This document shows positions 1-63,665 of a stretch of 63,665 nucleotides of DNA, piece after piece. Source of the stretch: a virus. Taxonomy: Duplodnaviria > Caudoviricetes. A program made the translations under genes and the position numbers. The DNA lies in IMG/VR virus record IMGVR_UViG_3300032296_000732, positions 1-63,665 of that record; one strand, 5' to 3'. Positions within the stretch are counted from its first letter, which is position 1; the number at the start of each line of letters is the position of its first letter. The notes beneath the pieces were generated by a model that was not told where the DNA came from, made no database searches, and saw only the letters and a list, made by a program, of their open reading frames with translations.

Positions 1-1
1 A

Positions 2-133
2 AGAAGGCATCAAGCCCGAGGCCATTGGCGGACATACAAGTCTGGCAAGCGTGGTTGGGTTAAAGAGTGTTGGCGAGGCGATGCCAGCAAAGGAACCGTC
101 TTTAAGGACTACAAAATTGAGGAGAAGAAATGA
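2..133 (+). CDS. partial phage hypothetical protein (C-terminus; probably the same gene as the partial ORF at 63537)
   Basis: Open frame RRHQARGHWRTYKSGKRGWVKECWRGDASKGTVFKDYKIEEKK*; stop overlaps the next ATG (ATGA). Confidence 0.6.
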   Translation, partial: RRHQARGHWRTYKSGKRGWVKECWRGDASKGTVFKDYKIEEKK

Positions 134-645
134 GAGACACGATAGACATCAAGAGTGAATCTGACTTGACCAAAGATATTTTGTTTGGCTTGTTTGATTG
201 TGTTGACGGAGTTCTTTATTGGAAAAAATCTCCAAGTAACAGCGTTAAGGCTGGCACGAAGGCTGGCAACAAAACAAATCAAGGCTACATACAAGTCAAG
301 ATCAACAGAAAATATTACAAGGAGCATCGTTTGATTTTTAAGATGTACAGCGGGTACTTTCCCAACGAGATAGACCACATCAACGGGGTTAGAGATGACA
401 ACAGAATGGAAAATTTACGTCCAGTAACACGCAGCGAAAATTTGGTGAACGGGAAAGTCAAGTGCGGAAACACATCTGGCGTCAAAAACGTAAGCTGGCA
501 TAAGCAGCACAAAAAGTGGCGAGTCACGTTGGGTATTGGTGGAAAAGTTAAACACATCTGTTACTCGAATGATCTTGAATCCGCAAAACTGGAGGCTGTA
601 AAAGCTCGCAACCAATACTTTGGAGAATTTGCAAATCATGGATAA
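130..645 (+). CDS. HNH homing endonuclease with C-terminal AP2-like DNA-binding domain
   Basis: HRLIF...IDHINGVRDDNRMENLR (HNH_3 type), then NTSGVKNVSW..KKWRV...A..ARNQYFGEFA (AP2-like). Confidence 0.9.
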   Translation: MRDTIDIKSESDLTKDILFGLFDCVDGVLYWKKSPSNSVKAGTKAGNKTNQGYIQVKINRKYYKEHRLIFKMYSGYFPNEIDHINGVRDDNRMENLRPVTRSENLVNGKVKCGNTSGVKNVSWHKQHKKWRVTLGIGGKVKHICYSNDLESAKLEAVKARNQYFGEFANHG

Positions 646-868
646 AACATTAGACATGGCCCGTCAAGCGGGTGTTCGTGATGATGGGCATCGCTTTGAG
701 TTTGACCTGCACGACCTTAAAAAGTTTGAAGAAATTGTTCGCGCGTACGCTATCGCCGAGGAGCGTGACGCCTGTGCTTATTGGGCGGGGATTGCACTAC
801 TTGGTGCTGATCGTGGGCTTGCCAATCGTGTTGACCAAGCCATCCGAGCAAGAGGAGAAACCAAATGA
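638..868 (+). CDS. phage hypothetical protein
   Basis: Coupled ORF; shares ER.ACA...AIRARG with the next gene. Confidence 0.65.
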   Translation: MDKTLDMARQAGVRDDGHRFEFDLHDLKKFEEIVRAYAIAEERDACAYWAGIALLGADRGLANRVDQAIRARGETK

Positions 869-1092
869 AAACCACGATAGACATGGCCCGTGAGACCAAG
901 ATGCCTTACGACTTTGCAACTGGTGAGCCAATCTACCTTGAAAAACTTAAAGCCTTTGAAGCCCTTGTTCGTGCTGATGAGCGTGAGGCGTGTGCAAAGG
1001 TGTGTGATAAGCGGTACATGGGCGATAACAACCGCGAAGACATGGAGGCAAAAGAATGCGCCACCGCCATCCGAGCAAGGGGGAACACATGA
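865..1092 (+). CDS. phage hypothetical protein (paralogue of 638..868)
   Basis: RBS GGAG, ATGA overlap; EREACAKVC...AIRARG. Confidence 0.7.
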   Translation: MKTTIDMARETKMPYDFATGEPIYLEKLKAFEALVRADEREACAKVCDKRYMGDNNREDMEAKECATAIRARGNT

Positions 1093-1472
1093 AAGACGAA
1101 GCATTGAAGCTGGCGCTGGAGGCGTTGGAAGCTGGTGATTGGTACATCGGACAACTTGAAGCAATTGTTTACCACGCTGATGATCTTGGCACACACGAAG
1201 ACCGAGCGAAGATGCAAGCCGCCATCACCGCCATCAAGCAAGCCCTTGCAGCACCTGTGCAGGAGCCTGTGGCGATGCCTGCGGATTGGTTTGCGGGGAT
1301 GTCAGAAGAATATCGAAAAAAGGCTTTTGGGATTGCAACCCCACACGCAGCACAGCGGCAATGGGTTGGGCTGACGGATGAGGAGAAACTGCACATTGAG
1401 ATCATGGGTGGCAAGTCAGATGTGATGCTGGCTGAGATGGTTGAAGTCAAATTAAAGGAGCGCAACGCATGA
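1089..1472 (+). CDS. phage hypothetical protein (modular AAPVQEP family)
   Basis: ATGA coupling; EALKLALEAL...AAPVQEPVA...WVGLTDEE. Confidence 0.7.
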   Translation: MKDEALKLALEALEAGDWYIGQLEAIVYHADDLGTHEDRAKMQAAITAIKQALAAPVQEPVAMPADWFAGMSEEYRKKAFGIATPHAAQRQWVGLTDEEKLHIEIMGGKSDVMLAEMVEVKLKERNA

Positions 1473-1936
1473 AAAATATAACTGTGTCGCGGGACAAAGT
1501 TGAGCAATGGCTTGAAGATTTGGAATATTCAAATTCAGATAAGAATGTAATTGCAGCCATCAAGCAAACCCTTGCAGCACCTGTGCAGGATCCGCTTGCT
1601 ACCAAAACGGAAAAAGGAATTGTTCTGCACGTTGGATGGGATGATTTGCCAGCAGGAACCAAGCTCTACACCGCCCCGCCCGTACAGCCAGCACCTGTGC
1701 AAGAACGTAACTTTTGCGAACGATGCGGTAAACGATTAGGCGACAACATTCACACTTGCACCCCACCCGCACAGCCAGCACCTGTGTATGTCAAGACGTT
1801 TCACGGCGGCAAGCCTTGGCCTTTGCATCCAGCACCTGTGCCTGATGCGTTTGGAACGCGAGAGGGTGAGCATCCGCAATACATCCAAGGCTGGAACGAC
1901 TGCCGCGCAGAAACTTTAAAGATGAGCAAGCCATGA
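1469..1936 (+). CDS. phage hypothetical protein (modular, small Cys motif)
   Basis: ATGA coupling, RBS AAGGAG; repeated PAPVQ linkers; FCERCG...HTC. Confidence 0.7.
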   Translation: MKNITVSRDKVEQWLEDLEYSNSDKNVIAAIKQTLAAPVQDPLATKTEKGIVLHVGWDDLPAGTKLYTAPPVQPAPVQERNFCERCGKRLGDNIHTCTPPAQPAPVYVKTFHGGKPWPLHPAPVPDAFGTREGEHPQYIQGWNDCRAETLKMSKP

Positions 1937-2145
1937 ACGCCGTCATCATCTGCGCCGTCTGCAACAAGCCGGTTGAAAAGCTGGTTTGGCATGACGACTT
2001 CAATACCCACGTCAGGCACATCACTGCTCACTGCCACGGCGACATGGACAGCATGGCATTGACCGCCGACTTTGTCATGGAGGCTGGCGGTGGCAAAAAC
2101 TTCATAGAGGGAACAGCTTTTCAAACAAAAAGGATCACCACATGA
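1933..2145 (+). CDS. hypothetical protein
   Basis: ATGA-coupled ORF, CxxC. Confidence 0.6.
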   Translation: MNAVIICAVCNKPVEKLVWHDDFNTHVRHITAHCHGDMDSMALTADFVMEAGGGKNFIEGTAFQTKRITT

Positions 2146-2351
2146 CTAAAGAAGAAGCCCTCGCAGCCATCAAGCTGCTGTCCGCGCTGGAGTCGTGGAG
2201 CTTCAGCTTAAAAGAGCGCACGCCAGACTACTTGCATGAAGACCTGCACGTCACGCTAGAAGTTCTGGAGCGCATCGTATTGGAGAAGCCACAAGAGAAG
2301 TACACCTACGGCACGCCACTGCTGGATGCCATGACCAAGGATAAACCATGA
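2142..2351 (+). CDS. hypothetical protein
   Basis: ATGA-coupled ORF with RBS AGGA. Confidence 0.65.
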   Translation: MTKEEALAAIKLLSALESWSFSLKERTPDYLHEDLHVTLEVLERIVLEKPQEKYTYGTPLLDAMTKDKP

Positions 2352-2512
2352 AGAAGATCAGCGAACGAAGCATGCGCCTGACCATCGCCATGATGCGCTC
2401 TATGGCGAACTGCAAACCCATCAGCCCGTTCCACTTGGAGGCATCCAAAGAGATGGAGGCCATGCTGGAAGAACTGCTGGACCTGCGTAAGAAACTCAAG
2501 GAGAAGAAGTGA
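2348..2512 (+). CDS. hypothetical protein, 54 aa (not in ORF track)
   Basis: MKKISERSMRLTIAMM...KEKK*; coupled at both ends, RBS AAGGA. Confidence 0.6.
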   Translation: MKKISERSMRLTIAMMRSMANCKPISPFHLEASKEMEAMLEELLDLRKKLKEKK

Positions 2513-2718
2513 AAAAAGACACCAAGGCGTGGGCCATCAAGCTCAGAGGCCGCAGCTTCTATCAAGACACCTACGGCATCCCCTTCCTTTACCCAACGCG
2601 CCTTGCTGCAATGGAGCGGGTCGAGAAGATTGCAGACTTGAAGAATAGAAACCCAGCCAACGTAAGCCCATCAACCAAAGTAGTCCGCGTCAGAGTACGC
2701 ATAGAGGAGATCGAATGA
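2509..2718 (+). CDS. hypothetical protein
   Basis: GTGA coupling, RBS GGAG. Confidence 0.6.
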   Translation: MKKDTKAWAIKLRGRSFYQDTYGIPFLYPTRLAAMERVEKIADLKNRNPANVSPSTKVVRVRVRIEEIE

Positions 2719-2984
2719 CCGAAGAAGAACTGAAGACCAAGATGCTGTCTTTTATTGCGCAGCAGGACAACACATACAACGACGAGTGGTACTGCACTGC
2801 GCATGAAATGTACTCCGGCATCATGAGGCAGTTTGCCGCACATGCTGGCTTCGAACTTCTTGTGCCGCCCAAAGAAGCAGAGCCACCCAAGATTGGCCGA
2901 GCAGAGATGCTGCAAGAGTTGCTGCCAGAGATTCAGAAAATGTTTGGAACCGAGTACGCCAAAGACGCCAAGGAGAAGCCATGA
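2715..2984 (+). CDS. hypothetical protein
   Basis: ATGA coupling, RBS GAGGAG. Confidence 0.6.
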   Translation: MTEEELKTKMLSFIAQQDNTYNDEWYCTAHEMYSGIMRQFAAHAGFELLVPPKEAEPPKIGRAEMLQELLPEIQKMFGTEYAKDAKEKP

Positions 2985-3172
2985 TCGACGTATACCCAAC
3001 CCGCATAGAGGCCGTAGACGAGGACAATAACGTCCTGTTTATCCTTCATCTGGAGGATGGTGGATGCTGCACTATGCACATCAAAAGTCCGATCCTGTTG
3101 GACCAATCCAACTTAGAAAAAGTCCTGACCGCCATTCGCCGTGGCGTTCAGATTCTTGGAATAGAGGACTGA
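2981..3172 (+). CDS. hypothetical protein
   Basis: ATGA coupling, RBS AAGGAG. Confidence 0.6.
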   Translation: MIDVYPTRIEAVDEDNNVLFILHLEDGGCCTMHIKSPILLDQSNLEKVLTAIRRGVQILGIED

Positions 3173-3173
3173 C

Positions 3174-3593
3174 ATGAGCGACCAAAAGAACTGGGACGCC
3201 GCGCTCATCAAAACGTGGCGACTGGCAGGCAACATCGGTGATGTTTACATCCTGTTCAAGGCTCTGTCAGGCAAAAGGTCCGACGAGTGCGATCCACCAC
3301 TCAAACGTATGCCAGACCCCGGCATACCTTGGAAAGTTGGTGTGCGAGTCTTTGTGGCAAATAACCTGTCCAAGATCAGCGCACGGTTATGGGATCAGCC
3401 GCCAGAGAAAGATATCTTGCTTCTGCGCAAGCTGGAGACAAGCTCTTACGACACCGAGAAAGAAAAGATGCACGTTGACAAAGAGCTTGCAAGAGAGCAA
3501 AAGATGCTCAAGCAAAACAGAGAGAGAAGAACATTAACCAGCACACGCATATCAGACCGAAACAAAGCTACAGATTGGAACGTAACAAAATGA
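3174..3593 (+). CDS. hypothetical protein
   Basis: 139-aa ORF with RBS GAGGA. Confidence 0.65.
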   Translation: MSDQKNWDAALIKTWRLAGNIGDVYILFKALSGKRSDECDPPLKRMPDPGIPWKVGVRVFVANNLSKISARLWDQPPEKDILLLRKLETSSYDTEKEKMHVDKELAREQKMLKQNRERRTLTSTRISDRNKATDWNVTK

Positions 3594-3847
3594 AATGCAA
3601 CTGCCATCCCGACACTCCCTTTCTTTGGAAGCACACTACACGGCCCAGCATCTTCATCAGAGACATCGCCTTTCGCGTTAAGGGTATCGTTGTCACTGAA
3701 GCTGGGTCTTACTTTGCCGAAGAGTCAGATACCCAGAAGAAAACAAAGGACGCAAAAGAGAAAGAGCTTACCGCCTACAAACAGTTTGGCGTTTACCTCA
3801 GAGCAAATCCCAACATCAAACCATCTTTGAACAAGCACGAGAAATGA
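3590..3847 (+). CDS. hypothetical protein
   Basis: ATGA-coupled start MKCNCHPD. Confidence 0.6.
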   Translation: MKCNCHPDTPFLWKHTTRPSIFIRDIAFRVKGIVVTEAGSYFAEESDTQKKTKDAKEKELTAYKQFGVYLRANPNIKPSLNKHEK

Positions 3848-4029
3848 AATGCCCCGTATGTAACTCATGGACGAGCACCTTGGAGACAAGAACAAATGAA
3901 AAAGAGAACATGATTAAGAGAAGAAAAGAATGTGGCAATCAACACAGATTCACGACCGAGGAGAAAATAGTTGTATCGAAACCAAAAACTGTTAGAAGCA
4001 GTCAGAGCCAGTCCATGTCAGGTCTGTGA
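3844..4029 (+). CDS. NrdR-N-like zinc-ribbon protein
   Basis: MKCPVC...TLETR...RRKECGNQHRFTTEE. Confidence 0.7.
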   Translation: MKCPVCNSWTSTLETRTNEKENMIKRRKECGNQHRFTTEEKIVVSKPKTVRSSQSQSMSGL

Positions 4030-4255
4030 GGCCAGTGATGGCACGGTGGTTGCCGCACACTCCAACCAGCTGCGTGACGGCAAAGGCAGGGGTCTCAAGG
4101 CCCATGACTACCGCATAGCAGCTATGTGCTTTCGCTGCCACATGGAGCTTGATCAAGGCACCTCAATGTCCAAGCAAGAACGCCATGACCAGTGGGACGA
4201 AGCGCACCGCAGAACAATTGGCTGGCTTTTTGACAACAACATCTTAAAACTATGA
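3971..4255 (+). CDS. DUF1364/YbcO-like putative His-Me nuclease
   Basis: CQVC...VVAAHSN...GKGRGLKAHD...AMCFRCH.ELD; TTG start. Confidence 0.7.
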   Translation: MYRNQKLLEAVRASPCQVCEASDGTVVAAHSNQLRDGKGRGLKAHDYRIAAMCFRCHMELDQGTSMSKQERHDQWDEAHRRTIGWLFDNNILKL

Positions 4256-5043
4256 ACCCGTACAAAATCAGTGAACCAACGTGCATCAGCTTTTCGGGCG
4301 GCAGAACGTCTGCTTATATGCTTTACAAGGTGTTGGAAGCCAACGACATGAAGCTGCCAGAAGAAGCGATTGTCTGCTTTGCCAACACGGGGAAAGAGGA
4401 TGAGGCTACGCTGCGGTTTGTGCATGACTGCCAACAAAACTGGTCGGTGCCGATTGTTTGGTTAGAGTATCAGCGTGAAGAGCTTGGCTACAAAGTCGTG
4501 AACTTTGAAACAGCTAGCCGCAACGGTGAGCCTTTTGAGGCGTTGATTAAAAAGAAAAACTACCTGCCAAATCCTATTGCTAGGTTTTGCACCGAAGAAC
4601 TCAAGGTCAAAGCCATCAATAAGTATTTGCGTGATGAGGGGATTGATGCCTCTACGATGGTTGGCATCCGTGCCGATGAACCAAGGCGCATCAGTAAGCT
4701 GCGTGCGCGGGGTCTGCTTGTCCCGCTCTTTGATGCTGGCGTCACGCAAGATGCTGTGCAAACATTCTGGAAAGCGCAGCCATTCAATCTGGGCTTGCCA
4801 TTTCAAAATAACGTCACGCCCTTGGGCAACTGTGATCTGTGTTTTCTCAAAGGCCCGCAGCAAATCATGGGTCTGATCAAAGATAATCCAGATCGTGCGG
4901 TTTGGTGGGCCAAGATGGAGGGGGTTATTGGTGCTACTTTTAGATCAGACCGACCCGGCTACTCTGAGATGCACAAATACCTCAACGCTCAGTCAGATAT
5001 GTTCGACAGCCAAGGCGGCATCGAATGCTTTTGTGGAGAGTAA
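4252..5043 (+). CDS. PAPS-reductase-family (PP-loop) protein
   Basis: ISFSGGRTS PP-loop, FANTGKE, RFCT.ELK, GIRADE, GNCDLCFLK. Confidence 0.8.
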   Translation: MNPYKISEPTCISFSGGRTSAYMLYKVLEANDMKLPEEAIVCFANTGKEDEATLRFVHDCQQNWSVPIVWLEYQREELGYKVVNFETASRNGEPFEALIKKKNYLPNPIARFCTEELKVKAINKYLRDEGIDASTMVGIRADEPRRISKLRARGLLVPLFDAGVTQDAVQTFWKAQPFNLGLPFQNNVTPLGNCDLCFLKGPQQIMGLIKDNPDRAVWWAKMEGVIGATFRSDRPGYSEMHKYLNAQSDMFDSQGGIECFCGE

Positions 5044-5062
5044 CAGCTGTTACACTGAGAAA

Positions 5063-5337
5063 GTTGGTGGTTAAGCCTTCTCATACACTACGCGGGTGTT
5101 TGTATGAGACTGGTCGGACTGGGGGTTCTCGGTTGCCACCAACAACCAAGACGCATGGGGATTGAGGCACAGGCCCGTAGATTACATTCTGCGAATGCCG
5201 GTCAGGTTAAGAGCGTGAATGCCTGCTCTCTGGCTACAGTCCCCAGCCGTGTTGGTGGTACAACGGGTTAGCGCCGTTGAATGGCCTTTCGGTTGTTGAA
5301 GATACCCACTGCTTTATGTGAGCCACCAATTTTTTTT
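5063..5337 (+). ncRNA. candidate cassette of three structured RNA elements
   Basis: Closing stems GTTGGTGG/CCACCAAC (5063/5136), ACCAAGACG+TGGGGATTG/CAGTCCCCA+CGTGTTGGT (5145-5256), TTGGTGG/CCACCAA (5252/5323) followed by a T-run. Confidence 0.45.
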
Positions 5338-5345
5338 GAAAGTAG

Positions 5346-5376
5346 TTGACACGGCCCCAAAAGTTGTGTTTATAAT
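5346..5376 (+). promoter_or_regulatory. sigma70-type promoter
   Basis: Perfect TTGACA (5346) and TATAAT (5371), 19-nt spacer. Confidence 0.65.
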
Positions 5377-5380
5377 CATC

Positions 5381-5507
5381 CCAGCTAGGTGTGAGAACCA
5401 AGGCAGGTAAAGAGTCGTTAGTGAAATCCCGACCCCGAATGGGGTAGCGCGTCAGCCCACAAAGCTGAGGTGTTTTCTCACCGGGGTTTCACTAACGGCT
5501 TTTTTTT
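5381..5507 (+). ncRNA. c4/CI-like antisense RNA with upstream target boxes and intrinsic terminator
   Basis: 18-bp stem 5414-5431/5482-5499 plus T8; inner hairpins; AGCTG (5463) and TTCTCAC (5475) complementary to upstream CAGCT (5382) and GTGAGAA (5391). Confidence 0.6.
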
Positions 5508-5838
5508 GCCCCAAACGATCTCCACGCCCAGCCGTACTCCGCACGATAGCAAGCACTTGAATCGGTGGCGCGGAAGAAAAGACACGGCATACTCGACACC
5601 CCGGTTTGCCGTACCAGCCTGTCAGCGAGGGACTGGTGTAGTCGTCAGGACAAGGGTGGAATAACCAAGCCTGACGATGAATGAATCGCTGCCTCCGGGG
5701 GACTGGGATCGGGCTTCACGCTTGGTCTGGGTCGGGGTCTAATCCACCCCTTGGGGAAACTAGAGGCGTAAAATGCAACAGATGAATTGTTGCGAGGTCA
5801 TGTGTGATATAGGTAAACCCTAACAAACAACAGGAGAA

Positions 5839-6654
5839 TTGATGAAAAAACTTAATCTTGCGGTCATTCGGATCGATGGTGACACCCAAGCGAGGGAGGC
5901 ACTCTCTCAGGAAAAGGTCAACGAATACGCTGAGTTGATGAAGGACGGGGCAGTGTTCCCCGCCATCGAGGTGTTCTTTGATGGCAGCGAATACTGGCTT
6001 GCTGATGGATTTCACCGTTACTTTGCTACGAAAGCCAACGGGGTTGTGAGCATTGAGGCGAATGTGCATACGGGTACTCTTGAAGAGGCGCAGCTCTATG
6101 CTTGCGGGGCCAACAAGGGTCGCGGCCTTGAGATGTCTTGGAAAGATATCCGTCACGTTGTCATGCGGATGCTGCGTCACGTTACATGGGGCAAGTGGAC
6201 GAATGCAGAGATTGCCCGCCATGTGGGGTGCTCAAAGATGACTGTCGGGCGCGTTAAGGCATCGATGGAGCAGCCGCAAGAAGAGACAAAAGAAGAGACA
6301 AAGAAAACGTACCGCAACAAGCATGGGCAAGAGAAGACGATTGAGACAAAGAATCTCGGGCGCAAAAAGGCAGAGGAAGAGGTTGATGAGGATCATCGCG
6401 TAGTTGAGCTGACCGATACCGTAAACGACCTGAGTAATGAGAATCAGGCGCTGCGCGACAAGATAGCGATTGGTCAATGGGATGCCAGCGACATTGAGAA
6501 GATCGATGTGCAAGACACCATCGCTGAACTGCGAGAGCAGATTCGGGTGCTGGAGATTGACAACAAGGCGCTGCGTGAGTCACGCGATATGTTTCAGACC
6601 CGGAATGCAGAACTCATGCGAACAGTCAAAGCGTTGCAAAACAAACTGAAATAA
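5839..6654 (+). CDS. ParB/Srx-like N-terminal domain protein with HTH and coiled coil
   Basis: FPAIEVF...LADGFHRYFA (ParB GxxR), EIARHVGCSKMTVGRV HTH; RBS GGAG. Confidence 0.8.
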   Translation: MMKKLNLAVIRIDGDTQAREALSQEKVNEYAELMKDGAVFPAIEVFFDGSEYWLADGFHRYFATKANGVVSIEANVHTGTLEEAQLYACGANKGRGLEMSWKDIRHVVMRMLRHVTWGKWTNAEIARHVGCSKMTVGRVKASMEQPQEETKEETKKTYRNKHGQEKTIETKNLGRKKAEEEVDEDHRVVELTDTVNDLSNENQALRDKIAIGQWDASDIEKIDVQDTIAELREQIRVLEIDNKALRESRDMFQTRNAELMRTVKALQNKLK

Positions 6655-6702
6655 GGGGCACTGTCCCGACCCACACCAGAGGGCTTCTGGAAGGAAAAGA
6701 TC

Positions 6703-8190
6703 ATGGAATTAAATCTGAGGCCGCATCAGATGGAAGTCATAGATGCGTTGAGAGAAGGTTTTAAACAGGGCCACAAGAGCCAGCTGCTGTACGCCCCCAC
6801 GGGGTTTGGCAAGACCGAGGTAGCAATTGCCTTGATGAAGGCCACAGCAGACAAGTTTAAGCGTGCGGCTATCGTGCTGGACAGGCTTGTGTTGGTAGAT
6901 CAAACCAGCATGAGGCTGTCCAAGTATGGTCTAGAGCATGGCGTGTATCAGTCAGGCCATTGGAAATTCAACAGATCAGAGAGGCTGCAAGTCTGCTCCG
7001 CGCAGACACTGGAGAGTCGGGATGACTTTCCTGCGGTCGATTTGCTGATTGTTGATGAGTGCCACATTGCCCGAAAGCAAACCACCGAGTTCATCAAGGC
7101 CAACCCCGAAATCAAAGTGGTGGGCCTGACCGCTACGCCTTTTACAAAAGGGCTAGGCAACATCTACGAAAACGTGGTGTGTGGTGCAACCAACGGCTGG
7201 CTTGTCGATAACAACTGGCTAACCCCTTTGCGGGTGTATATCGCAAAAGAGATAGACATGACCGGGGCCAAGAAGATCGGCGGGGAGTGGAGTCAGGATA
7301 TCGCCACCAAACGCGGTATGCAGATCACCGGGGACATTGTCGAAGAGTGGATTAAGAAGACGCACGAGATTTATGGAAGACCGCGCAAGACGATTGTCTT
7401 TTGTGCGGGTGTAGCCCACGGCGCTGACCTTGTCCAGCAGTTTGCCGAGAAGGGATACAACTTCATCTCCATATCCTACAAGGATGATGATGAGTTCAAG
7501 CGTCAGGCGATTGAAGACTTTGCCAAGCCCGACACCGAGATCAACGGCTTGATTGCCACCGACATTCTGACAAGGGGCTTTGATGTACCTGATGTGATGA
7601 TCGGTGTATCAGCAAGGCCGTTCTCTAAATCCTTGTCGAGTCATGTGCAGCAGATGGGGCGAGTCATGCGCCCATGTGATGGTAAAGAGTTTGCGCTCTG
7701 GCTTGATCACTCGGGTAACTATCTGCGGTTCAGGTCTGATTGGGATGACCTGTATGTGGACGGCGTATCTGATCTTGATACCAAGGTGGAGAAGCCCAAG
7801 AAAGAGCCAACAGACTTGGAGAAAACAGAATCCAAGTGTCCTGCTTGCGGGCATCTTTGGCACGCCAATCAGGATGCTTGTCCGGCCTGCGGTCATGTGC
7901 GGCAAAGGCGCAATGAAATCGCATCGGTTGCGGGGCAGCTGGTTGAGCTGACAAACGGCGCTCGGGCGCACAAGGATGACAAGCAGAAGTTTTATTCTGA
8001 ATTGATTTACTTTGCAAAGCAGCGCAACTACAACCCAAACTGGGCGGGGCATAAGTTCAAAGAGAGGTTCGGGATGTGGCCCAAAGGATTGAACGAGCTG
8101 CCATCTTTCACAAGTCTCGAAACCGCGAAGTGGATTCAAAGCCGCAACATCGCATGGGCAAGATCAAAGAGGTCAAAAAATGCAGTTTGA
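6703..8190 (+). CDS. SF2 DEAD/H helicase with zinc finger
   Basis: APTGFGKT, DECH, TATP, QQMGRVMR, CPACG..CPACG. Confidence 0.92.
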   Translation: MELNLRPHQMEVIDALREGFKQGHKSQLLYAPTGFGKTEVAIALMKATADKFKRAAIVLDRLVLVDQTSMRLSKYGLEHGVYQSGHWKFNRSERLQVCSAQTLESRDDFPAVDLLIVDECHIARKQTTEFIKANPEIKVVGLTATPFTKGLGNIYENVVCGATNGWLVDNNWLTPLRVYIAKEIDMTGAKKIGGEWSQDIATKRGMQITGDIVEEWIKKTHEIYGRPRKTIVFCAGVAHGADLVQQFAEKGYNFISISYKDDDEFKRQAIEDFAKPDTEINGLIATDILTRGFDVPDVMIGVSARPFSKSLSSHVQQMGRVMRPCDGKEFALWLDHSGNYLRFRSDWDDLYVDGVSDLDTKVEKPKKEPTDLEKTESKCPACGHLWHANQDACPACGHVRQRRNEIASVAGQLVELTNGARAHKDDKQKFYSELIYFAKQRNYNPNWAGHKFKERFGMWPKGLNELPSFTSLETAKWIQSRNIAWARSKRSKNAV

Positions 8191-9013
8191 AGAATTTGCA
8201 AGGCATCACGGCTTGATCATCGACCGTTTAGTGCCGGACAGATGGGTGCGTGTACCAACAGAAGATCACCCGCGCAAACGTAACGGCGGGTACAAGTTTC
8301 TTGGTGATGTGGGATGGGTGCAAAACTGGGCCACGATGCTCACGCCCGAGATGTGGCGCAGCAGCGAGGACGTAAAGCCGATACAGATTCGCCAGCTACA
8401 GAAAAAAGCGGAGCAAGATCGTCAGGAATCCATGAGACAGGCAGCGGCCAAAGCGGGATGGATCATGCACCAATGCACATCAGACATTCACCCTTACCTA
8501 AAGAAGAAGGGGTTCCCCGAAGAAATTGGCAACGTCTGGCGCAACGAGGAATCAGTCCTAGTGATACCAATGCGAAAGGACGGGCGATTGACTGGGTGTC
8601 AACTCATCAATGAAGAGGGGAAAAAGAAGTTCTTGTATGGACAGCAAACGAAGGGGGCATCGTTTGTGATTGACGCAAAAGGTCTTCCGATTTTCTGCGA
8701 GGGATACGCCACAGCACTCAGCATCAGGGCCGTTATGAAGGCCATGAAGGTGCGGTACACCATCTATGTGTGTTTCTCGGCAGCTAACATAAAGGAAGTA
8801 GCAAGGGACATCAGCGGGGGGGTGGTAGTTGCCGACTGCGATCAAAACGCAGTCGGTCAACAAGCCGCGCTGGATACAGGCAAGCCATATTGGATTTCCG
8901 GGACAGTCGGTGAGGACTTTAATGATTACCATATGCGCGTTGGTCTGTTCAAGGCATCTAACTCGCTCAAGCAAGCTCTTTTTTCTGGTGGAAGCGGTGC
9001 AGTAGTCGGATAA
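8180..9013 (+). CDS. Toprim-domain primase-like protein
   Basis: CEGYATALS, VVADCD, EDFND Toprim motifs; adjacent to the helicase. Confidence 0.8.
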   Translation: MQFEEFARHHGLIIDRLVPDRWVRVPTEDHPRKRNGGYKFLGDVGWVQNWATMLTPEMWRSSEDVKPIQIRQLQKKAEQDRQESMRQAAAKAGWIMHQCTSDIHPYLKKKGFPEEIGNVWRNEESVLVIPMRKDGRLTGCQLINEEGKKKFLYGQQTKGASFVIDAKGLPIFCEGYATALSIRAVMKAMKVRYTIYVCFSAANIKEVARDISGGVVVADCDQNAVGQQAALDTGKPYWISGTVGEDFNDYHMRVGLFKASNSLKQALFSGGSGAVVG

Positions 9014-9257
9014 ACTTTGCTTCGATTTGGCGGACTCTTTCACGGCTTAACCCGTAGGGTCTGCCCACTTCACTCAAGGTTTTACCCGCAGCCCTGCTGC
9101 TCAGTATTTCAAAATACTTGTCCTTACTTTCGGCTGTCACCCTGTTGCCCCACAAGGCAATGAAATCCTCGCGGGAGGGGAAGTCAACCAATTTTACGGG
9201 GTTGTCGTTTGAGCCGGGGAGTGGTACACGGCCACCATAGATTCGCAGATTGTTCAT
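8967..9257 (-). CDS. sigma70 region-4-like HTH protein
   Basis: TLSEVGRPYGLSRERVRQIEAK. Confidence 0.75.
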   Translation of the reverse strand: MNNLRIYGGRVPLPGSNDNPVKLVDFPSREDFIALWGNRVTAESKDKYFEILSSRAAGKTLSEVGRPYGLSRERVRQIEAKFIRLLHRFHQKKELA

Positions 9258-9258
9258 A

Positions 9259-9381
9259 TCATTCCAAGTAAAGAAAAACAGTTAAGAAAATAGCCAGCAA
9301 TGCAAAGATGATTGCCTCGGCTTTGTCGGATACGATTTCACGGCGTGCGGGAATCGGTTTTGATGGGCCTTTGTATTTCAT
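9259..9381 (-). CDS. small membrane protein, 40 aa (not in ORF track)
   Basis: MKYKGPSKPIPARREIVSDKAEAIIFALLAIFLTVFLYLE* fills the gap in the operon. Confidence 0.5.
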   Translation of the reverse strand: MKYKGPSKPIPARREIVSDKAEAIIFALLAIFLTVFLYLE

Positions 9382-9382
9382 G

Positions 9383-9595
9383 TTAAATGCGGGTTGATGG
9401 GCCATAAAACTGTGCGAGGTCTTCGCCTGTTTCTGTTTCGGGTTCTGCGGGGATCAGATACTCGGATGCGTAACTGATGGACATATCCTCCACATCTGAC
9501 GGATGTACGCCGTTAAGTTCTTCGGGCGTCCAAAGTATCACGGCCCAACCTTCAGCCCTGAGTTCGCGGATAGCTTTTAATTGTGATGCGGTCAT
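9383..9595 (-). CDS. early hypothetical protein
   Basis: RBS AAGGAG and ATGA coupling, start MTASQL. Confidence 0.65.
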   Translation of the reverse strand: MTASQLKAIRELRAEGWAVILWTPEELNGVHPSDVEDMSISYASEYLIPAEPETETGEDLAQFYGPSTRI

Positions 9596-10047
9596 GCTGT
9601 CTCTCCTTGTGGCCCATTTTCTTGCCAAATTGATTCGGCTTGATCTTCAACCTCAGTTAATGCGGCATCAAACCGCTTGCGGTATTCGGAGGATGTTTCC
9701 TCCAACTGCTTGGATTCAATTTCAATTTCATCAGTGCCATAATCCACGCCCTCGACAATGCTCCCCAATGTAAAAGACACGGCCAATTGACCTCGCTCGT
9801 CCATTGCTTTCCAAGTTCCCAATTCTTCCAATTCATCTCCAGCAACCGTTTTGCGCACCACTTGTTCATGGTAGTCATCAAAACAGGTTCCTGATACTTC
9901 CAAATATTGAATTGTCATGCTGATGTACGCACCGCAATCGGTGTACTTGTACACCTGTTGAAGCAACTCGGCGGGACTATCGGCATCTGGGAATGCCTCC
10001 GCAAAATAGCGGTTACTTAGCTGGTCTTGATCGTCCGAATCTCTCAT
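9592..10047 (-). CDS. early hypothetical protein (acidic)
   Basis: RBS AAGGAG and ATGA coupling. Confidence 0.7.
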   Translation of the reverse strand: MRDSDDQDQLSNRYFAEAFPDADSPAELLQQVYKYTDCGAYISMTIQYLEVSGTCFDDYHEQVVRKTVAGDELEELGTWKAMDERGQLAVSFTLGSIVEGVDYGTDEIEIESKQLEETSSEYRKRFDAALTEVEDQAESIWQENGPQGETA

Positions 10048-10262
10048 GCTGTCTCTCCTTGTGAGCCATTTGATTGGGTTTTGTCTATTGGAAGAAAATT
10101 TTCAAATACCAAAATGGAATCAATTTCCCAATGCCCATCGTCTTTGTAATAGTCTTGCGCCACCTCTTTCCACGCCAAAGCCTCGGCCTCATCTGCTGAT
10201 TCGGCCTCCACCTCAATGTTGATGTAACTGGTGCGCCTAAGTTCAATTTGGTATGTCTTCAT
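10044..10262 (-). CDS. early hypothetical protein (V.AES.DEA family)
   Basis: IEVEAESADEAEALA; coupled. Confidence 0.7.
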   Translation of the reverse strand: MKTYQIELRRTSYINIEVEAESADEAEALAWKEVAQDYYKDDGHWEIDSILVFENFLPIDKTQSNGSQGETA

Positions 10263-10465
10263 GCTGTCTCTCCTTCGGGGAAAAATGTGACGTTATGGAT
10301 TTCGCAGTCGGGGTATGAGTTTTCGGCCTGTTCTGCGGCATGGTCATCGTCCTCTGCATAGCAGTCGAACACGGTGGTAAACCTGTCCCCCTTGTCTTCC
10401 GCAAGTGTCACGCGATACGGAATCAGGTTGGGATTGTCTGCAAGTATTTGTGCTTGGGTTTTCAT
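10259..10465 (-). CDS. early hypothetical protein
   Basis: CYAEDDDHAAEQAENSYP; coupled. Confidence 0.7.
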   Translation of the reverse strand: MKTQAQILADNPNLIPYRVTLAEDKGDRFTTVFDCYAEDDDHAAEQAENSYPDCEIHNVTFFPEGETA

Positions 10466-10469
10466 GCTG

Positions 10470-10751
10470 TTACCTTTCAGAATCTAAATGGAGGGCTGTT
10501 TCAAAAATCTCAGGGTATGTGCTTTGCAGATAGTGCTGCGCTGCCTCTAAGACTGCGCCAATGTCGGCATCTGTGGGCCATGTGTTGCAAACGTCCAGCT
10601 GGTCGAGCAATTCGATGCGGTCGGCATAGACCACCACTTGCAAAATGCCATCTCCATCAGTGCAATACGATGTAAGCCAATCATCATGTTTGTCGCCATG
10701 CATGATGTACCAAGTGATCTTGGATGAATCAATTGTTTTGAGTCGTGTCAT
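10470..10751 (-). CDS. early hypothetical protein
   Basis: Start MTRLKT with RBS AAGG, ATGA-coupled. Confidence 0.6.
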   Translation of the reverse strand: MTRLKTIDSSKITWYIMHGDKHDDWLTSYCTDGDGILQVVVYADRIELLDQLDVCNTWPTDADIGAVLEAAQHYLQSTYPEIFETALHLDSER

Positions 10752-10947
10752 GTGCTGACCTTTCGTAATGAGAATGTGTAGCTGGAACCACCAAGGTGAT
10801 AGTCCCTGCTTTCGTAATTGATGTGGCAAATACGCAACCTTCCAGCAATGCCGAATTTTGCTCGGGCCTGACGCAAAGCCTCGCGCCAAGTTTGCGCGGC
10901 GACTTCCCTATGCCAAGTGCCGTGATCGGAAAACAAAAATAGGTCAT
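10748..10947 (-). pseudogene. early gene with apparent frameshift near its start
   Basis: GGAGG-ATG at 10947 is in one frame and the coupled stop at 10748 in another; switch at a T5 run. Confidence 0.5.
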
Positions 10948-11183
10948 TTTTGGGCCTCCACGGGTGACCATGTGTTGCTATCGTCAAGGTGTGCAAACGG
11001 TGAGACATAACCCGTCAATGCGTTGATCGCGTCTTCGCACTCGTTTACAAGGCGGCAAAAATCCTCGCGGGATGATTCGCCAAACTCAGCAGCAGCTGCA
11101 TGAGCAAGCGCAAAAGTGTCGAGGGGCTGGTTACCTAGCCGCGCTGCATATGCGGTAACAAATGGTGTGATGTTGTGTTTCAT
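10944..11183 (-). CDS. early hypothetical protein
   Basis: ATGA-coupled ORF. Confidence 0.65.
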   Translation of the reverse strand: MKHNITPFVTAYAARLGNQPLDTFALAHAAAAEFGESSREDFCRLVNECEDAINALTGYVSPFAHLDDSNTWSPVEAQK

Positions 11184-11341
11184 TCTTCGGTCTCCACAAG
11201 TTCGCCTTTGTCACTCTCCAAGCCGCAAAGGTTGTTGTCCTGTAAGTGGTGATACAAGGCTTCATCGTGTAGTTCTTTGAGCGCAGCCTCTGCGGTTTCG
11301 CCCCGTACCCAAATGGTGCATTCAAATTTGTATAAGTTCAT
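11180..11341 (-). CDS. early hypothetical protein, 53 aa (not in ORF track)
   Basis: MNLYKFECTIWVRGETAEAALKEL...VETEE*; coupled at both ends. Confidence 0.6.
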   Translation of the reverse strand: MNLYKFECTIWVRGETAEAALKELHDEALYHHLQDNNLCGLESDKGELVETEE

Positions 11342-11523
11342 GCTGCACCCCAAACCAACGACAAACGCTTGGTGTCGATATCCTGTTTAATCAATTCAGC
11401 AGCCAGCACGTTCGGTTTGACCCCGTGATGTTCGGCGGCATCCACGCAGGCATCAATCGGGTTGATACATTGCTGGTTTCTCATGTAGATGTATGTCTTT
11501 ATCGCGTCCATATCAGTTCCCAA
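11338..11523 (-). CDS. early hypothetical protein
   Basis: Stop coupled to the downstream start. Confidence 0.55.
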   Translation of the reverse strand: MGTDMDAIKTYIYMRNQQCINPIDACVDAAEHHGVKPNVLAAELIKQDIDTKRLSLVWGAA

Positions 11524-11585
11524 TGAAAAGAAAAGAAAAAATCACGGCTAGCCAAAAAGCGGCGACTAGCCAAGCCGCTAGACGG

Positions 11586-11780
11586 TCATTCAATTTGTGG
11601 CGTGATGGTCACGCTCTTGAACCCGTATGTAATGGTGACTTCTTCGCCATTGCCCAAAGCCCTGCGGAAATCTGCGATCTGTCCCTGCCCGAAATAAATC
11701 ATGGTCGCGGCGCGGCACAATGCGCCTTCGGGCGTGTCGGCTTTGTACGGCTCACCCTTGCCATAAATGAGGTATGTCAT
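11586..11780 (-). CDS. early hypothetical protein
   Basis: ATGA-coupled ORF. Confidence 0.6.
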   Translation of the reverse strand: MTYLIYGKGEPYKADTPEGALCRAATMIYFGQGQIADFRRALGNGEEVTITYGFKSVTITPQIE

Positions 11781-11977
11781 GCTGTCTCAATCGTGTTTGT
11801 TGTGACCCATTCCCCACGGTCACCATTCCAAGTGACTTCGGGTAGCGTGATCTTGTAATGCGCGACTACTTGCATAGCCTCGCCTAGTGTTTTTTTGTAG
11901 TCGCAAAGGGGTGAACCCTGATGGATCAGTGTCCAGCCCCGTTCCGAGTAAGACAAGTGGGTTTTGTGGTCGGTCAT
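11777..11977 (-). CDS. early hypothetical protein
   Basis: ATGA-coupled ORF. Confidence 0.65.
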   Translation of the reverse strand: MTDHKTHLSYSERGWTLIHQGSPLCDYKKTLGEAMQVVAHYKITLPEVTWNGDRGEWVTTNTIETA

Positions 11978-12234
11978 GCTGTAACCCTGTAAGAGTTGTA
12001 ATTGCGGATGCGGCTTTCCCCGTTTGTGTGGTGTTCATCAAACGAAAATTCTTCGCCAGCTGCCCTAAGTGCTGCAAGGTAAACGGCGAGGTCGCAATCT
12101 TCTTCAAGAAATACGGTATCGCCCTTGACATAGGAATAACTGCTGATTTTTTGCGTTATGTCCAAGCGTTCAAGTTCGGATAATTTGACTGCTGCCCAAC
12201 CGTGACCGGGGTCGGTGTAAATGGTGATTTTCAT
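11974..12234 (-). CDS. early conserved phage protein (DPGHGW...LEEDCD family)
   Basis: TDPGHGWAAV...ISSYSY...FLEEDCD; RBS GGAG. Confidence 0.7.
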   Translation of the reverse strand: MKITIYTDPGHGWAAVKLSELERLDITQKISSYSYVKGDTVFLEEDCDLAVYLAALRAAGEEFSFDEHHTNGESRIRNYNSYRVTA

Positions 12235-12294
12235 AAAAGCTCCGTTATCGGGCGGGATTGCCCACGATAGGGGAACGGCCCCTATCATTGGAAA

Positions 12295-12579
12295 TCAGCG
12301 CAGTTCACGGGCGGGTATGTGTCCGTGTTCGCGCATGAATTGATCGACTGTCAGGTTTTTGGCCTTGTAGGTGTCGCCGAATTTGGTAAAGCATGAATAG
12401 ACTGCTTCGCCCTCGCTGTTGTGGCGCAATGCTTCGCCGACTAAAAAGTTATGTCCCAGCATTTTGCGCGGCGGTACGGCCCCCAGCATTTCCCAATACA
12501 TGGCTTCGGTGGTCGGTATCCATGCATCAGGGTTCGCGTCCATTGCATCCCACAGTTCTTGCCATTCCAGATTTTTCAT
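12295..12579 (-). CDS. early hypothetical protein (DUF1419-like)
   Basis: YWEMLGAVPP...FLVGE; RBS GGAGG. Confidence 0.6.
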   Translation of the reverse strand: MKNLEWQELWDAMDANPDAWIPTTEAMYWEMLGAVPPRKMLGHNFLVGEALRHNSEGEAVYSCFTKFGDTYKAKNLTVDQFMREHGHIPARELR

Positions 12580-12833
12580 TTCAGACCTCCCGTCCAAACC
12601 TCGCCCAAATCCTGCCAGCACTTCCAGGACTCCAAAACGTTTGACCCGTAACGGGGCTTTGTGGTTCGTATGTTGACGTAACGCATTTCCGAGCGTTTAC
12701 GCGCTGCCCGTTCGATTTGTTCGGCTTGTTGCAGGGTTTCGCATTCAATGATCAATTTGTTGATCTTGCCCTTAGCCATACCCCAACCCGACATAAATTT
12801 GTCGGTCATAGTTACAAAAAAAGCTGTTTTCAT
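12576..12833 (-). CDS. early conserved phage protein
   Basis: VTMTDKFMSGWG.A.GKINK...RSEMRYVNI. Confidence 0.7.
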   Translation of the reverse strand: MKTAFFVTMTDKFMSGWGMAKGKINKLIIECETLQQAEQIERAARKRSEMRYVNIRTTKPRYGSNVLESWKCWQDLGEVWTGGLK

Positions 12834-12900
12834 TTTGTGCCTTGGTTGTTCGGTGAAAAGTCACCCGCTAGCCCACAGTCATGGGCTAACAGTTGTCCTT

Positions 12901-13104
12901 TCAAGCTCCAATCATGGTTAAAAAAGTTTCTCCCCGAATTGCTCGGTTATCGATTCTTGCGTTTCCGTGGCCTTGTCTTTTGTAGTGAGCAACAGCGCGT
13001 TTGGCTTGTTCTTCGGTGCTGTAAACGTCCAGACAATCGCGGCCACTGGTCGTGAAGAAAACAAGGAAAATTGAAGCGGCTTTGTCGGTGGTTTCTTGGT
13101 TCAT
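12901..13104 (-). CDS. early hypothetical protein
   Basis: 67-aa ORF in the - strand block. Confidence 0.55.
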   Translation of the reverse strand: MNQETTDKAASIFLVFFTTSGRDCLDVYSTEEQAKRAVAHYKRQGHGNARIDNRAIRGETFLTMIGA

Positions 13105-13120
13105 TTTTTCCGCCAGTCAG

Positions 13121-13297
13121 TTAAAAGTCATCGGCATAATCTTCAAGGCTAGTGACTAGCCCGTCAAAATCTTCATCAGGCCCGAGCATCTCAGCGAGCA
13201 TGAAAACGGTTTTTTTGTCTACGCCAATATCCTCGGCAAGACATTCCAAATAGTCGCGGCGGCTGGTGTAGCCTTCTTGTTGGTAAACGGTCATGAT
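13121..13297 (-). CDS. early conserved acidic phage protein
   Basis: GYTSRRDYLECLAED...LGPDEDFDGLV; RBS AAGGA. Confidence 0.65.
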   Translation of the reverse strand: MMTVYQQEGYTSRRDYLECLAEDIGVDKKTVFMLAEMLGPDEDFDGLVTSLEDYADDF

Positions 13298-13304
13298 GTT
13301 TTCC

Positions 13305-13463
13305 TTAAAGTGATTCAAGATAGGCGGCGACTTGTTCATCAGTCCAGCCATTGAAATCCGGCAATTCTCGAATGGGCTTGCTACGGTCTTCTAGCCCTCT
13401 CTCTGCATAGGCGAGAGAGAGTGCTTTTTCTGCTGGTGTTCGTTCGTTCGTTTGCTCGTTCAT
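13305..13463 (-). CDS. early hypothetical protein
   Basis: Start MNEQTN after GGAG. Confidence 0.55.
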   Translation of the reverse strand: MNEQTNERTPAEKALSLAYAERGLEDRSKPIRELPDFNGWTDEQVAAYLESL

Positions 13464-13502
13464 TTGTTTGCTCCAAGTAACAAGCCAATTGCTTGCCCTG
13501 TT

Positions 13503-13529
13503 ATTGTATGTCAATCACTTGTTTGTCAA
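13503..13529 (-). promoter_or_regulatory. possible sigma70 promoter for the early operon
   Basis: TTGACA...TACAAT on the - strand, but the spacer is only 15 nt. Confidence 0.35.
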
Positions 13530-13596
13530 CAAGTATTTTGCTAGGTACTTTCCCTAATCCCCGAAGGGGTAGCAGTCTCGGTGGTACAGTCACGCT

Positions 13597-14265
13597 ATGA
13601 ATACTCGCACCATACCCAAATCATCCCCTAGACCAAAGCTCACAAGGGCTGAAATAGCCAAAGGGCTAGAAGCTGTCCCCATGTCTCAGCTAATGCTTGG
13701 CGCAGCCAATGCGAAACAAACCAAGCTCACTGCGAAACAAGCCAAGTTTGCCCAGGCTCTCGCGCTAGGTGAAACCAAAGCGGGAGCCTATCGCGCAGCC
13801 TACAACACGAAAACATCGCCAGCGATTCAAAGCCATGAAGGGCACAAGCTAGCAAATAACCCCAAAATATCCGTACAAGTGGAAGCTCTCAGACTAGCTG
13901 CGGAAGCTAGGAATTACGCTACACCGCCCGCGCTGCGTGCTCTGGTAATCGAACGGCTCACCGCGCACGCTATCGATGACACGATAAACCCGGCCCAACG
14001 GCTACGGGCCCTGGAGCTTCTGGGCAAGATAACCGAAGTCGCAGCGTTCACCGAACGGCGCGAGATTGTGCGAGTAACAGACAGTGGAACAGCGCGAGAC
14101 AAATTGCTTATGTCATTGCGCGAAGTGCTGCAAGCTAGCGCGATTGACGTTACGCCCAAGTCCATCGCGCTGGAACCCGAACCCGCGCTGGAACCCGCGC
14201 AGGAATGCGAACCCCTACCCGAACCCGCGCAGGAATGCGACCGCGCCGACCCCCCTACCCCCTAG
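13597..14265 (+). CDS. terS: terminase small subunit
   Basis: LTAKQAKFAQ...AYRAAY...LANNPKI...RLRALELLGK; upstream of terL. Confidence 0.8.
   Translation: MNTRTIPKSSPRPKLTRAEIAKGLEAVPMSQLMLGAANAKQTKLTAKQAKFAQALALGETKAGAYRAAYNTKTSPAIQSHEGHKLANNPKISVQVEALRLAAEARNYATPPALRALVIERLTAHAIDDTINPAQRLRALELLGKITEVAAFTERREIVRVTDSGTARDKLLMSLREVLQASAIDVTPKSIALEPEPALEPAQECEPLPEPAQECDRADPPTP
14172..14240 (+). repeat. short tandem GAACCC(GCGC) repeats in the terS 3' end
   Basis: GAACCC x5, GAACCCGCGCAGGAATGCGA x2. Confidence 0.7.
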
Positions 14266-14358
14266 ATCAGCCGCTTCGCTATGTGCATCCCCTTACATAG
14301 CAATCTGCTCACTAGATCAGGCCAAATTGCGTTACGTCCCTCAATACAAAATCTCACA

Positions 14359-14413
14359 GTAACAGGTGTTACACTGAGGGTTTCTACCTAGTGTAACAGG
14401 TGTTACACTGAGA
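14359..14413 (+). repeat. two copies of the genome-wide motif GTAACAGGTGTTACACTGAG
   Basis: Copies at 14359 and 14393; others at 5040, 28168, 52244 (-), core only at 52513. Confidence 0.85.
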
Positions 14414-14529
14414 ATAGGGGTGGGGGGTATCAGGTTTTTTGCGCGAGAGGGGGGGGTGTATGTTTGTAGAAAGACCCCCGGTATATAATCGGTATAAAAT
14501 AGGGGTGGGGTATATTTTTGGAGAAAATT

Positions 14530-14754
14530 ATGACACCGGCGCAGCGAGAGATTTACTTGGTGATTGATGAGTGGTGGAAGAGGAATGGGTTTGGTCCGTC
14601 TGTGGATGATGTGATGACGATGACTGGCGAGACTGGGCGCGGGAATGTTCACAGGAAGATGTTGAAGTTGGTGGAGTTGGGGATATGCAAGGCGCTCAAG
14701 AACCGTCCTCGGTCGATTCGGCCTGCTAATTTGAGGGTTAGGGACATTCTATGA
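14530..14754 (+). CDS. LexA-like winged-helix DNA-binding protein
   Basis: MTPAQREIY...GFGPSVDDV...GNVHRKMLKLVELG...RPRSI. Confidence 0.7.
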   Translation: MTPAQREIYLVIDEWWKRNGFGPSVDDVMTMTGETGRGNVHRKMLKLVELGICKALKNRPRSIRPANLRVRDIL

Positions 14755-17189
14755 ATGAGATGTCTGATGATGAGTTGATGAATTTGCTCAAGGCTCTGCC
14801 TGAGGATAAGTTGTTGGCGGTGATTGATGGGATGCCAACGGGGCAGAGTGAGCATCTTCATATGATTTTGTCGGACTATCTGGAGTCATTGAAGAGGGAG
14901 AAGGCGCAGAAGGATTTCATGGCGTTTGTGAAGGTAATGTGGCCGATGTTTATTGCGGGCAAGCATCATGCGATCATGGCCAATGCGTTTGAGAGAGTGG
15001 CGCGGGGGGAGTTGAAGAGGCTGATCATTAATATGCCGCCTCGGCATACTAAGAGTGAGTTTGCTTCTTATCTGTTACCGGCTTGGTTTTTGGGTCAGTA
15101 TCCGGGCAAGAAGATCATTCAGTCTTCTAACACGGCTGAACTGGCGGTTGGATTTGGACGCAAGGTCAGGAACTTGGTGGACGGGGATGTGTTTTCGCAG
15201 GTGTTCCCGAATGTGAGTTTGCGGCATGACAGTAAAGCGGCTGGCCGGTGGTCTACGAACTCCTCGGGTGAGTATTTTGCGATTGGTGTGGATGGAACGG
15301 TGACGGGTAAGGGTGCTGATCTGTTGATCATTGACGATCCTCACTCTGAACAGGAAGCGAAATTGGCCGAAGGTGATCCTGCGGTGTTTGATAAGGTGTA
15401 TGAGTGGTACACCTCGGGTCCACGGCAGCGACTCCAGCCGGGTGGATCGATTGTGATGGTGATGTGCATGACGGGCGATACCGATGTTCTGATGGCCGAC
15501 AAAACGCAGAAGAAGCTGCGCGACATCCGACCCGGCGACGAGGTTGCTACTTTCGTGGCTGGATACATCACAACATCCAAGATTAACAATTGGCAGTCAA
15601 GTGGTGTTGATTCCATATATACAATACAAACACAATCTGGCATAATTCTCCGTGCAAACAAGGAGCATCCATTCCTTGTGGAATGGAACGGAGAACGCAA
15701 ATGGAGCAGATTAAAAGACTTGATTCCGGGGATGCGGCTTGTAGCAACGCTGGATGCTTACGCCCTGCAAGATCACAAACCAAGCCCGGACTCTGTGCAG
15801 CCTGTCAAGCCAGAGACAGCTACCATCGAAAAAACCCAGATGCACCGTTTAAACCAATCGGAAGTCATGGGCGCTGGGTTGGAAAGCAGTGCGCCTGTGG
15901 TGAAACAGTATCCGCAAAAGGAATGTGTGTTGCCTGCTACCGAAAGCAATACACGCCTCCAAAGCCAACCCCAGAACAAAACAGGCGCAGGCGGATTAAA
16001 AACCGCTATGGACTTACACCAGAGCAGTACGAAAGGATGGTTGCAGACCGCAACAACCTATGCGATGTCTGTGGTCAACCGCCTTCGGACAAAAACACAA
16101 GGGCGCACTGGAACGGCAGGCTCTGCATCGACCACTGCCACGAAACAGGTGTCGTTCGAGGCTTACTCTGCAACGATTGCAACCTTGCTGTCGGATACGG
16201 AAAGGTTTCAGAGACCCTACGAAGGGCCGCTGAGTACCTACAGCGTCACTCTTGACGAGATAATTTCCATCTTCCCCTCTGGGGAAGAGGAGGTTTTCGA
16301 CATAGAGGTGGATCGCACAGAAAATTTCATCGCCAATGGCGTGGTCAGCCACAACACACGTTGGTCTAAGAGGGATTTGACGGGTCAGGTGTTGAAAGCA
16401 GCAGCGCAAAGGTCTGGTGAAGAGTGGGAAGTGATTGAATTTCCCGCAATTTTGCCGTCTGGTAAGGCTATGTGGCCTGAATTTTGGGACATCAAGGAGC
16501 TTGAGTCGCTGAGATCGGAACTGCCGTCCAGTAAATGGCAAGCGCAGTACATGCAGCAGCCGACATCGGACGTGAGCGCGATCATTAAGCGTGAGTGGTG
16601 GAAGATTTGGGAGCGCGATGAGCCTCCGTCTTATGAATTCGTGATTCAGTCGTGGGATACCGCGTTTTTGAAGACAGAGCGGGCTGACTTTTCGGCCTGT
16701 ACAACGTGGGGCGTGTTTTATCAACCAGACGACAAGGGTGTTCTGCGGCCAAATTTGATTTTACTCAACGCTTTTAAGAAGCGGATGGAGTTTCCCGAGC
16801 TTAAACAGAGGGCTTATGAAGAATTCAAGGAATGGAACGTGGATTCGTTGATTGTTGAAGCCAAGGCGGCGGGTTCTCCGCTGATTTTCGAGTTGAGAGC
16901 GATGGGAATCCCGGTTCAAGAATTTACACCGACCAAAGGAAATGACAAAATAGCGCGATTAAACGCCGTTTCTGATCTCTTTGCCTCTGGCCACATTTGG
17001 GTTCCTAATACGCACTGGGCTGAGGAATTAATTGAAGAAGTGGCGAGTTTCCCGTCGGGTGATCACGATGACTTGGTGGACTCCATGAGCCAAGCGTTAC
17101 TCAGATACAGAAGGGGCGGGTTTATTCAGCTGGCCTCGGACGAAGAAGACGAGCCACTCCAACACAGACGCAAAGAGCCGTACTACTGA
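14751..17189 (+). CDS. terL: terminase large subunit (intein-containing precursor, ~515 aa after splicing)
   Basis: MPPRHTKS Walker A, LLIIDDP Walker B, IVMVM|TRW, nuclease SWDTAF and HDDLVD. Confidence 0.95.
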   Translation: MNEMSDDELMNLLKALPEDKLLAVIDGMPTGQSEHLHMILSDYLESLKREKAQKDFMAFVKVMWPMFIAGKHHAIMANAFERVARGELKRLIINMPPRHTKSEFASYLLPAWFLGQYPGKKIIQSSNTAELAVGFGRKVRNLVDGDVFSQVFPNVSLRHDSKAAGRWSTNSSGEYFAIGVDGTVTGKGADLLIIDDPHSEQEAKLAEGDPAVFDKVYEWYTSGPRQRLQPGGSIVMVMCMTGDTDVLMADKTQKKLRDIRPGDEVATFVAGYITTSKINNWQSSGVDSIYTIQTQSGIILRANKEHPFLVEWNGERKWSRLKDLIPGMRLVATLDAYALQDHKPSPDSVQPVKPETATIEKTQMHRLNQSEVMGAGLESSAPVVKQYPQKECVLPATESNTRLQSQPQNKTGAGGLKTAMDLHQSSTKGWLQTATTYAMSVVNRLRTKTQGRTGTAGSASTTATKQVSFEAYSATIATLLSDTERFQRPYEGPLSTYSVTLDEIISIFPSGEEEVFDIEVDRTENFIANGVVSHNTRWSKRDLTGQVLKAAAQRSGEEWEVIEFPAILPSGKAMWPEFWDIKELESLRSELPSSKWQAQYMQQPTSDVSAIIKREWWKIWERDEPPSYEFVIQSWDTAFLKTERADFSACTTWGVFYQPDDKGVLRPNLILLNAFKKRMEFPELKQRAYEEFKEWNVDSLIVEAKAAGSPLIFELRAMGIPVQEFTPTKGNDKIARLNAVSDLFASGHIWVPNTHWAEELIEEVASFPSGDHDDLVDSMSQALLRYRRGGFIQLASDEEDEPLQHRRKEPYY
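15465..16355 (+). mobile_element. intein (297 aa, terL residues 239-535)
   Basis: Block A CMTGDTDVLMAD, block B RANKEHPF, block F VFDIEV..ENFIANG, terminal HN followed by Thr+1; removal restores VMTRW. Confidence 0.93.
15701..16255 (+). CDS. endonuclease VII-family homing endonuclease nested out of frame in the intein
   Basis: YGLTPEQYERM..CDVC...IDHCHETGVVRGLLCNDCN; N-terminal Cys-rich motifs; GGAG 7 nt before ATG 15701 (alternative ATG 15683). Confidence 0.88.
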   Translation: MEQIKRLDSGDAACSNAGCLRPARSQTKPGLCAACQARDSYHRKNPDAPFKPIGSHGRWVGKQCACGETVSAKGMCVACYRKQYTPPKPTPEQNRRRRIKNRYGLTPEQYERMVADRNNLCDVCGQPPSDKNTRAHWNGRLCIDHCHETGVVRGLLCNDCNLAVGYGKVSETLRRAAEYLQRHS

Positions 17190-17680
17190 TGAACACACAC
17201 CTGACTCTACCGGCGGCATCTTTGATCTCCAAAGACCTACTCGCACAGGCCGTGGAAACCTACAACTGGGTGCCGTATTACAATTTTCTTGTGACGCCTG
17301 TACCCGAAAAAATACTCGCCAAAGACCCGTTCCTTGTCAAGCTGTCTCAGAAACGAATGTTCCACGCTGGCATCTTAAAAATGGAGCCGAACACTTGTTA
17401 TAACTGGCATGTAGACACGGACCGAAAGGTTGGGCTTAATATGCTCCTGATGGATCAGGACAGTCAGTGTCTTTTTCTAGATGGTGAGCCGGGTGTAGTG
17501 GTCAAGACAAAAAAACTTGAGTACAAGCCCGACACGTATTACGCGTTCAACACGCAGATTCCGCATATGGTGATCAACACCATAGGGCCGCGATATTTAT
17601 TCAGCCTCCAGTTTGTAGAGCTGGGATTGACGTTTGATGAACTTTGCAAAGACATAAAAGGAATGGATCATGGCTATTGA
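17189..17680 (+). CDS. cupin / 2OG-Fe(II) oxygenase-like protein
   Basis: YNWHVD (HxD) ... PHMVIN ... RYLFS. Confidence 0.6.
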   Translation: MNTHLTLPAASLISKDLLAQAVETYNWVPYYNFLVTPVPEKILAKDPFLVKLSQKRMFHAGILKMEPNTCYNWHVDTDRKVGLNMLLMDQDSQCLFLDGEPGVVVKTKKLEYKPDTYYAFNTQIPHMVINTIGPRYLFSLQFVELGLTFDELCKDIKGMDHGY

Positions 17681-20225
17681 GAAATCGCTGTACGCAGCGC
17701 CACAGGGTCTGGAAGAGTTGGCCGGTATGGAAGACGGCCAAATTGAGATTGAGATTGAGGACCCCGAATCGGTCACAATTGATATGGGGGACATGGAGAT
17801 TGAGATCACACCTGACGCCGAGTCGGATGAGGATTTCAACGCCAACTTGGCCGAGTACATCAGTGAAGAAGTTCTGCAAAACCTTGCTAGCGACTTGATC
17901 GGTGACTACGACGAGGACATCTCTAGCCGCAAGGACTGGATGCAGACCTACGTTGACGGCCTAGAACTGCTGGGCATGAAGATTGAAGAAAGAACAGAGC
18001 CGTGGGAGGGCGCGTGCGGTGTGTTCCATCCCATGCTCTCTGAAGCTCTGGTGAAGTTTCAGTCCGAAACGATGATGGCCACGTTCCCAGCCGCTGGTCC
18101 GGTCAAGACCCAGATTATTGGCAAAGAGACCCCGGCCAAGAAAGAGTCCGCACTGCGTGTAGCGGACGACATGAACTACCAGTTGACGGACGTGATGAAG
18201 GAATACCGCCCTGAGCACGAGCGCATGCTGTGGGGCTTGGGCTTGGCGGGCAATGCGTTCAAGAAGGTGTACTTTGATCCCGGCATGGACCGTCAGGTGT
18301 CGTACTTTGTCCCGGCTGAAGACATCGTGGTGCCGTACGGCGCGAGTAACTTGGAGTCCTCGCCGCGCATTACCCACGTGATGCGCAAGACCGAGAACGA
18401 GTTGCGCAAGTTGCAGGTGGCTGGCTTCTATCGTGACATTGATTTGGGCACACCTGAGAACGTGCTTGATGAAGTTGAGAAGAAGATTGCCGAGAAGATG
18501 GGCTTCAGGGCTACATCTGATGACCGCTTCAAGCTGCTTGAGATGAACGTAGACCTTGACCTTGAGGGATACGAGCATAAAGACAAGGATGGGAATAAGA
18601 CAGGCATCGCTCTGCCTTATGTCGTGACCATCGAAAAGGGATCGAGCAACGTTTTAGCAATCCGCCGTAACTGGGAGCCAGATGATGAGACACATACCAA
18701 ACGTCAGCACTTCGTTCATTACGGATACGTTCCGGGATTTGGTTTCTACTGTTTTGGTCTCATTCACCTCATCGGCGCTTTTGCTAAGTCAGGCACTTCT
18801 CTTATTCGTCAGCTTGTCGATGCTGGTACTCTGAGCAACCTGCCCGGTGGCTTTAAGACTCGTGGCATGCGGATCAAAGGGGATGACACTCCAATTGCTC
18901 CCGGCGAGTGGCGTGATGCTGACGTGGCCAGTGGTGTGTTGCGTGACAACTTACTGCCCCTGCCTTACAAGGAGCCAAGTCAAACTCTGATGACGCTGCT
19001 CAACCAGATCGTTGAGGAAGGTAGACGTTTCGCTAACGCCGCTGACTTGACACTGAGTGACATGTCTGCACAAGCTCCCGTAGGCACTACGCTGGCTATC
19101 CTTGAGCGCACACTGAAGAACATGAGTGCGATTCAAGCGCGGGTCCACTACTCAATGAAGCAAGAGCTGGGCCTGCTGAAAAAAATCATCGCCGACTACA
19201 CGCCCGAAGATTACGACTACCAACCCAGCGAAGGTAGCCGTAAAGCAAAGCGGTCTGACTACGATGACGTGGACGTGATTCCCGTCAGTGATCCGAATGC
19301 CTCGACCATGGCGCAGAAGATCGTTCAGTACCAAGCCGTGCTCCAGCTGGCGCAGGGCGCACCTCAGTTGTACAACTTACCGCTGTTGCATCGTCAGATG
19401 CTTGAGGTGCTGGGTGTGAAGGAAGCTCAGAAACTTGTGCCGATGGACATTGACCAAAAGCCGACTGATCCAGTGTCTGAGAACCAAAACGTATTGTCCG
19501 GCAAGCCGGTCAAAGCGTTTATCTCGCAAGATCACAAGGCCCACATCACGGTGCATATGTCGGCAATGCAGGACCCCAAGATTCAAATGCTGCTTCAGCA
19601 AAACCCAATGGCCCAGCAGATGCAAGCCGCTATGGCGGCGCACATCAGCGAACACTTGGGCTTTGAGTACCGCAAGCAGATTGAAGAGCAATTGGGCATG
19701 CAGTTGCCACCTCAAGTGGACGAATCCGGCGAAGAGAATCCAATGTCGCCAGAAGTCGAAACCCGTTTGGCTCCCTTGTTGGCGCAGGCTGCACAGCAGT
19801 TGCTTCAGAAGAACCAAGGCGAAGCCCAACAAGAGCAAGCTCAAAAGCAAGCACAAGACCCGCTGGTTCAAATGCAGCAACAGGAGCTGCAACTCAAAGC
19901 GCAGGAACTCCAGCGCAAGGCTGCAAAAGATCAGGCCGATGCCGCACTCAAGGCATCTCAGCAGCAGATTGAACGAGACCGTATTCAGTCACAGCAGTCC
20001 ACGGAAGATAAGCGTCTTCAGATTAAGCAAGAGCTGGATGACAAGAAAATCCGAATGGATTTGCTTAAAACATCCGCGCAGATGCAAAACGACAAACAGG
20101 GCCACATGATGGACTTGGGTGTAGATGTACTCAAACAGCTCTCTAATAAGAGTCAAGAAGAGCAACTCAGAATGATGCAAGAGCGCATTCAAATGCGGCA
20201 ACGCGGAAAGGCAAATGAGCAATGA
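17670..20225 (+). CDS. portal protein
   Basis: 851 aa after terL; PWEGACGVFHP, GFYCFGLIHLIG, long Q-rich helical C-terminus. Confidence 0.85.
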   Translation: MAIEKSLYAAPQGLEELAGMEDGQIEIEIEDPESVTIDMGDMEIEITPDAESDEDFNANLAEYISEEVLQNLASDLIGDYDEDISSRKDWMQTYVDGLELLGMKIEERTEPWEGACGVFHPMLSEALVKFQSETMMATFPAAGPVKTQIIGKETPAKKESALRVADDMNYQLTDVMKEYRPEHERMLWGLGLAGNAFKKVYFDPGMDRQVSYFVPAEDIVVPYGASNLESSPRITHVMRKTENELRKLQVAGFYRDIDLGTPENVLDEVEKKIAEKMGFRATSDDRFKLLEMNVDLDLEGYEHKDKDGNKTGIALPYVVTIEKGSSNVLAIRRNWEPDDETHTKRQHFVHYGYVPGFGFYCFGLIHLIGAFAKSGTSLIRQLVDAGTLSNLPGGFKTRGMRIKGDDTPIAPGEWRDADVASGVLRDNLLPLPYKEPSQTLMTLLNQIVEEGRRFANAADLTLSDMSAQAPVGTTLAILERTLKNMSAIQARVHYSMKQELGLLKKIIADYTPEDYDYQPSEGSRKAKRSDYDDVDVIPVSDPNASTMAQKIVQYQAVLQLAQGAPQLYNLPLLHRQMLEVLGVKEAQKLVPMDIDQKPTDPVSENQNVLSGKPVKAFISQDHKAHITVHMSAMQDPKIQMLLQQNPMAQQMQAAMAAHISEHLGFEYRKQIEEQLGMQLPPQVDESGEENPMSPEVETRLAPLLAQAAQQLLQKNQGEAQQEQAQKQAQDPLVQMQQQELQLKAQELQRKAAKDQADAALKASQQQIERDRIQSQQSTEDKRLQIKQELDDKKIRMDLLKTSAQMQNDKQGHMMDLGVDVLKQLSNKSQEEQLRMMQERIQMRQRGKANEQ

Positions 20226-20410
20226 ACTTTTTTGACGTTCTCATTAAGCAAGCTGACGAAAAAATTGAGCAACTCAAAGATTACTTGGCCGAGGGCAAGG
20301 CCGAGTCCTTTGAGGAGTACAAGAAACTGTGTGGTGAGGTTCGCGGTCTACTCATCATGCGGGGATACACCCTAGACCTGAAACAACGAATGGAGAATGC
20401 GGATGACTAG
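20222..20410 (+). CDS. hypothetical protein
   Basis: Coupled ORF, FEEYKKLCGEVRGL. Confidence 0.7.
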   Translation: MNFFDVLIKQADEKIEQLKDYLAEGKAESFEEYKKLCGEVRGLLIMRGYTLDLKQRMENADD

Positions 20411-20825
20411 TTCGATCCTATTGGCTACAGACGCCAATAACCCACGACCAGTGGGCTTTTATAACTTTGCTGCAAGCGCGGAGGAGAAAGGAAAACAGTT
20501 ACCCAAGCCAATGGGTTACCGAATTCTTTGTGCAATTCCTGAAGCAGAGCAAGAGTTTGAGGACAGCAAAATTATCAAAGCCGACGAAACAATGCGTAAC
20601 GAGGAGACCCTTACAACGGTCTTGTTCGTTGTCGAATTGGGTCCGGATTGCTATAAAGATGAGGCCAAGTTTCCAAATGGCCCGTGGTGCAAACAAGGAG
20701 ACTTTATTCTTGTTCGCCCATATTCAGGTTCTCGTTTGGTCATTCATGGCCGCGAGTTTCGCATCATTAACGACGACACAGTCGAAGCCGTCGTAGATGA
20801 TCCCCGTGGCATCAAACGTAAATGA
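20397..20825 (+). CDS. GroES-like co-chaperonin
   Basis: PKPMGYRIL...VVELGPDCY...GDFIL..YSG...FRIINDDTVEAVV. Confidence 0.8.
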   Translation: MRMTSSILLATDANNPRPVGFYNFAASAEEKGKQLPKPMGYRILCAIPEAEQEFEDSKIIKADETMRNEETLTTVLFVVELGPDCYKDEAKFPNGPWCKQGDFILVRPYSGSRLVIHGREFRIINDDTVEAVVDDPRGIKRK

Positions 20826-21748
20826 AGGAGCACAAAATGCCTTTAGACAAAACAGACTACAAGTTCCCCGACGAGGTTGAAGAATCGCCGGATATCGTGA
20901 TTGAGATTGATGACGATGCGCCGCAAGAGGACAGGGGCCGCGAACCCATGCCAAAGTCTCTGGTTGAAGAACTAGAGAAAGACGAGCTGGATCAGTACGA
21001 CGACAACGTGAAAATCAAACTTAAGCAAATGCGCAAGGTTTGGCATGACGAGCGTCGCGAAAAAGAAACAGCTTTGCGCGAACAGCAAGAGGCGGTTAAT
21101 TTTGCTCAGAACCTCTACCAAGAAAATAAGCGGATCAAAAATATCTTGAGTATTGGCGAGAAGGAATACGTCACCACCATTCAAGGTGCTGCCGATCTGG
21201 AACTCAAGAATGCCAAGCGTGCATATAAAGAGGCTTTCGAGTCCGGCGATTCTGAATTGGTTGTAGAGGCGCAGCAAGCGTTGCAGCAGGCAAACTTAAA
21301 ATCCATGCAAGCGCAGAATTTTCGCTTGCCTACTTTACAGGAGCAAGAATATCCTGTACAAAACGAACCACAGAGGGTCCAAGCTCCAGACGGTAAGGCT
21401 ATTTCGTGGCAAAAGCAAAATAGCTGGTTCGGTCAAGATAGAAGTATGACGGCGTTTGCCTTAGGTCTTCACGAAGATTTAAGGTTCAACGGCGTCGAGG
21501 TTGGGTCTGAAGAATATTACAGCGAGTTAGACAAAACAATTCGCAAACGGTTCCCAGAGAAATTTGAGGACCAAGATCGACAAAGTACTCGTACAAAACC
21601 CGGTACAGTCGTTGCCCCGGCAGTTCGTAGCACCGCCCCCACAAAGGTGCGGCTAAAGCAAAGCCAAGTTAACCTAGCACGAAAATTAGGTTTGACACCT
21701 GAGCAGTATGTTAAAGCACAACTCGAATTGGAGGCCCGCAATGGCTGA
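20822..21748 (+). CDS. capsid scaffolding protein
   Basis: Acidic N-terminus, coiled coil, C-terminal LARKLGLTPEQY; lies between portal and MCP. Confidence 0.7.
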   Translation: MKEHKMPLDKTDYKFPDEVEESPDIVIEIDDDAPQEDRGREPMPKSLVEELEKDELDQYDDNVKIKLKQMRKVWHDERREKETALREQQEAVNFAQNLYQENKRIKNILSIGEKEYVTTIQGAADLELKNAKRAYKEAFESGDSELVVEAQQALQQANLKSMQAQNFRLPTLQEQEYPVQNEPQRVQAPDGKAISWQKQNSWFGQDRSMTAFALGLHEDLRFNGVEVGSEEYYSELDKTIRKRFPEKFEDQDRQSTRTKPGTVVAPAVRSTAPTKVRLKQSQVNLARKLGLTPEQYVKAQLELEARNG

Positions 21749-22199
21749 AGTTAAAGACAACAGAATGTCCCGTGAAATTGAAACGAGAACGGTAACGGAG
21801 CGTCCCAAGCAGTGGGCGCAACCAGAACTCCTGCCGGAGCCAGACAAAATCCCCGGATGGAATTACCGCTGGATTCGTGTTTCGACGATGAACAATGCTG
21901 ACCCACGTAACCTTTCGGCCAAACTCCGAGAAGGCTGGGAGCCAGTTCCCGTCGAAGAACAACCAAAATTTAGACTGTTAGCCGATCCCAATAGTCGTTT
22001 TAAAGACAACGTTGAGGTCGGTGGGCTATTGCTTTGCAAGACACCTACTGAGTTTGTCCAACAGCGGAACGACCATTTCGCCAAGGTAACCCAATCTCAG
22101 ACAGATGCTGTGGACAATAGCTTCATGCGTCAAAGCGATGCGCGGATGCCGCTCTTCCAAGAGCGTAAGTCCTCGTCCAGCTTTGGCAAAGGTACTTAA
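21741..22199 (+). CDS. conserved head-module protein
   Basis: YRWIR...LREGWEPV...GGLLLCK; RBS GGAGG. Confidence 0.7.
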   Translation: MAEVKDNRMSREIETRTVTERPKQWAQPELLPEPDKIPGWNYRWIRVSTMNNADPRNLSAKLREGWEPVPVEEQPKFRLLADPNSRFKDNVEVGGLLLCKTPTEFVQQRNDHFAKVTQSQTDAVDNSFMRQSDARMPLFQERKSSSSFGKGT

Positions 22200-22217
22200 A
22201 TCTTTAAGGAGTCTTAA

Positions 22218-23054
22218 ATGGCTTATCCCGTCGTCTCGGCCCCCTACGGCCTAAAGCCGATCAACCTGATCGGTGGTCAGGTATTTGCTGGTTCTACCCG
22301 CATTTACTCGATCCAGTATGGTTTCGCGTCAAACATCTTTTACGGTGATTTGGTCAATATTGTTCGTGGTTCCATTGTTAAGAACACCGACACTACTGAC
22401 TCTACCGGCAATGGCCTTGTTGGCGTGTTCTTGGGTTGTGAATATACAAACCCTACAACTAAGCAAACGCAATTTGCTCAGTACTGGCCCGCTGGCACTA
22501 CTGCTACTGGCAGAGCTATTGTCTGTGATGATCCTGACACAGTGTTTAAAGTAGTAATGTGTTCCGCTACAACGGTCATTGCTTCTGCTTCTACTGCTCT
22601 GTTAGGTCAAAACTTTGGTTTGATTCAAAATGCAGGTAACGTCAACACAGGTAATTCTGCTGTTGCCGCTCTGTATGGCTCATCAAGCACAAGTGCTGAC
22701 TTTGCTCTACGTGCAGTTGGTTTGGTTGAGGAAACTGCCATTCAAACTAGCGCAACTGGTTCATCTTCTTCTACTACCATTACATTGACTGGCTCTGGTT
22801 TACCTAGCGCGTTGGTGGTTGGTACAGAAGTTGGCTACCTTGCTCCTAATGGTCAGTACATTCAATCTGGCTCGTACGTATCTGCGGCTGCTGCTGCTGG
22901 TGCGACAACAGTGACGATCAATTCTGCGATTGCAGTTCCCGGCAGTGTTACGGCTATTCCAGCCGCTTCCACTATTCTTTTCACCCAGTATCCAGAAATG
23001 CTTGTCAAACTCAACTTTGGCACCCATTCCTATTACACTGCCACTGCGGTCTAA
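22218..23054 (+). CDS. putative capsid decoration / minor head protein
   Basis: RBS AAGGAG; immediately upstream of MCP; beta-rich, Ser/Thr/Ala-rich. Confidence 0.6.
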   Translation: MAYPVVSAPYGLKPINLIGGQVFAGSTRIYSIQYGFASNIFYGDLVNIVRGSIVKNTDTTDSTGNGLVGVFLGCEYTNPTTKQTQFAQYWPAGTTATGRAIVCDDPDTVFKVVMCSATTVIASASTALLGQNFGLIQNAGNVNTGNSAVAALYGSSSTSADFALRAVGLVEETAIQTSATGSSSSTTITLTGSGLPSALVVGTEVGYLAPNGQYIQSGSYVSAAAAAGATTVTINSAIAVPGSVTAIPAASTILFTQYPEMLVKLNFGTHSYYTATAV

Positions 23055-23065
23055 GGAGCTAAATC

Positions 23066-23974
23066 ATGGCTATTTCACGCGCACAACTACTCAAAGAACT
23101 TCTTCCCGGCCTGAACGCTTTGTTCGGTTTGGAGTACGCCAAGTATGGTGAGGAACATAAAGAGATTTATGAGACCGAAACCTCTGAGCGTTCTTTTGAA
23201 GAAGAAACTAAGCTGTCTGGCTTCTCTGCCGCTCCTGTCAAGAACGAAGGCTCTGCCATCGCTTACGACAACGCGCAAGAAGCATGGACTGCTCGTTACA
23301 ACCACGAAACCATCGCTTTGGGTTTCTCGCTGACCGAAGAGGCCATCGAAGACAACTTGTACGACAGCCTGTCTGCTCGTTACACCAAAGCTCTGGCTCG
23401 TGCTATGGCTTACACCAAGCAAGTTAAAGCTGCTGCTGTTTTGAACAACGGCTTTAGCAATGCTTACGCTGGTGGTGACGGTGTTGCTTTGTTTAGCGCA
23501 TCACACCCCTTGGTGTCAGGTGGTACTAACAGCAACATCCCATCTACCCCTGCCGACTTGAATGAAACATCGTTGGAAAACGCTGTGATTCAGATCAGCT
23601 TGTGGACTGATGAACGTGGCCTGTTGATCGCTGCCAAGCCTGCCAAGTTGGTGGTTCCTCCACCGTTGCAGTTCACGGCAACCCGTTTGCTGGAAACTGA
23701 ACTCCGCGTCAGCACTGCCGACAACGATATCAACGCTTTGAAGAACAATGGTTCTATCCCCGGTGGATACACCATTAACCACTTCTTGACCGACAACAAC
23801 GCTTGGTTCCTGACCACAGACGTGCCTAACGGTATGAAGCACTTTGTGCGTTCGCCTTTGGCTCAGTCAATGGATGGCGACTTCGATACTGGTAACGTCC
23901 GTTACAAGTCCCGTGAGCGTTATTCGTTCGGCTGGTCTGACCCATTGGGCATGTTCGGCTCGTCCGGCGCTTAA
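23066..23974 (+). CDS. major capsid protein
   Basis: MAISRAQLLKELLPGLNALFGLEY...RERYSFGWSDP; strong codon bias; terminator follows. Confidence 0.9.
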   Translation: MAISRAQLLKELLPGLNALFGLEYAKYGEEHKEIYETETSERSFEEETKLSGFSAAPVKNEGSAIAYDNAQEAWTARYNHETIALGFSLTEEAIEDNLYDSLSARYTKALARAMAYTKQVKAAAVLNNGFSNAYAGGDGVALFSASHPLVSGGTNSNIPSTPADLNETSLENAVIQISLWTDERGLLIAAKPAKLVVPPPLQFTATRLLETELRVSTADNDINALKNNGSIPGGYTINHFLTDNNAWFLTTDVPNGMKHFVRSPLAQSMDGDFDTGNVRYKSRERYSFGWSDPLGMFGSSGA

Positions 23975-23993
23975 TCCTTCGGGATTATTTGAG

Positions 23994-24021
23994 AAGGCCC
24001 CCTTGTGGGGCCTTTTCTTTT
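23994..24021 (+). terminator. intrinsic terminator after MCP
   Basis: AAGGCCCCC-TTGT-GGGGCCTT followed by TTCTTTT. Confidence 0.75.
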
Positions 24022-24040
24022 GGGGTATATTGAGCACATT

Positions 24041-24113
24041 CCGGGGTTTTCCGGTGTATCTGACAGTCCCGGCTGACGACATGCAGACAGATACGCCTTA
24101 TCGCATGTGAGGA
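24041..24113 (+). ncRNA. candidate double-pseudoknot 5' leader RNA
   Basis: Interleaved helices 24041-45/24068-72, 24053-62/24088-97, 24079-84/24103-08 abutting RBS GAGGA. Confidence 0.5.
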
Positions 24114-24119
24114 ATCATC

Positions 24120-24698
24120 ATGGCAAATACCACGTTCTCCGGCCCAGTCATATCTAACAATGGCTTTATCACCGGAACAGCTTCTTCCCCTATCGTTGAG
24201 ACTACTGCCACCAATGTGTCGGAATCGTATGTTACGACTTCTGCCGCTACTGGCGATACACGTCTGTCTTATCAGCGTTTGGCTTTTACATCAACCGGCT
24301 CTGGTGAAACCTATCGCGCCTTGACTCAGGTCACGGGCGCTAACGCAGCTACTGGTGGTACTGTTAACGGTGCGCACATTAGCTTGAGCATCAACGGCTC
24401 TGGCACCATCTCCGGTGCAGGTAACGCTCTTCGCGCTACATTGGGCGGTACGTCTACAAACCCCGGCGGTACGATTGCGGCTATTCAGGCTGACTCCAAC
24501 TTTGCCTCTGGTGGCGCTTGGACTGGCGCTTCGTTTATCCGCTTCACAAACAGCGGCACTGGCACAGTAGCTAACTTGTTCAACGTCCCTTCGGCAATGG
24601 TTACGGCCAATACCCAAGGCGCGGCTACAAACTCTTTGAAGATTGTGGACAGCGCGGGTACTGCCTACTACATCATGTTGACTACGACCAATAGCTGA
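24120..24698 (+). CDS. virion structural protein (possible head fibre)
   Basis: MANTTFSGPV start, Gly/Ser/Thr-rich; follows MCP. Confidence 0.65.
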   Translation: MANTTFSGPVISNNGFITGTASSPIVETTATNVSESYVTTSAATGDTRLSYQRLAFTSTGSGETYRALTQVTGANAATGGTVNGAHISLSINGSGTISGAGNALRATLGGTSTNPGGTIAAIQADSNFASGGAWTGASFIRFTNSGTGTVANLFNVPSAMVTANTQGAATNSLKIVDSAGTAYYIMLTTTNS

Positions 24699-24699
24699 T

Positions 24700-24876
24700 A
24701 TGCAGATCACCAAGGAATTCTTGGAGACTGAGATTCGTGACCTTGAGACTGAAGCACAGAAGGCCCAAACCTTTTTGATTCAATCTCAAGCCACGATTCA
24801 AGCGTACAAGATGTTGATCAACAGGCTAGACGCCCCAGAGCCAGAAACGGAGCAAGAAAATGACGATGCAATATGA
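24700..24876 (+). CDS. small coiled-coil protein, 58 aa (not in ORF track)
   Basis: MQITKEFLETEIRDLETEAQKAQ...DAI*. Confidence 0.55.
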   Translation: MQITKEFLETEIRDLETEAQKAQTFLIQSQATIQAYKMLINRLDAPEPETEQENDDAI

Positions 24877-25348
24877 CGTAGAGTCGTATCACAATACCGT
24901 TTCGGGCGTAGCCGTGCCTTATCGCACCCGTTTGAAGGGCGTTGTGATCTCTCCTACAACGTCTACTACATACAACATAGCTTTCGCCAATAATGTGGCC
25001 CAGTCTGGTACGTATGACATCCCCGGGACTACAACCTGTACGGTGACTATTGCGGGTCATGGGGTGGCTTTAGGTTCACGTGTGTGGCTACAGTTTGCTG
25101 ATGGTGATGGCGTCAGTAACATGTATGTGGTAACAGCGGTAACAATAGATACTTTCACGGTTACAACAGGGACGTTAACCACCTCTGGTGATGTGACTGT
25201 GTACAACCAAATTTTGGTTGAGATTGATTGCTCAACTGCCACTTCGTTCTATACGTTCATTCCGGGCGAAGGTGTTTTGGCTTTAGATGGCATTTATGTG
25301 GGATTACCCGCAGCAAGTGTCGTAACCTCAACCATTTTTTATGGATAA
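24860..25348 (+). CDS. structural protein, paralogue 1
   Basis: MTMQYDV...TRLKG...IPGEG...FYG. Confidence 0.7.
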   Translation: MTMQYDVESYHNTVSGVAVPYRTRLKGVVISPTTSTTYNIAFANNVAQSGTYDIPGTTTCTVTIAGHGVALGSRVWLQFADGDGVSNMYVVTAVTIDTFTVTTGTLTTSGDVTVYNQILVEIDCSTATSFYTFIPGEGVLALDGIYVGLPAASVVTSTIFYG

Positions 25349-25358
25349 GGGGTAAGCC

Positions 25359-25841
25359 ATGACAATGCAGTATGACGTTAAAGCAGTCCATCAAAGTGCC
25401 TCGGGCACGGCGGTAAGTTACGCTACACGGTTAAAAGGCATTACTGTAACTTCTGGCACATCCTCAATACGTAATATGGCTGTTGCTGATCCAACAGTGA
25501 GCAAATCAGGCACATACAGCCAAACGACAACCACAATCACCGTTACCATCGCAGGGCATGGTCTGGTAAATGGGCAACGTGTGTTTTTGGATTTTACAAC
25601 CGGCACATCAAGAGATGCAGTATTTGCAGTAACGGTAACAAATGCAAACGTGTTTACTGTAACTTCTACAACTGCTAGTACATCCGGCAACGTGGCTATG
25701 TACACAACTTTGTTGTTGGAATTGGACACATTCAGCACGGTAGGCTTGCCAATCAAGATTCCCGGTGAAGGTATTTATTGCCCCAACGGTGTTTACGTTG
25801 GTCTTGGTAATTCTGTAACGGCGACAATTTATTATGGCTAA
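25359..25841 (+). CDS. structural protein, paralogue 2
   Basis: MTMQYDV...TRLKG...IPGEG...YYG. Confidence 0.7.
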   Translation: MTMQYDVKAVHQSASGTAVSYATRLKGITVTSGTSSIRNMAVADPTVSKSGTYSQTTTTITVTIAGHGLVNGQRVFLDFTTGTSRDAVFAVTVTNANVFTVTSTTASTSGNVAMYTTLLLELDTFSTVGLPIKIPGEGIYCPNGVYVGLGNSVTATIYYG

Positions 25842-26079
25842 GTCACCAGCATGGACTCGCAAAGAAGGCAAGAATCCAGAGGGCGGCTTGAACGCCAAGG
25901 GACGGGCCTCCGCGAAAGCGCAAGGCATGAACCTCAAGGCTCCTCAGCCCGAGGGCGGCTCACGCCGCGACTCTTTCTGCGCAAGAATGTCTGGGATGAA
26001 GAAAAAACTGACGAGCGAGAAGACGGCCAACGACCCGAACTCGCGGATCAACAAAAGCCTGCGGGCATGGGCATGCTGA
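25834..26079 (+). CDS. small basic protein
   Basis: AWTRKEGKNPEGGLNAKGRAS...SFCARM. Confidence 0.7.
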   Translation: MAKSPAWTRKEGKNPEGGLNAKGRASAKAQGMNLKAPQPEGGSRRDSFCARMSGMKKKLTSEKTANDPNSRINKSLRAWAC

Positions 26080-26080
26080 C

Positions 26081-26329
26081 ATGAGTACCGATGCCATCCA
26101 AACTGCCCGTGAACTAGCCACGCATGCGTCCGACATCAAGCATTTGCAGGATGATATGGACAAGATGCTGGAGAACATGAAGGCTATGCAGGCAACGCTT
26201 TCTGCCATCGACAAAACGCTGTCTGAGGCCCGTGGTGGCTGGAAAGTTTTAATGTTGGTTGGCGGGGCCAGTAGCGTTGTAGGCGCGGGCCTAGTTCAGC
26301 TTGTCAACTGGTACGCAGGGGGCAAGTGA
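26081..26329 (+). CDS. coiled-coil protein with C-terminal TM helix (holin/XhlA-like)
   Basis: Heptads followed by hydrophobic VLMLVGGASSVVGAGLV. Confidence 0.55.
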   Translation: MSTDAIQTARELATHASDIKHLQDDMDKMLENMKAMQATLSAIDKTLSEARGGWKVLMLVGGASSVVGAGLVQLVNWYAGGK

Positions 26330-26727
26330 TGCCAAGCAAGAGCAAGGCTCAACACAATTTCATGGCGGCGGTGGCTAACAACCCAGCGTTTGCTAAGAAA
26401 GCAGGCGTCCCACAGTCCGTGGGTAAAGAGTTCAACAATGCCGACAAAGGCAAAACTTTTAAACAAGGTGGTGATATGAAATCCGAAGCAATGAAAAAAG
26501 GTGGCATGCCCATGAAAATGAAAGATGGCAAAAAAGTGCCTATCTTCATGAACAAAGGTGGTATGGCCGCAACCAAGATGGGTTCGGTAAAAACCGCTGC
26601 TCCTAGCAAAGATGGTGTTGCTGCCAAAGGCAAGACCAAGGGTACGCAGGTCAAGATGGCCGGTTCTGGTGTCCCCGGTGGCATCGGTTCACGTGTGATG
26701 AAAAAAGGCGGAATGGCCAAGTGCTAA
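26329..26727 (+). CDS. small Lys/Gly-rich protein (KKGG motifs)
   Basis: MPSKSKAQHNFM; FKQGG, MKKGG, MNKGG. Confidence 0.7.
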   Translation: MPSKSKAQHNFMAAVANNPAFAKKAGVPQSVGKEFNNADKGKTFKQGGDMKSEAMKKGGMPMKMKDGKKVPIFMNKGGMAATKMGSVKTAAPSKDGVAAKGKTKGTQVKMAGSGVPGGIGSRVMKKGGMAKC

Positions 26728-26737
26728 GGAGTTCAAA

Positions 26738-26974
26738 ATGAGCGATGCAGAACAACGTGCTCGTAAAGAGCAAGAAGATCGCAAGGCACAAGATGCCGCG
26801 ACTAAAGCATACGATGCTGCCAGCAAAACCCCACCGTCTGAGGACCCCCGTGACGGTGTTCGTGGGCAAAAAGGGTATAAAAAAGGCGGCGTGACTCGTG
26901 CTGACGGTTGCGTGACCAAAGGCCACACCAAAGGCAAAATGATTGCTATGGCCTACGGCGGCAAGACTTGCTAA
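26738..26974 (+). CDS. small basic protein (KKGG...RADG motif)
   Basis: RBS AAGGAG; YKKGGVTRADGCVTKGHTKG. Confidence 0.7.
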   Translation: MSDAEQRARKEQEDRKAQDAATKAYDAASKTPPSEDPRDGVRGQKGYKKGGVTRADGCVTKGHTKGKMIAMAYGGKTC

Positions 26975-26983
26975 GGAGCTGAC

Positions 26984-27241
26984 ATGAAAGCTGGTGATAT
27001 ATCCCCAATTGCTGGAATTGCCACAGGCGAAGGCATGATAGGCAAACTGGCGGGCAAGGGTGGCTTGGGCTTATTGCCTGCTGCTATTGCACGCAACGCT
27101 CAGGAAGAGGAAGAAGAGCGCAAGAAACAAATGGGCGTTGTTCCTACCAGTACTGGCATGAAAAAAGGCGGCGTTGTTTCGGCTTCTCGCCGTGCAGACG
27201 GTATTGCGCAGCGGGGTAAAACTCGCGGAAAGATGGTGTAA
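26984..27241 (+). CDS. small basic protein (KKGG...RADG motif)
   Basis: RBS AAGGAG; MKKGG..RRADGIAQRGKTRG. Confidence 0.7.
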   Translation: MKAGDISPIAGIATGEGMIGKLAGKGGLGLLPAAIARNAQEEEEERKKQMGVVPTSTGMKKGGVVSASRRADGIAQRGKTRGKMV

Positions 27242-27243
27242 GT

Positions 27244-27531
27244 ATGATGGCATCCCGTGGTATGGGCGATATCCGCCCCTCAAAAATGCCCGGCGCTAAG
27301 AAAAAGGCGCGGCGGGATGACACTGATTTCACCCAGTACAAAGAGGGTGGCGAGGTAAAATCTAAGGTCAACGAGGCTGGCAATTACACCAAGCCGAGTC
27401 TTCGCAAGAAGATTTTGTCGCAGGTAAAAGCCGCAGCAACGCAGGGCACTAGCGCAGGCCAATGGTCCGCGAGAAAAGCACAGCTCGTGGCCAAGAAGTA
27501 CAAGGCTGCTGGTGGTGGCTACAGGGATTGA
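27244..27531 (+). CDS. small basic protein
   Basis: NYTKPSLRK...GQWSARKAQ...GGGY. Confidence 0.7.
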   Translation: MMASRGMGDIRPSKMPGAKKKARRDDTDFTQYKEGGEVKSKVNEAGNYTKPSLRKKILSQVKAAATQGTSAGQWSARKAQLVAKKYKAAGGGYRD

Positions 27532-27532
27532 A

Positions 27533-27766
27533 ATGAAAGCACCGCAGAAATCGCTCAAGGATTGGGGTGACCAGAAATGGCAAACCAAATCCGGCAAGCC
27601 GTCTTCTAAGACGGGGGAGCGATATTTGCCCAAAGCTGCCATCAAGTCTTTGACTCCGGCTGAGTATGCAGCCACGACCAAAGCCAAGCGTGCTGGTAAA
27701 GCTGCGGGTAAACAGTTTGTGGCCCAGCCAAAGTCCATCGCAAAGAAAACAGCAGGGTTTAGATAA
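27533..27766 (+). CDS. small basic protein
   Basis: MKAPQKSLKDWGDQKW...ERYLPKAAI. Confidence 0.7.
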   Translation: MKAPQKSLKDWGDQKWQTKSGKPSSKTGERYLPKAAIKSLTPAEYAATTKAKRAGKAAGKQFVAQPKSIAKKTAGFR

Positions 27767-28698
27767 TGGCAAAAACTACCGGCACCACGGCATTTAACCT
27801 CGACATGAACGACCTCATTGAGGAGGCGTTTGAGCGTTGCGGTCAAGAACTTCGTACAGGCTACAACTTCCGCACGGCACGTCGGTCGTTGAACCTGTTG
27901 ACGATTGAGTGGGCCAACCGTGGGCTGAACTTCTGGACGGTTGAGCAGGGCCAGATTCCTATGGTGACGGGGCAGGCTATCTACCCCATGCCTACGGACA
28001 CAATCGATTTGCTTGACATGGTAATCCGCCAAAGCAACGGCACGTCCAACCAGATTGACATCAACATCAGCGGTATCTCTGAATCGACCTACATGAGCTT
28101 GCCAAACAAGTTGGCACAAGGTCGTCCAATTCAGGTCTGGTACAACCGTCAGTCAGGTCAGGAAAACGTAACAGCTGTTACACTGACCGCCGCAATCAAT
28201 TCTACAGATACCACCATCACGGTCTCGGATGTTTCCGCTCTTGCAACCGCTGGATTTATCAAGATTGACAACGAAACAATCAGTTACCCCAACGTAGACC
28301 CCGTAAACAACCAGTTGATCAACTGCGCACGTGGGCAGAACTACACAACGGCGGCATCCCATGCAAGTGGCGCGGTGCTAACGGTACAGAATTTACCCGC
28401 CATCAATGTGTGGCCCACACCCAACGCCCCCGGCGATCAGTACATGTTCGTGTACTACCGCATGCGCCGCATCCAAGATGCTGGCTCCGGTGTGACGGTT
28501 CAAGACATTCCGTTCCGTTTTATCCCTTGCATGGTGGCAGGGTTGGCGTATCTGTTGAGCATGAAGCTGCCGGATGTTGACCCTAATCGTGTGATGGGGT
28601 TGAAGGCCGAGTACGAGCAGCAGTGGGAATTGGCGCAAGCGGAAGATCGAGAAACAGCTCCATTACGGTTCGTGCCTAGGAACATGTTCTATGCCTAA
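27766..28698 (+). CDS. head-tail adaptor / tail tubular protein-like
   Basis: IEEAFERCG...ARRSLNLL..EWANRG...IPFRFIPCMVAGLAY. Confidence 0.6.
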   Translation: MAKTTGTTAFNLDMNDLIEEAFERCGQELRTGYNFRTARRSLNLLTIEWANRGLNFWTVEQGQIPMVTGQAIYPMPTDTIDLLDMVIRQSNGTSNQIDINISGISESTYMSLPNKLAQGRPIQVWYNRQSGQENVTAVTLTAAINSTDTTITVSDVSALATAGFIKIDNETISYPNVDPVNNQLINCARGQNYTTAASHASGAVLTVQNLPAINVWPTPNAPGDQYMFVYYRMRRIQDAGSGVTVQDIPFRFIPCMVAGLAYLLSMKLPDVDPNRVMGLKAEYEQQWELAQAEDRETAPLRFVPRNMFYA

Positions 28699-29119
28699 TC
28701 GGTTTGCATCAGGCAAGTACGCTATAGCGGAGTGTGACCGCTGCGCACAGAGGTACAAGCTCAAGGAGCTGAAGACGCAAACGGTTAAGACCAAGCCGTT
28801 CAAGGTAAAGGTTTGCCCTTCTTGCTGGGACCCCGATCATCCGCAGTTGCAGTTGGGCATGTACCCAGTTGATGACCCGCAGGCTGTGCGGGAGCCTCGG
28901 CCTGATGTGAGCTACACGGTCTCGGGGCAAAGTGGGTTGCAGATTTTGCTAACCAACAGCTTGGACGAAGAGGGTTTTGGTTACCCAGAAGCCGGTAGCC
29001 GAATCTTCCAGTGGGGGTATAACCCTGTTGGTGGCGCAAGTGGGTTTGACACGCTTTTAACACCAAATAATTTGGTGTTGGCGGTAGAATTAGGCACAGT
29101 TACGGTTGCAACGACATAA
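28691..29119 (+). CDS. Zn-finger hypothetical protein
   Basis: ECDRC...VCPSCWDPDHPQ. Confidence 0.7.
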   Translation: MPNRFASGKYAIAECDRCAQRYKLKELKTQTVKTKPFKVKVCPSCWDPDHPQLQLGMYPVDDPQAVREPRPDVSYTVSGQSGLQILLTNSLDEEGFGYPEAGSRIFQWGYNPVGGASGFDTLLTPNNLVLAVELGTVTVATT

Positions 29120-29129
29120 GGAGTCGATC

Positions 29130-29333
29130 ATGGACAAAAAAGATATGGCGCAGGACAAGAAGATGGTGGCTGGAGCCGTGCACAAGCACGAGAAAAAGCT
29201 GCACCCCGGTCAGCCTATGACCAAGCTGGCCAAAGGCGGCAAGACAAACGCTCAGATGAAATCTCTGGGTCGTGGTTTGGCCAAGGTAGCCAACCAGAAG
29301 AAGTCTTCTTTCACATACAAAAAAGGAGCCTGA
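29130..29333 (+). CDS. small basic protein
   Basis: RBS AAGGAG; LAKGG motif. Confidence 0.65.
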   Translation: MDKKDMAQDKKMVAGAVHKHEKKLHPGQPMTKLAKGGKTNAQMKSLGRGLAKVANQKKSSFTYKKGA

Positions 29334-29334
29334 C

Positions 29335-29601
29335 ATGGCCACTTTTAGCAAAAAGGTAATGGGCAAGGAAGTCGGCCAAGCCGATGTCTATGCTCCGCCC
29401 CACACGATGGACGGCAAAGCCGGTGTGGACATTAAAAACAGCGGCTACCAAGGCGGTAACCGTTTGACTGCTAATGATGTGAACATGTCTGTTGGCAACA
29501 TCAGTCGTGACCCATACAAAGAGCCAAAGACATCCGGCATCAAGATGCGCGGTACTGGATGCGCTACTAAAGGCGTGATGTCACGAGGCCCAATGGCATG
29601 A
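29335..29601 (+). CDS. small basic protein
   Basis: RBS AAGGAG; C-terminal RGTGCATKG. Confidence 0.65.
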   Translation: MATFSKKVMGKEVGQADVYAPPHTMDGKAGVDIKNSGYQGGNRLTANDVNMSVGNISRDPYKEPKTSGIKMRGTGCATKGVMSRGPMA

Positions 29602-30317
29602 ACTACGCCCAGCTTGTTGCGTCTATTGAAGCGTATACGGAAAACAACTTTCCGGATGTAACGCTGTCCGACGGGTCTATAGAGACCACGAAGGAGCAGG
29701 TTGACCGCTTCATTCAACAAGCCGAGCAGCGCATCTACAACACGGTGCAGTTCCCCTTTTTGCGCAGGAACATGACTGGCAATATTCAGTCGGGCAACAA
29801 GTACCTTGCAGCCCCCAATGATTACCTTGCCACGTATTCTTTGGCGGTTATAGATGCGTCCGGTAACTACGAGTACCTGCTCAACAAAGATGTAAACTTC
29901 ATCCGGCAAGCGTATCCCAATCCAACTACGGATGTGGGCACGCCAAAATACTACGCTTTGTTTGGCCCAGCATTATCAGGGGCTACGATCACAACTGAAC
30001 TAACGTTTATTCTTGGCCCAACGCCTAATGCTGCATATACAGCAGAGCTTCATTTTTACTACTACCCAGAGTCTATTGTGACTGCGGGTACTTCGTGGTT
30101 GGGCGACAACTTCGACACCGTGCTGTTGTATGGGTCGCTGGTTGAGGCGTACACGTTCATGAAGGGTGAGACAGACTTGCTGGCCCTGTACGACGGCAAG
30201 TACAAGGAAGCCCTTGCACAAGCTAAACGTCTGGGTGATGGACTTGAGCGATCTGATGCTTACAGAAATGGGCAATACCGTATGTCGCCGCTGCCTCAAA
30301 ACAATGGGGTAGCATAG
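29598..30317 (+). CDS. tail tubular protein A / adaptor-like
   Basis: MNYAQLVASI...FIQQAEQRI...GTPKYYA...LLYGSLVEAYTFMK. Confidence 0.65.
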   Translation: MNYAQLVASIEAYTENNFPDVTLSDGSIETTKEQVDRFIQQAEQRIYNTVQFPFLRRNMTGNIQSGNKYLAAPNDYLATYSLAVIDASGNYEYLLNKDVNFIRQAYPNPTTDVGTPKYYALFGPALSGATITTELTFILGPTPNAAYTAELHFYYYPESIVTAGTSWLGDNFDTVLLYGSLVEAYTFMKGETDLLALYDGKYKEALAQAKRLGDGLERSDAYRNGQYRMSPLPQNNGVA

Positions 30318-30318
30318 T

Positions 30319-30741
30319 ATGGCATTCACGGGCAACTTTTCTTGCAACACCCTGCGCAGTGGGCTGGCCAACGGGACGATCAATCTGTCTTCGGACACCT
30401 TTCGCTTGGCGCTGTACACCAACGCCGCATCGCTTGACCAAACTACCACAGCCTACACGTCAGACGGGGAAGCCTCTGGCGGCAACTACGTAGCAGGTGG
30501 GCAAGTGGTAACAGCAACAGTGAGTTCTGCACTCACTACAACAGGCAGCGTCACCTACGTCACGTTTACAAACGCTTCGTGGACAGGCTCCATCACGGCC
30601 CGTGGGGCGCTGATCTACAAAGCTGGAGCTAACGGCGCAGTTTGCGTGCTGGACTTTGGCAATGACAAAACTTCAACCAACACGTTTGTTGTGCAGATGC
30701 CCGCTAACACCAGCACGTCTGCACTTATCAGACTGATCTAA
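30319..30741 (+). CDS. tail/virion structural protein
   Basis: FRLALYT...Y..GG...TARGALIY...VLDFG; paralogous to 31449. Confidence 0.65.
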   Translation: MAFTGNFSCNTLRSGLANGTINLSSDTFRLALYTNAASLDQTTTAYTSDGEASGGNYVAGGQVVTATVSSALTTTGSVTYVTFTNASWTGSITARGALIYKAGANGAVCVLDFGNDKTSTNTFVVQMPANTSTSALIRLI

Positions 30742-30750
30742 GGAGCAACT

Positions 30751-30939
30751 ATGGTCACAACCACCAAAGGCGAGATGGACGAATCCCTGCTTGAGAAAAA
30801 AGAAGGGTTTGTTGATAATGACCACGAGTACACAACTTGGGTCGAGTACTGGTTGGCCGGGGAACTTGTGCACCGTTCTGCGCATGTGTCCCTCAAGAAA
30901 AACGTAAGTTCTGCGGTAGAAGCCGCATCTTTTAATTAA
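30751..30939 (+). CDS. hypothetical protein
   Basis: RBS AAGGAG; WVEYWLAGELVHRSAHV. Confidence 0.65.
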   Translation: MVTTTKGEMDESLLEKKEGFVDNDHEYTTWVEYWLAGELVHRSAHVSLKKNVSSAVEAASFN

Positions 30940-30949
30940 GGAGCCAATC

Positions 30950-31438
30950 ATGGCAGGGAAACCGCACATGCCAGAGGTTGAACGCTTTATGGCAAAGGTC
31001 AACAAAGCGGAAAACGGCTGCTGGCTTTGGACGGCGTACCGCATGAAAAGCGGATATGGACTTTTCAGAACACCTGAAAGACATGTGCTTGCGCATCGTG
31101 CATCGTACAGGCTTTTTTGTGGAACGCTGGATGAACGGGACGTCATGCATGCATGCGACACGCCTGCCTGTGTAAACCCAGCGCACTTGTCTTTGGGCAC
31201 GAGAAAAGAGAACATGCAGGATGCAAAAGGCAAAATGCGCCTCTGTGGGGGAGAGTCCCATGGCCGGGCTAAGTTGACAGACTTGCAGAGAGAGTTTGCT
31301 AAAACAGCAAAAGGCACTCAACAGGAAATTGCAGATTTCTTAGGTGTTTCGCAAGGGCACATAAGTTATATTCGAAGCAATAATCAATCACGCAAACTTG
31401 AAATGGGCATAGCCCAAGAAGGGAACTATCATCGCTAA
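30950..31438 (+). CDS. HNH homing endonuclease with C-terminal HTH
   Basis: CWLWT...GYG...AHRASY...VMHACDTPACVNPAHL..GT..EN..D; QQEIADFLGVSQGHIS. Confidence 0.9.
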   Translation: MAGKPHMPEVERFMAKVNKAENGCWLWTAYRMKSGYGLFRTPERHVLAHRASYRLFCGTLDERDVMHACDTPACVNPAHLSLGTRKENMQDAKGKMRLCGGESHGRAKLTDLQREFAKTAKGTQQEIADFLGVSQGHISYIRSNNQSRKLEMGIAQEGNYHR

Positions 31439-31448
31439 TACTCAAGCA

Positions 31449-31907
31449 ATGACAACCAGCTTTATGGGCGAGTTGATGACCGCAACGCACAACTTTGGCA
31501 CTGCCCCAGTTCGTGCAACCGGCGCAACCGATTCGTTTAAGGGCGCGCTGTATTTGACAACCGCCACTGTGAACGCCTCCACCACTGCTTACTCTGCTTC
31601 CAACGAGGTGTCTGGCGCTGGCTACACTGCCGGGGGTGTTGCGGTTACTTTTGGAACCCCTCCTACGGCTACCAACAGTTCTGCCACAGCAGGTGTGGCG
31701 TTTGTCACACCTTCGGCCAGCATCACATACACCACAGTGACTTTGGCTACAGCGTTTGACGCAGTACTGATCTACAACTCGACGCAGAGCGACAAAGCGG
31801 TGAGCGTGCACACCTTCGGTTCACAGACAGTGACCGCAGGCACGTTCACACTGACCATGCCTGCGAACACGACAACCACTGCGCTGATCCGCTTGGCCAC
31901 AACCTAA
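31449..31907 (+). CDS. tail/virion structural protein (frame extends to ATC at 31431)
   Basis: FKGALY...GYTAGG...AVLIYN...FGSQT; paralogue of 30319. Confidence 0.7.
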   Translation: MTTSFMGELMTATHNFGTAPVRATGATDSFKGALYLTTATVNASTTAYSASNEVSGAGYTAGGVAVTFGTPPTATNSSATAGVAFVTPSASITYTTVTLATAFDAVLIYNSTQSDKAVSVHTFGSQTVTAGTFTLTMPANTTTTALIRLATT

Positions 31908-31925
31908 TCTACTCGGAGGTAGCGC

Positions 31926-32711
31926 ATGACTACCGCATGGGGCGAAGGCACGTGGGGCGAATATTCTTGGGGCGGCTCCCAGTCGGAGATCGCCGGGAAT
32001 AGCGCCGCCGGTGCTGTAGGTACCATGACCGCATCTGTTGAGTTTCCTGTACCAATTACAGGGGTTGAGGCTGCGGGCGCGGTAGGCGCTATAGGGGCAA
32101 GCGAGATTGCGGTGGCGCTCACAGGCGTGTTCGCTTCTGGCGCGGTGGGGGATGTAGCTGAGACCAACAGTCCCGCAGAGGATGGCGTTGTTGCGCAGGG
32201 GCAGCTTGGCGTAGTTGTTTCTGAGCGTACAGTGGCGCTTAGTGGAGTTGAGGCATTGGGCGCAGTAGGCAACGTGGACTTTGCGTATGCCGCGTTTTTG
32301 TCGGGTGTAGAGGCTCTGGGTAACGTAGGCAACATGCTTGCCGCGCCCATCGGTACAGGTGTTGCGGCTGGAGGCCAAACAGGTACAGTAGGCTCTATTC
32401 GCACGGTTGCGTTGACAGGCGTGGGTTTGTTGGGCGCGGTAGGTAATGCTACTCCCGTGGTTGGCCCGACAGAAGACAGCGTAGTGGCGTTTGGCCAAGT
32501 CGGCTCAATTGCTTCTACCAGCCGCACAGTGGTGCTGAGTGGTGTGTCGGCTCGGGGGCAGGCGGGAACGACAAACTACTTTTACTGGACCACAATAGAT
32601 GACAGCCAGACCCCAAGCTGGCAAAATGTGAACAACTCACAGACTCCCAATTGGGGGGACGTAAATAACTCACAGACCCCCGACTGGGAAGATGTCGATA
32701 TGACTGTTTAA
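31926..32711 (+). CDS. tail fibre-like protein with G..A.GAVG repeats
   Basis: WGEGTWGEYSWGG N-terminus; repeated GAVG; SQTP.W x3 at the C-terminus. Confidence 0.65.
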   Translation: MTTAWGEGTWGEYSWGGSQSEIAGNSAAGAVGTMTASVEFPVPITGVEAAGAVGAIGASEIAVALTGVFASGAVGDVAETNSPAEDGVVAQGQLGVVVSERTVALSGVEALGAVGNVDFAYAAFLSGVEALGNVGNMLAAPIGTGVAAGGQTGTVGSIRTVALTGVGLLGAVGNATPVVGPTEDSVVAFGQVGSIASTSRTVVLSGVSARGQAGTTNYFYWTTIDDSQTPSWQNVNNSQTPNWGDVNNSQTPDWEDVDMTV

Positions 32712-32721
32712 AGGACAAGAA

Positions 32722-33762
32722 ATGGCTGTAACAAATTTTTCACCTTTGCTTGGACTGGCATTACCTACTACGGGTGACCTGTCGGGTACATGGGGCACAA
32801 CGGTCAACGATTCCATCACACAGTTGCTGGACTCTGCGGTGGCGGGCACCACAACGCTTTCAGCAGACGCAGATGTCACTCTGAGCACGACCAACGGCGC
32901 GGCCAACCAAGCGCGTAATGCGGTTATTTTGTGGACAGCCAGCAACGGCGCAACCACCCGCAACATCACGGCCCCCGCTCAGAGCAAGGCGTACTTGGTC
33001 ATCAATTCAGGCACAGGCTCCATCGTCATCCGTGGTGCAGGCCCAACGACTGGGGTAACGCTTCCCGCAGGCGCACGGGCGCTGGTGGCGTGGAACGGCT
33101 CTGATTTCGTCAAAATCGTCAGCAACCCAGTGGTGCTTACTTCGGACGTAAGTGGCGTATTACCTGAAGCTAATGGTGGAACAGGCGAGTCTACCTACAC
33201 TAGCGGCCAACTATTGATTGGTAACGCAGCGGGCGGATTGACAAAAGCCACTTTGACTCAAGGCGCTAATATTGCGATTACCAATGGCGATGGGTCTATT
33301 ACGATTGCTGCAACTGGGGTGGGGGCGGGCGACGTGGTGGGACCGGCATCCGCCACCAACAACATTGTTGCTGCTTTTGATGGAACTACCGGGAAGCTAA
33401 TTAAAGCCGGATCAGCAGCCACTACGACGGTGGATGGAACAAATTTAATTGGTTACAAAAACATCCCGTACGTGACAGACAAGACCACCTCTTACTCGTT
33501 GGCTGTTGGCGATGTTGGCGAGGTTGTTGGCGTTGGCACTGGCGGTTCAATCACTATCCCTGACGCAACCTTTGCGGCTGGTGATGCGGTGCTTGTTTTC
33601 AACAACACCACAGGTGACATCACGATCACTTGCACGATCACCACGGCTTACATTGCTGGCACGGACACTGACGTAGCATCCGTGACGCTGGCTACTCGCG
33701 GCGTGTGCAACATCCTGTTCATCTCTGGCACGGTCTGTGTCCTCACTGGGAACGTCACGTAA
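32722..33762 (+). CDS. tail fibre protein
   Basis: LALPTTG..SGTWG.TVN N-terminus; LPEANGGTG; GDVVGPASAT. Confidence 0.7.
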   Translation: MAVTNFSPLLGLALPTTGDLSGTWGTTVNDSITQLLDSAVAGTTTLSADADVTLSTTNGAANQARNAVILWTASNGATTRNITAPAQSKAYLVINSGTGSIVIRGAGPTTGVTLPAGARALVAWNGSDFVKIVSNPVVLTSDVSGVLPEANGGTGESTYTSGQLLIGNAAGGLTKATLTQGANIAITNGDGSITIAATGVGAGDVVGPASATNNIVAAFDGTTGKLIKAGSAATTTVDGTNLIGYKNIPYVTDKTTSYSLAVGDVGEVVGVGTGGSITIPDATFAAGDAVLVFNNTTGDITITCTITTAYIAGTDTDVASVTLATRGVCNILFISGTVCVLTGNVT

Positions 33763-35147
33763 TGGCCCTCGTCCTCAAAAACCGCGTCAAGTCCACAACC
33801 ACGACGACTGGTACGGGGACGATCACGCTCGGCGCTGCTGCAACGGGCTATCAGGCTTTCTCTGTCATTGGCGACGCCAACACCACGTACTACCTGATCA
33901 CAGATGGAACCGACTGGGAGACAGGTCTGGGGACGTACACAGCATCAGGAACCACCCTGAGCCGAGATCAGGTCTACGCCTCATCTAACTCCAACGCTTT
34001 GGTGAACTGGAGCGCGGGAACCAAGGACGTGCTGTGCGCCCAACCTTCAGCAGTTACCCAGCCCGGAATCCCCTTCTGCGATGCCTCGGACATTGGCACA
34101 GACTTGTCTGGCTGGTCAGCGTTTCAGGCTGCGCTAAACCAAAGTGTTGTAGGTGGGCAGACGTTTGACAACAACGGTACGGACGGCATCGTCAGCACGT
34201 ACAGTTTGGTGTACACGTTGGCTCAAGCATACAGGGGTGGGGTATTGGCCCCGAACGGGGATATTTATTTTGTCCCATTTTCTTCCACTGTAGGACAAAA
34301 AGTTTCCGCTTCAAATGCGGTTTCAACATACAGCCTTGTTTTTACAACAACAGGAGCTTATTTTGGTGGTGTATTGGCTTCAAACGGAGATATTCATTTT
34401 GTTCCATATTCATCTAATTGCGGACAAAAAATATCATCTTCTGGGGTTGTTAGCACTTACAGTTTGATTTACACAGCAACAGCCGCTTATGCGGGTGGCG
34501 TTTTGGCATCAAATGGTGATATTTACTTTATCCCAAGAGAGGCCCCTGTCGGTCAAAAAACTTCTTCCGCCGGAGTTGTTTCCACATATTCTTTAGTTAA
34601 TACTGTAACTAACGCTTATTTTGGAGGAGTTCTTGCCCCTAACGGAGACATTCATTTTGTACCTGCCGGGGCTAGTCGAGGTCAGAAAGTATCTGCTTCT
34701 GGTGTAGTTAGCACATATTCTTTGGTCTATACAGCGGCTTCCGATGCATATAAAGGCGGCGTTGTTGCACCAAATGGGGATATACACTTTATTCCAAATC
34801 AAGCAAACAGAGGCCAAAAAATATCTATCGCTGGCGTTGTTTCAACTTACTCTTTAGTTTATACGGCAGGAGGCGCATACAACGGCGGCGTTCTTGCTCC
34901 AAGCGGTGATATTTACTTTGTTCCTGCCAGTGCAAACCGAGGACAAAAAGTTTCCGCTGCTGGGGTTGTTTCTACATATTCTCTAGTTTATACAACGACG
35001 GATGCCTATGCGGGGGGAGTTCTTTCGCAAGATGGAGGCATTTATTTTGTGCCAGATCGCGCCGTTAGAGGCCAAAAAATTTCCACCAATCCCGGCCAGC
35101 CTCTCGGCTTGGGCGTGTGCCTCAGCTCATTCTTGAACAAGTTCTGA
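33762..35147 (+). CDS. putative receptor-binding protein, 7 x ~43-aa repeat (beta-propeller) paralogue 1
   Basis: TAATG coupling; 7 copies of VSTYSL...[14 protein letters not shown]...GQK. Confidence 0.75.
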   Translation: MALVLKNRVKSTTTTTGTGTITLGAAATGYQAFSVIGDANTTYYLITDGTDWETGLGTYTASGTTLSRDQVYASSNSNALVNWSAGTKDVLCAQPSAVTQPGIPFCDASDIGTDLSGWSAFQAALNQSVVGGQTFDNNGTDGIVSTYSLVYTLAQAYRGGVLAPNGDIYFVPFSSTVGQKVSASNAVSTYSLVFTTTGAYFGGVLASNGDIHFVPYSSNCGQKISSSGVVSTYSLIYTATAAYAGGVLASNGDIYFIPREAPVGQKTSSAGVVSTYSLVNTVTNAYFGGVLAPNGDIHFVPAGASRGQKVSASGVVSTYSLVYTAASDAYKGGVVAPNGDIHFIPNQANRGQKISIAGVVSTYSLVYTAGGAYNGGVLAPSGDIYFVPASANRGQKVSAAGVVSTYSLVYTTTDAYAGGVLSQDGGIYFVPDRAVRGQKISTNPGQPLGLGVCLSSFLNKF

Positions 35148-35149
35148 CC

Positions 35150-36541
35150 ATGACATTCTTACTCAAAGATCGCGTTCAGGTCACCACGACCACTACAGGG
35201 ACTGGCACGCTTACGCTTGGAGCGGCCTCTGTTGGCTACCAAGACTTCACCAACATCGGTGACGGCAATCAAACCTACTACTCCATTCTGAGCGGCAACA
35301 ACTGGGAGGTGGGTATTGGAACCTACACCGCTTCCGGAACGACTTTGACCAGAGATCAGGTGCTTGCCTCAAGCAACAGCGGAAGCCTGATCACACTGGC
35401 TGGGACGAGCACAGTATTCATCCCCTTACCTGCGGAGACATCAGGCTTGGCAAACGCCACGGCAGACAACAGCAGCATCGGCACGGATGGTGTGGCGTTC
35501 CAGAACTTTAGTAAGAAGCTCCAGCGCAGCGTGAACGGCGGCGTAGCGTTTAACAACAACGGCGTTGCTGGGGTCGTCAGCACATACAGCGTAGTTTACT
35601 CGCCCACGTCAAACGGTTTTATGGGCGGCGTCTTAGCGCCAAACGGCGATATTCATTTTGTCCCTGTTTCCGCCAACCGAGGCCAGAAAATCTCTGCGGC
35701 AGGGGTAGTTTCAACATATTCACTTGTTTACACAGTAAACAACAACAGCTACGGCGGAGTTTTGGCCCCCAACGGCGATATACATTTTGTAATTTTTTCT
35801 GGGGTGCGTGGGCAAAAAGTTTCTGCCTCTGGAGTTGTATCTACTTATTCCCTTGTTTACACAAAATCCTCTGCTTATGCTGGTGGAGTTTTGGCTCCCA
35901 ATGGTGATATTCATTTTGTGCCTTATTCTGCAAATTTTGGACAAAAATTATCATCGGCAGGGGTAGTTTCTACATACTCATTAGTTTATACGGGATCAGC
36001 TTTATACCGAGGCGGTGTTTTGGCCCCCAACGGAGATATTTATTTTGTTCCATATAGTGCAGTAGTTGGTCAAAAAATATCTGCCGCCGGAGTTGTATCC
36101 ACTTACTCTTTGGTTTACACAACAACAGGGGCATACGTTGGCGGTGCTATTGACCCAAATGGAAATATTCATTTTGTTCCTGAAGGAGCCATCAGGGGCC
36201 AAAAAGTTTCCCAAACTGGGGTTGTATCTACGTATTCTCTTGCATATACGGCTGGCGCAGGTGCATCTGCTTACAATGGTGGAGTTCTTGCACCAAACGG
36301 GGATGTGCATTTTATCCCGCGCCAAGCAAACCGTGGGCAAAAAGTATCTGCCGCTGGAGTTGTCTCTACGTACAGCTTAGTTTATACGGACGGTGGAAAA
36401 CTTCGTGGCGGTGTCCTGTCCCCTAATGGTGACATTTATTTTGTCACCGATGAAGGCGCAATAGGTCAAAAAATCTCTACCTGCCCCGCCACCCCCTTCC
36501 CATCCGATGTCTGCCTGAGCAGCTATCTGAACAAGTTTTAA
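35150..36541 (+). CDS. putative receptor-binding protein, 7-repeat paralogue 2
   Basis: [18 protein letters not shown]; 7 repeats; ends LNKF. Confidence 0.75.
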   Translation: MTFLLKDRVQVTTTTTGTGTLTLGAASVGYQDFTNIGDGNQTYYSILSGNNWEVGIGTYTASGTTLTRDQVLASSNSGSLITLAGTSTVFIPLPAETSGLANATADNSSIGTDGVAFQNFSKKLQRSVNGGVAFNNNGVAGVVSTYSVVYSPTSNGFMGGVLAPNGDIHFVPVSANRGQKISAAGVVSTYSLVYTVNNNSYGGVLAPNGDIHFVIFSGVRGQKVSASGVVSTYSLVYTKSSAYAGGVLAPNGDIHFVPYSANFGQKLSSAGVVSTYSLVYTGSALYRGGVLAPNGDIYFVPYSAVVGQKISAAGVVSTYSLVYTTTGAYVGGAIDPNGNIHFVPEGAIRGQKVSQTGVVSTYSLAYTAGAGASAYNGGVLAPNGDVHFIPRQANRGQKVSAAGVVSTYSLVYTDGGKLRGGVLSPNGDIYFVTDEGAIGQKISTCPATPFPSDVCLSSYLNKF

Positions 36542-36550
36542 GGACGCATC

Positions 36551-37936
36551 ATGGCATTGGTTCTGAATGACCGGGTCAAGACAACAACGACCACAACGGG
36601 CACTGGCACGTACACACTGGGCGCTGCTGCTGATGGGTTTCAGGACTTCTCTGTGGTAGGTGACGGCAACACAACCTACTACAGCGTCACCGATGGAACC
36701 AACTGGGAAATCGGAATTGGCACTTACACCGCCTCCGGCACAACGCTGGCACGCACCACGATCCTTGAGTCGAGCAACAGCAACGCTGCCGTGAACTGGA
36801 GCGCAGGAACAAAATACGTTATTGCCACCTACCCAGCAGAAGCCACGCAGGGCACTGTGCCGACAGGTGACAACTCATCGGTTGGCACTGATCTGGTGGC
36901 TTGGACGAACCTCAAGAAGACGCTGGACGCTGGCGTGATCAACGGTGCGCCGTATAACAACAGTGGTGTTGCTGGGTTTGTCAGTACCTATTCTTTGGTT
37001 TATACAGAAACTAGCGCATACCAAGGCGGCGTCCTTGCCCCTAATGGGGACATCCATTTTGTTCCATGCAGCGCCGTTCTAGGACAAAAAGTATCTGCTG
37101 CTGGAGTTGTTTCAACTTATTCTCTGGCTTACACAACATCAAACGCATACGCCGGAGGCGTTCTTGCGCCAAACGGAGACATTCATTTTGTTCCACAATC
37201 AGCAACAAGGGGGCAAAAGATATCTGCTTCTGGTGTTGTCTCTACTTACTCTTTAGTTTACACGGCAGGTAGCGCATACGCCGGAGGCGTTATTGCGCCA
37301 AACGGAGACATTCATTTTGTACCGAGCGCCGCCGCCCGTGGGCAAAAAGTATCTGCTGCTGGCGTTGTCAGTACTTACTCATTGGTGTACACGACAAACT
37401 CAGGGGCTTTTTACGGCGGAGTTCTTGCGCCCAACGGTGACATCCATTTTATCCTGAACAGTGGAAATCGTGGACAAAAAATCTCAGCCGCTGGCGTGGT
37501 CAGCACGTATTCTTTGATTTACACAATAGCTGACGCATACCGAGGTGGCGTTCTTGCACCAAACGGAGACATACATTTTGTTCCGCAAGCAGCACTTAGA
37601 GGGCAAAAAATATCTTCCGCTGGGGTTGTTTCAACATATTCCCTTGCATATACAGCCGCTGCTGGCGGTAGTGCTTATGCCGGTGGTGTTCTTGCCCCCA
37701 ACGGAGATATTCACTTTATTCCAAGAAGTTCAAATAGGGGCCAAAAAATCTCAGCCGCTGGCGTGGTGTCAACTTACGCTCTTGTTTACACCAACACTGG
37801 GTACACTGGAGGCGTAATAAACGCCTCAGGGGAAATCCATTTTGTCCCCGATCTCAATGGAATAGGTCAAAAAATTTCCACTGGCGTCCCAGTCAACATC
37901 GGTTATGCTTTATCTCCCTATTTCAATAAATTTTAA
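36551..37936 (+). CDS. putative receptor-binding protein, 7-repeat paralogue 3
   Basis: [20 protein letters not shown]; 7 repeats; ends FNKF. Confidence 0.75.
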
Positions 37937-37949
37937 CCAAGGAAAACAC

Positions 37950-39296
37950 GTGTACAACAGAGACAAAATCATAGCTACGATGCAGGAAATTTACAATGAA
38001 TCAAAGACGATTGCCCCCTACGTCTTGATTGCGCAACCTCGCCGCAACTTAGAAGAAACCGCTGCCCAAAACTTTGATGGGTACGACGGTCTGCACATTG
38101 ACCTGATGGGTTTCTCCCACGGCTTTGTGCATATTGGTGGCGAGAAAGTTGACGTTGCACGTAACTATTTGATTGAGCAAGCACTAGCCTCTGGCGCTAA
38201 ATATATGCTGTTCATTGGCGAGGATACCGTCCTACCCTATGACGGCTTCAAAGTGCTGCATGAGACAGCAGAGAAGAACCCAGACGCAGTAGTGACGGGT
38301 GTGTACTACATCAAATGCTCAGACGCAATGATCATGGTACGCAACAAGGATTGGATCACCATTCCTAACGTTGATCCGGGCCAGTTGATTGAGGCTTGGC
38401 AGACCGGCATGGATGTGATGATGATCCCTATCTCCCTCTTGCAAGCCATGAAGGACGAGGCTCCTGACCTGCCGTTTACTTGTATTGGCAACAACATCAA
38501 CGATGAGATTCCTTTCATTGGCGAGGATAACTTCTTTGTCCACCGCTTGCACAAGCGCGGAACAAAGCTCTTGGTGAACACCGATGTTCAATGTCTGCAC
38601 ATGGACTTGGCAAGTGGCCTGTACACCGCGCATCCATCTGTAGACCTGAAGAACTATTACACAAACATCAAACCAACCCGTCCACTGACTTTGGATGACA
38701 AAGAGTTCATTGACCGTCGCTGGGCTGATCGCCTGCCTGAAGGTACTGGTAGTTACAAGTCTGTCATTGCCAAGCTGCTAGAAGAAGGCCAACCAATCAA
38801 GTTCAATATGGGCTGTGGTCGTGATCGTATTGACGGCTACCTTGGTGTTGATATGCACAGCGATACAGCCGACATCAAGCAAGACATCATGAAGCTAGAC
38901 CTGCCCGAGCAGTGCGCTGACGAAATATTTGCCAGCCATGTGATTGAGCATATCCCCCAGCATCGCGCTCCTAAAGTCTTAGAGAAGTGGCTGGCTACGC
39001 TGAAAGACGGCGGTATGCTGGTGATGGAAACGCCCGACCTTGCGGGCCTGTGCAAAGACTACCTTGAGCAAGACGGTGCGGATCAGCACATGACGGCAAT
39101 GTGCATCTATGGCGCTCACGTAGACCGCATTACTCCTGAGACGCAAGAGAAAGGCGCTTTGTCTCCACATCTGTGGGGCTACACACCGAAATCACTGGCT
39201 GACTTGTGTACGGCGGTAGGCTTTAAAGACATTAAAATTCTGCCAGTAGAAGGGCAGCATCCGGGTAAAAACTTTAGATTGGAGGCAGTTAAATGA
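37950..39296 (+). CDS. GT-A glycosyltransferase fused to class I SAM methyltransferase
   Basis: ARNYLIEQAL...LFIGEDT, GEDNFF; NMGCG..GYLGVD, ASHVIEH, LKDGG; GTG start after AAGGA. Confidence 0.75.
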   Translation: MYNRDKIIATMQEIYNESKTIAPYVLIAQPRRNLEETAAQNFDGYDGLHIDLMGFSHGFVHIGGEKVDVARNYLIEQALASGAKYMLFIGEDTVLPYDGFKVLHETAEKNPDAVVTGVYYIKCSDAMIMVRNKDWITIPNVDPGQLIEAWQTGMDVMMIPISLLQAMKDEAPDLPFTCIGNNINDEIPFIGEDNFFVHRLHKRGTKLLVNTDVQCLHMDLASGLYTAHPSVDLKNYYTNIKPTRPLTLDDKEFIDRRWADRLPEGTGSYKSVIAKLLEEGQPIKFNMGCGRDRIDGYLGVDMHSDTADIKQDIMKLDLPEQCADEIFASHVIEHIPQHRAPKVLEKWLATLKDGGMLVMETPDLAGLCKDYLEQDGADQHMTAMCIYGAHVDRITPETQEKGALSPHLWGYTPKSLADLCTAVGFKDIKILPVEGQHPGKNFRLEAVK

Positions 39297-39736
39297 CCAC
39301 CGTATCCCTTGAAGGTTTGCAATCAGGCGTGGCCGGTGAAGACCGCGCTGTTGCCATTCTGAAGGTCGAGCACAACGGCCAGACCTACGACTGGCAGCGC
39401 TACGTGCCTGCTGGCTCTGATCTGTCTACGTTCATTGCCGGACTTGCCTCCAGCGTTGGCGCTGAGATCGACGCCAAAGAGGCTGAGTGGGCCGCGCTGA
39501 CACCTAAGACCCGCGAGGTCACCGACCCCATGACTGGCGAGACGACCGCTGTGGACATCGACAAGTCCGAGGTGGTGCGTCCTGACGTCCCTGATTACTA
39601 CGCCAAGCGCCGCGCTGAATACCCTGCTTTGGGTGACCAGCTTGATGCGCAGTGGAAAGGTGGCGATGCAGCCACAGCCATGCAGGCCCGTATTCAGGCC
39701 GTGAAGGCTAACAACCCCAAACCTTCTTGGCTATGA
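39293..39736 (+). CDS. tail fibre assembly chaperone-like protein
   Basis: Y..KRRAEYP.LGDQLDA.W...IQAVKA.NPK. Confidence 0.55.
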   Translation: MTTVSLEGLQSGVAGEDRAVAILKVEHNGQTYDWQRYVPAGSDLSTFIAGLASSVGAEIDAKEAEWAALTPKTREVTDPMTGETTAVDIDKSEVVRPDVPDYYAKRRAEYPALGDQLDAQWKGGDAATAMQARIQAVKANNPKPSWL

Positions 39737-40005
39737 ACTTCGTTCTGTCCAGAGAGCATCTTGGAAAGATCGTCAGATTTGACGATCTGACCTTGGTGAC
39801 GCTGCCTGAAAACGTCTTCAAGCAAGGCGACATTCTTGTGGTGTTCAACAACACGGACAAGTTCACCACTATTGAGTCCAAGATGGCTCAGACCTACCGG
39901 TCAGGGATGCCAAGGGTAAAGAGCCACTTGGAGTTCCCCCCAAGGTGTTTAATCAACGTGGTCTTTGTGGCAGACGAGATCGCAATCTTTACGTATGGAG
40001 TCTGA
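39733..40005 (+). CDS. stand-alone homologue of the C-terminal domain of tail fibre 32722
   Basis: TLPENVFKQGDILVVFNNT vs TIPDATFAAGDAVLVFNNT. Confidence 0.6.
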   Translation: MNFVLSREHLGKIVRFDDLTLVTLPENVFKQGDILVVFNNTDKFTTIESKMAQTYRSGMPRVKSHLEFPPRCLINVVFVADEIAIFTYGV

Positions 40006-40006
40006 C

Positions 40007-40120
40007 ATGAGTGGCATTGTTTTGGCTTTTGTCGGCGGCTCCTACGGGGGGGCTGCCGTATTGGTGGTCAGCGGGACTTTTTCCGGAGGCCCAATCATGT
40101 CAACGCCGTTTGGCGGTTGA
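40007..40120 (+). CDS. 37-aa Gly-rich peptide (not in ORF track)
   Basis: RBS GGAG; MSGIVLAFVGGSYGG...PFGG*. Confidence 0.45.
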   Translation: MSGIVLAFVGGSYGGAAVLVVSGTFSGGPIMSTPFGG

Positions 40121-40122
40121 CC

Positions 40123-40218
40123 ATGAAAGACTGGTTCGTTGCCTTTGTTGCAGCGGCCAGTCTGGTTGGCCTTATGCTTTGGTGTGCATATGTTTTTATA
40201 AGGGTGGTTTATGGTTGA
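40123..40218 (+). CDS. 31-aa single-TM peptide (possible lysis accessory)
   Basis: MKDWFVAFVAAASLVGLMLWCAYVFIRVVYG*. Confidence 0.45.
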   Translation: MKDWFVAFVAAASLVGLMLWCAYVFIRVVYG

Positions 40219-40666
40219 TCTTGCCAAAGCCATTGGGGCTGTTGCTGCAAGTGTTGCCGCACTGGGTGGCAGTTACACACTTGCCGACAAGTTTGGCTTG
40301 CTTGACCGAGCCATTATTGAATGGACTCCCGAGCATTTTAAAATTGTGGCCGAGGCTGGCAAGCCCATCAACGTGACGGTTGCGCGGATCAAAAAACGGG
40401 ACGATTGCTCGGTTGAGAGCTTCACGCCAAGCATCCGCGATGCGGCAGGTATGGTGCATGAAGCCACTACTACGGCAAGCAAGTTCAGTGGGCCAGCGGG
40501 GCCAGAAATTGACACGTTCACCTACCAACTCACGATGGTTAGGAAAGAAAAGGTTGCACCCGGCAAAGCCACATTGTTGGCAACCATCAAATACAAATGT
40601 CCTGAAGGGGAGCGTGTTGTGCAGTACCCCCGCCATCCCAACCTTAGTTTTGAATTGAAAGGATAA
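40211..40666 (+). CDS. membrane-anchored hypothetical protein
   Basis: Hydrophobic N-terminus; upstream of holin/lysin. Confidence 0.6.
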   Translation: MVDLAKAIGAVAASVAALGGSYTLADKFGLLDRAIIEWTPEHFKIVAEAGKPINVTVARIKKRDDCSVESFTPSIRDAAGMVHEATTTASKFSGPAGPEIDTFTYQLTMVRKEKVAPGKATLLATIKYKCPEGERVVQYPRHPNLSFELKG

Positions 40667-40669
40667 ATA

Positions 40670-41173
40670 ATGCTGTCACTATTTTCAACCCTTGGGGGCC
40701 TGCTAATCTCCGGCCTGCCCAAGTTGCTGGAGTATTTTCAGAACAAGGCCGACCAAGCGCATGAGCTGCGGCTGGCCCAAGTCCAGACTGAACGCGAGTT
40801 GCAACTGGCTGCTGCTGGCTTTGCGGCCCAAGCCCGTGTCGAGGAAATCCGCACCGAGCAGGTGGCGATGGAGACCGATGCCAGGATGACCGAGGCGGCT
40901 CTCAGTCACGACCAGAAGGTACTGGAAAAGGCCAGCCGCTGGGTTGCCAACTACGTGGGGACCGTGCGCCCTACAGTGACGTACATCTTTGTGCTTGAGC
41001 TGGTGGCGATCAACGCTTTCTTGGCGGTCTACCTGTGGAACCATCCGCACCTGATCACAAGCATTGATGATGTCATTCGCTATACCGACCTGATCTTTTC
41101 AAGCGACGAAATGGCAATGCTGGGCGGCATCATCGGGTTTTGGTTTGGTAGCCGCCAGTGGAGCAAGAAGTGA
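40670..41173 (+). CDS. putative holin (3TM type)
   Basis: QAHELRL...VRPTVTY...IIGFWFGSR; adjacent to the lysozyme. Confidence 0.65.
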   Translation: MLSLFSTLGGLLISGLPKLLEYFQNKADQAHELRLAQVQTERELQLAAAGFAAQARVEEIRTEQVAMETDARMTEAALSHDQKVLEKASRWVANYVGTVRPTVTYIFVLELVAINAFLAVYLWNHPHLITSIDDVIRYTDLIFSSDEMAMLGGIIGFWFGSRQWSKK

Positions 41174-41685
41174 AACTGAGCAAGGCAGGTGAATACTTGA
41201 TGCACAAGTACGAGGGCTTTCGCTCTCGGCCCTACCTTTGCCCAGCAGTCATCTGGACGACCGGCTACGGCCACGTCCTGTACCAAGAACAGATCAGGCT
41301 CCCCGTGGTGCGGCCACCCGGCAAGACCAAAGACGACATTCCCATGATTCGCAGCGAATTTCCGCTGAAACCGGAGGACAACCGTGTCTGGACAAAAACG
41401 GAGATCGACGAATTATTCCGCGCTGATGTCGGAACTTTTGAACGGGGTGTTCTTCGTCTTGTTCCCGGTGTGGTTGGGCGTCAAGGCTCTTTCGACGCTC
41501 TTGTCTCTATTTCCTTTAACTTTGGGCTAGGCAATCTCCAGCGCAGCACCATCCGCATGCGTGCCAACCGGAGTGACTGGGACGGTGCAGCCGAGGCTTT
41601 CCGTGCTTGGACCAAGGGCGGGGGCAAAGTCCTGCCGGGCCTCGTTAAGCGCCGCGAAGCTGAGATTGCGCTGTTCCTGAGTTAA
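41170..41685 (+). CDS. endolysin, GH24 lysozyme
   Basis: YEG..PYLCPA.IWTTGYGH, FDALVS..FNFG.G, GGKVLPGLVKRREAE. Confidence 0.9.
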   Translation: MKLSKAGEYLMHKYEGFRSRPYLCPAVIWTTGYGHVLYQEQIRLPVVRPPGKTKDDIPMIRSEFPLKPEDNRVWTKTEIDELFRADVGTFERGVLRLVPGVVGRQGSFDALVSISFNFGLGNLQRSTIRMRANRSDWDGAAEAFRAWTKGGGKVLPGLVKRREAEIALFLS

Positions 41686-41716
41686 GTGCGAAAATGTCGC
41701 AACGCTGAGGTATCCC

Positions 41717-43840
41717 ATGCCATTATCAAAAATCCTGTTTAGACCCGGAGTCAACAAAGAAAATACCCGCTATACCACTGAGGGCGGCTGGTTTGATTGC
41801 GACAAGATTCGTTTTCGTCAGGGCAACCCCGAAAAGATTGGGGGCTGGACGCCCTACGCCTCAACCACGTTTCAGGGCGTGTGCCGCTCATTGTGGAACT
41901 GGGCTACGCTTGTAGGGGATAACTTGGTCGGTGTGGGCACCAACTTGAAGTTCTACATTCTTCGAGGCAACGACTATTACGACATCACCCCAATCCGCAA
42001 AACCGTCACGCTAACCAATCCTTTTACGGCCACGAACGGGTCGAATATTCTGACGATTAACGAAGTGGACCACGGCTGCGTGGATGGAGATTTTGTAAAT
42101 TACAGCGGTGCGGGTATTGTAGGACTTGGCGGCAACATCACTGCGGCTGTGCTGAAGAACACGTTTCAGATTACCTATGTCAACGACGATGTGTACACCA
42201 TTACTGTTGGCGCAACGGCCAACGCAACAGACGTTGCTGGTTCTCCCGGTGGTGGTTCGGTAGTCACCCAGTACGAAACCAATACTGGCCCCGCTGCGCA
42301 AGTGCCGCTGGTCGGTTGGGGTGCTGGGCCTTGGGGGCTGGGTACTTGGGGTAACGGGCAAATAACATCTACATCGCTTCAGTTGTGGAGCCAAAAGAAC
42401 TTTGGAGAAGACCTAATCTACGGGCCTCGTGGCCAAGGCGTGTACTACTGGAGTGCCAACGTAGGTGTCTCCCCCATCCAAATTACCATCTCGATTGCCG
42501 CGCCCGGTGTGATCACACTACCTGCGGGTTTCTCATTCCCAGACGGTACGGTCATCACGTTTACCTCTACGGGCGCTTTACCCACTGGGCTGACTGTTGG
42601 GCAGGTGTATTTTGTAGTGAACTCCACGGGGGGCACATTCAACGTGTCCACAACCATCAATGGCCCCGCCGTCACCACCTCGGGCGGGCAGTCAGGGTTG
42701 CAGTTTATATCACAGCGCGGAGTTGACTTGGCGGATGCCGGGGATGCGGATACGCCCCTGTTCCAAAACGTCATCCAAGTTTCTGACGTGTCCCGGTTTG
42801 TGCTGTGCATGGGCACCAACGACTACGGCCAGACGTTCCTCGACCCCATGCTGATCCGCTGGTCTGACCAAGAAGACCCGTTCACATGGACCCCCGCTGC
42901 CACCAACCAAGCAGGTAGCATCCGTTTGTCGCACGGCTCAGAAATCATCACAGCGGTGCAAGCGCGTCAAGAGATTGTGGTTTTTACGGACACGGCTCTG
43001 TACTCATTGCAATATGTTGGACCGCCTTTTGTGTGGTCCACTCAACTGCTTGGTGACAACGTGTCTATTGTTGGTCCTAATGCGGCCATGATTGCATCCG
43101 GTGTCATTTACTGGATGGGTGTGGACAAATTCTACAAATATGATGGTCGTGTTCAAACTCTAAACTGCGACTTACGCCGCCATGTGTTCAGCGACTTCAA
43201 TACCTTGCAGTCCCAGCAGGTGTACTGCGGCACCAACGAGGGCTTTAACGAGGTCTGGTGGTTCTACTGCTCCAAGGACAGCGATGTGGTGGACAAGTAT
43301 GTGATCTACAACTACATCGAGAATGTCTGGTACTACGGCACTATGGGGCGCACGGCTTGGCTGGACTCTGGGCTGCTGGCTTTCCCAATCGCTGCAACGT
43401 ACGATTCTGAAATTGTGCAGCACGAAGATGGTGTGGATGCCTACGCGCTTGGCAACATAACGGCGCTCCCGGCGTATATTGCGTCATCTGAGTTTGACAT
43501 CGGTGACGGGCACAACTTTGGCTTTGTCTGGCGGGTGCTGCCTGACCTGACGTTTCAGGGGTCCTCTCCTGTAGCCGGGGTGTCAGGGTCCGGTATTCCC
43601 GAACCCAAGGTGGATATGACCTTGCTCCCCCTGCAAAACTCAGGATCAGGGGTAAGTGGGACGGCGTCTGGCGCGGTAACGCGGAAAGCTACGTATGCCA
43701 TCACGGAACAATTTACTGGGCAGATTTACACGCGGGTGCGTGGGCGGCAGATGATTTTCCAAATTTCTTCGTCCCAAATTGGGACCACGTGGCAGCTCGG
43801 TGCGCCGCGAATTGACATCAGACCTGACGGGAGGAGATGA
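41717..43840 (+). CDS. tail tubular protein B / nozzle (P22 gp10-like) protein
   Basis: 707 aa; IRWSDQED..W, VYWMG..FY.YDG.V, EVWWFY; position before the ejection proteins. Confidence 0.7.
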   Translation: MPLSKILFRPGVNKENTRYTTEGGWFDCDKIRFRQGNPEKIGGWTPYASTTFQGVCRSLWNWATLVGDNLVGVGTNLKFYILRGNDYYDITPIRKTVTLTNPFTATNGSNILTINEVDHGCVDGDFVNYSGAGIVGLGGNITAAVLKNTFQITYVNDDVYTITVGATANATDVAGSPGGGSVVTQYETNTGPAAQVPLVGWGAGPWGLGTWGNGQITSTSLQLWSQKNFGEDLIYGPRGQGVYYWSANVGVSPIQITISIAAPGVITLPAGFSFPDGTVITFTSTGALPTGLTVGQVYFVVNSTGGTFNVSTTINGPAVTTSGGQSGLQFISQRGVDLADAGDADTPLFQNVIQVSDVSRFVLCMGTNDYGQTFLDPMLIRWSDQEDPFTWTPAATNQAGSIRLSHGSEIITAVQARQEIVVFTDTALYSLQYVGPPFVWSTQLLGDNVSIVGPNAAMIASGVIYWMGVDKFYKYDGRVQTLNCDLRRHVFSDFNTLQSQQVYCGTNEGFNEVWWFYCSKDSDVVDKYVIYNYIENVWYYGTMGRTAWLDSGLLAFPIAATYDSEIVQHEDGVDAYALGNITALPAYIASSEFDIGDGHNFGFVWRVLPDLTFQGSSPVAGVSGSGIPEPKVDMTLLPLQNSGSGVSGTASGAVTRKATYAITEQFTGQIYTRVRGRQMIFQISSSQIGTTWQLGAPRIDIRPDGRR

Positions 43841-43843
43841 CCG

Positions 43844-44239
43844 ATGGGAATGCTTCAAAACCAACCGGCTCCTAACCTACCGCTGGCACCCAACGAATAT
43901 GATGCAGTGTACATGTCGCAGTTGGCCAACGTGCTGCGCTTGTACTTTAACCAGATTAACGCTGTACAACGGCTGAATCTGGCCGGGCTAAATTTAGACT
44001 TGGGCACCCTGCCCACCGATGCAAATTACGACAGCCTACGTTTAGGTGATGTGTACAGAGATACACAGGGCGGCACGCTCCAAACGGGCACAAACGTGCT
44101 GCGTATTAAAGTGCCTATTGGGCTGTTTGGGGTACAAGGTTCTGGAGCGGTAGGCAGTGTTGGGCCTGTTGGGGGCACAATTACTCGAAATCTAACTGGT
44201 GTTTCTGGGTCCGGTGCAGTTGGCACAGTGACCCCTTAA
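43844..44239 (+). CDS. virion protein
   Basis: PNLPLAP.EY...LRLYFNQI; C-terminal GAVG repeats. Confidence 0.6.
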   Translation: MGMLQNQPAPNLPLAPNEYDAVYMSQLANVLRLYFNQINAVQRLNLAGLNLDLGTLPTDANYDSLRLGDVYRDTQGGTLQTGTNVLRIKVPIGLFGVQGSGAVGSVGPVGGTITRNLTGVSGSGAVGTVTP

Positions 44240-44271
44240 CACTAAAATGCAACATACTTGAGGAGATCACT

Positions 44272-45258
44272 ATGGCAATGGGCGGAGTTGGTGAAGCGAT
44301 GCTGCTTGGCGCGGCAATGGGTGGTGGCTCTGCTGCTTTGACTGGTGGCGATCCTCTTAAAGGTGCTCTCCTCGGAGGCTTGACTGGCGGGGTTGGTTCA
44401 GGCATCAGTGGTGCTTTGAGTGGCGCTGGCGCGGTTGGTACTGAGGCGGCTTTGGCTACTGCGGGCACTGAGCTTGGTACGCAAGCGGCTACGCAAGCGG
44501 CTGTCCCAACGGCAGCGGTATCAGCCCCTTCCATGATGGGTGGCCAGACAGCAACGCAACAGTTCATGGGTTCAATGAATCCAGCCACAGCAGGTGGTGC
44601 TGCGCTTCCGGGCAACATGGGCACAATCGCACCGGGTGTTGGTAGTTTTGCCCCCACAGGCGGTATCTCAAATCTACCTGCAACCGGCGGCACGTTCAGT
44701 GAGGGTATGGCACGGTTTGCCGGTGACCCAATGGCCTCGATAATGAGCAACAAGGGCCTTGCTGCTGGTTCGGCTTTAGCTGGAATGCGGGGCGGCATGG
44801 AAGGTCCTGAAGACCCAGAAGAATACAACGGCCCTTTGAAGCGTTTTCGGTTTAGTCCTGAGACGTACCGCGCTGCCCCATTTGCCGAAGGTGGTATCAC
44901 TACTTTGGCCTCTGGTGGGTATGACCGTATGGTTGGTGAAGAGCCGATGTACCCATCTAATATGGCCTCTGGCGGTATCTCTAGTCTGGGCAGCTACTCC
45001 GATGGTGGCCGCATGCTCAAAGGTCCCGGTGACGGAATGAGCGACAGCATCCCCGGCGTTATTGGTGGCAAGCGCCCTGCGCGTCTGGCCGATGGTGAGT
45101 TTGTGGTGCCTGCTGATGTAGTGTCTCATCTGGGCAACGGGTCTACCGATGCTGGTGCAAAACAACTTTACTCAATGATGGACAAGGTTCGCAAAGCCCG
45201 TACAGGTAGTAAGAAGCAAGGTCGCGAAATCAACCCACGTAAATACGCTCTGGCGTAA
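44272..45258 (+). CDS. putative internal/ejection protein
   Basis: Gly/Ala-rich N-terminus; GPGDGMSDSIP...LADGEFVVPADVVSHLGNGS. Confidence 0.6.
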   Translation: MAMGGVGEAMLLGAAMGGGSAALTGGDPLKGALLGGLTGGVGSGISGALSGAGAVGTEAALATAGTELGTQAATQAAVPTAAVSAPSMMGGQTATQQFMGSMNPATAGGAALPGNMGTIAPGVGSFAPTGGISNLPATGGTFSEGMARFAGDPMASIMSNKGLAAGSALAGMRGGMEGPEDPEEYNGPLKRFRFSPETYRAAPFAEGGITTLASGGYDRMVGEEPMYPSNMASGGISSLGSYSDGGRMLKGPGDGMSDSIPGVIGGKRPARLADGEFVVPADVVSHLGNGSTDAGAKQLYSMMDKVRKARTGSKKQGREINPRKYALA

Positions 45259-45267
45259 GGAGCGCAT

Positions 45268-46365
45268 ATGCTGATTCCAAACAAACATAACGGCTATTCC
45301 TTTGATGGCATCCGTCTCTATCCGGCTGGTGGGGGCGGCGACGGGGGTGGTAGTGGCGATAGCGGTGGTGGGGGCGGCGGTGGCGACGGTGGGGGCGGCG
45401 GTGGCCCAAATGATTTTTATCCAGTTCCTAATACTCGTGGCGGTAGTAATTTTGTTGCGCCTGTTGCACCGACTCTTGACCCAACCAGACAAACGCAATT
45501 AAACGACATACTGCGCTCTGCTGCTGGGCAACCTTGGGGCCAATCTGGTGGGCAGTACAACAACGCGCTTACGCAAGGGTTTACCAGTAACCAAATCCGA
45601 GACTTTGCGGGGCAGATGTATGGAGCGCCTTCCAACGAGAACTTTAACCAACTGGTGACCCACGCTGGTATGACCTCGCCTACTGGCAGACCAATAGCGG
45701 GGTCTGCTCAGTTTTACCAACCTATCCAACAGCAGCAGTACCAGAACTACGCCAACCCATACACAGCGTTTAATGTAAGCACATATGGCACACAGCCTAT
45801 GATGTCTACCGCTGCGCAATACCAAGCAAACACTGGTGGCAATCAACAAAACGTCTCCAACAGCATCAATAACTTTGTACGGCAGAACCCTAACGCCGAT
45901 ATGAACTCCATGCTGGCTGCTATGCGTGGGGATATAAACGCGTATGACGTGCAGACTGCTGGGGGTTTCAACAACTACGCCCCCCGAATGCCTTCGCCCC
46001 AGATGCAGCAATCATTTAATCCATTTACCAACAATTTTGGCGGGGGGTTTGGTGGTGGGTTCATGCCCCAAATGCAAACCCCGTTTCGCCAGCCTATCAA
46101 CAATTTTGGTGGGTTTGGTGGTGGGTTTATGCCCCAACAACAGTTTACGCCGCAGATGCAACAGTTTCAACCTCAGATGAATATGGGCATGCAGACGCCC
46201 TTTAGTTCCGGGATGTCGCAGCCAGTGCAACGACCACAACCCGCTGCACCACGTTCGTCAGGCCCAGCACAGCCAATTATTTCCCGGTCTGCGGGTATGC
46301 GCGGTACACCCAACGTGATGCGCCGTGCTGAAGGTGGGATTACTTCTCTGATGGATAAAGCATGA
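45268..46365 (+). CDS. Gly/Gln/Asn-rich low-complexity putative virion protein
   Basis: Poly-Gly, FGGGFMPQ repeats; RBS AAGGAG. Confidence 0.6.
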   Translation: MLIPNKHNGYSFDGIRLYPAGGGGDGGGSGDSGGGGGGGDGGGGGGPNDFYPVPNTRGGSNFVAPVAPTLDPTRQTQLNDILRSAAGQPWGQSGGQYNNALTQGFTSNQIRDFAGQMYGAPSNENFNQLVTHAGMTSPTGRPIAGSAQFYQPIQQQQYQNYANPYTAFNVSTYGTQPMMSTAAQYQANTGGNQQNVSNSINNFVRQNPNADMNSMLAAMRGDINAYDVQTAGGFNNYAPRMPSPQMQQSFNPFTNNFGGGFGGGFMPQMQTPFRQPINNFGGFGGGFMPQQQFTPQMQQFQPQMNMGMQTPFSSGMSQPVQRPQPAAPRSSGPAQPIISRSAGMRGTPNVMRRAEGGITSLMDKA

Positions 46366-46793
46366 GCCTGACGGTTCGCTCAGTTGACGTTAACCATGTC
46401 CATCAGGTATGGCCTATGGTGCAGGGCTACGTGCAAGAGGCGCTCGATAAGGGCGGGGACTTTCCTGAGTGGGCGAATGGGTACAACATCCACCACGTGC
46501 AGCAGTTTGTCTCCAGTGGCCAGTGGCTTTTGCTTGTCGCAGCGGACGAGGACAACGTAGTACATGGGGCAATGACGGTCTCGTTTATGACCTATCCCTT
46601 GCATCGTGTGGCGTTTGTGACCACTACAGGTGGTAAATTCATTGCAAACCCAGAGCTTTTGGAGCAGCTAAAAGCCTTGGTAAAACTTCATGGCGCGACT
46701 AAGATACAGGCATTCTGCCGAGAGTCTATGGTTCGTCTTTTGGCACGTGCCGGTTTTGAGCCGCGCAACACACTAGTGGAAACACTGGTCTAA
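46362..46793 (+). CDS. GNAT-fold-like podovirus protein
   Basis: VWPMV...WLLLV...GATKIQAFCR...AGF; position among ejection genes. Confidence 0.5.
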   Translation: MSLTVRSVDVNHVHQVWPMVQGYVQEALDKGGDFPEWANGYNIHHVQQFVSSGQWLLLVAADEDNVVHGAMTVSFMTYPLHRVAFVTTTGGKFIANPELLEQLKALVKLHGATKIQAFCRESMVRLLARAGFEPRNTLVETLV

Positions 46794-46803
46794 GGAGAAT
46801 ATT

Positions 46804-49086
46804 ATGAGTGGTGGCGGCGGACCTTCTAGTACAACAGTTACTCAGTCAAACATTCCTGATTGGCTGCGCCCTCAAGTTGAGCAGGTGCTTGGCGGAGCGA
46901 CTAAAGAACTGTTTCAAACAACACAAACTGGTGTTGATGCCGATGGCAAACCCATCTATGACATCACGGGTACTAAGCCATTCACGCCTTACAGCTCTGA
47001 TCCGTCTAAATACGTAGCGGGGTTTAGCCCCTTGCAACAGCAAGTTCAGTACAACGCTGCCAACTTGCAGATGCCCGGCCAATACAACCAAGCCACAGGT
47101 CTTGCAAATGCTGCTGGTATGGGCGGCATGCAGTCCGCACAACAGGCTCTTGGCTATGGACAAGCTGGGTTTCAGTCCGGCCAGCAGGGTCAGCAACTGG
47201 GGCAGCAAGCAGCGTTCAACGCGGCTATGGGCGCTAACCGGGCTACGCAAGGCGCGTATGGTTATGGCGACATGGGGGCGCAAGCCGGGTTCCGTGGGGA
47301 AAATATTGGCGCGGGGGCTGCGCAAGACGCACTTGGCCGTGCAAATATGGCTACGGGTATGGCGCAGCAAGCCGGTATGCAGGGGCAACAATCCGGGCTA
47401 ATGGGTCAAGACATTGGCGTTCAAGGCGGAGCGCAGTTTGGAAACATGGGCGCTCAAGCGGGCTTGCAGGGGCAACAATCTGGGCTGCTGGGCCAAGACA
47501 TTGGTATTCAAGGTGGTGCGCAGTTTGGTGGGATGGGCGCTGGGTACGGTGCGGATGCCGCTGCTCTAGCAGGGCAAGCTCAAGGCTATGGTGGGATGGG
47601 GGCTGGGTACGGGCAGCAAGCCGCTCAGTTAGCAAACACTGCTTTAGGTTATGGCGACCTGTCTTCACAGATTGGGCGTATGGGCTTGGATGCCCAACAA
47701 ACCGGACGTGGCATCACCGGGCAGTCGCAAAGTTTGGCAGAGCGTCAAGCCGCTGCTGGGCAAGACTATGCCCGACAAATGACCGATCCGTACGCGCTTC
47801 AGCAGTACATGTCGCCGTATCAGCAATCGGTGACGGACTTGCAAGTTGAAGCTGCTCGTCGTCAAGCGGATATCTCTCGTACCCAGCGTGGTAGTCAAGC
47901 TGCCCGTGCTGGTGCTTTTGGTGGTGCCCGTCAAGCTATTGAAAACGCCGAGGCCGAGCGCGGCCTTCAGTCACAACTTGCCGCTATTCAGGCGCAGGGT
48001 TCTCAGTCTGCCTACGACAAAGCTGTTCAGGCTATGCAGTACGGCTCCAACCTTGGGTTGCAGGGCTTGAGCGGCGCTCAGTCTGGTCTAGGCACTGCCT
48101 TGCAAGGTGGGCAACTTGGTTTGTCGGGAATTGGCCAAGCTCTGGCTGGACAGCAAGCCGCACTGCAAGGTGTGGGGCAGGCCGGGTCTATGTACGGTCT
48201 CGGTATGCAAGGAGCGCAGTCGGGGCTGGCGGGGCTTAACGCCGCGAACCAAGCCTATCAAACTGGCATTCAAGGTGCGGGCATGGGCTTGCAGGGCGTC
48301 AACGCTCAGTTGGCTGGCACTGCCCAAGGTATGCAAGGCGCTCAGGCAGCTATGCAAGGTGCGGGTATAGGTTTGCAGGGTGTGGATCGCCAACTGGCGG
48401 GTACTGCGCAAGGTATGCAAGGCGCACAAATTGGTCTTTCTGCGGCGGATCGTGCGATTGCCGCTGGTCAGCTTGCACAACAAGGAGCCAACACAGGGTT
48501 AGCGGGTACTGCTCAGGCAATACAAGGGGCCAACACAGGTCTTGCAGGTATTGGTCAAGCCATCAACGCTGGTCAATACGGCCTACAAGGAGCGGATCGT
48601 GGGTTGGCTGGCACTGCTCAGGGTATGCAAGGCGCTCAAGTTGGACTGCAAGGTGTTGGCGCACAACAAGCGGGTTACGGCCTTGCTAATCAGTCTGCAA
48701 ATGCCCTCGGTACTTTGGGTGGCCAGCAGCTCGCTGCGCAGACTGGCATCCTCAACTTGCAGAACCAGATCGGTGGCCAGCAGCAGTCTCAACAGCAGCA
48801 GATGATTAATCAAGCCATCCAGAACTTTGCAAACGCACAGCAGCAACCTCTGAACAACCTGAACCAGTACAACGCCTTGTTGCGTGGCTACGCGCTGCCG
48901 GGGCAAACTACAACTCAGTATCAGGCACAGGCAAATCCTTTGAATCAGATCACAGGCGCTGGCGCAACACTGCTTGCAGCAAATAACTTGACTAGAGGCG
49001 CAGCTGGTGGCCTGCCAAAACATTTTAAAAAGGTCAAGCGCAGTGGGCTGCATACACTGGCTTTACGTAATGCACTGAGAGGTTAA
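46804..49086 (+). CDS. DNA ejection protein with long Gly/Gln/Ala repeats
   Basis: MSGGGG..TT start, YMSPYQQ, AGAFGGAR; repeated LAGTAQGMQGAQ. Confidence 0.65.
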   Translation: MSGGGGPSSTTVTQSNIPDWLRPQVEQVLGGATKELFQTTQTGVDADGKPIYDITGTKPFTPYSSDPSKYVAGFSPLQQQVQYNAANLQMPGQYNQATGLANAAGMGGMQSAQQALGYGQAGFQSGQQGQQLGQQAAFNAAMGANRATQGAYGYGDMGAQAGFRGENIGAGAAQDALGRANMATGMAQQAGMQGQQSGLMGQDIGVQGGAQFGNMGAQAGLQGQQSGLLGQDIGIQGGAQFGGMGAGYGADAAALAGQAQGYGGMGAGYGQQAAQLANTALGYGDLSSQIGRMGLDAQQTGRGITGQSQSLAERQAAAGQDYARQMTDPYALQQYMSPYQQSVTDLQVEAARRQADISRTQRGSQAARAGAFGGARQAIENAEAERGLQSQLAAIQAQGSQSAYDKAVQAMQYGSNLGLQGLSGAQSGLGTALQGGQLGLSGIGQALAGQQAALQGVGQAGSMYGLGMQGAQSGLAGLNAANQAYQTGIQGAGMGLQGVNAQLAGTAQGMQGAQAAMQGAGIGLQGVDRQLAGTAQGMQGAQIGLSAADRAIAAGQLAQQGANTGLAGTAQAIQGANTGLAGIGQAINAGQYGLQGADRGLAGTAQGMQGAQVGLQGVGAQQAGYGLANQSANALGTLGGQQLAAQTGILNLQNQIGGQQQSQQQQMINQAIQNFANAQQQPLNNLNQYNALLRGYALPGQTTTQYQAQANPLNQITGAGATLLAANNLTRGAAGGLPKHFKKVKRSGLHTLALRNALRG

Positions 49087-49088
49087 TC

Positions 49089-50420
49089 ATGAGCATCGCT
49101 CAAAGCATCCTAGCTAACCCCGAGAAATACTCGCTGGAACAACTGACGCAGGGCGTTGAAAACGGCGTGATACCGGCGTACATCGGCGTGCCAATCATCC
49201 AAGAGATGTTGCAAAAGCAGTCTCAAGCTGCTGCCATGGGTGGTCAGCAGATGCCGCCCGTCATGGATCAAGTGATGGCTCAGGCTGCACAGGGTCTGGA
49301 GACGCTGCCGTCTAATTTGCCTGAAAGCTACGCTGGTGGCGGCATCATTGCGTTCTCTCCCGGCGGCTCGACTAGTTTGACGCCTGCCGAAGTTGAAGCA
49401 GAACTTGAGCGGGCATCCCGTGAAGCAAATCAAGCGCAGACAGACCCAAGCAGGTTTTCAAATTTACGATCTTTTGTGGATGAGTACAGAAGCCTCATGC
49501 CGGAAAAGGACCCAAGAATAGCTGCCTACGAGGCGTCTATTATGAAGTCGCCTGAGCAGTTGGATGCCCGTAAAAAGCAAGACATGAATTTGGCACTTGC
49601 TCAGTTTGGTTTGAATCTTATGGGGTCAAAGTCACGCACGTTGGCGGGCGGTATTGGCGAGGCAGGCGCTCAGGCCATGCCTTCAGTACAGGCTGCAATG
49701 CTCTCGCGCAGAACAGCAGAGGACGCGGCGCTTAAAGCTCAGGCCGATTTGGCAAGAGGCGAGAGGGCCGAAGGCATTGCCGCACTTCAAGGCGGTTTGG
49801 GTCTTTACGGTAAAGCAGAAGACCGGATATCAGAAGAGCTTAGAGCCAAGCTGCAACGCGAGGCTGCATTGATTACGGGCAATAAGCCGACCGACATGGT
49901 TAACTATGTCAACACTTTTGTCCGTAATGCGCAGGCAGACCCAGACAACAAAAAGTCGGCAGATGCTTTGGCGCTGGAGGGGTATCAGAAGTACTTCACC
50001 GAGGGTCCAAGGCTTCCCGGTCAGGCGCTTGCGGTTCAACAAGGTATCGCAGGTGGGGCGCAGGCCGTTCAAGCGGCAGGACAAGACGTTACTCGTGAAG
50101 GTCAAGCGGCAACACTGAGAAGCAATGCAATCAAACAGTTCAATGATTTGAAACTGACTGATCCTATCAAGCGTGAATATGGCAGACTTGCAGCCGAAGA
50201 CAAAAAGAACAAGGCAGCTGGAAACCCGACCACCCTAGCAGATCAATACAGACAAAGAGAGATTGATAAAATGGCAGCGCCTCCGGCTTCAAGTGCTCCG
50301 GCAGCCGGACAACCTCAACTTCCACCGGGCGTTCCACCGGGGTCAACTTATGGTAAAAAAGTGGCCGGGAAAGGGACGGAAGTTATTTACAACGGTAAAG
50401 TAATTGGATACGCCAATTGA
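49089..50420 (+). CDS. putative ejection protein
   Basis: Helical, YAGGGIIAF; lies between the ejection protein and the giant gene. Confidence 0.6.
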   Translation: MSIAQSILANPEKYSLEQLTQGVENGVIPAYIGVPIIQEMLQKQSQAAAMGGQQMPPVMDQVMAQAAQGLETLPSNLPESYAGGGIIAFSPGGSTSLTPAEVEAELERASREANQAQTDPSRFSNLRSFVDEYRSLMPEKDPRIAAYEASIMKSPEQLDARKKQDMNLALAQFGLNLMGSKSRTLAGGIGEAGAQAMPSVQAAMLSRRTAEDAALKAQADLARGERAEGIAALQGGLGLYGKAEDRISEELRAKLQREAALITGNKPTDMVNYVNTFVRNAQADPDNKKSADALALEGYQKYFTEGPRLPGQALAVQQGIAGGAQAVQAAGQDVTREGQAATLRSNAIKQFNDLKLTDPIKREYGRLAAEDKKNKAAGNPTTLADQYRQREIDKMAAPPASSAPAAGQPQLPPGVPPGSTYGKKVAGKGTEVIYNGKVIGYAN

Positions 50421-50421
50421 T

Positions 50422-53400
50422 ATGGCTCAAAATTTCACCACCTTCACGCCGTTAGATACCGCTCCTAAATTCACCACTTTCACGCCTTTGGAGTCAGTGG
50501 CACCAAGCGTGGAAGATGAGGAAAGAAAAAAGCGGGAACAGACTCGTCGGCCAGAACAAGCCGCACCTGACATCCCTGCCGTGGGGACGATGGGCAATTT
50601 GTCTGATTTCTTTCCTGAGCCTGATGCTCAACCTCAAGCAGCGCCACAAACAAAAGGCGTGATCCAGCGTGTTGGTGATTTTTTCCGTCCGGAATTCAAA
50701 AGCGTTTTAGAGACGCCCCCGACAGCCGAGCAGCAGCAGCAAAACCGTGACCGTCGCTTATCCTACGGCGCAGGTCCAATCAATCAGCAAACCGAATCTG
50801 CTGCCAGCCTCTTGCGTTCTGGCGAGACTGGGACGCAAAGTCAAACTGTTCGCAGGGTTGCAAAAGCTATGGAAGAGCAGGGTCAACCGACCTTTGCTGA
50901 CATGGCTGCTAGAGCCAAGAGACCCGCAATCGTTCAGGCCGAGAGAGATGCCAAGGCCGAGGAGTTTCGCAGTGCTGGTGAGTGGGCTGCTGATACGCTG
51001 TCAGGTATTAGTCAGGGCACAGTCGGCTTGGTTGAGTTGCCACTGAATATCTTTGCGCCCAGCGGCGGCTTGGCAAAATCCTTGCGCGAAACGCAAAAGG
51101 AATTGCAAGCTCAAGAATCAGATGTGCTTAAGGCGCAACGGGCGCAGCTGCTTGAGCGTGTGCAGAACGAAGATGGCTTCTTTGGTAAGTACTTTGCCAC
51201 TGTTGAAAGCCTGATTACAAATCCTGCGATGGGTCTTTCTGAGGCCGTAAAGCAGGTGCCCAATTTCTTGAGCATCGTTGGTGCGGCCAAGCTGGGTACA
51301 GCCCTTACTGGTGCAGCGGTACACACAGCGAGTCGCGTTAGCCCAACCATAGCTTTGGCGGAGGCTATCAGCGGTAATGCCCTGTTGACCGGGGCGAGAG
51401 CTGCGGGCGCAACAGCTGGCGGTATAAGTGCTGCTACGCTGATGACCAGCGGTGATGCGGCGGGTAATGTCTACCAGACACTGACCGATCCCAAAAAAAC
51501 CCCGATGTCGGTTTGGCGCACAAACCCGGACTTTCAAAGTCTTGTTGCTCAAGGCAAAACACCCAAGCAAGCCATTGAAGAAATCTCAACAGCCAAGGCA
51601 CGTTTAGCTGCGGCCATCGTTGCTCCTTTGGGCGTGCTGGGATTCATGGGCGCTGAAGCGGCGTTTGTCGCGCAGGGCGGAATACGTGCTGCAATGCAGG
51701 CGGCAACACCCAAAGGCGCGGCCAAACTGGTCGGCAAAGAAATAGGACTAGAGCAAATTCAAGAAGGCGGCACGCAAGTAGGCGGTAACGTTGCCTCGCA
51801 GACGGTTAATCCACAGCAGAGTTTGCTTGAGGGCGTACCTGAAGCCATGGCGACTGCTGCTGTTACGTCGGGACCTTTCGCTGGTGCGGCTGTTGCACGG
51901 CAAATGCTGCAAGATCAACAAGCGCAAGTTGATCCTTTTGCCGAGGCTGAAGCCCGCAGAAGGCTTGATGTTCAATCATACGATCCCGGTCTTGTTGACC
52001 CTGCTTCTACTCGTCGGCCAACAGACTTTGATGCAGGCAAGAGACCGGATCAGTTGCTTGATGAGCGAGATGCAAGGATTGAACCCACGCTTGACGATGA
52101 AGCACTTATGAAGCAACCCTCCCCTCCAGTGGTGGGGGATGAGCTGTCCATGCAGGGTGATATACCGGGGATGGCCACTGAGGGCGACATAGCTGAGACT
52201 GATGTATCTCTTGCTCCGGGTGACACGTCAGTTACTCCGCCGGTCAGTGTAACACCTGTTACTCCTGTATCGACGCAAACACCAACCAAAGACAAATGGT
52301 TGAAAGCGATCAACGACCAAAACCGCTTGCAGCCAGAAGGCGGTGTGCAGTTAACAGTCACGCCCGAAGGCAAGCTCAATTTTATGGGCGACCCTAGCGC
52401 AACAAAGCAGGGCAGGGCGCTTGAGGCAACTTTAAACGAGGCCATCAAGGCTGGTGCAACGGTTGAAGAAATAGCCGCGTCCATTAACAGCGCCAAACAG
52501 CCCGCTCCACCAGTAACACCTGTTACTCTACCCCCTCCGACCAAAGCTGCCGAGTCTCTGCCCGAGACGCCAACAGTGCCGCCGGTAACGACACCCAAGC
52601 TGTTTGAGCCGCCAGTTGCTGGTCATGCTGTGGCTGACTTCCCTGTCGTTCAGGTGCCCGTGGCCGACCTTAAATTGTCGGAGGACGTGCCGCAATTCAA
52701 AGCTGGTGCGACTGACAAGGGCGTGGTTGATCCGTTGACCGGCAAATTCACACAAGAAGGCGTAGCGCCAATTGCTGTTTGGCGCAGGCTTGATGGCACG
52801 CTGGAGGTAATTTCTGGCCGTCATCGTTTGGACCTTGCGCAGCGCAGCAAGACCAAGTTCATCAATGCTCAGGTATACGACGAGGCCCAAGGGTTCACTG
52901 CTGTAGATGCCTCTACGCTGGATGCAGAGTTAAACATACGGGACGAGCAAGGAAAGGTAAAGGACTATGTCAACTTCTTCAAAGCAAGCGGTACGGACCG
53001 GGAAACAGCCGAGTCAAAAGGACTTCTGGGACGGGTTAAGGGCAAGCGGGGTTTCGCAATCGCAAATCAAGGATCGGATGCTCTCATTACCGCGCTTAAC
53101 GGAGATCAAGTCGGCGACGAAGCGGCGTACTACATCGCGATAAACGCACCGAATGACGAGAGGCTGCAAGGCGTGGGTCTTCAGTCAATCATGGATGGCA
53201 AGTCTATGAACGCGGCTGTAAACACCATGCAAGCCGTTAAGGCTATGGCGGCAGAGCGGGACACGACAGCCGACATGTTCGGGTTTGACGATAGCCTGAT
53301 CAAAGAAGCACAAGAGATGGCAAAGATTGCCTCCAAGATGCAGCAGTCTATTGCCTCCCGCTTGTCTGCTATTTCTGGTGCAGCAAAGAATCCTGCCATG

Positions 53401-56400
53401 GCCAAGGCAGAGGGCATCGATGTGCGTGATCCCGAGGCGGTCAAGCGGCGCATTGCAGAGCTTAAAGAGGTAAAGGCTGCGCTTGAGAACTGGTCAACAA
53501 ACCCAGAGATCGTGGCCGAGATTCGTGCGCAACGTGGAGTAGCGGCACCGCAGTTTGAGTTGAAGGCCGAAACACCGCAAGAGACTGTCGATAGAGAGAG
53601 CACACAAGACGCAGAGCGCCGTGCTGCTGAAGAGAAGAATCAAGCCGACAACGAAGTTGACTTTTTCCAGCTCCAGCCACAGACGCAAGAAAAGACCGAA
53701 GCGCCAACGGAAGATATGTTTGCTGGCGAGGCGGGGCCGTCTGCTGAATTCACAGCGGCACGTGAGTTGCGTAACCGTGCGAATGATGCCTTTATCAAAG
53801 CGCAAGAGGCGCTTTTAAATGGAGAGATTAGCGGCGAAGACTATGAGGCATCCCGCAAGGTTTACGACAAGGCGGTTGCTGATTTTGAAAAGGCAAGCAA
53901 GAAAGAGCAGGGCCAGACAGAAACGCAGGCCATCAAAGACGAAACGGAGTTTATTGAGGAGAGCACCAAAGACAAGCTGGAAGCTATCGCTCAAGACTTC
54001 ATGGTGGGCGACATGGTCCGCTTTGGAAGCATCTCAGGCACCGTGGTGGGCATTGAGGGCGACTACGTCCGCATGCGTCCTGATACAGCCACATCGCCGA
54101 AAGCATATCAGCGCGTACCCAAGACATCGCTGACCATTGTTGCTCGGCCAGACAACACCAGCATGGTGTCTTTCTCTAAAGAGCAGGACAATAAGTTTGG
54201 TGACGAGGCGGGTCAGCTCAATGCCAACATGGGCAACTTGATCCAGCTGCTTGGCGCAAACATGTACAGCTCTTCACTGGCTGAAGTGACGATCAAAGAG
54301 TTGTTGCAGAACTCTTTCGATGCCGTCAAAGGTGCTGTCGCCGACACAAATGCCAAGGGCGAGAAGATCAAGTCTCTGTACAAGACAGGGAAGATTGAGA
54401 TCACGATTGACCAGCTTAATAGAACCATCACCATCAAAGACAACGCACGTGGCATGACGCCGCAGATTGTTCGTGATGCCTTCTTCACCGTTGCAGGATC
54501 GGACAAGTCTGATCTTCCACCGGGCCAGCGAAGTGGCGGACTTGGTTTGGCAAAGATGGGCTTCATGCTTGGTGCGGAAAACCTGAAGTTAGATACCGTG
54601 CGTGATGGCGTGCGGGTAACAGTGGACACATCGTCTACCAACATTGCCAACAACAACTTCACGATTCAGAAATCGCCCGCTCCAAAAGACGAGCACGGTA
54701 CCACGGTCACCGTGAAGATTCCCGAGTTCTATATTGACCCGAAGAATGGCGATGAGCGACCCATTTATTTCCCGTACTCCGTCAGGTCAGTTAGCGCACT
54801 GAACCAGCCTCTAATTGGGCCGGTAGAAGTGTCGGTAAAGTTAAACCAAGACCCCGAAGTAGTTTTGCCTGTCGGCGTTAATTTTGCGGACAAAAATTAC
54901 TCCAAATTCAAAGCAAACTTTGATTGGGGTTCTGCTGATATTTTCTTTGGCATTGAAAGGAAGCAAGACAGATACAGCATAAATCACAAAGTATTATCTG
55001 CGGGCGTTTACCAATTCAGTCCAGATTTTTCGTTGGATGATGAAAAAATTCCCTATGATATTGTTGTCAATATATCTCCAAATGTAGATGCCCGTCATCC
55101 TGATTATCCTTTTGTTAATAGCCGAGAGAATTTCAAAGACAGGATCAAAAAAGACGTTGAAGCATTGCAGGCGTATCTGGGTCAGATAGCACGCGGGCTT
55201 GAGGCAAAGGACTTGCAAGAGTCGTTTAAGGGCGTAGTGTCTATGCCTCGCATGGAGGCGGGTCAGGACATTGCTGACATCTCAGACAAACTCAAGAAGA
55301 CATTTGACAAGAAAAAACCCGAAGCGCCATCGGTCATAAAAGAGTTGCCCAAAGAAGTGACGGTGACTGCCGACACTGTGACGGACACCAAGACCCAAAA
55401 AGTTTTGGTTGACGTAAAAGGCAAGGAAAAGGAAAAGCAGAAAGACGCATCGTTTAAAGGCAGTGTTACGCCCAAGTCTGCTGACTTCATGCTGGACTTA
55501 AAGCAAGACCCCAAGCTGCCTGCGTTCCACAACAACACCAACGTTGATTACCTTGAGATTGGTCGTCCGTATGGTGAGCCAGAGAAGTTCTTTGCTGAAC
55601 TTGGCACGCTTGTTGTTGAAATGAAAGAAGACTTGGCCAAGAGTGGCATGTATGGATACTCAACGCTTGCACCTGAGAACCTGTTTTTTGCTGGCATATC
55701 GATAGACAAAAAATACGGCGGCGTTCACATCAAGGTGCCGTACAAGGCGGTCTTCATTAACCCGTTCTACAGCTTTGGTGCCCGTACCCTTTTTGGTACG
55801 CGCCAGCAGCAGTTGAACGTGATGATCCACGAGATTGCTCACACGGGTTCTATGGATCATGGTGTTGCGCACAACGCACAGATGATCAAAGTCGAGCAAT
55901 ACCTTGCGGACGAAGGCTTGCTTGACTATTACCGCGACGCTATTTTGGACATTTTGCGTCGGCACGAATCAACATTTACCGCGATGAAAGAAGCCTATGA
56001 CCGATCTTCAACTCAAAACGTTGCAAAGTCTCTTGAGGATTACGAAAAAGGCTCCGCCGCAGCATCGGCTAGAGGAGATACAGGTGGCGCTGGAGACGCG
56101 ACTTCAGCTGTATCTGCAAGAGGGGGACAAGGCCGGGGCGAAGGTGTACCAAGAACTCAAGAAGATGATGCGCAACAAGACCGTGGAGCAGCTGGAGAAA
56201 TTAGCGGGGAACTTGACGCCGACAAAAGGCTAATAAAAAAATACAACCGGCCCGCTACTCCGCAGCTGGACCCAAGTCCGACAAAGACTGTCTTGGTCAA
56301 TGGCGCGAAGGCAAGCAAAGAGTATTTGAAACTTGCTTTCGAAGACCCGCTTGATGCTCTTGGCACGGCAGCGAATGCTGTTGATCGCGGCGTGATGTAC

Positions 56401-59169
56401 GCACGCAACAAGAACGTTTGGTTTGGCTCCGGATTGAACGCGGCTGACTTTACCAAGTACAACGGCCAACTGAAAACAAGTCAGGGGCTGGCGACTGGTT
56501 CTGTTGCGTTGGACAACGCCATTCGCGGGGGTCAGATTTCTACCGAAGTCATCTTCCAAGGCGGCATCAGGTTTGATCCCAAGAGCCTAAACTTTGTGGC
56601 CACCAAGAAGGCCAAGGGCATGCGCGGTGTGTATGAGGCCGAGGCTGCACTCAAGAAGAGGCTGGGAGACCAGCTGGGCACCGACATCATTCAGGGCTAC
56701 CTTGAGGCCAAGCGTAGCCGCAGCATTCAGAACGAGTTTTTTGAACGCCAAGCAAAATTGGAAGTATTGCAAGCGGAGTACGAGCAGCTGCTTGAAAGCG
56801 GCGCGTCTGAGAAAGATATTAAGATTGCAAGAGACGATTTGGCTGACGCTAGAAAAGAGTTTAAAGACATTGAGATTGTGTTCAACAAGATCAATATGTC
56901 TGACCCTGAGATTGACGAGTTCATTGCCCGAGATCAAGAGCATCCAGAGCTGCGCAAGATCATGGACAACTGGTCTGCGGTCAACAAGAACATGCTCAAT
57001 TTCTGGCGGCAGGTTGGCTTGCTTTCCACGAAACGATACGATGCCCTGTCGAACATCAAAGACTACGTGCCGTGGCAGCGGATCATGAATGACGAGACAG
57101 ACATTCATTCTCCTGCGCAAACGACCAACAGAACGATGACCAACATCGGGCTTGAGCGCGTCTTTAAAAAGGGCACGCCCACTGTTATCACTGACTTCAA
57201 AGCCGAGAAGGATCAGCAGGTTTTCAAGATTCAGCCTGCCAAGGTTTTGGTTGTTGAGGTCAACGGCAAGACGATCAACCCATCGGACATCCAAGCAACC
57301 CCAGAGGGTGAGGTGCGTTTGAACGTGCCAATTGCTGAGGGTGATTTGGTTGTGTTCACGGCCAGCAGAGAGATTGAGAACATCATCGATAACATGACGC
57401 GCAACGTCATGCGTATGACGATGAACGGCTTGCGTCAGTACGCCGCACAAAGGATCGTTAACGAGTACGCCACGCGAGATGCCAAGGGCAAGGTAATGAC
57501 CTTCCCCAAGGTTGATCTTGAAAAGGGCCGGTTCAATTTCATCGTGAACGGCAGGCGAGTGGTTGTGGAGATTCAGGACCCGCTGATTGCAGAATCCATC
57601 ATTGGCATGGAGACGCTGGGTATTGCCATGTACCCGATCTTGGCAGCAGCAGCCAACATCACCCGTCGCTCAATCACTTTGTCTGGTGTGTTCCAGATCA
57701 AGCAGGTCTTCAAGGATGCACCTACTGCGGCTTTCGTTACTGGCGTTAAGAATCCTTTGGCCCTGATCGGCGGTGTGTACAAGGGCTTCCTCACAAGCCT
57801 GACCAACACAGACCCGACCATTCAGATTCTGAAGTCTGCGGGTATCGGTGGATTCCAAAGCGCAGCCAGAACCCCAGAGGCAGAGGTCAAGCGCCGCATC
57901 GGTATCATGAACCGCAACGTGTTTGACTTCATCATCAAGGGGCTGGACCACATCGGCGACTCCTCCGATATGGCGCAGCGGGTTGCCGTCTACAAACGTG
58001 TGCTGGCCGAGACTGGTAATGAGGCGCAGGCTTTGTATCAGGCTGCAAACGTGATCAACTTTTTGCACCACGGCTCAGGCCAAGCGGCTCAGTTTGTCGT
58101 GAAGACTGTGCCATTTGCTGGGGCGTATGCAAACTCCATCGACGTGCTTGCACAGGCCCTTGTTGGCGGCGGTCTTCGCGGCAACACCAGAGCAAAGAAT
58201 CTTCAGCGGCTTGCGGTAACCGGCTCACTGCTGGCTACCACAACACTGCTGTACTGCATGATGGTGGGTGATGATGAAGAGTACAACCAGCTTGATGACC
58301 AGACCAAGCTGCGCAACTACATGATCCCCGGCACCAAGATCATGTTGCCGATGAACACCAGTGCGGCGTTTTTCTTCAAGGCCATTCCAGAGATGATCTA
58401 CAACAAGATCGTCAAGGAAGGGACTGACAACGCCGTGGATGAGCGTCGCTTGCGGACTGCCTTGAAAGAGGCTGCAATTGATCTTCTGCTTGGCCCCACT
58501 CCCGTGCCGTCTGCGGTCAGGCCAATTATTGAAATTGGTTTGAACAGGGACTTCTTCACGGGTCGTTCGGTGGTGCCAGAGGCTTTGGCCAAATTGGATG
58601 CTGCCGAGCGATACACAGCAGAGACCAGCGAGTTGGGCAAGATGCTGTCGGGCTTAACCGGGACTGATGAGAAGCGCATCCTTGATCCTATGGAGGCAGA
58701 TCATATTGTTCGCGGCATCTTTGGCACAACGGGTGCGATGGTGCAGTGGTTCTCAAACAGTATTGGTGCCGCAGCTGGTGAGCGGATTGCGCCCACCGAG
58801 AAGCAGCAGCCACTCACTGGCCCGTTCTTGCGTGCAGATGTACCGCGCCGCAACGAAGACTTGTTCTACGACTTTAAGAAACTTGTGGACAACAAGTACG
58901 GCACTTATTCAAAGATGATCGAGCGCGAAGACTACGAAGCTGCCGACAAGTATTTGGAGAAGCACGGTGATATCGTCAAGTCCTACGAGTACACCAATGA
59001 GCTGGATACGGAACTCAAAGAGATCAACGCGATGATTCGTTACTACGGTGAATCAAAAGAGACAACCCTGACCCCCAAGGAGCGTCGCGCAGAGGTGATT
59101 GATTTGCAGAGACTCAAGCAAGAAATCCTTGACTCGGTCATAGAGTTCCGCAAAGAGGCTGGGCTATAA
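50422..59169 (+). CDS. giant polyvalent internal virion protein (ParB-like, GHKL ATPase, zincin, LPD38-like)
   Basis: ISGRHR (ParB-like), ELLQNSFDA/DNARGM/GGLGLAK (GHKL), HEIAH, C-terminal NRDFFTGRSVVP. Confidence 0.75.
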   Translation: MAQNFTTFTPLDTAPKFTTFTPLESVAPSVEDEERKKREQTRRPEQAAPDIPAVGTMGNLSDFFPEPDAQPQAAPQTKGVIQRVGDFFRPEFKSVLETPPTAEQQQQNRDRRLSYGAGPINQQTESAASLLRSGETGTQSQTVRRVAKAMEEQGQPTFADMAARAKRPAIVQAERDAKAEEFRSAGEWAADTLSGISQGTVGLVELPLNIFAPSGGLAKSLRETQKELQAQESDVLKAQRAQLLERVQNEDGFFGKYFATVESLITNPAMGLSEAVKQVPNFLSIVGAAKLGTALTGAAVHTASRVSPTIALAEAISGNALLTGARAAGATAGGISAATLMTSGDAAGNVYQTLTDPKKTPMSVWRTNPDFQSLVAQGKTPKQAIEEISTAKARLAAAIVAPLGVLGFMGAEAAFVAQGGIRAAMQAATPKGAAKLVGKEIGLEQIQEGGTQVGGNVASQTVNPQQSLLEGVPEAMATAAVTSGPFAGAAVARQMLQDQQAQVDPFAEAEARRRLDVQSYDPGLVDPASTRRPTDFDAGKRPDQLLDERDARIEPTLDDEALMKQPSPPVVGDELSMQGDIPGMATEGDIAETDVSLAPGDTSVTPPVSVTPVTPVSTQTPTKDKWLKAINDQNRLQPEGGVQLTVTPEGKLNFMGDPSATKQGRALEATLNEAIKAGATVEEIAASINSAKQPAPPVTPVTLPPPTKAAESLPETPTVPPVTTPKLFEPPVAGHAVADFPVVQVPVADLKLSEDVPQFKAGATDKGVVDPLTGKFTQEGVAPIAVWRRLDGTLEVISGRHRLDLAQRSKTKFINAQVYDEAQGFTAVDASTLDAELNIRDEQGKVKDYVNFFKASGTDRETAESKGLLGRVKGKRGFAIANQGSDALITALNGDQVGDEAAYYIAINAPNDERLQGVGLQSIMDGKSMNAAVNTMQAVKAMAAERDTTADMFGFDDSLIKEAQEMAKIASKMQQSIASRLSAISGAAKNPAMAKAEGIDVRDPEAVKRRIAELKEVKAALENWSTNPEIVAEIRAQRGVAAPQFELKAETPQETVDRESTQDAERRAAEEKNQADNEVDFFQLQPQTQEKTEAPTEDMFAGEAGPSAEFTAARELRNRANDAFIKAQEALLNGEISGEDYEASRKVYDKAVADFEKASKKEQGQTETQAIKDETEFIEESTKDKLEAIAQDFMVGDMVRFGSISGTVVGIEGDYVRMRPDTATSPKAYQRVPKTSLTIVARPDNTSMVSFSKEQDNKFGDEAGQLNANMGNLIQLLGANMYSSSLAEVTIKELLQNSFDAVKGAVADTNAKGEKIKSLYKTGKIEITIDQLNRTITIKDNARGMTPQIVRDAFFTVAGSDKSDLPPGQRSGGLGLAKMGFMLGAENLKLDTVRDGVRVTVDTSSTNIANNNFTIQKSPAPKDEHGTTVTVKIPEFYIDPKNGDERPIYFPYSVRSVSALNQPLIGPVEVSVKLNQDPEVVLPVGVNFADKNYSKFKANFDWGSADIFFGIERKQDRYSINHKVLSAGVYQFSPDFSLDDEKIPYDIVVNISPNVDARHPDYPFVNSRENFKDRIKKDVEALQAYLGQIARGLEAKDLQESFKGVVSMPRMEAGQDIADISDKLKKTFDKKKPEAPSVIKELPKEVTVTADTVTDTKTQKVLVDVKGKEKEKQKDASFKGSVTPKSADFMLDLKQDPKLPAFHNNTNVDYLEIGRPYGEPEKFFAELGTLVVEMKEDLAKSGMYGYSTLAPENLFFAGISIDKKYGGVHIKVPYKAVFINPFYSFGARTLFGTRQQQLNVMIHEIAHTGSMDHGVAHNAQMIKVEQYLADEGLLDYYRDAILDILRRHESTFTAMKEAYDRSSTQNVAKSLEDYEKGSAAASARGDTGGAGDATSAVSARGGQGRGEGVPRTQEDDAQQDRGAAGEISGELDADKRLIKKYNRPATPQLDPSPTKTVLVNGAKASKEYLKLAFEDPLDALGTAANAVDRGVMYARNKNVWFGSGLNAADFTKYNGQLKTSQGLATGSVALDNAIRGGQISTEVIFQGGIRFDPKSLNFVATKKAKGMRGVYEAEAALKKRLGDQLGTDIIQGYLEAKRSRSIQNEFFERQAKLEVLQAEYEQLLESGASEKDIKIARDDLADARKEFKDIEIVFNKINMSDPEIDEFIARDQEHPELRKIMDNWSAVNKNMLNFWRQVGLLSTKRYDALSNIKDYVPWQRIMNDETDIHSPAQTTNRTMTNIGLERVFKKGTPTVITDFKAEKDQQVFKIQPAKVLVVEVNGKTINPSDIQATPEGEVRLNVPIAEGDLVVFTASREIENIIDNMTRNVMRMTMNGLRQYAAQRIVNEYATRDAKGKVMTFPKVDLEKGRFNFIVNGRRVVVEIQDPLIAESIIGMETLGIAMYPILAAAANITRRSITLSGVFQIKQVFKDAPTAAFVTGVKNPLALIGGVYKGFLTSLTNTDPTIQILKSAGIGGFQSAARTPEAEVKRRIGIMNRNVFDFIIKGLDHIGDSSDMAQRVAVYKRVLAETGNEAQALYQAANVINFLHHGSGQAAQFVVKTVPFAGAYANSIDVLAQALVGGGLRGNTRAKNLQRLAVTGSLLATTTLLYCMMVGDDEEYNQLDDQTKLRNYMIPGTKIMLPMNTSAAFFFKAIPEMIYNKIVKEGTDNAVDERRLRTALKEAAIDLLLGPTPVPSAVRPIIEIGLNRDFFTGRSVVPEALAKLDAAERYTAETSELGKMLSGLTGTDEKRILDPMEADHIVRGIFGTTGAMVQWFSNSIGAAAGERIAPTEKQQPLTGPFLRADVPRRNEDLFYDFKKLVDNKYGTYSKMIEREDYEAADKYLEKHGDIVKSYEYTNELDTELKEINAMIRYYGESKETTLTPKERRAEVIDLQRLKQEILDSVIEFRKEAGL

Positions 59170-59173
59170 AAAT

Positions 59174-59191
59174 GGGGGGCCGAAGCCCCCC
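59174..59191. terminator. hairpin between convergent genes
   Basis: GGGGGGC-CGAA-GCCCCCC preceded by an A-run. Confidence 0.65.
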
Positions 59192-59224
59192 TAAATGCCA
59201 ACCAAGGCAACTGCGGTGGCACAC

Positions 59225-59581
59225 CTAGTCTAGCGTGTGGATTAGGATCGTGCAACCGCCGCCCTTTTGAATTTGCTGCCGGGTGACGTGCAGCTCATCA
59301 ATTTGGCTATCTGACTCATAACATCCAGCGTGTTCACAGGCATCAAGCAAAGCCTTGAGCACGTTGTCTACGTCCCGCTTTCTCCTATCAGGCGGGAACA
59401 GTGCTACATGCACAGCCAATCGCCCCTCAAGGGCCTGTATGCCCTGCGCTGCACACTCCTCCGCCACGGCCATACGAAACGCCCGCCCATGCTTGCTAAT
59501 GTAGCGGATGTTCCCGCTGCTCATCCAGTAGTGGTTCACGCTTGGCGGATACGGCAAAAGAATTTGAATATGTTTTGTCAT
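59225..59581 (-). CDS. rusA: RusA Holliday junction resolvase
   Basis: PYPPSVNHYW...PPDRRKRDVDNVLKALLDA...DSQI. Confidence 0.88.
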   Translation of the reverse strand: MTKHIQILLPYPPSVNHYWMSSGNIRYISKHGRAFRMAVAEECAAQGIQALEGRLAVHVALFPPDRRKRDVDNVLKALLDACEHAGCYESDSQIDELHVTRQQIQKGGGCTILIHTLD

Positions 59582-59643
59582 AGGCGAATCGTAGCAGCTG
59601 TTATGCTATGATGCAACACATGAATGTAAATAGGTACAAGCAG

Positions 59644-59672
59644 TTGACAGTACTGGAAAACTCATGCACAAT
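59644..59672 (+). promoter_or_regulatory. sigma70-type promoter
   Basis: TTGACA-17 nt-CACAAT, then RBS AGGAGGT. Confidence 0.5.
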
Positions 59673-59706
59673 TTAATTGTGTCGCACTAACAGGAGGTGA
59701 AAAGAC

Positions 59707-60576
59707 ATGAAGCTGACCAACAAATTCAACATCCCGCAAACGTTCGTTAACGTTTTGCGCCGACCAACATACACGAAGGGAGGGGCAAACCTCAGCGTTA
59801 CCCAGCTAATCAACAGCCCCAAGATAGTGAGCTTGACCGCAAAACATCAAGGGGAATTAGAGGAAGACGTGGCAGACATGGTCTGGTCTATCTTTGGTTC
59901 TGCTGTTCACTCCATCTTGGAGCACGGCAAAGACGACAACCATATCGTTGAGCAGCGTCTTCATGCTCAAGTCAACGGCTGGAACATCAGCGGAGCAGTG
60001 GACTTGCAGATTGACTCTGAGGCCGGAACTCAGATACGCGACTACAAAACAACGAGCGCATGGGCGGTGATGAATGAAAAGGCCGAATGGGAACAGCAGC
60101 TCAACATCTACGCATGGCTTGTTGAGATTGTCAGGAACGTGAAAGTCATCGATCTTGGCATCGTTGCCATCATCCGCGACTGGAGCCGCAGGGATGCATT
60201 GACGCGGGACAGCTACCCAGAAGCGCCGATCAAAGAGCTGCCGATCAAGTTGTGGACGATGGATGAGCGCATGGCATTCATCAGCGACCGCATTGAACTG
60301 CACTCGGCTTGTGATTTTGCGCTGGAGACGGGCGACGATCTGCCGCCTTGCACTCCATCGGAAATGTGGGAGAAGCCTGCCGTTTATGCGGTACGGAAAA
60401 AAGGTGGTGTCAGGGCAAAGTCTCTGCACAGCACACAGGAAGAAGCAGACGATGCTTTGGCTGCTTTGGGTAAAGACTACGAGCTGGACCTGCGGCCCGG
60501 AGAGAGAACACGCTGTGCAAATTTTTGCCCAGTCAATCAGTGGTGCGATCAGTGGCGCACCTTTCAAACCAAGTAA
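59707..60576 (+). CDS. PD-(D/E)XK (Cas4/RecB-like) exonuclease
   Basis: GSAVHSILE, ISGAVD, IRDYKTT, QLNIY, C..FC...WC. Confidence 0.8.
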   Translation: MKLTNKFNIPQTFVNVLRRPTYTKGGANLSVTQLINSPKIVSLTAKHQGELEEDVADMVWSIFGSAVHSILEHGKDDNHIVEQRLHAQVNGWNISGAVDLQIDSEAGTQIRDYKTTSAWAVMNEKAEWEQQLNIYAWLVEIVRNVKVIDLGIVAIIRDWSRRDALTRDSYPEAPIKELPIKLWTMDERMAFISDRIELHSACDFALETGDDLPPCTPSEMWEKPAVYAVRKKGGVRAKSLHSTQEEADDALAALGKDYELDLRPGERTRCANFCPVNQWCDQWRTFQTK

Positions 60577-60585
60577 AGGAAATAT

Positions 60586-61272
60586 ATGTCTGTACATCGC
60601 AAGTTAATGGCGGCGCGGGTCCGTCTTTTGGATACCGAACTGAAGAAGTCGGGCTTGAATAAGTTTGCTGGATACAGCTACTTTGAGCTTGGCGACTTTG
60701 TGCCAGCCATACAACAAATCTTTCACGAAGCGGGCCTGTGCGGCGTGGTGTCGTACAGCATTGAGTACGCCACCCTGACCATCACGGATACAGAGGACGG
60801 CACGGTCATTGTGATTACATCTCCAATGGCAGATGCAAACCTCAAAGGCGCACACCCCATACAGAATCTTGGCGCGGTTGAATCTTATCAACGCCGTTAC
60901 CTGTGGATGACCGCAATGGAAATCGTGGAGCACGATGCGATTGATTCATCTGACTCTGCCCCCAAGAAAGCTGAGGCTCCTGCTGCGCCACCTGCCCAAC
61001 CTCGGCCACCCGCTGTGATAGTTGGCAAAGATGGAGAGTTTCAGATGAAGATTGAGCTGATGCCAAAGGGGTCTCTACAAGACTGGCTTGCCATCATCAA
61101 CGATTCGGTTGAGCTGCTGATTGGTCAAACGCATTCACAGAAAGATGTGAAGCAAATATTTTTAAGGAACAAGCAATTATTCGAGGAGGTCAAGAAACAG
61201 GATATGGATTTTTTCAAACAACTCACAGCCAAACTTTCAGTAGCCCTTAAACAATTTCCGGAGGTAGCATGA
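60586..61272 (+). CDS. ERF-family ssDNA annealing protein
   Basis: KSGLNKFAGYSYFELGD...IQNLGAVESYQRRY. Confidence 0.85.
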   Translation: MSVHRKLMAARVRLLDTELKKSGLNKFAGYSYFELGDFVPAIQQIFHEAGLCGVVSYSIEYATLTITDTEDGTVIVITSPMADANLKGAHPIQNLGAVESYQRRYLWMTAMEIVEHDAIDSSDSAPKKAEAPAAPPAQPRPPAVIVGKDGEFQMKIELMPKGSLQDWLAIINDSVELLIGQTHSQKDVKQIFLRNKQLFEEVKKQDMDFFKQLTAKLSVALKQFPEVA

Positions 61273-61544
61273 GCTATACACCAAAACCAAACACTGGCAC
61301 CTTGTGGCCCAACGATTACAAAAAAGCTGAGAACCAGCCAGACAAGCGCGGCGATTTACTTTTAGACCGCGCTTTGCTCAAGCTGTTAATGAGCAAGACA
61401 AACGACGACCTGATCAAGATCACCATCTCTGGGTGGACGCGAGTAATTAACGGCAAGGATTGCCTGTCCATTGCGGCAGCTGAACCATACGTTAAGCCCG
61501 CATACAAGCCCGCGCCGGAAGATGATTCGGACGTGCCATTTTAG
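61269..61544 (+). CDS. putative ssDNA-binding protein
   Basis: GTLWPN..K...QPD.RG...ISGW; acidic DDSDVPF tail. Confidence 0.6.
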   Translation: MSYTPKPNTGTLWPNDYKKAENQPDKRGDLLLDRALLKLLMSKTNDDLIKITISGWTRVINGKDCLSIAAAEPYVKPAYKPAPEDDSDVPF

Positions 61545-61557
61545 AATGGCTGCCCTT

Positions 61558-61983
61558 ATGAAAACTCTACAGTTTGAGGCCGTGAAAATGGCCATGAAAC
61601 AAGATAAGGAGGGTTACGTGTTGACCCTCCGCATGCACCCTGACGAGGTGCCTGAAGACCTGCTGCGAGATTTTGTCGGGGCGCGGTATCAGTGTGTTCT
61701 TGTCAGGCTTGATGGGAACGACAGGCCCATGAATAAAGAGGCTGAGTATGCAGGCGACAGGCTTGTGCAGACATCGGGTGTTCTTTGCAGAGACCCTGAT
61801 TTCTGGAACTTCTTGTTTGAGTGTTCGCAGATTGCGGTGCCGTGTGAAAAAGATGCGACCGACTGGCTGCGCAGTCATCTGGGCGTGCAGACTCGCGCTG
61901 ACTTGCGCACCAACATCAATGCGCGTGAGCGTTTTAATTTATTGCACGAGGAGTTTATGACATGGAAGCGCGAAAAAAACTGA
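61558..61983 (+). CDS. hypothetical protein
   Basis: LCRDPDFW...LGVQTRADL. Confidence 0.65.
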   Translation: MKTLQFEAVKMAMKQDKEGYVLTLRMHPDEVPEDLLRDFVGARYQCVLVRLDGNDRPMNKEAEYAGDRLVQTSGVLCRDPDFWNFLFECSQIAVPCEKDATDWLRSHLGVQTRADLRTNINARERFNLLHEEFMTWKREKN

Positions 61984-62246
61984 TTCCGTACTCGGTGTAT
62001 TTGCCGCCAGAGTACTACGCAAAGATCAAGGAAGCGGCTAAAGACCGCAAGGCATCTGGCATTGTGCGTGACGCTATCTTGCTCATGCTTGATGGGGGTG
62101 ACGCCTACAAGAGTGGATACAACAAGGGCATCAAAGATGCGGCCCAAGTTGTCTACGAATGCAAAGAAGCTCAGATGGTTGCCATCAAGGGCCGGGACAT
62201 GGGCGCTGTTCTGACTGAGCAAATAGCCTTGTTGAAGATGGCGTGA
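61962..62246 (+). CDS. ribbon-helix-helix-like protein
   Basis: YSVYLPPEYYAKIK...ASGIVRDAI. Confidence 0.5.
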   Translation: MEARKKLIPYSVYLPPEYYAKIKEAAKDRKASGIVRDAILLMLDGGDAYKSGYNKGIKDAAQVVYECKEAQMVAIKGRDMGAVLTEQIALLKMA

Positions 62247-62296
62247 TCCATCGTTGACGGGAATACTTTTAAAAACTTGAAATTTGGAGAATTGAA

Positions 62297-62668
62297 ATGA
62301 GAAGCAAGACTAAGGAAATGTTGAATTACATGGCACAGCACCCTGAAAAAACGGTGTCTGAAATAGCGAAAGATTTGGGCTACCACTACCAGACTGTTTA
62401 CATGGTTAAACGTAACCACATGAAGAAGACGGAGCCGAAACTAATCATGGAATACGTTGCTCCAGAAAAAACAGACCCGGTGAATAGCCCTGCGCACTAC
62501 CTTGTTGGCGGCATTGAGACGATTGATTTTATTGAAGCCAAGCAGCTCAACTACAACCTTGGCAACGCTGTGAAATACATTGCTCGGTCAGGACACAAGG
62601 ACGACCGCAAGCAAGACATTGAAAAGGCCGTGTGGTATTTGAAGAGAGAAATCAGCCGAATGCTGTGA
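62297..62668 (+). CDS. HTH plus DUF3310 (T7 gp1.7/SaV-like) protein
   Basis: DPVNSPAHY..GGIETIDFI...GNAVKY..R.GHK...DIEKAVWYL. Confidence 0.8.
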   Translation: MRSKTKEMLNYMAQHPEKTVSEIAKDLGYHYQTVYMVKRNHMKKTEPKLIMEYVAPEKTDPVNSPAHYLVGGIETIDFIEAKQLNYNLGNAVKYIARSGHKDDRKQDIEKAVWYLKREISRML

Positions 62669-62704
62669 TCCTCATTTAACAATCTTAACAAAGGAGACGG
62701 TGAA

Positions 62705-62884
62705 ATGACTAAGACTGTGCCTTGGGTGCCTGTGGGCCACCCTAATTTCAAATGGACTAGCGGCGCTGATGTTCAAGCACTCTGGAGGAAGTACGGGTGG
62801 ACGCCGCCCAGTGAAAAGATCACGCCGCCGCCCGTGATCAAAAAGGAACCCGAGTGGGTAAACGTGGTGCGTCGGGTTAAATAA
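62705..62884 (+). CDS. hypothetical protein, 59 aa (not in ORF track)
   Basis: RBS AAGGAG; MTKTVPW...ADVQALWRKYGWTPPSE. Confidence 0.6.
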   Translation: MTKTVPWVPVGHPNFKWTSGADVQALWRKYGWTPPSEKITPPPVIKKEPEWVNVVRRVK

Positions 62885-62903
62885 ACGCCGTCAAGGAGAA
62901 CAC

Positions 62904-63128
62904 ATGAACGACGAAATGAAAAAGGCTTGGGCGGAGATCAGCAAGATGCTGGTTGAACCAACCCCGATAGAGCTTGACGTGTTCCTGCGCACATGGCAAA
63001 GGGCCATACAAGCGGAGCGTGAGGCAATTCGCAACATTGTTGAGGATGAGATCAAGCGCATCAAACCTACGTACTCCCCTACGGCGGACATCATTCTTCG
63101 CCGCATTTGCGAGAGGGGGCAAGCATGA
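62904..63128 (+). CDS. hypothetical protein
   Basis: RBS AAGGAG; ends RGQA. Confidence 0.65.
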   Translation: MNDEMKKAWAEISKMLVEPTPIELDVFLRTWQRAIQAEREAIRNIVEDEIKRIKPTYSPTADIILRRICERGQA

Positions 63129-63403
63129 AAAAAACTGAAATTGAACACATGTGGAAAGTAGCTAGTAACAACCCACACCACGATACAAATTGGCATGACC
63201 CAGTTGTTGTGGCCTTTGCCCAGTTGGTGGCAGCACACACGTTGATGAACATCGACCCATCCAAATTCATGTCGTACCAAGAAGCGTTTGAAGCGGGACG
63301 GGTTGCCGAGCGTAAGAATTTAAGCGCGGTACTACGGCAAATGCACGATGCGTATTCATTGGCAAGCGACCCGTCAGGTCTTAAGGTAAGGGGGCAAGCA
63401 TGA
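63125..63403 (+). CDS. hypothetical protein
   Basis: ATGA coupling; ends RGQA. Confidence 0.65.
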   Translation: MKKTEIEHMWKVASNNPHHDTNWHDPVVVAFAQLVAAHTLMNIDPSKFMSYQEAFEAGRVAERKNLSAVLRQMHDAYSLASDPSGLKVRGQA

Positions 63404-63540
63404 AAGCCATCATCGAATACATCAAGAAGTTGTTTACCCGTGTGCCCCCTGCGGTTACGGACGAGCATTGCCCCTACTGCCACGGCCTTGGCTATGACAG
63501 CAGCGGGTTCACCTGCTCATGTCTGAGGGAGAAGAAATGA
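63400..63540 (+). CDS. small Zn-finger protein, 46 aa (not in ORF track)
   Basis: CPYCHGLG...CSC; coupled at both ends. Confidence 0.55.
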   Translation: MKAIIEYIKKLFTRVPPAVTDEHCPYCHGLGYDSSGFTCSCLREKK

Positions 63541-63665
63541 CGCCACTCATAAAAGAAATGGTCAAGATGGTGTCTGTTGCAAACCTTGACCCAACGCAGA
63601 TGCAGTGGTTTGATGTGACTGGAGCCATCAAAGAGTACATTGGCTACGACCAACGCAAGTACCTG
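63537..63665 (+). CDS. partial phage hypothetical protein (N-terminus)
   Basis: MTPLIKEMVKMV... open to the window end. Confidence 0.6.
   Translation, partial: MTPLIKEMVKMVSVANLDPTQMQWFDVTGAIKEYIGYDQRKYL

Follow-up and report, generated by a model that had tools for sequence, protein, structure and literature searches.

Which protein, if any, reads a 19-bp motif that recurs along a phage genome, between genes and also inside them, is the question raised by this stretch of DNA. The window, meaning the whole stretch analysed, is an entire virus record of 63,665 bp (CheckV 100%). An exact search of the whole window found five copies of GTAACAGSTGTTACACTGA, four on the forward strand and one on the reverse strand, where 0.01 were expected. 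The search listed eight matches, three of which are reverse-strand self-overlaps of palindromic copies. Eight or more matches occurred in none of 100 shuffles, and the reversed control pattern gave 0 matches. The 14-bp core GTAACANNTGTTAC has six exact matches against 0.16 expected (0 of 100 shuffles), five of them being the full 19-mer copies. An earlier note on this DNA had described a dispersed 19-bp motif, present also inside genes, with a further palindromic core at 52513; the counts confirm both, the latter as the sixth exact core match. The sites and the other features are collected in the table.

Coordinates of the sites and associated features in the window
Feature	Position	Strand	Description
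Site 1	5040..5058	+	exact 19-mer
Site 2	14359..14377	+	exact 19-mer, TerS-wHTH intergenic leader
Site 3	14390..14411	+	exact 19-mer at 14393-14411, 34 bp from site 2
Site 4	28168..28186	+	exact 19-mer in SU10-adaptor-like gene; codes VTAVTL, variable segment
Site 5	52244..52262	-	exact 19-mer in 2921-aa giant ORF, aa ~615; codes VTPVT
Site 6	52513..52526	not assigned	core-only copy GTAACACCTGTTAC in giant ORF, aa ~703
Weak candidate site	59591..59609	+	divergent RusA-exo region, 10 bp from RusA start
Sigma-70-type promoter	5346..5376	+	TTGACA-N19-TATAAT
ParB-like protein	5839..6654	+	proposed reader, 271 aa; PHROGs, AF2, Foldseek, sequence comparison
wHTH gene	14518..14754	+	78 aa, LexA-DNA-binding-domain-like; just downstream of sites 2 and 3
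ParB_N-like segment of giant protein	52606..53343 (approx.)	+	motifs ISGRHRL and ELNIRDE; lead only

The 19-mer consists of the better-conserved arm and the inner core of a 24-bp palindrome, TCAGTGTAACA-SS-TGTTACACTGA. The best palindrome of the window is site 3, AGTGTAACAGGTGTTACACT, with arms of 9 bp. ACTGA is present on one side only in four of the five full copies, so pairing cannot account for the asymmetry of the motif. The first bases of site 1 overlap the TAA stop of a PAPS-reductase-like gene, and the ParB-like gene lies 0.8 kb downstream of it. Between them, about 290 bp downstream of site 1, stands the sole consensus sigma-70-type promoter of the window, which is conserved in the related records G002, G004 and G006. 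The coding copies are found, as had been proposed, in linker-like and variable stretches, namely VTAVTL in the adaptor and, in the giant ORF, VTPVT within Pro/Thr-rich parts. The supposed 2-mismatch variant at 59591 has two mismatches in the 14-bp core and five in the 19-mer by letter count, so that the description holds for the core and not for the 19-mer, and it is not among the 19-mer matches at up to 3 mismatches. The window has five two-mismatch core matches where about 1.6 matches are expected at up to two mismatches, so the match at 59591 is by itself not above chance. It is kept as a candidate solely by its place in the RusA-exo region, where G008 and G013 have perfect sites.

The central 16 bp of the palindrome is colinear with chromosomal parS, whose consensus is TGTTNCACGTGAAACA according to the available text of PMC7022226. 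The six 16-mers of the window are identical to it at 9-11 of 16 positions, in register. They differ from parS by reading AA/TT in place of TT/AA at positions 4-5 and 12-13, by a variable central pair, with a spacer of 0-2 bp in relatives, and by an extension of the site to 24 bp with extra arms.

The proposed reader is encoded by the 5839 gene, the first of a block encoding a ParB-like protein, an SF2 helicase and a Toprim primase. Its 271-aa product matches PHROG 1033, 'ParB-like partition protein', with an E value of 2.4e-19. It starts with a ParB/Srx N-domain (residues 1-~95), continues with an HTH (~122-144) whose recognition helix is HVGCSKMTVGRVKA, and has, after a disordered linker, a coiled coil (185-270) at its C-terminus. 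The AF2 model (pLDDT 79.7) has a long coiled coil after the N-terminal and DNA-binding domains. Foldseek aligned residues 1-~150 with the N-terminal and DNA-binding domains of ParB/Noc/KorB proteins (E 8e-9 to 7e-7, 145-154 columns). The protein is thus predicted to combine a ParB/Srx fold at its N-terminus with a subsequent HTH DNA-binding domain, and the first of the two ParB-like domains named in the earlier note is confirmed by PHROGs, the model and Foldseek.

The nucleotide-binding part of the protein is less canonical. In Box I, Q17 and R19 do not vary. The canonical arginine patch of ParB Box II is GERRxR; here Box II is not GERRxR but DGFHRY (in ADGFHRYFA), and G57, F58, H59 and R60 are invariant in 14 relatives. 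The protein is below the threshold of Pfam ParB_N, and its PDB phmmer matches reach E values of only 0.02-0.06. Because of this Box II, the sub-threshold ParB_N score and the weak PDB phmmer matches, a CTP clamp cannot be assumed. Nucleotide specificity is not predicted by sequence or by AF3, according to the available part of PMC12704722. The ParA-binding motif given in that text, (L/F/I)G(K/R)G(L/F/I) (PMC12704722), is absent from the N-terminus of the protein as read by eye. The earlier remark that no ParA can be seen is borne out, since neither PHROGs, over the 88 ORFs, nor the Pfam scans (25 + 62 ORFs) recognised a ParA-type ATPase. Neither PHROGs nor Pfam recognised a KorA-like protein in the window ORFs.

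A motif search in related phages, which the earlier note had advised, recovered the inner core at syntenic places. The IMG/VR relatives number roughly 570. The element shared among relatives is TAACA-N0-2-TGTTA, with lineage-specific outer arms. This core occurs 1-9 times per record in 14 records (51 sites in total; expected 0.03-0.57 per record). Of the loci fetched via the wHTH gene, 39 of 80 contain it, and of those fetched via the ParB-like gene, 55 of 80. ORF-free DNA holds 15 of the 51 sites versus 2.9 expected. The syntenic places are the TerS-wHTH gap, the region upstream of the ParB-like gene, the RusA-exo gap and the inside of the giant ORF. The copies in the TerS-wHTH gap, downstream of TerS and upstream of TerL, are the best conserved and often tandem, and at least one site is present there in 13 of 13 core-bearing records covering that place. 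A homologue of site 1 is found upstream of the ParB-like gene in G001, G002, G004, G006 and G011. A site within about 1 kb upstream of this gene is found in only 6 of the 12 core-bearing records having the gene. In G002 the site and the -35 of the conserved promoter are ~20 bp apart, whereas the window equivalent is ~290 bp away. Across lineages, the outer arms show compensatory changes that preserve the palindrome. The spacer between the core halves varies between 0 and 2 bp even inside one genome (G008, G011), which is awkward for a rigid dimer.

The coding copies had been suggested to be under selection at the DNA level, and this was upheld for one of them and not for the other. A site in the 5' portion of the giant ORF is retained at the DNA level by all 8 records examined. 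It keeps the arms of its lineage while the encoded peptide changes (VTPVT, VTAVT, ITPVT, LTDVR, LTMLV and ANTVS) and the flanks are unalike, a pattern that points to selection on the DNA. In contrast, no site is present at the homologous codons of the 28168 copy in 8 of 8 relatives with an aligned homologous segment. Site 4 thus appears to be specific to the lineage of the window.

The presence of the core was compared with the proteins encoded in the relatives. G010, G015 and G017 keep TerS, wHTH, helicase and primase, and of the ParB-like protein they have only a C-terminal piece of ~105 aa. These three records contain 0 cores, and palindromes with arms of at least 9 bp are absent from G010 and G015. 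In a matrix of 87 window proteins by 11 records, no protein except the ParB-like one follows the presence and absence of the core; an SSB-like 91-aa protein was set aside once its homologues had been traced in all 11 records. Among 45 distinct variants of the recognition helix, the core is in the locus for 33 of 37 variants with Met at helix position 3 and for 0 of 8 non-Met variants (Fisher p = 2.3e-6, with related variants counted as independent and no correction for phylogeny). The other 4 of the 37 Met-type variants are without a core. The ParB-like loci without a core amount to 25 of 80; many of these, not all, are short.

Several non-Met helices are accompanied by other palindromes: NRST by TGTTGCACGTGCAACA, which stands at the TerS-wHTH place of G024, SIST..Q by TGTTCA-G-TGAACA, and HSAT by TTGCA-N-TGCAA. 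An exact host-type parS is present in the TerS-wHTH leader of seven relatives. In an unrelated high-GC MAG contig, CAGGTGTAACA-NN-TGTTACACCTG occurs twice within a 277-aa ParB-like gene, just 3' of the HTH (…TSAMT…), and an SF2 helicase and a primase-like ORF come after this gene. The helix accounts for only part of the site, since the outer arms differ among relatives with an identical 14-aa helix (the arms end with GG in loci L158-162 versus the CACTG type in L164). By comparison across the family, the core tracks the 271-aa ParB-like protein, both in its presence and in its recognition helix.

The second ParB-like domain of the earlier note, within the giant protein, stays at the level of a lead. 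Pfam, hhalign and PDB phmmer were all negative for this segment, while its ESM-Atlas neighbours are ParB_N clusters at 0.95. It is present in only 3 of 12 relatives searched, and relatives without it have sites as well. The giant protein is therefore not the likely reader of the sites, a role in which it had been proposed.

These comparisons suggest that the 19-mer sites are probably a private variant of parS and serve as putative docking sites of a ParB-like protein, encoded by this freshwater phage, for which no partner was recognised in the window. The earlier idea of parS-like sites is supported by the colinearity with parS and by the inner core tracking the 271-aa protein. The six copies would be the cognate docking sites of this protein. 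A dimer held by the C-terminal coiled coil would place one HTH on each half-site, and the helix S-x-M-T-V-G-R would read the inner TAACA. Within each site, one half-site would be full length (TCAGTGTAACA) and the other often just GTAACA.

Compared with ParB(Spo0J)-parS, the 16-bp palindrome shares its register, the protein has a ParB-like N-terminal domain and HTH, and a site stands in or beside a gene with a ParB-like domain (the giant ORF and the high-GC contig). In B. subtilis, a parS lies within spo0J. The ParABS system differs in its ParA, its ParA-binding motif and its GERRxR, none of which was found here, and the phage sites are not clustered near an origin.

For the function of such docking, we tentatively favour a KorB-like regulator or organiser, which may nucleate at the heads of three gene blocks (ParB-helicase-primase, exo-Erf-SSB, and wHTH-TerL with the structural genes) and in the giant ORF. 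Docked there, the protein would control the blocks or coordinate them, perhaps through spreading or sliding. This reading is drawn from the position of the sites alone: they stand ahead of the wHTH-TerL block, upstream of the conserved promoter before the ParB-like gene and, in G008 and G013, in the RusA-exo region. Six dispersed palindromic sites, some intragenic, were found in the window, and in G002 a site stands near a promoter (~20 bp), as for KorB-OB of RK2 (IncP-1), where one palindrome type is likewise scattered over a mobile genome in promoter-near, distant and intragenic copies. Both proteins have a ParB-fold N-terminal domain and HTH, the Foldseek matches include KorB (8qa8/8qa9), and the placement of the sites would fit action on several operons. 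IncC, a partner of KorB, is a ParA homologue. KorB of RK2 is a CTPase clamp with the partner KorA, as described in the available text of PMC11790492. In contrast, neither a KorA-type nor an IncC-type partner was found here by PHROGs or Pfam, Box II of the phage protein is DGFHRY, and its proposed dimerisation module is the long coiled coil. The element that bears the sites also differs, being a phage without detected lysogeny genes, with lineage-specific outer arms on the sites.

The main rival to the KorB-like reading, which we consider unlikely, is that the ParB-like protein initiates replication by binding origins, as lambda O does, and that the sites are origins or places of primosome loading. 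The conserved C-terminal coiled coil would then recruit the neighbouring SF2 helicase and primase. The conserved gene order of the block is consistent with this, as is the high-GC contig, where the palindromes lie in the ParB-like gene directly before helicase and primase. In G010, G015 and G017 the C-terminal module persists by itself before the helicase and therefore has a role apart from DNA reading, and PHROGs and Pfam found no phage DNA polymerase in the window ORFs. Lambda O, too, is a DNA-binding protein encoded before helicase/primase functions, and the ori-lambda iterons lie within the O gene, as the sites of the high-GC contig lie within their own ParB-like gene. However, the fold of lambda O differs, and lambda has one origin, whereas the window has six dispersed sites, two in a structural ORF, the nearest of them 0.8 kb upstream of the gene; the most conserved sites are beside the terminase genes. 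Relatives without the DNA-binding half still replicate, and GC skew tracks gene strand only.

It is improbable, in our estimate, that the sites are true centromeres for partition or anchoring of an unintegrated genome in a carrier state or pseudolysogeny. Because the phage is without ParA, such partition would have to invoke host ParA/SMC. Besides the resemblance to parS and the exact host-type parS in seven relatives, there is a precedent in N15, whose IR1-4 lie scattered over the genome. In this prophage-plasmid the ParB homologue SopB has four IR centromere sites, IR1-4, as stated in the available part of PMC7205306; the phage genome here would likewise carry several ParB-family binding palindromes and not one centromere. 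N15 differs by having SopA (a ParA) and by its stable inheritance as a plasmid prophage; genes for lysogeny or plasmid maintenance were not detected here, and none of the 88 ORFs is a ParA, integrase, repressor or plasmid replication gene. The missing ParA-binding motif and the position of the sites, which are not gathered in one cluster but stand at the heads of operons, also argue against partition.

Two further readings are very improbable. In the first, the sites serve a host protein (of ParB/Noc type or another palindrome reader) or form a structural hairpin (terminator, RNase III site or cruciform), and no phage protein reads them. The likeness to parS, the palindrome-preserving changes of the arms and a Verrucomicrobia MAG with 7 copies of a near-identical palindrome fit this. 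Apart from that MAG, a scan of 596 Gb of genomes found no genome rich in the exact site, only single matches near chance (at least 120 listed; our own estimate of the chance number is ~140-280). The one-sided ACTGA in four of five full copies speaks against a hairpin, and the RNA folds at the sites are weak (-4.7 to -10.7 kcal/mol, z +0.6 to -2.6) with no U-run. Between close relatives the arms change, which is what a co-evolving factor of the phage would lead one to expect.

In the second, the sites are the operator of the 78-aa wHTH, for autoregulation and late control. In many relatives the wHTH start is preceded, at a distance of 110-160 bp, by one or more sites, and the protein resembles LexA in Pfam LexA_DNA_bind (E 5.6e-5, 23.3 bits versus a cut-off of 23.7) and NCBIfam lexA (E 6.4e-6, far below cut-off), both matches being below the cut-off. 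Only the part like the DNA-binding domain is present, and the self-cleaving S24 domain of LexA is missing. No co-variation of the site with the wHTH protein was found, and it was rejected as reader. The wHTH is identical in G003, G004 and G006, yet their arms differ (CAGTG versus CACTA). Its helix G-R-G-N-V-x-R-K-M is unchanged in G009, G012, G024 (other core) and G017 (no site), and the site-less G010 and G015 have G-R-G-N-I-A-R-K-M. The sites of the high-GC contig, within the ParB-like gene, also speak against a wHTH operator. The LexA-like protein, which had been named as a possible binder, is thus a poor candidate.

So is TerS, likewise named earlier: a pac-type packaging signal of the small terminase would fit the best-conserved, often tandem copies directly 3' of TerS and 5' of TerL, but it is the least probable reading of all and a single pac region near terS was rejected, since conserved copies occupy four or more distant places, including the ParB-like, RusA-exo and giant-ORF places, several pac sites per genome would fragment a headful series, site-less relatives keep TerS and TerL, and the core co-varies with the ParB-like helix.

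ParA-less ParB-fold proteins are a frequent feature of mobile elements, and what they do in phages is largely open, according to the available part of PMC12704722. VirB of Shigella (PMC10653881) and BisD of ICEclc (PMC12409273) are described in the accessible text of these papers as ParB-like transcription factors that use CTP. Like the protein proposed here, they are orphan ParB-fold proteins of mobile elements, with loading at specific sites and action on distant promoters. Unlike the phage protein, they act in cells as anti-silencer or activator with demonstrated use of CTP, and no homology to it closer than the shared fold was found. A literature search, subscription-only papers excluded, found no paper that describes a network of sites like this one in a comparable phage.

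A broader reading, which we hold to be rather unlikely, is that widespread freshwater and marine tailed phages without lysogeny genes possess a KorB-like genome-wide circuit in which core and helix co-evolve and a host parS recruits ParB/SMC. In such a circuit, the orphan ParB-fold protein would dock on a few private 'dialect' sites of parS type, and the lineage-drifting outer arms would mark the phage's own DNA. Docking would couple the replication, recombination and packaging blocks, and some relatives would additionally or instead place an exact host parS by the terminase genes, recruiting host ParB/SMC.

The analysis yields a testable pair of protein and site, namely the 271-aa protein with the predicted specificity residue Met134 (S-K-M-T) and the 24-bp palindrome. 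The natural swap variants in relatives, with NRST, HSAT and SIST helices and other cores, are ready controls of specificity. A question raised by the family is why some relatives bear the host's own parS beside the packaging genes. If the binding is true, site-loaded regulators of the KorB/VirB/BisD type would be extended to phages without sign of lysogeny, and the family would offer a view of how parS specificity diversifies.

The 19-bp motif GTAACAGSTGTTACACTGA is present in five exact copies in the window (5040+, 14359+, 14393+, 28168+ and 52244-) versus 0.01 expected, which bears out the claim of an earlier note that it is dispersed across the genome and also lies inside genes. Its exact 14-bp core, GTAACANNTGTTAC, occurs six times, at these five places and at 52513, versus 0.16 expected. 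The variant noted earlier at 59591 stands only in part: it has 2 mismatches in the 14-bp core, but 5 in the 19-mer, and on its own it does not exceed chance. Similarity between the flanks of the window copies ends at the motif. The motif is completed in relatives to a 24-bp palindrome, TCAGTGTAACA-GG-TGTTACACTGA, found in 10 of 16 exact-match stretches of IMG/VR. All full window copies keep the right arm TGTTACACTGA, and their left arm is complete only to GTAACA; between the two arms, 7–9 of the 11 positions can pair. Across the central 16 bp, TGTAACA-GG-TGTTACA, the sites agree in register with chromosomal parS, for which PMC7022226 gives the consensus TGTTNCACGTGAAACA, at 9–11 of 16 letters. 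This register check showed that the site is colinear with parS and ruled out an "everted parS" with swapped half-sites. A hairpin, terminator or RNase III site was rejected because the folds are weak and a U-run is absent at the motif copies. The G-run GGGGTGGGG, considered as a component of a motif spread over the genome, was also discarded, as its 15 matches equal chance (15.2 expected).

The phage is a member of a large uncultured family. IMG/VR contains 233 relatives detected via the wHTH gene and 572 via the ParB-like gene; the best 80 loci of each set were fetched, plus 19 related records. No nucleotide-level relative was found among GenBank phages. By TerL protein, the nearest are the Pelagibacter phages HTVC027P, HTVC023P and others (~50% identity), and the gene layout of HTVC027P is unlike that of the window. 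The inner core common to the relatives, TAACA-N0-2-TGTTA, is present 1–9 times per record in 14 records (51 sites in total; 0.03–0.57 expected per record), and is lacking in 25 of the 80 fetched ParB-like loci. The spacer between the half-sites differs even within single genomes. The outer arms are palindromic and lineage-specific (CAGTG, CACTA, CACTC, TACTT, GGGGC, AACTA and others). ORFs were called greedily on purpose, and still 15 of the 51 family sites are in ORF-free DNA versus 2.9 expected. All 13 core-bearing records covering the TerS|wHTH leader have at least one site there, often as tandems of 2–4 copies spaced 34–41 bp. Six of 12 records also have a site in the ~1 kb preceding the ParB-like gene, three (G008, G013, G016) have one in the RusA|exo region, and all eight records examined have one towards the 5' end of the giant ORF.

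The coding copies gave a divided answer to the proposal that they are selected at the DNA level. For the site in the giant ORF, each lineage keeps its own arms while the flanks are unalike and the encoded peptide changes (VTPVT, VTAVT, ITPVT, LTDVR, LTMLV, ANTVS), which points to selection on the DNA. In contrast, eight relatives lack the adaptor copy (28168) at the corresponding codons, and, judged from this alignment, it is a gain in the window's lineage alone.

The TerS|wHTH leader contains other elements. Blocks conserved between the relatives and 14266–14517 are a TGCATAGTATTCCACAC-like box, which has diverged in the window, then the palindromes, one G-run, one C-run and another G-run; after the latter comes TATAT(T)n, immediately ahead of the wHTH gene. 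Pairing between the C- and G-runs could give alternative hairpins. In seven relatives (loci L039, L049, L050 of G009, L051, L088 of G012, L186 and L190), an exact host-type parS, TGTT(T/C)CACGTGAAACA, with a C-run behind it, lies in this leader at ~45 bp before the wHTH gene and may recruit host ParB to the phage DNA. L186 and L190 also have the family's own palindrome ~90 bp from it.

The record (63,665 bp, GC 51.7%) is 100% complete by CheckV, and GC skew tracks gene strand only. Annotation with PHROGs (88 ORFs) and Pfam (87 ORFs) recognized no ParA, in agreement with the earlier note, and no integrase, repressor or DNA polymerase. No tRNA was found in the window, and no Rfam family reached its gathering score.

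Main features of the window around the dispersed sites
Feature	Position	Strand	Remark
PAPS-reductase-like gene	4252-5043	+	stop codon inside the site at 5040
Non-coding stretch	5044-5838		795 bp
Promoter, sigma-70-type consensus TTGACA-N19-TATAAT	5346-5376		only such promoter in the window
Long-hairpin RNA, ~110 nt, with U-run	5383-5512		MFE -67.5 kcal/mol, z -8.1
ParB-like gene	5839-6654	+	
SF2 helicase	6703-8190	+	
Toprim primase	8180-9013	+	
Small genes	9592-13351	-	
TerS	13597-14265	+	weak match
Tandem sites	14359, 14393	+	
wHTH	14518-14754	+	78 aa, LexA-DBD-like
TerL with intein	14751-17189	+	
SU10-adaptor-like gene	27766-28698	+	among structural genes; contains the site at 28168
Giant ORF	50404-59169	+	2921 aa, polyvalent-type (LPD38, GHKL ATPase); contains the sites at 52244 and 52513
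RusA	59225-59581	-	
Exonuclease, Erf, SSB-like protein	59707 onward	+	

Several side observations were made on this layout. The TerL intein matches Pfam Intein_splicing at residues 255–535, and contigs of three metagenome runs join ~15445–15464 to ~16362–16371, indicating that intein-less TerL alleles circulate. Three tandem paralogues of ~470 aa each with Vgb_lyase-like beta-propeller matches are located at 33705–37936; they have the 11-mer ACAAAATGAAT in common (seven copies) and are probably diversified tail-fibre or receptor-binding modules. Among the minus-strand small genes, four stop/start overlaps (9592, 10044, 10259 and 11777) have the 11–12 bp junction TCATGCTGTCT in common, which looks like conserved translational coupling. 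Freshwater and lake metagenome contigs of several studies contain parts of the window; the 22 runs listed all have it in contigs, and none is an RNA run. For four of these runs, no difference within a motif copy is among the 40 listed. One contig from another study (X2) spans 14274–15067, including the tandem sites, with 0 letters changed.

The 271-aa ParB-like protein was modelled by AF2 with a mean pLDDT of 79.7. Residues 1 to ~150 are predicted as a ParB/Srx N-domain plus HTH, residues 147–187 as disordered and residues 185–270 as a long coiled coil. Foldseek matched residues 1–150 to NTD+DBD structures of ParB, Noc and KorB (E 8e-9 to 7e-7). Matches by sequence alone were weak (PDB phmmer E 0.02–0.06; Pfam ParB_N below threshold). 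Q17 and R19 of Box I and G57-F-H-R60 of Box II are invariant in 14 relatives, and this Box II differs from GERRxR. As stated in PMC12704722, the ParB fold may bind CTP, ATP or GTP, and the sequence does not predict which. A dimer joined by its coiled coil, with a flexible linker, might accommodate the variation of the spacer by 0–2 bp.

Among the window proteins, only the DNA-binding part of the ParB-like protein matches the core in presence and absence. Every core-bearing record has it, whereas in G010, G015 and G017, which have no sites, a ~105-aa C-terminal piece is all that remains of the protein. Of 45 recognition-helix variants, 37 have Met as third residue (S-x-M-T-V-G-R), and the core was found in the locus for 33 of these but for 0 of the 8 others (Fisher p = 2.3e-6, kinship among variants ignored). 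Different palindromes accompany the non-Met helices: NRST with TGTTGCACGTGCAACA, SIST..Q with TGTTCA-G-TGAACA, and HSAT with TTGCA-N-TGCAA. Against such reading, relatives that share the same helix can have different outer arms. The LexA-like wHTH, which the earlier note listed for binding tests, was rejected as the reader, as it follows neither arms nor core: G003, G004 and G006 encode one identical protein but differ in the arms, and the helix is the same again in G009, G012 and G024, which have another core, and in the site-less G017. In the site-less G010 and G015 this helix is GRGNIARKM. A 91-aa protein after Erf was rejected as a phyletic match, since it is SSB-like with homologues in all records. 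The product of the neighbouring PAPS-reductase-like gene, considered as a co-factor in the manner of an IbrA/IbrB-like pair, was rejected, being present in only 2 of the 11 records of the protein matrix.

When 596 Gb of genomes were scanned for GTGTAACANNTGTTAC AC-type sites, single matches were at about chance level, and two contigs had two copies each. On one of these, the high-GC MAG contig L352, both palindromes are located inside a 277-aa ParB-like ORF, just after its HTH (…LGTSAMTILRD…). The order at 391–7026 of L352 is the ParB-like gene (NTD, HTH, coiled coil), a second DGQHR protein, an SF2 helicase and a primase-like ORF, which is the module layout of 5839–9013 of the window at much higher GC. 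Protein kind, helix type, site and gene neighbourhood thus recur together in unrelated sequence. Separately, a Verrucomicrobia subdivision 6 MAG (G027; contigs C17, C25, C38 and C41) has seven copies of AAAGTGTAACACGTGTTACACTTT in 1.4 Mb, four of them within 1.5 kb; the core is that of the phage site, and this is possibly the organism's own parS variant.

Upstream of the ParB-like gene, a site, the promoter, the hairpin RNA and ~330 nt of non-coding sequence follow in this order. The last, 3' of the hairpin RNA, is strongly conserved in the related records G002, G004 and G006. The distance from site to -35 is ~20 bp in G002 and ~290 bp in the window. Rfam gave one chance-level mir-191 match and no family on 5040–5860, and 5346–5800, preceding the ParB-like gene, is a candidate for one or more new ncRNAs.

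Sites precede the three main gene blocks, and we tentatively regard the ParB-like protein and its sites as a regulatory or organizing system. Regulation is favoured because proximal, distal and intragenic palindromes with a ParA-less ParB-fold HTH protein as their probable reader resemble KorB/OB. The KorB and OB sites of RK2 are the closest known system, with one palindrome in promoter-proximal, distal and intragenic copies, as described in PMC11790492. The main rival is that the sites mark an origin. It is consistent with the ParB-like gene standing ahead of helicase and primase, with the palindromes inside the ParB-like gene of L352 and with the coiled-coil module surviving alone, and it seems unlikely to us. 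Less probable still is partition in a carrier state. The earlier note had also proposed loading or reading by the giant protein, whose segment at 52606–53343 (aa 735–980) has the ParB Box II/III-like motifs ISGRHRL and ELNIRDE. By sequence comparison this is unlikely: ESM-Atlas neighbours in ParB_N clusters at 0.95 are the sole support for ParB likeness, whereas Pfam, hhalign and PDB phmmer were all negative and just 3 of 12 relatives searched have a homologue. Packaging sites bound by TerS are likewise unlikely, as TerS and TerL are retained in site-less relatives and conserved sites also occur at a distance from the terminase genes.

PMC12704722 is a survey of orphan ParB-fold proteins in mobile elements, phages included, and ParB-like regulators of plasmids and ICEs are represented by KorB (PMC11790492), VirB (PMC10653881) and BisD (PMC12409273). 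A phage ParB activating a thymine dioxygenase is described in PMC13229309; unlike that system, no such enzyme was found in the window, where the scanned ORFs (PHROGs/Pfam) included no TET/JBP-like partner. In the literature searched (subscription-only papers excluded), no dispersed parS-type network was found described for a phage without lysogeny genes. The cultured, virulent Vibrio phage CHOED (NC_023863.2; L350 and L351) encodes a ParB/StrR-like protein, CHOED_083, ~31% identical over NTD-HTH. Its genome contains ~19 copies of the near-palindrome CAAATCAGACACTGTCGGATTTG and ~13 copies of AAAGGTACACCTTATAGAG, the latter probably phage-RNAP promoters. CHOED may thus allow ParB-like proteins that occur together with dispersed palindromes to be studied in culture. 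In the proposed mechanism, the ParB-like protein of the window would be a regulator or organizer acting from the sites that head the gene blocks.
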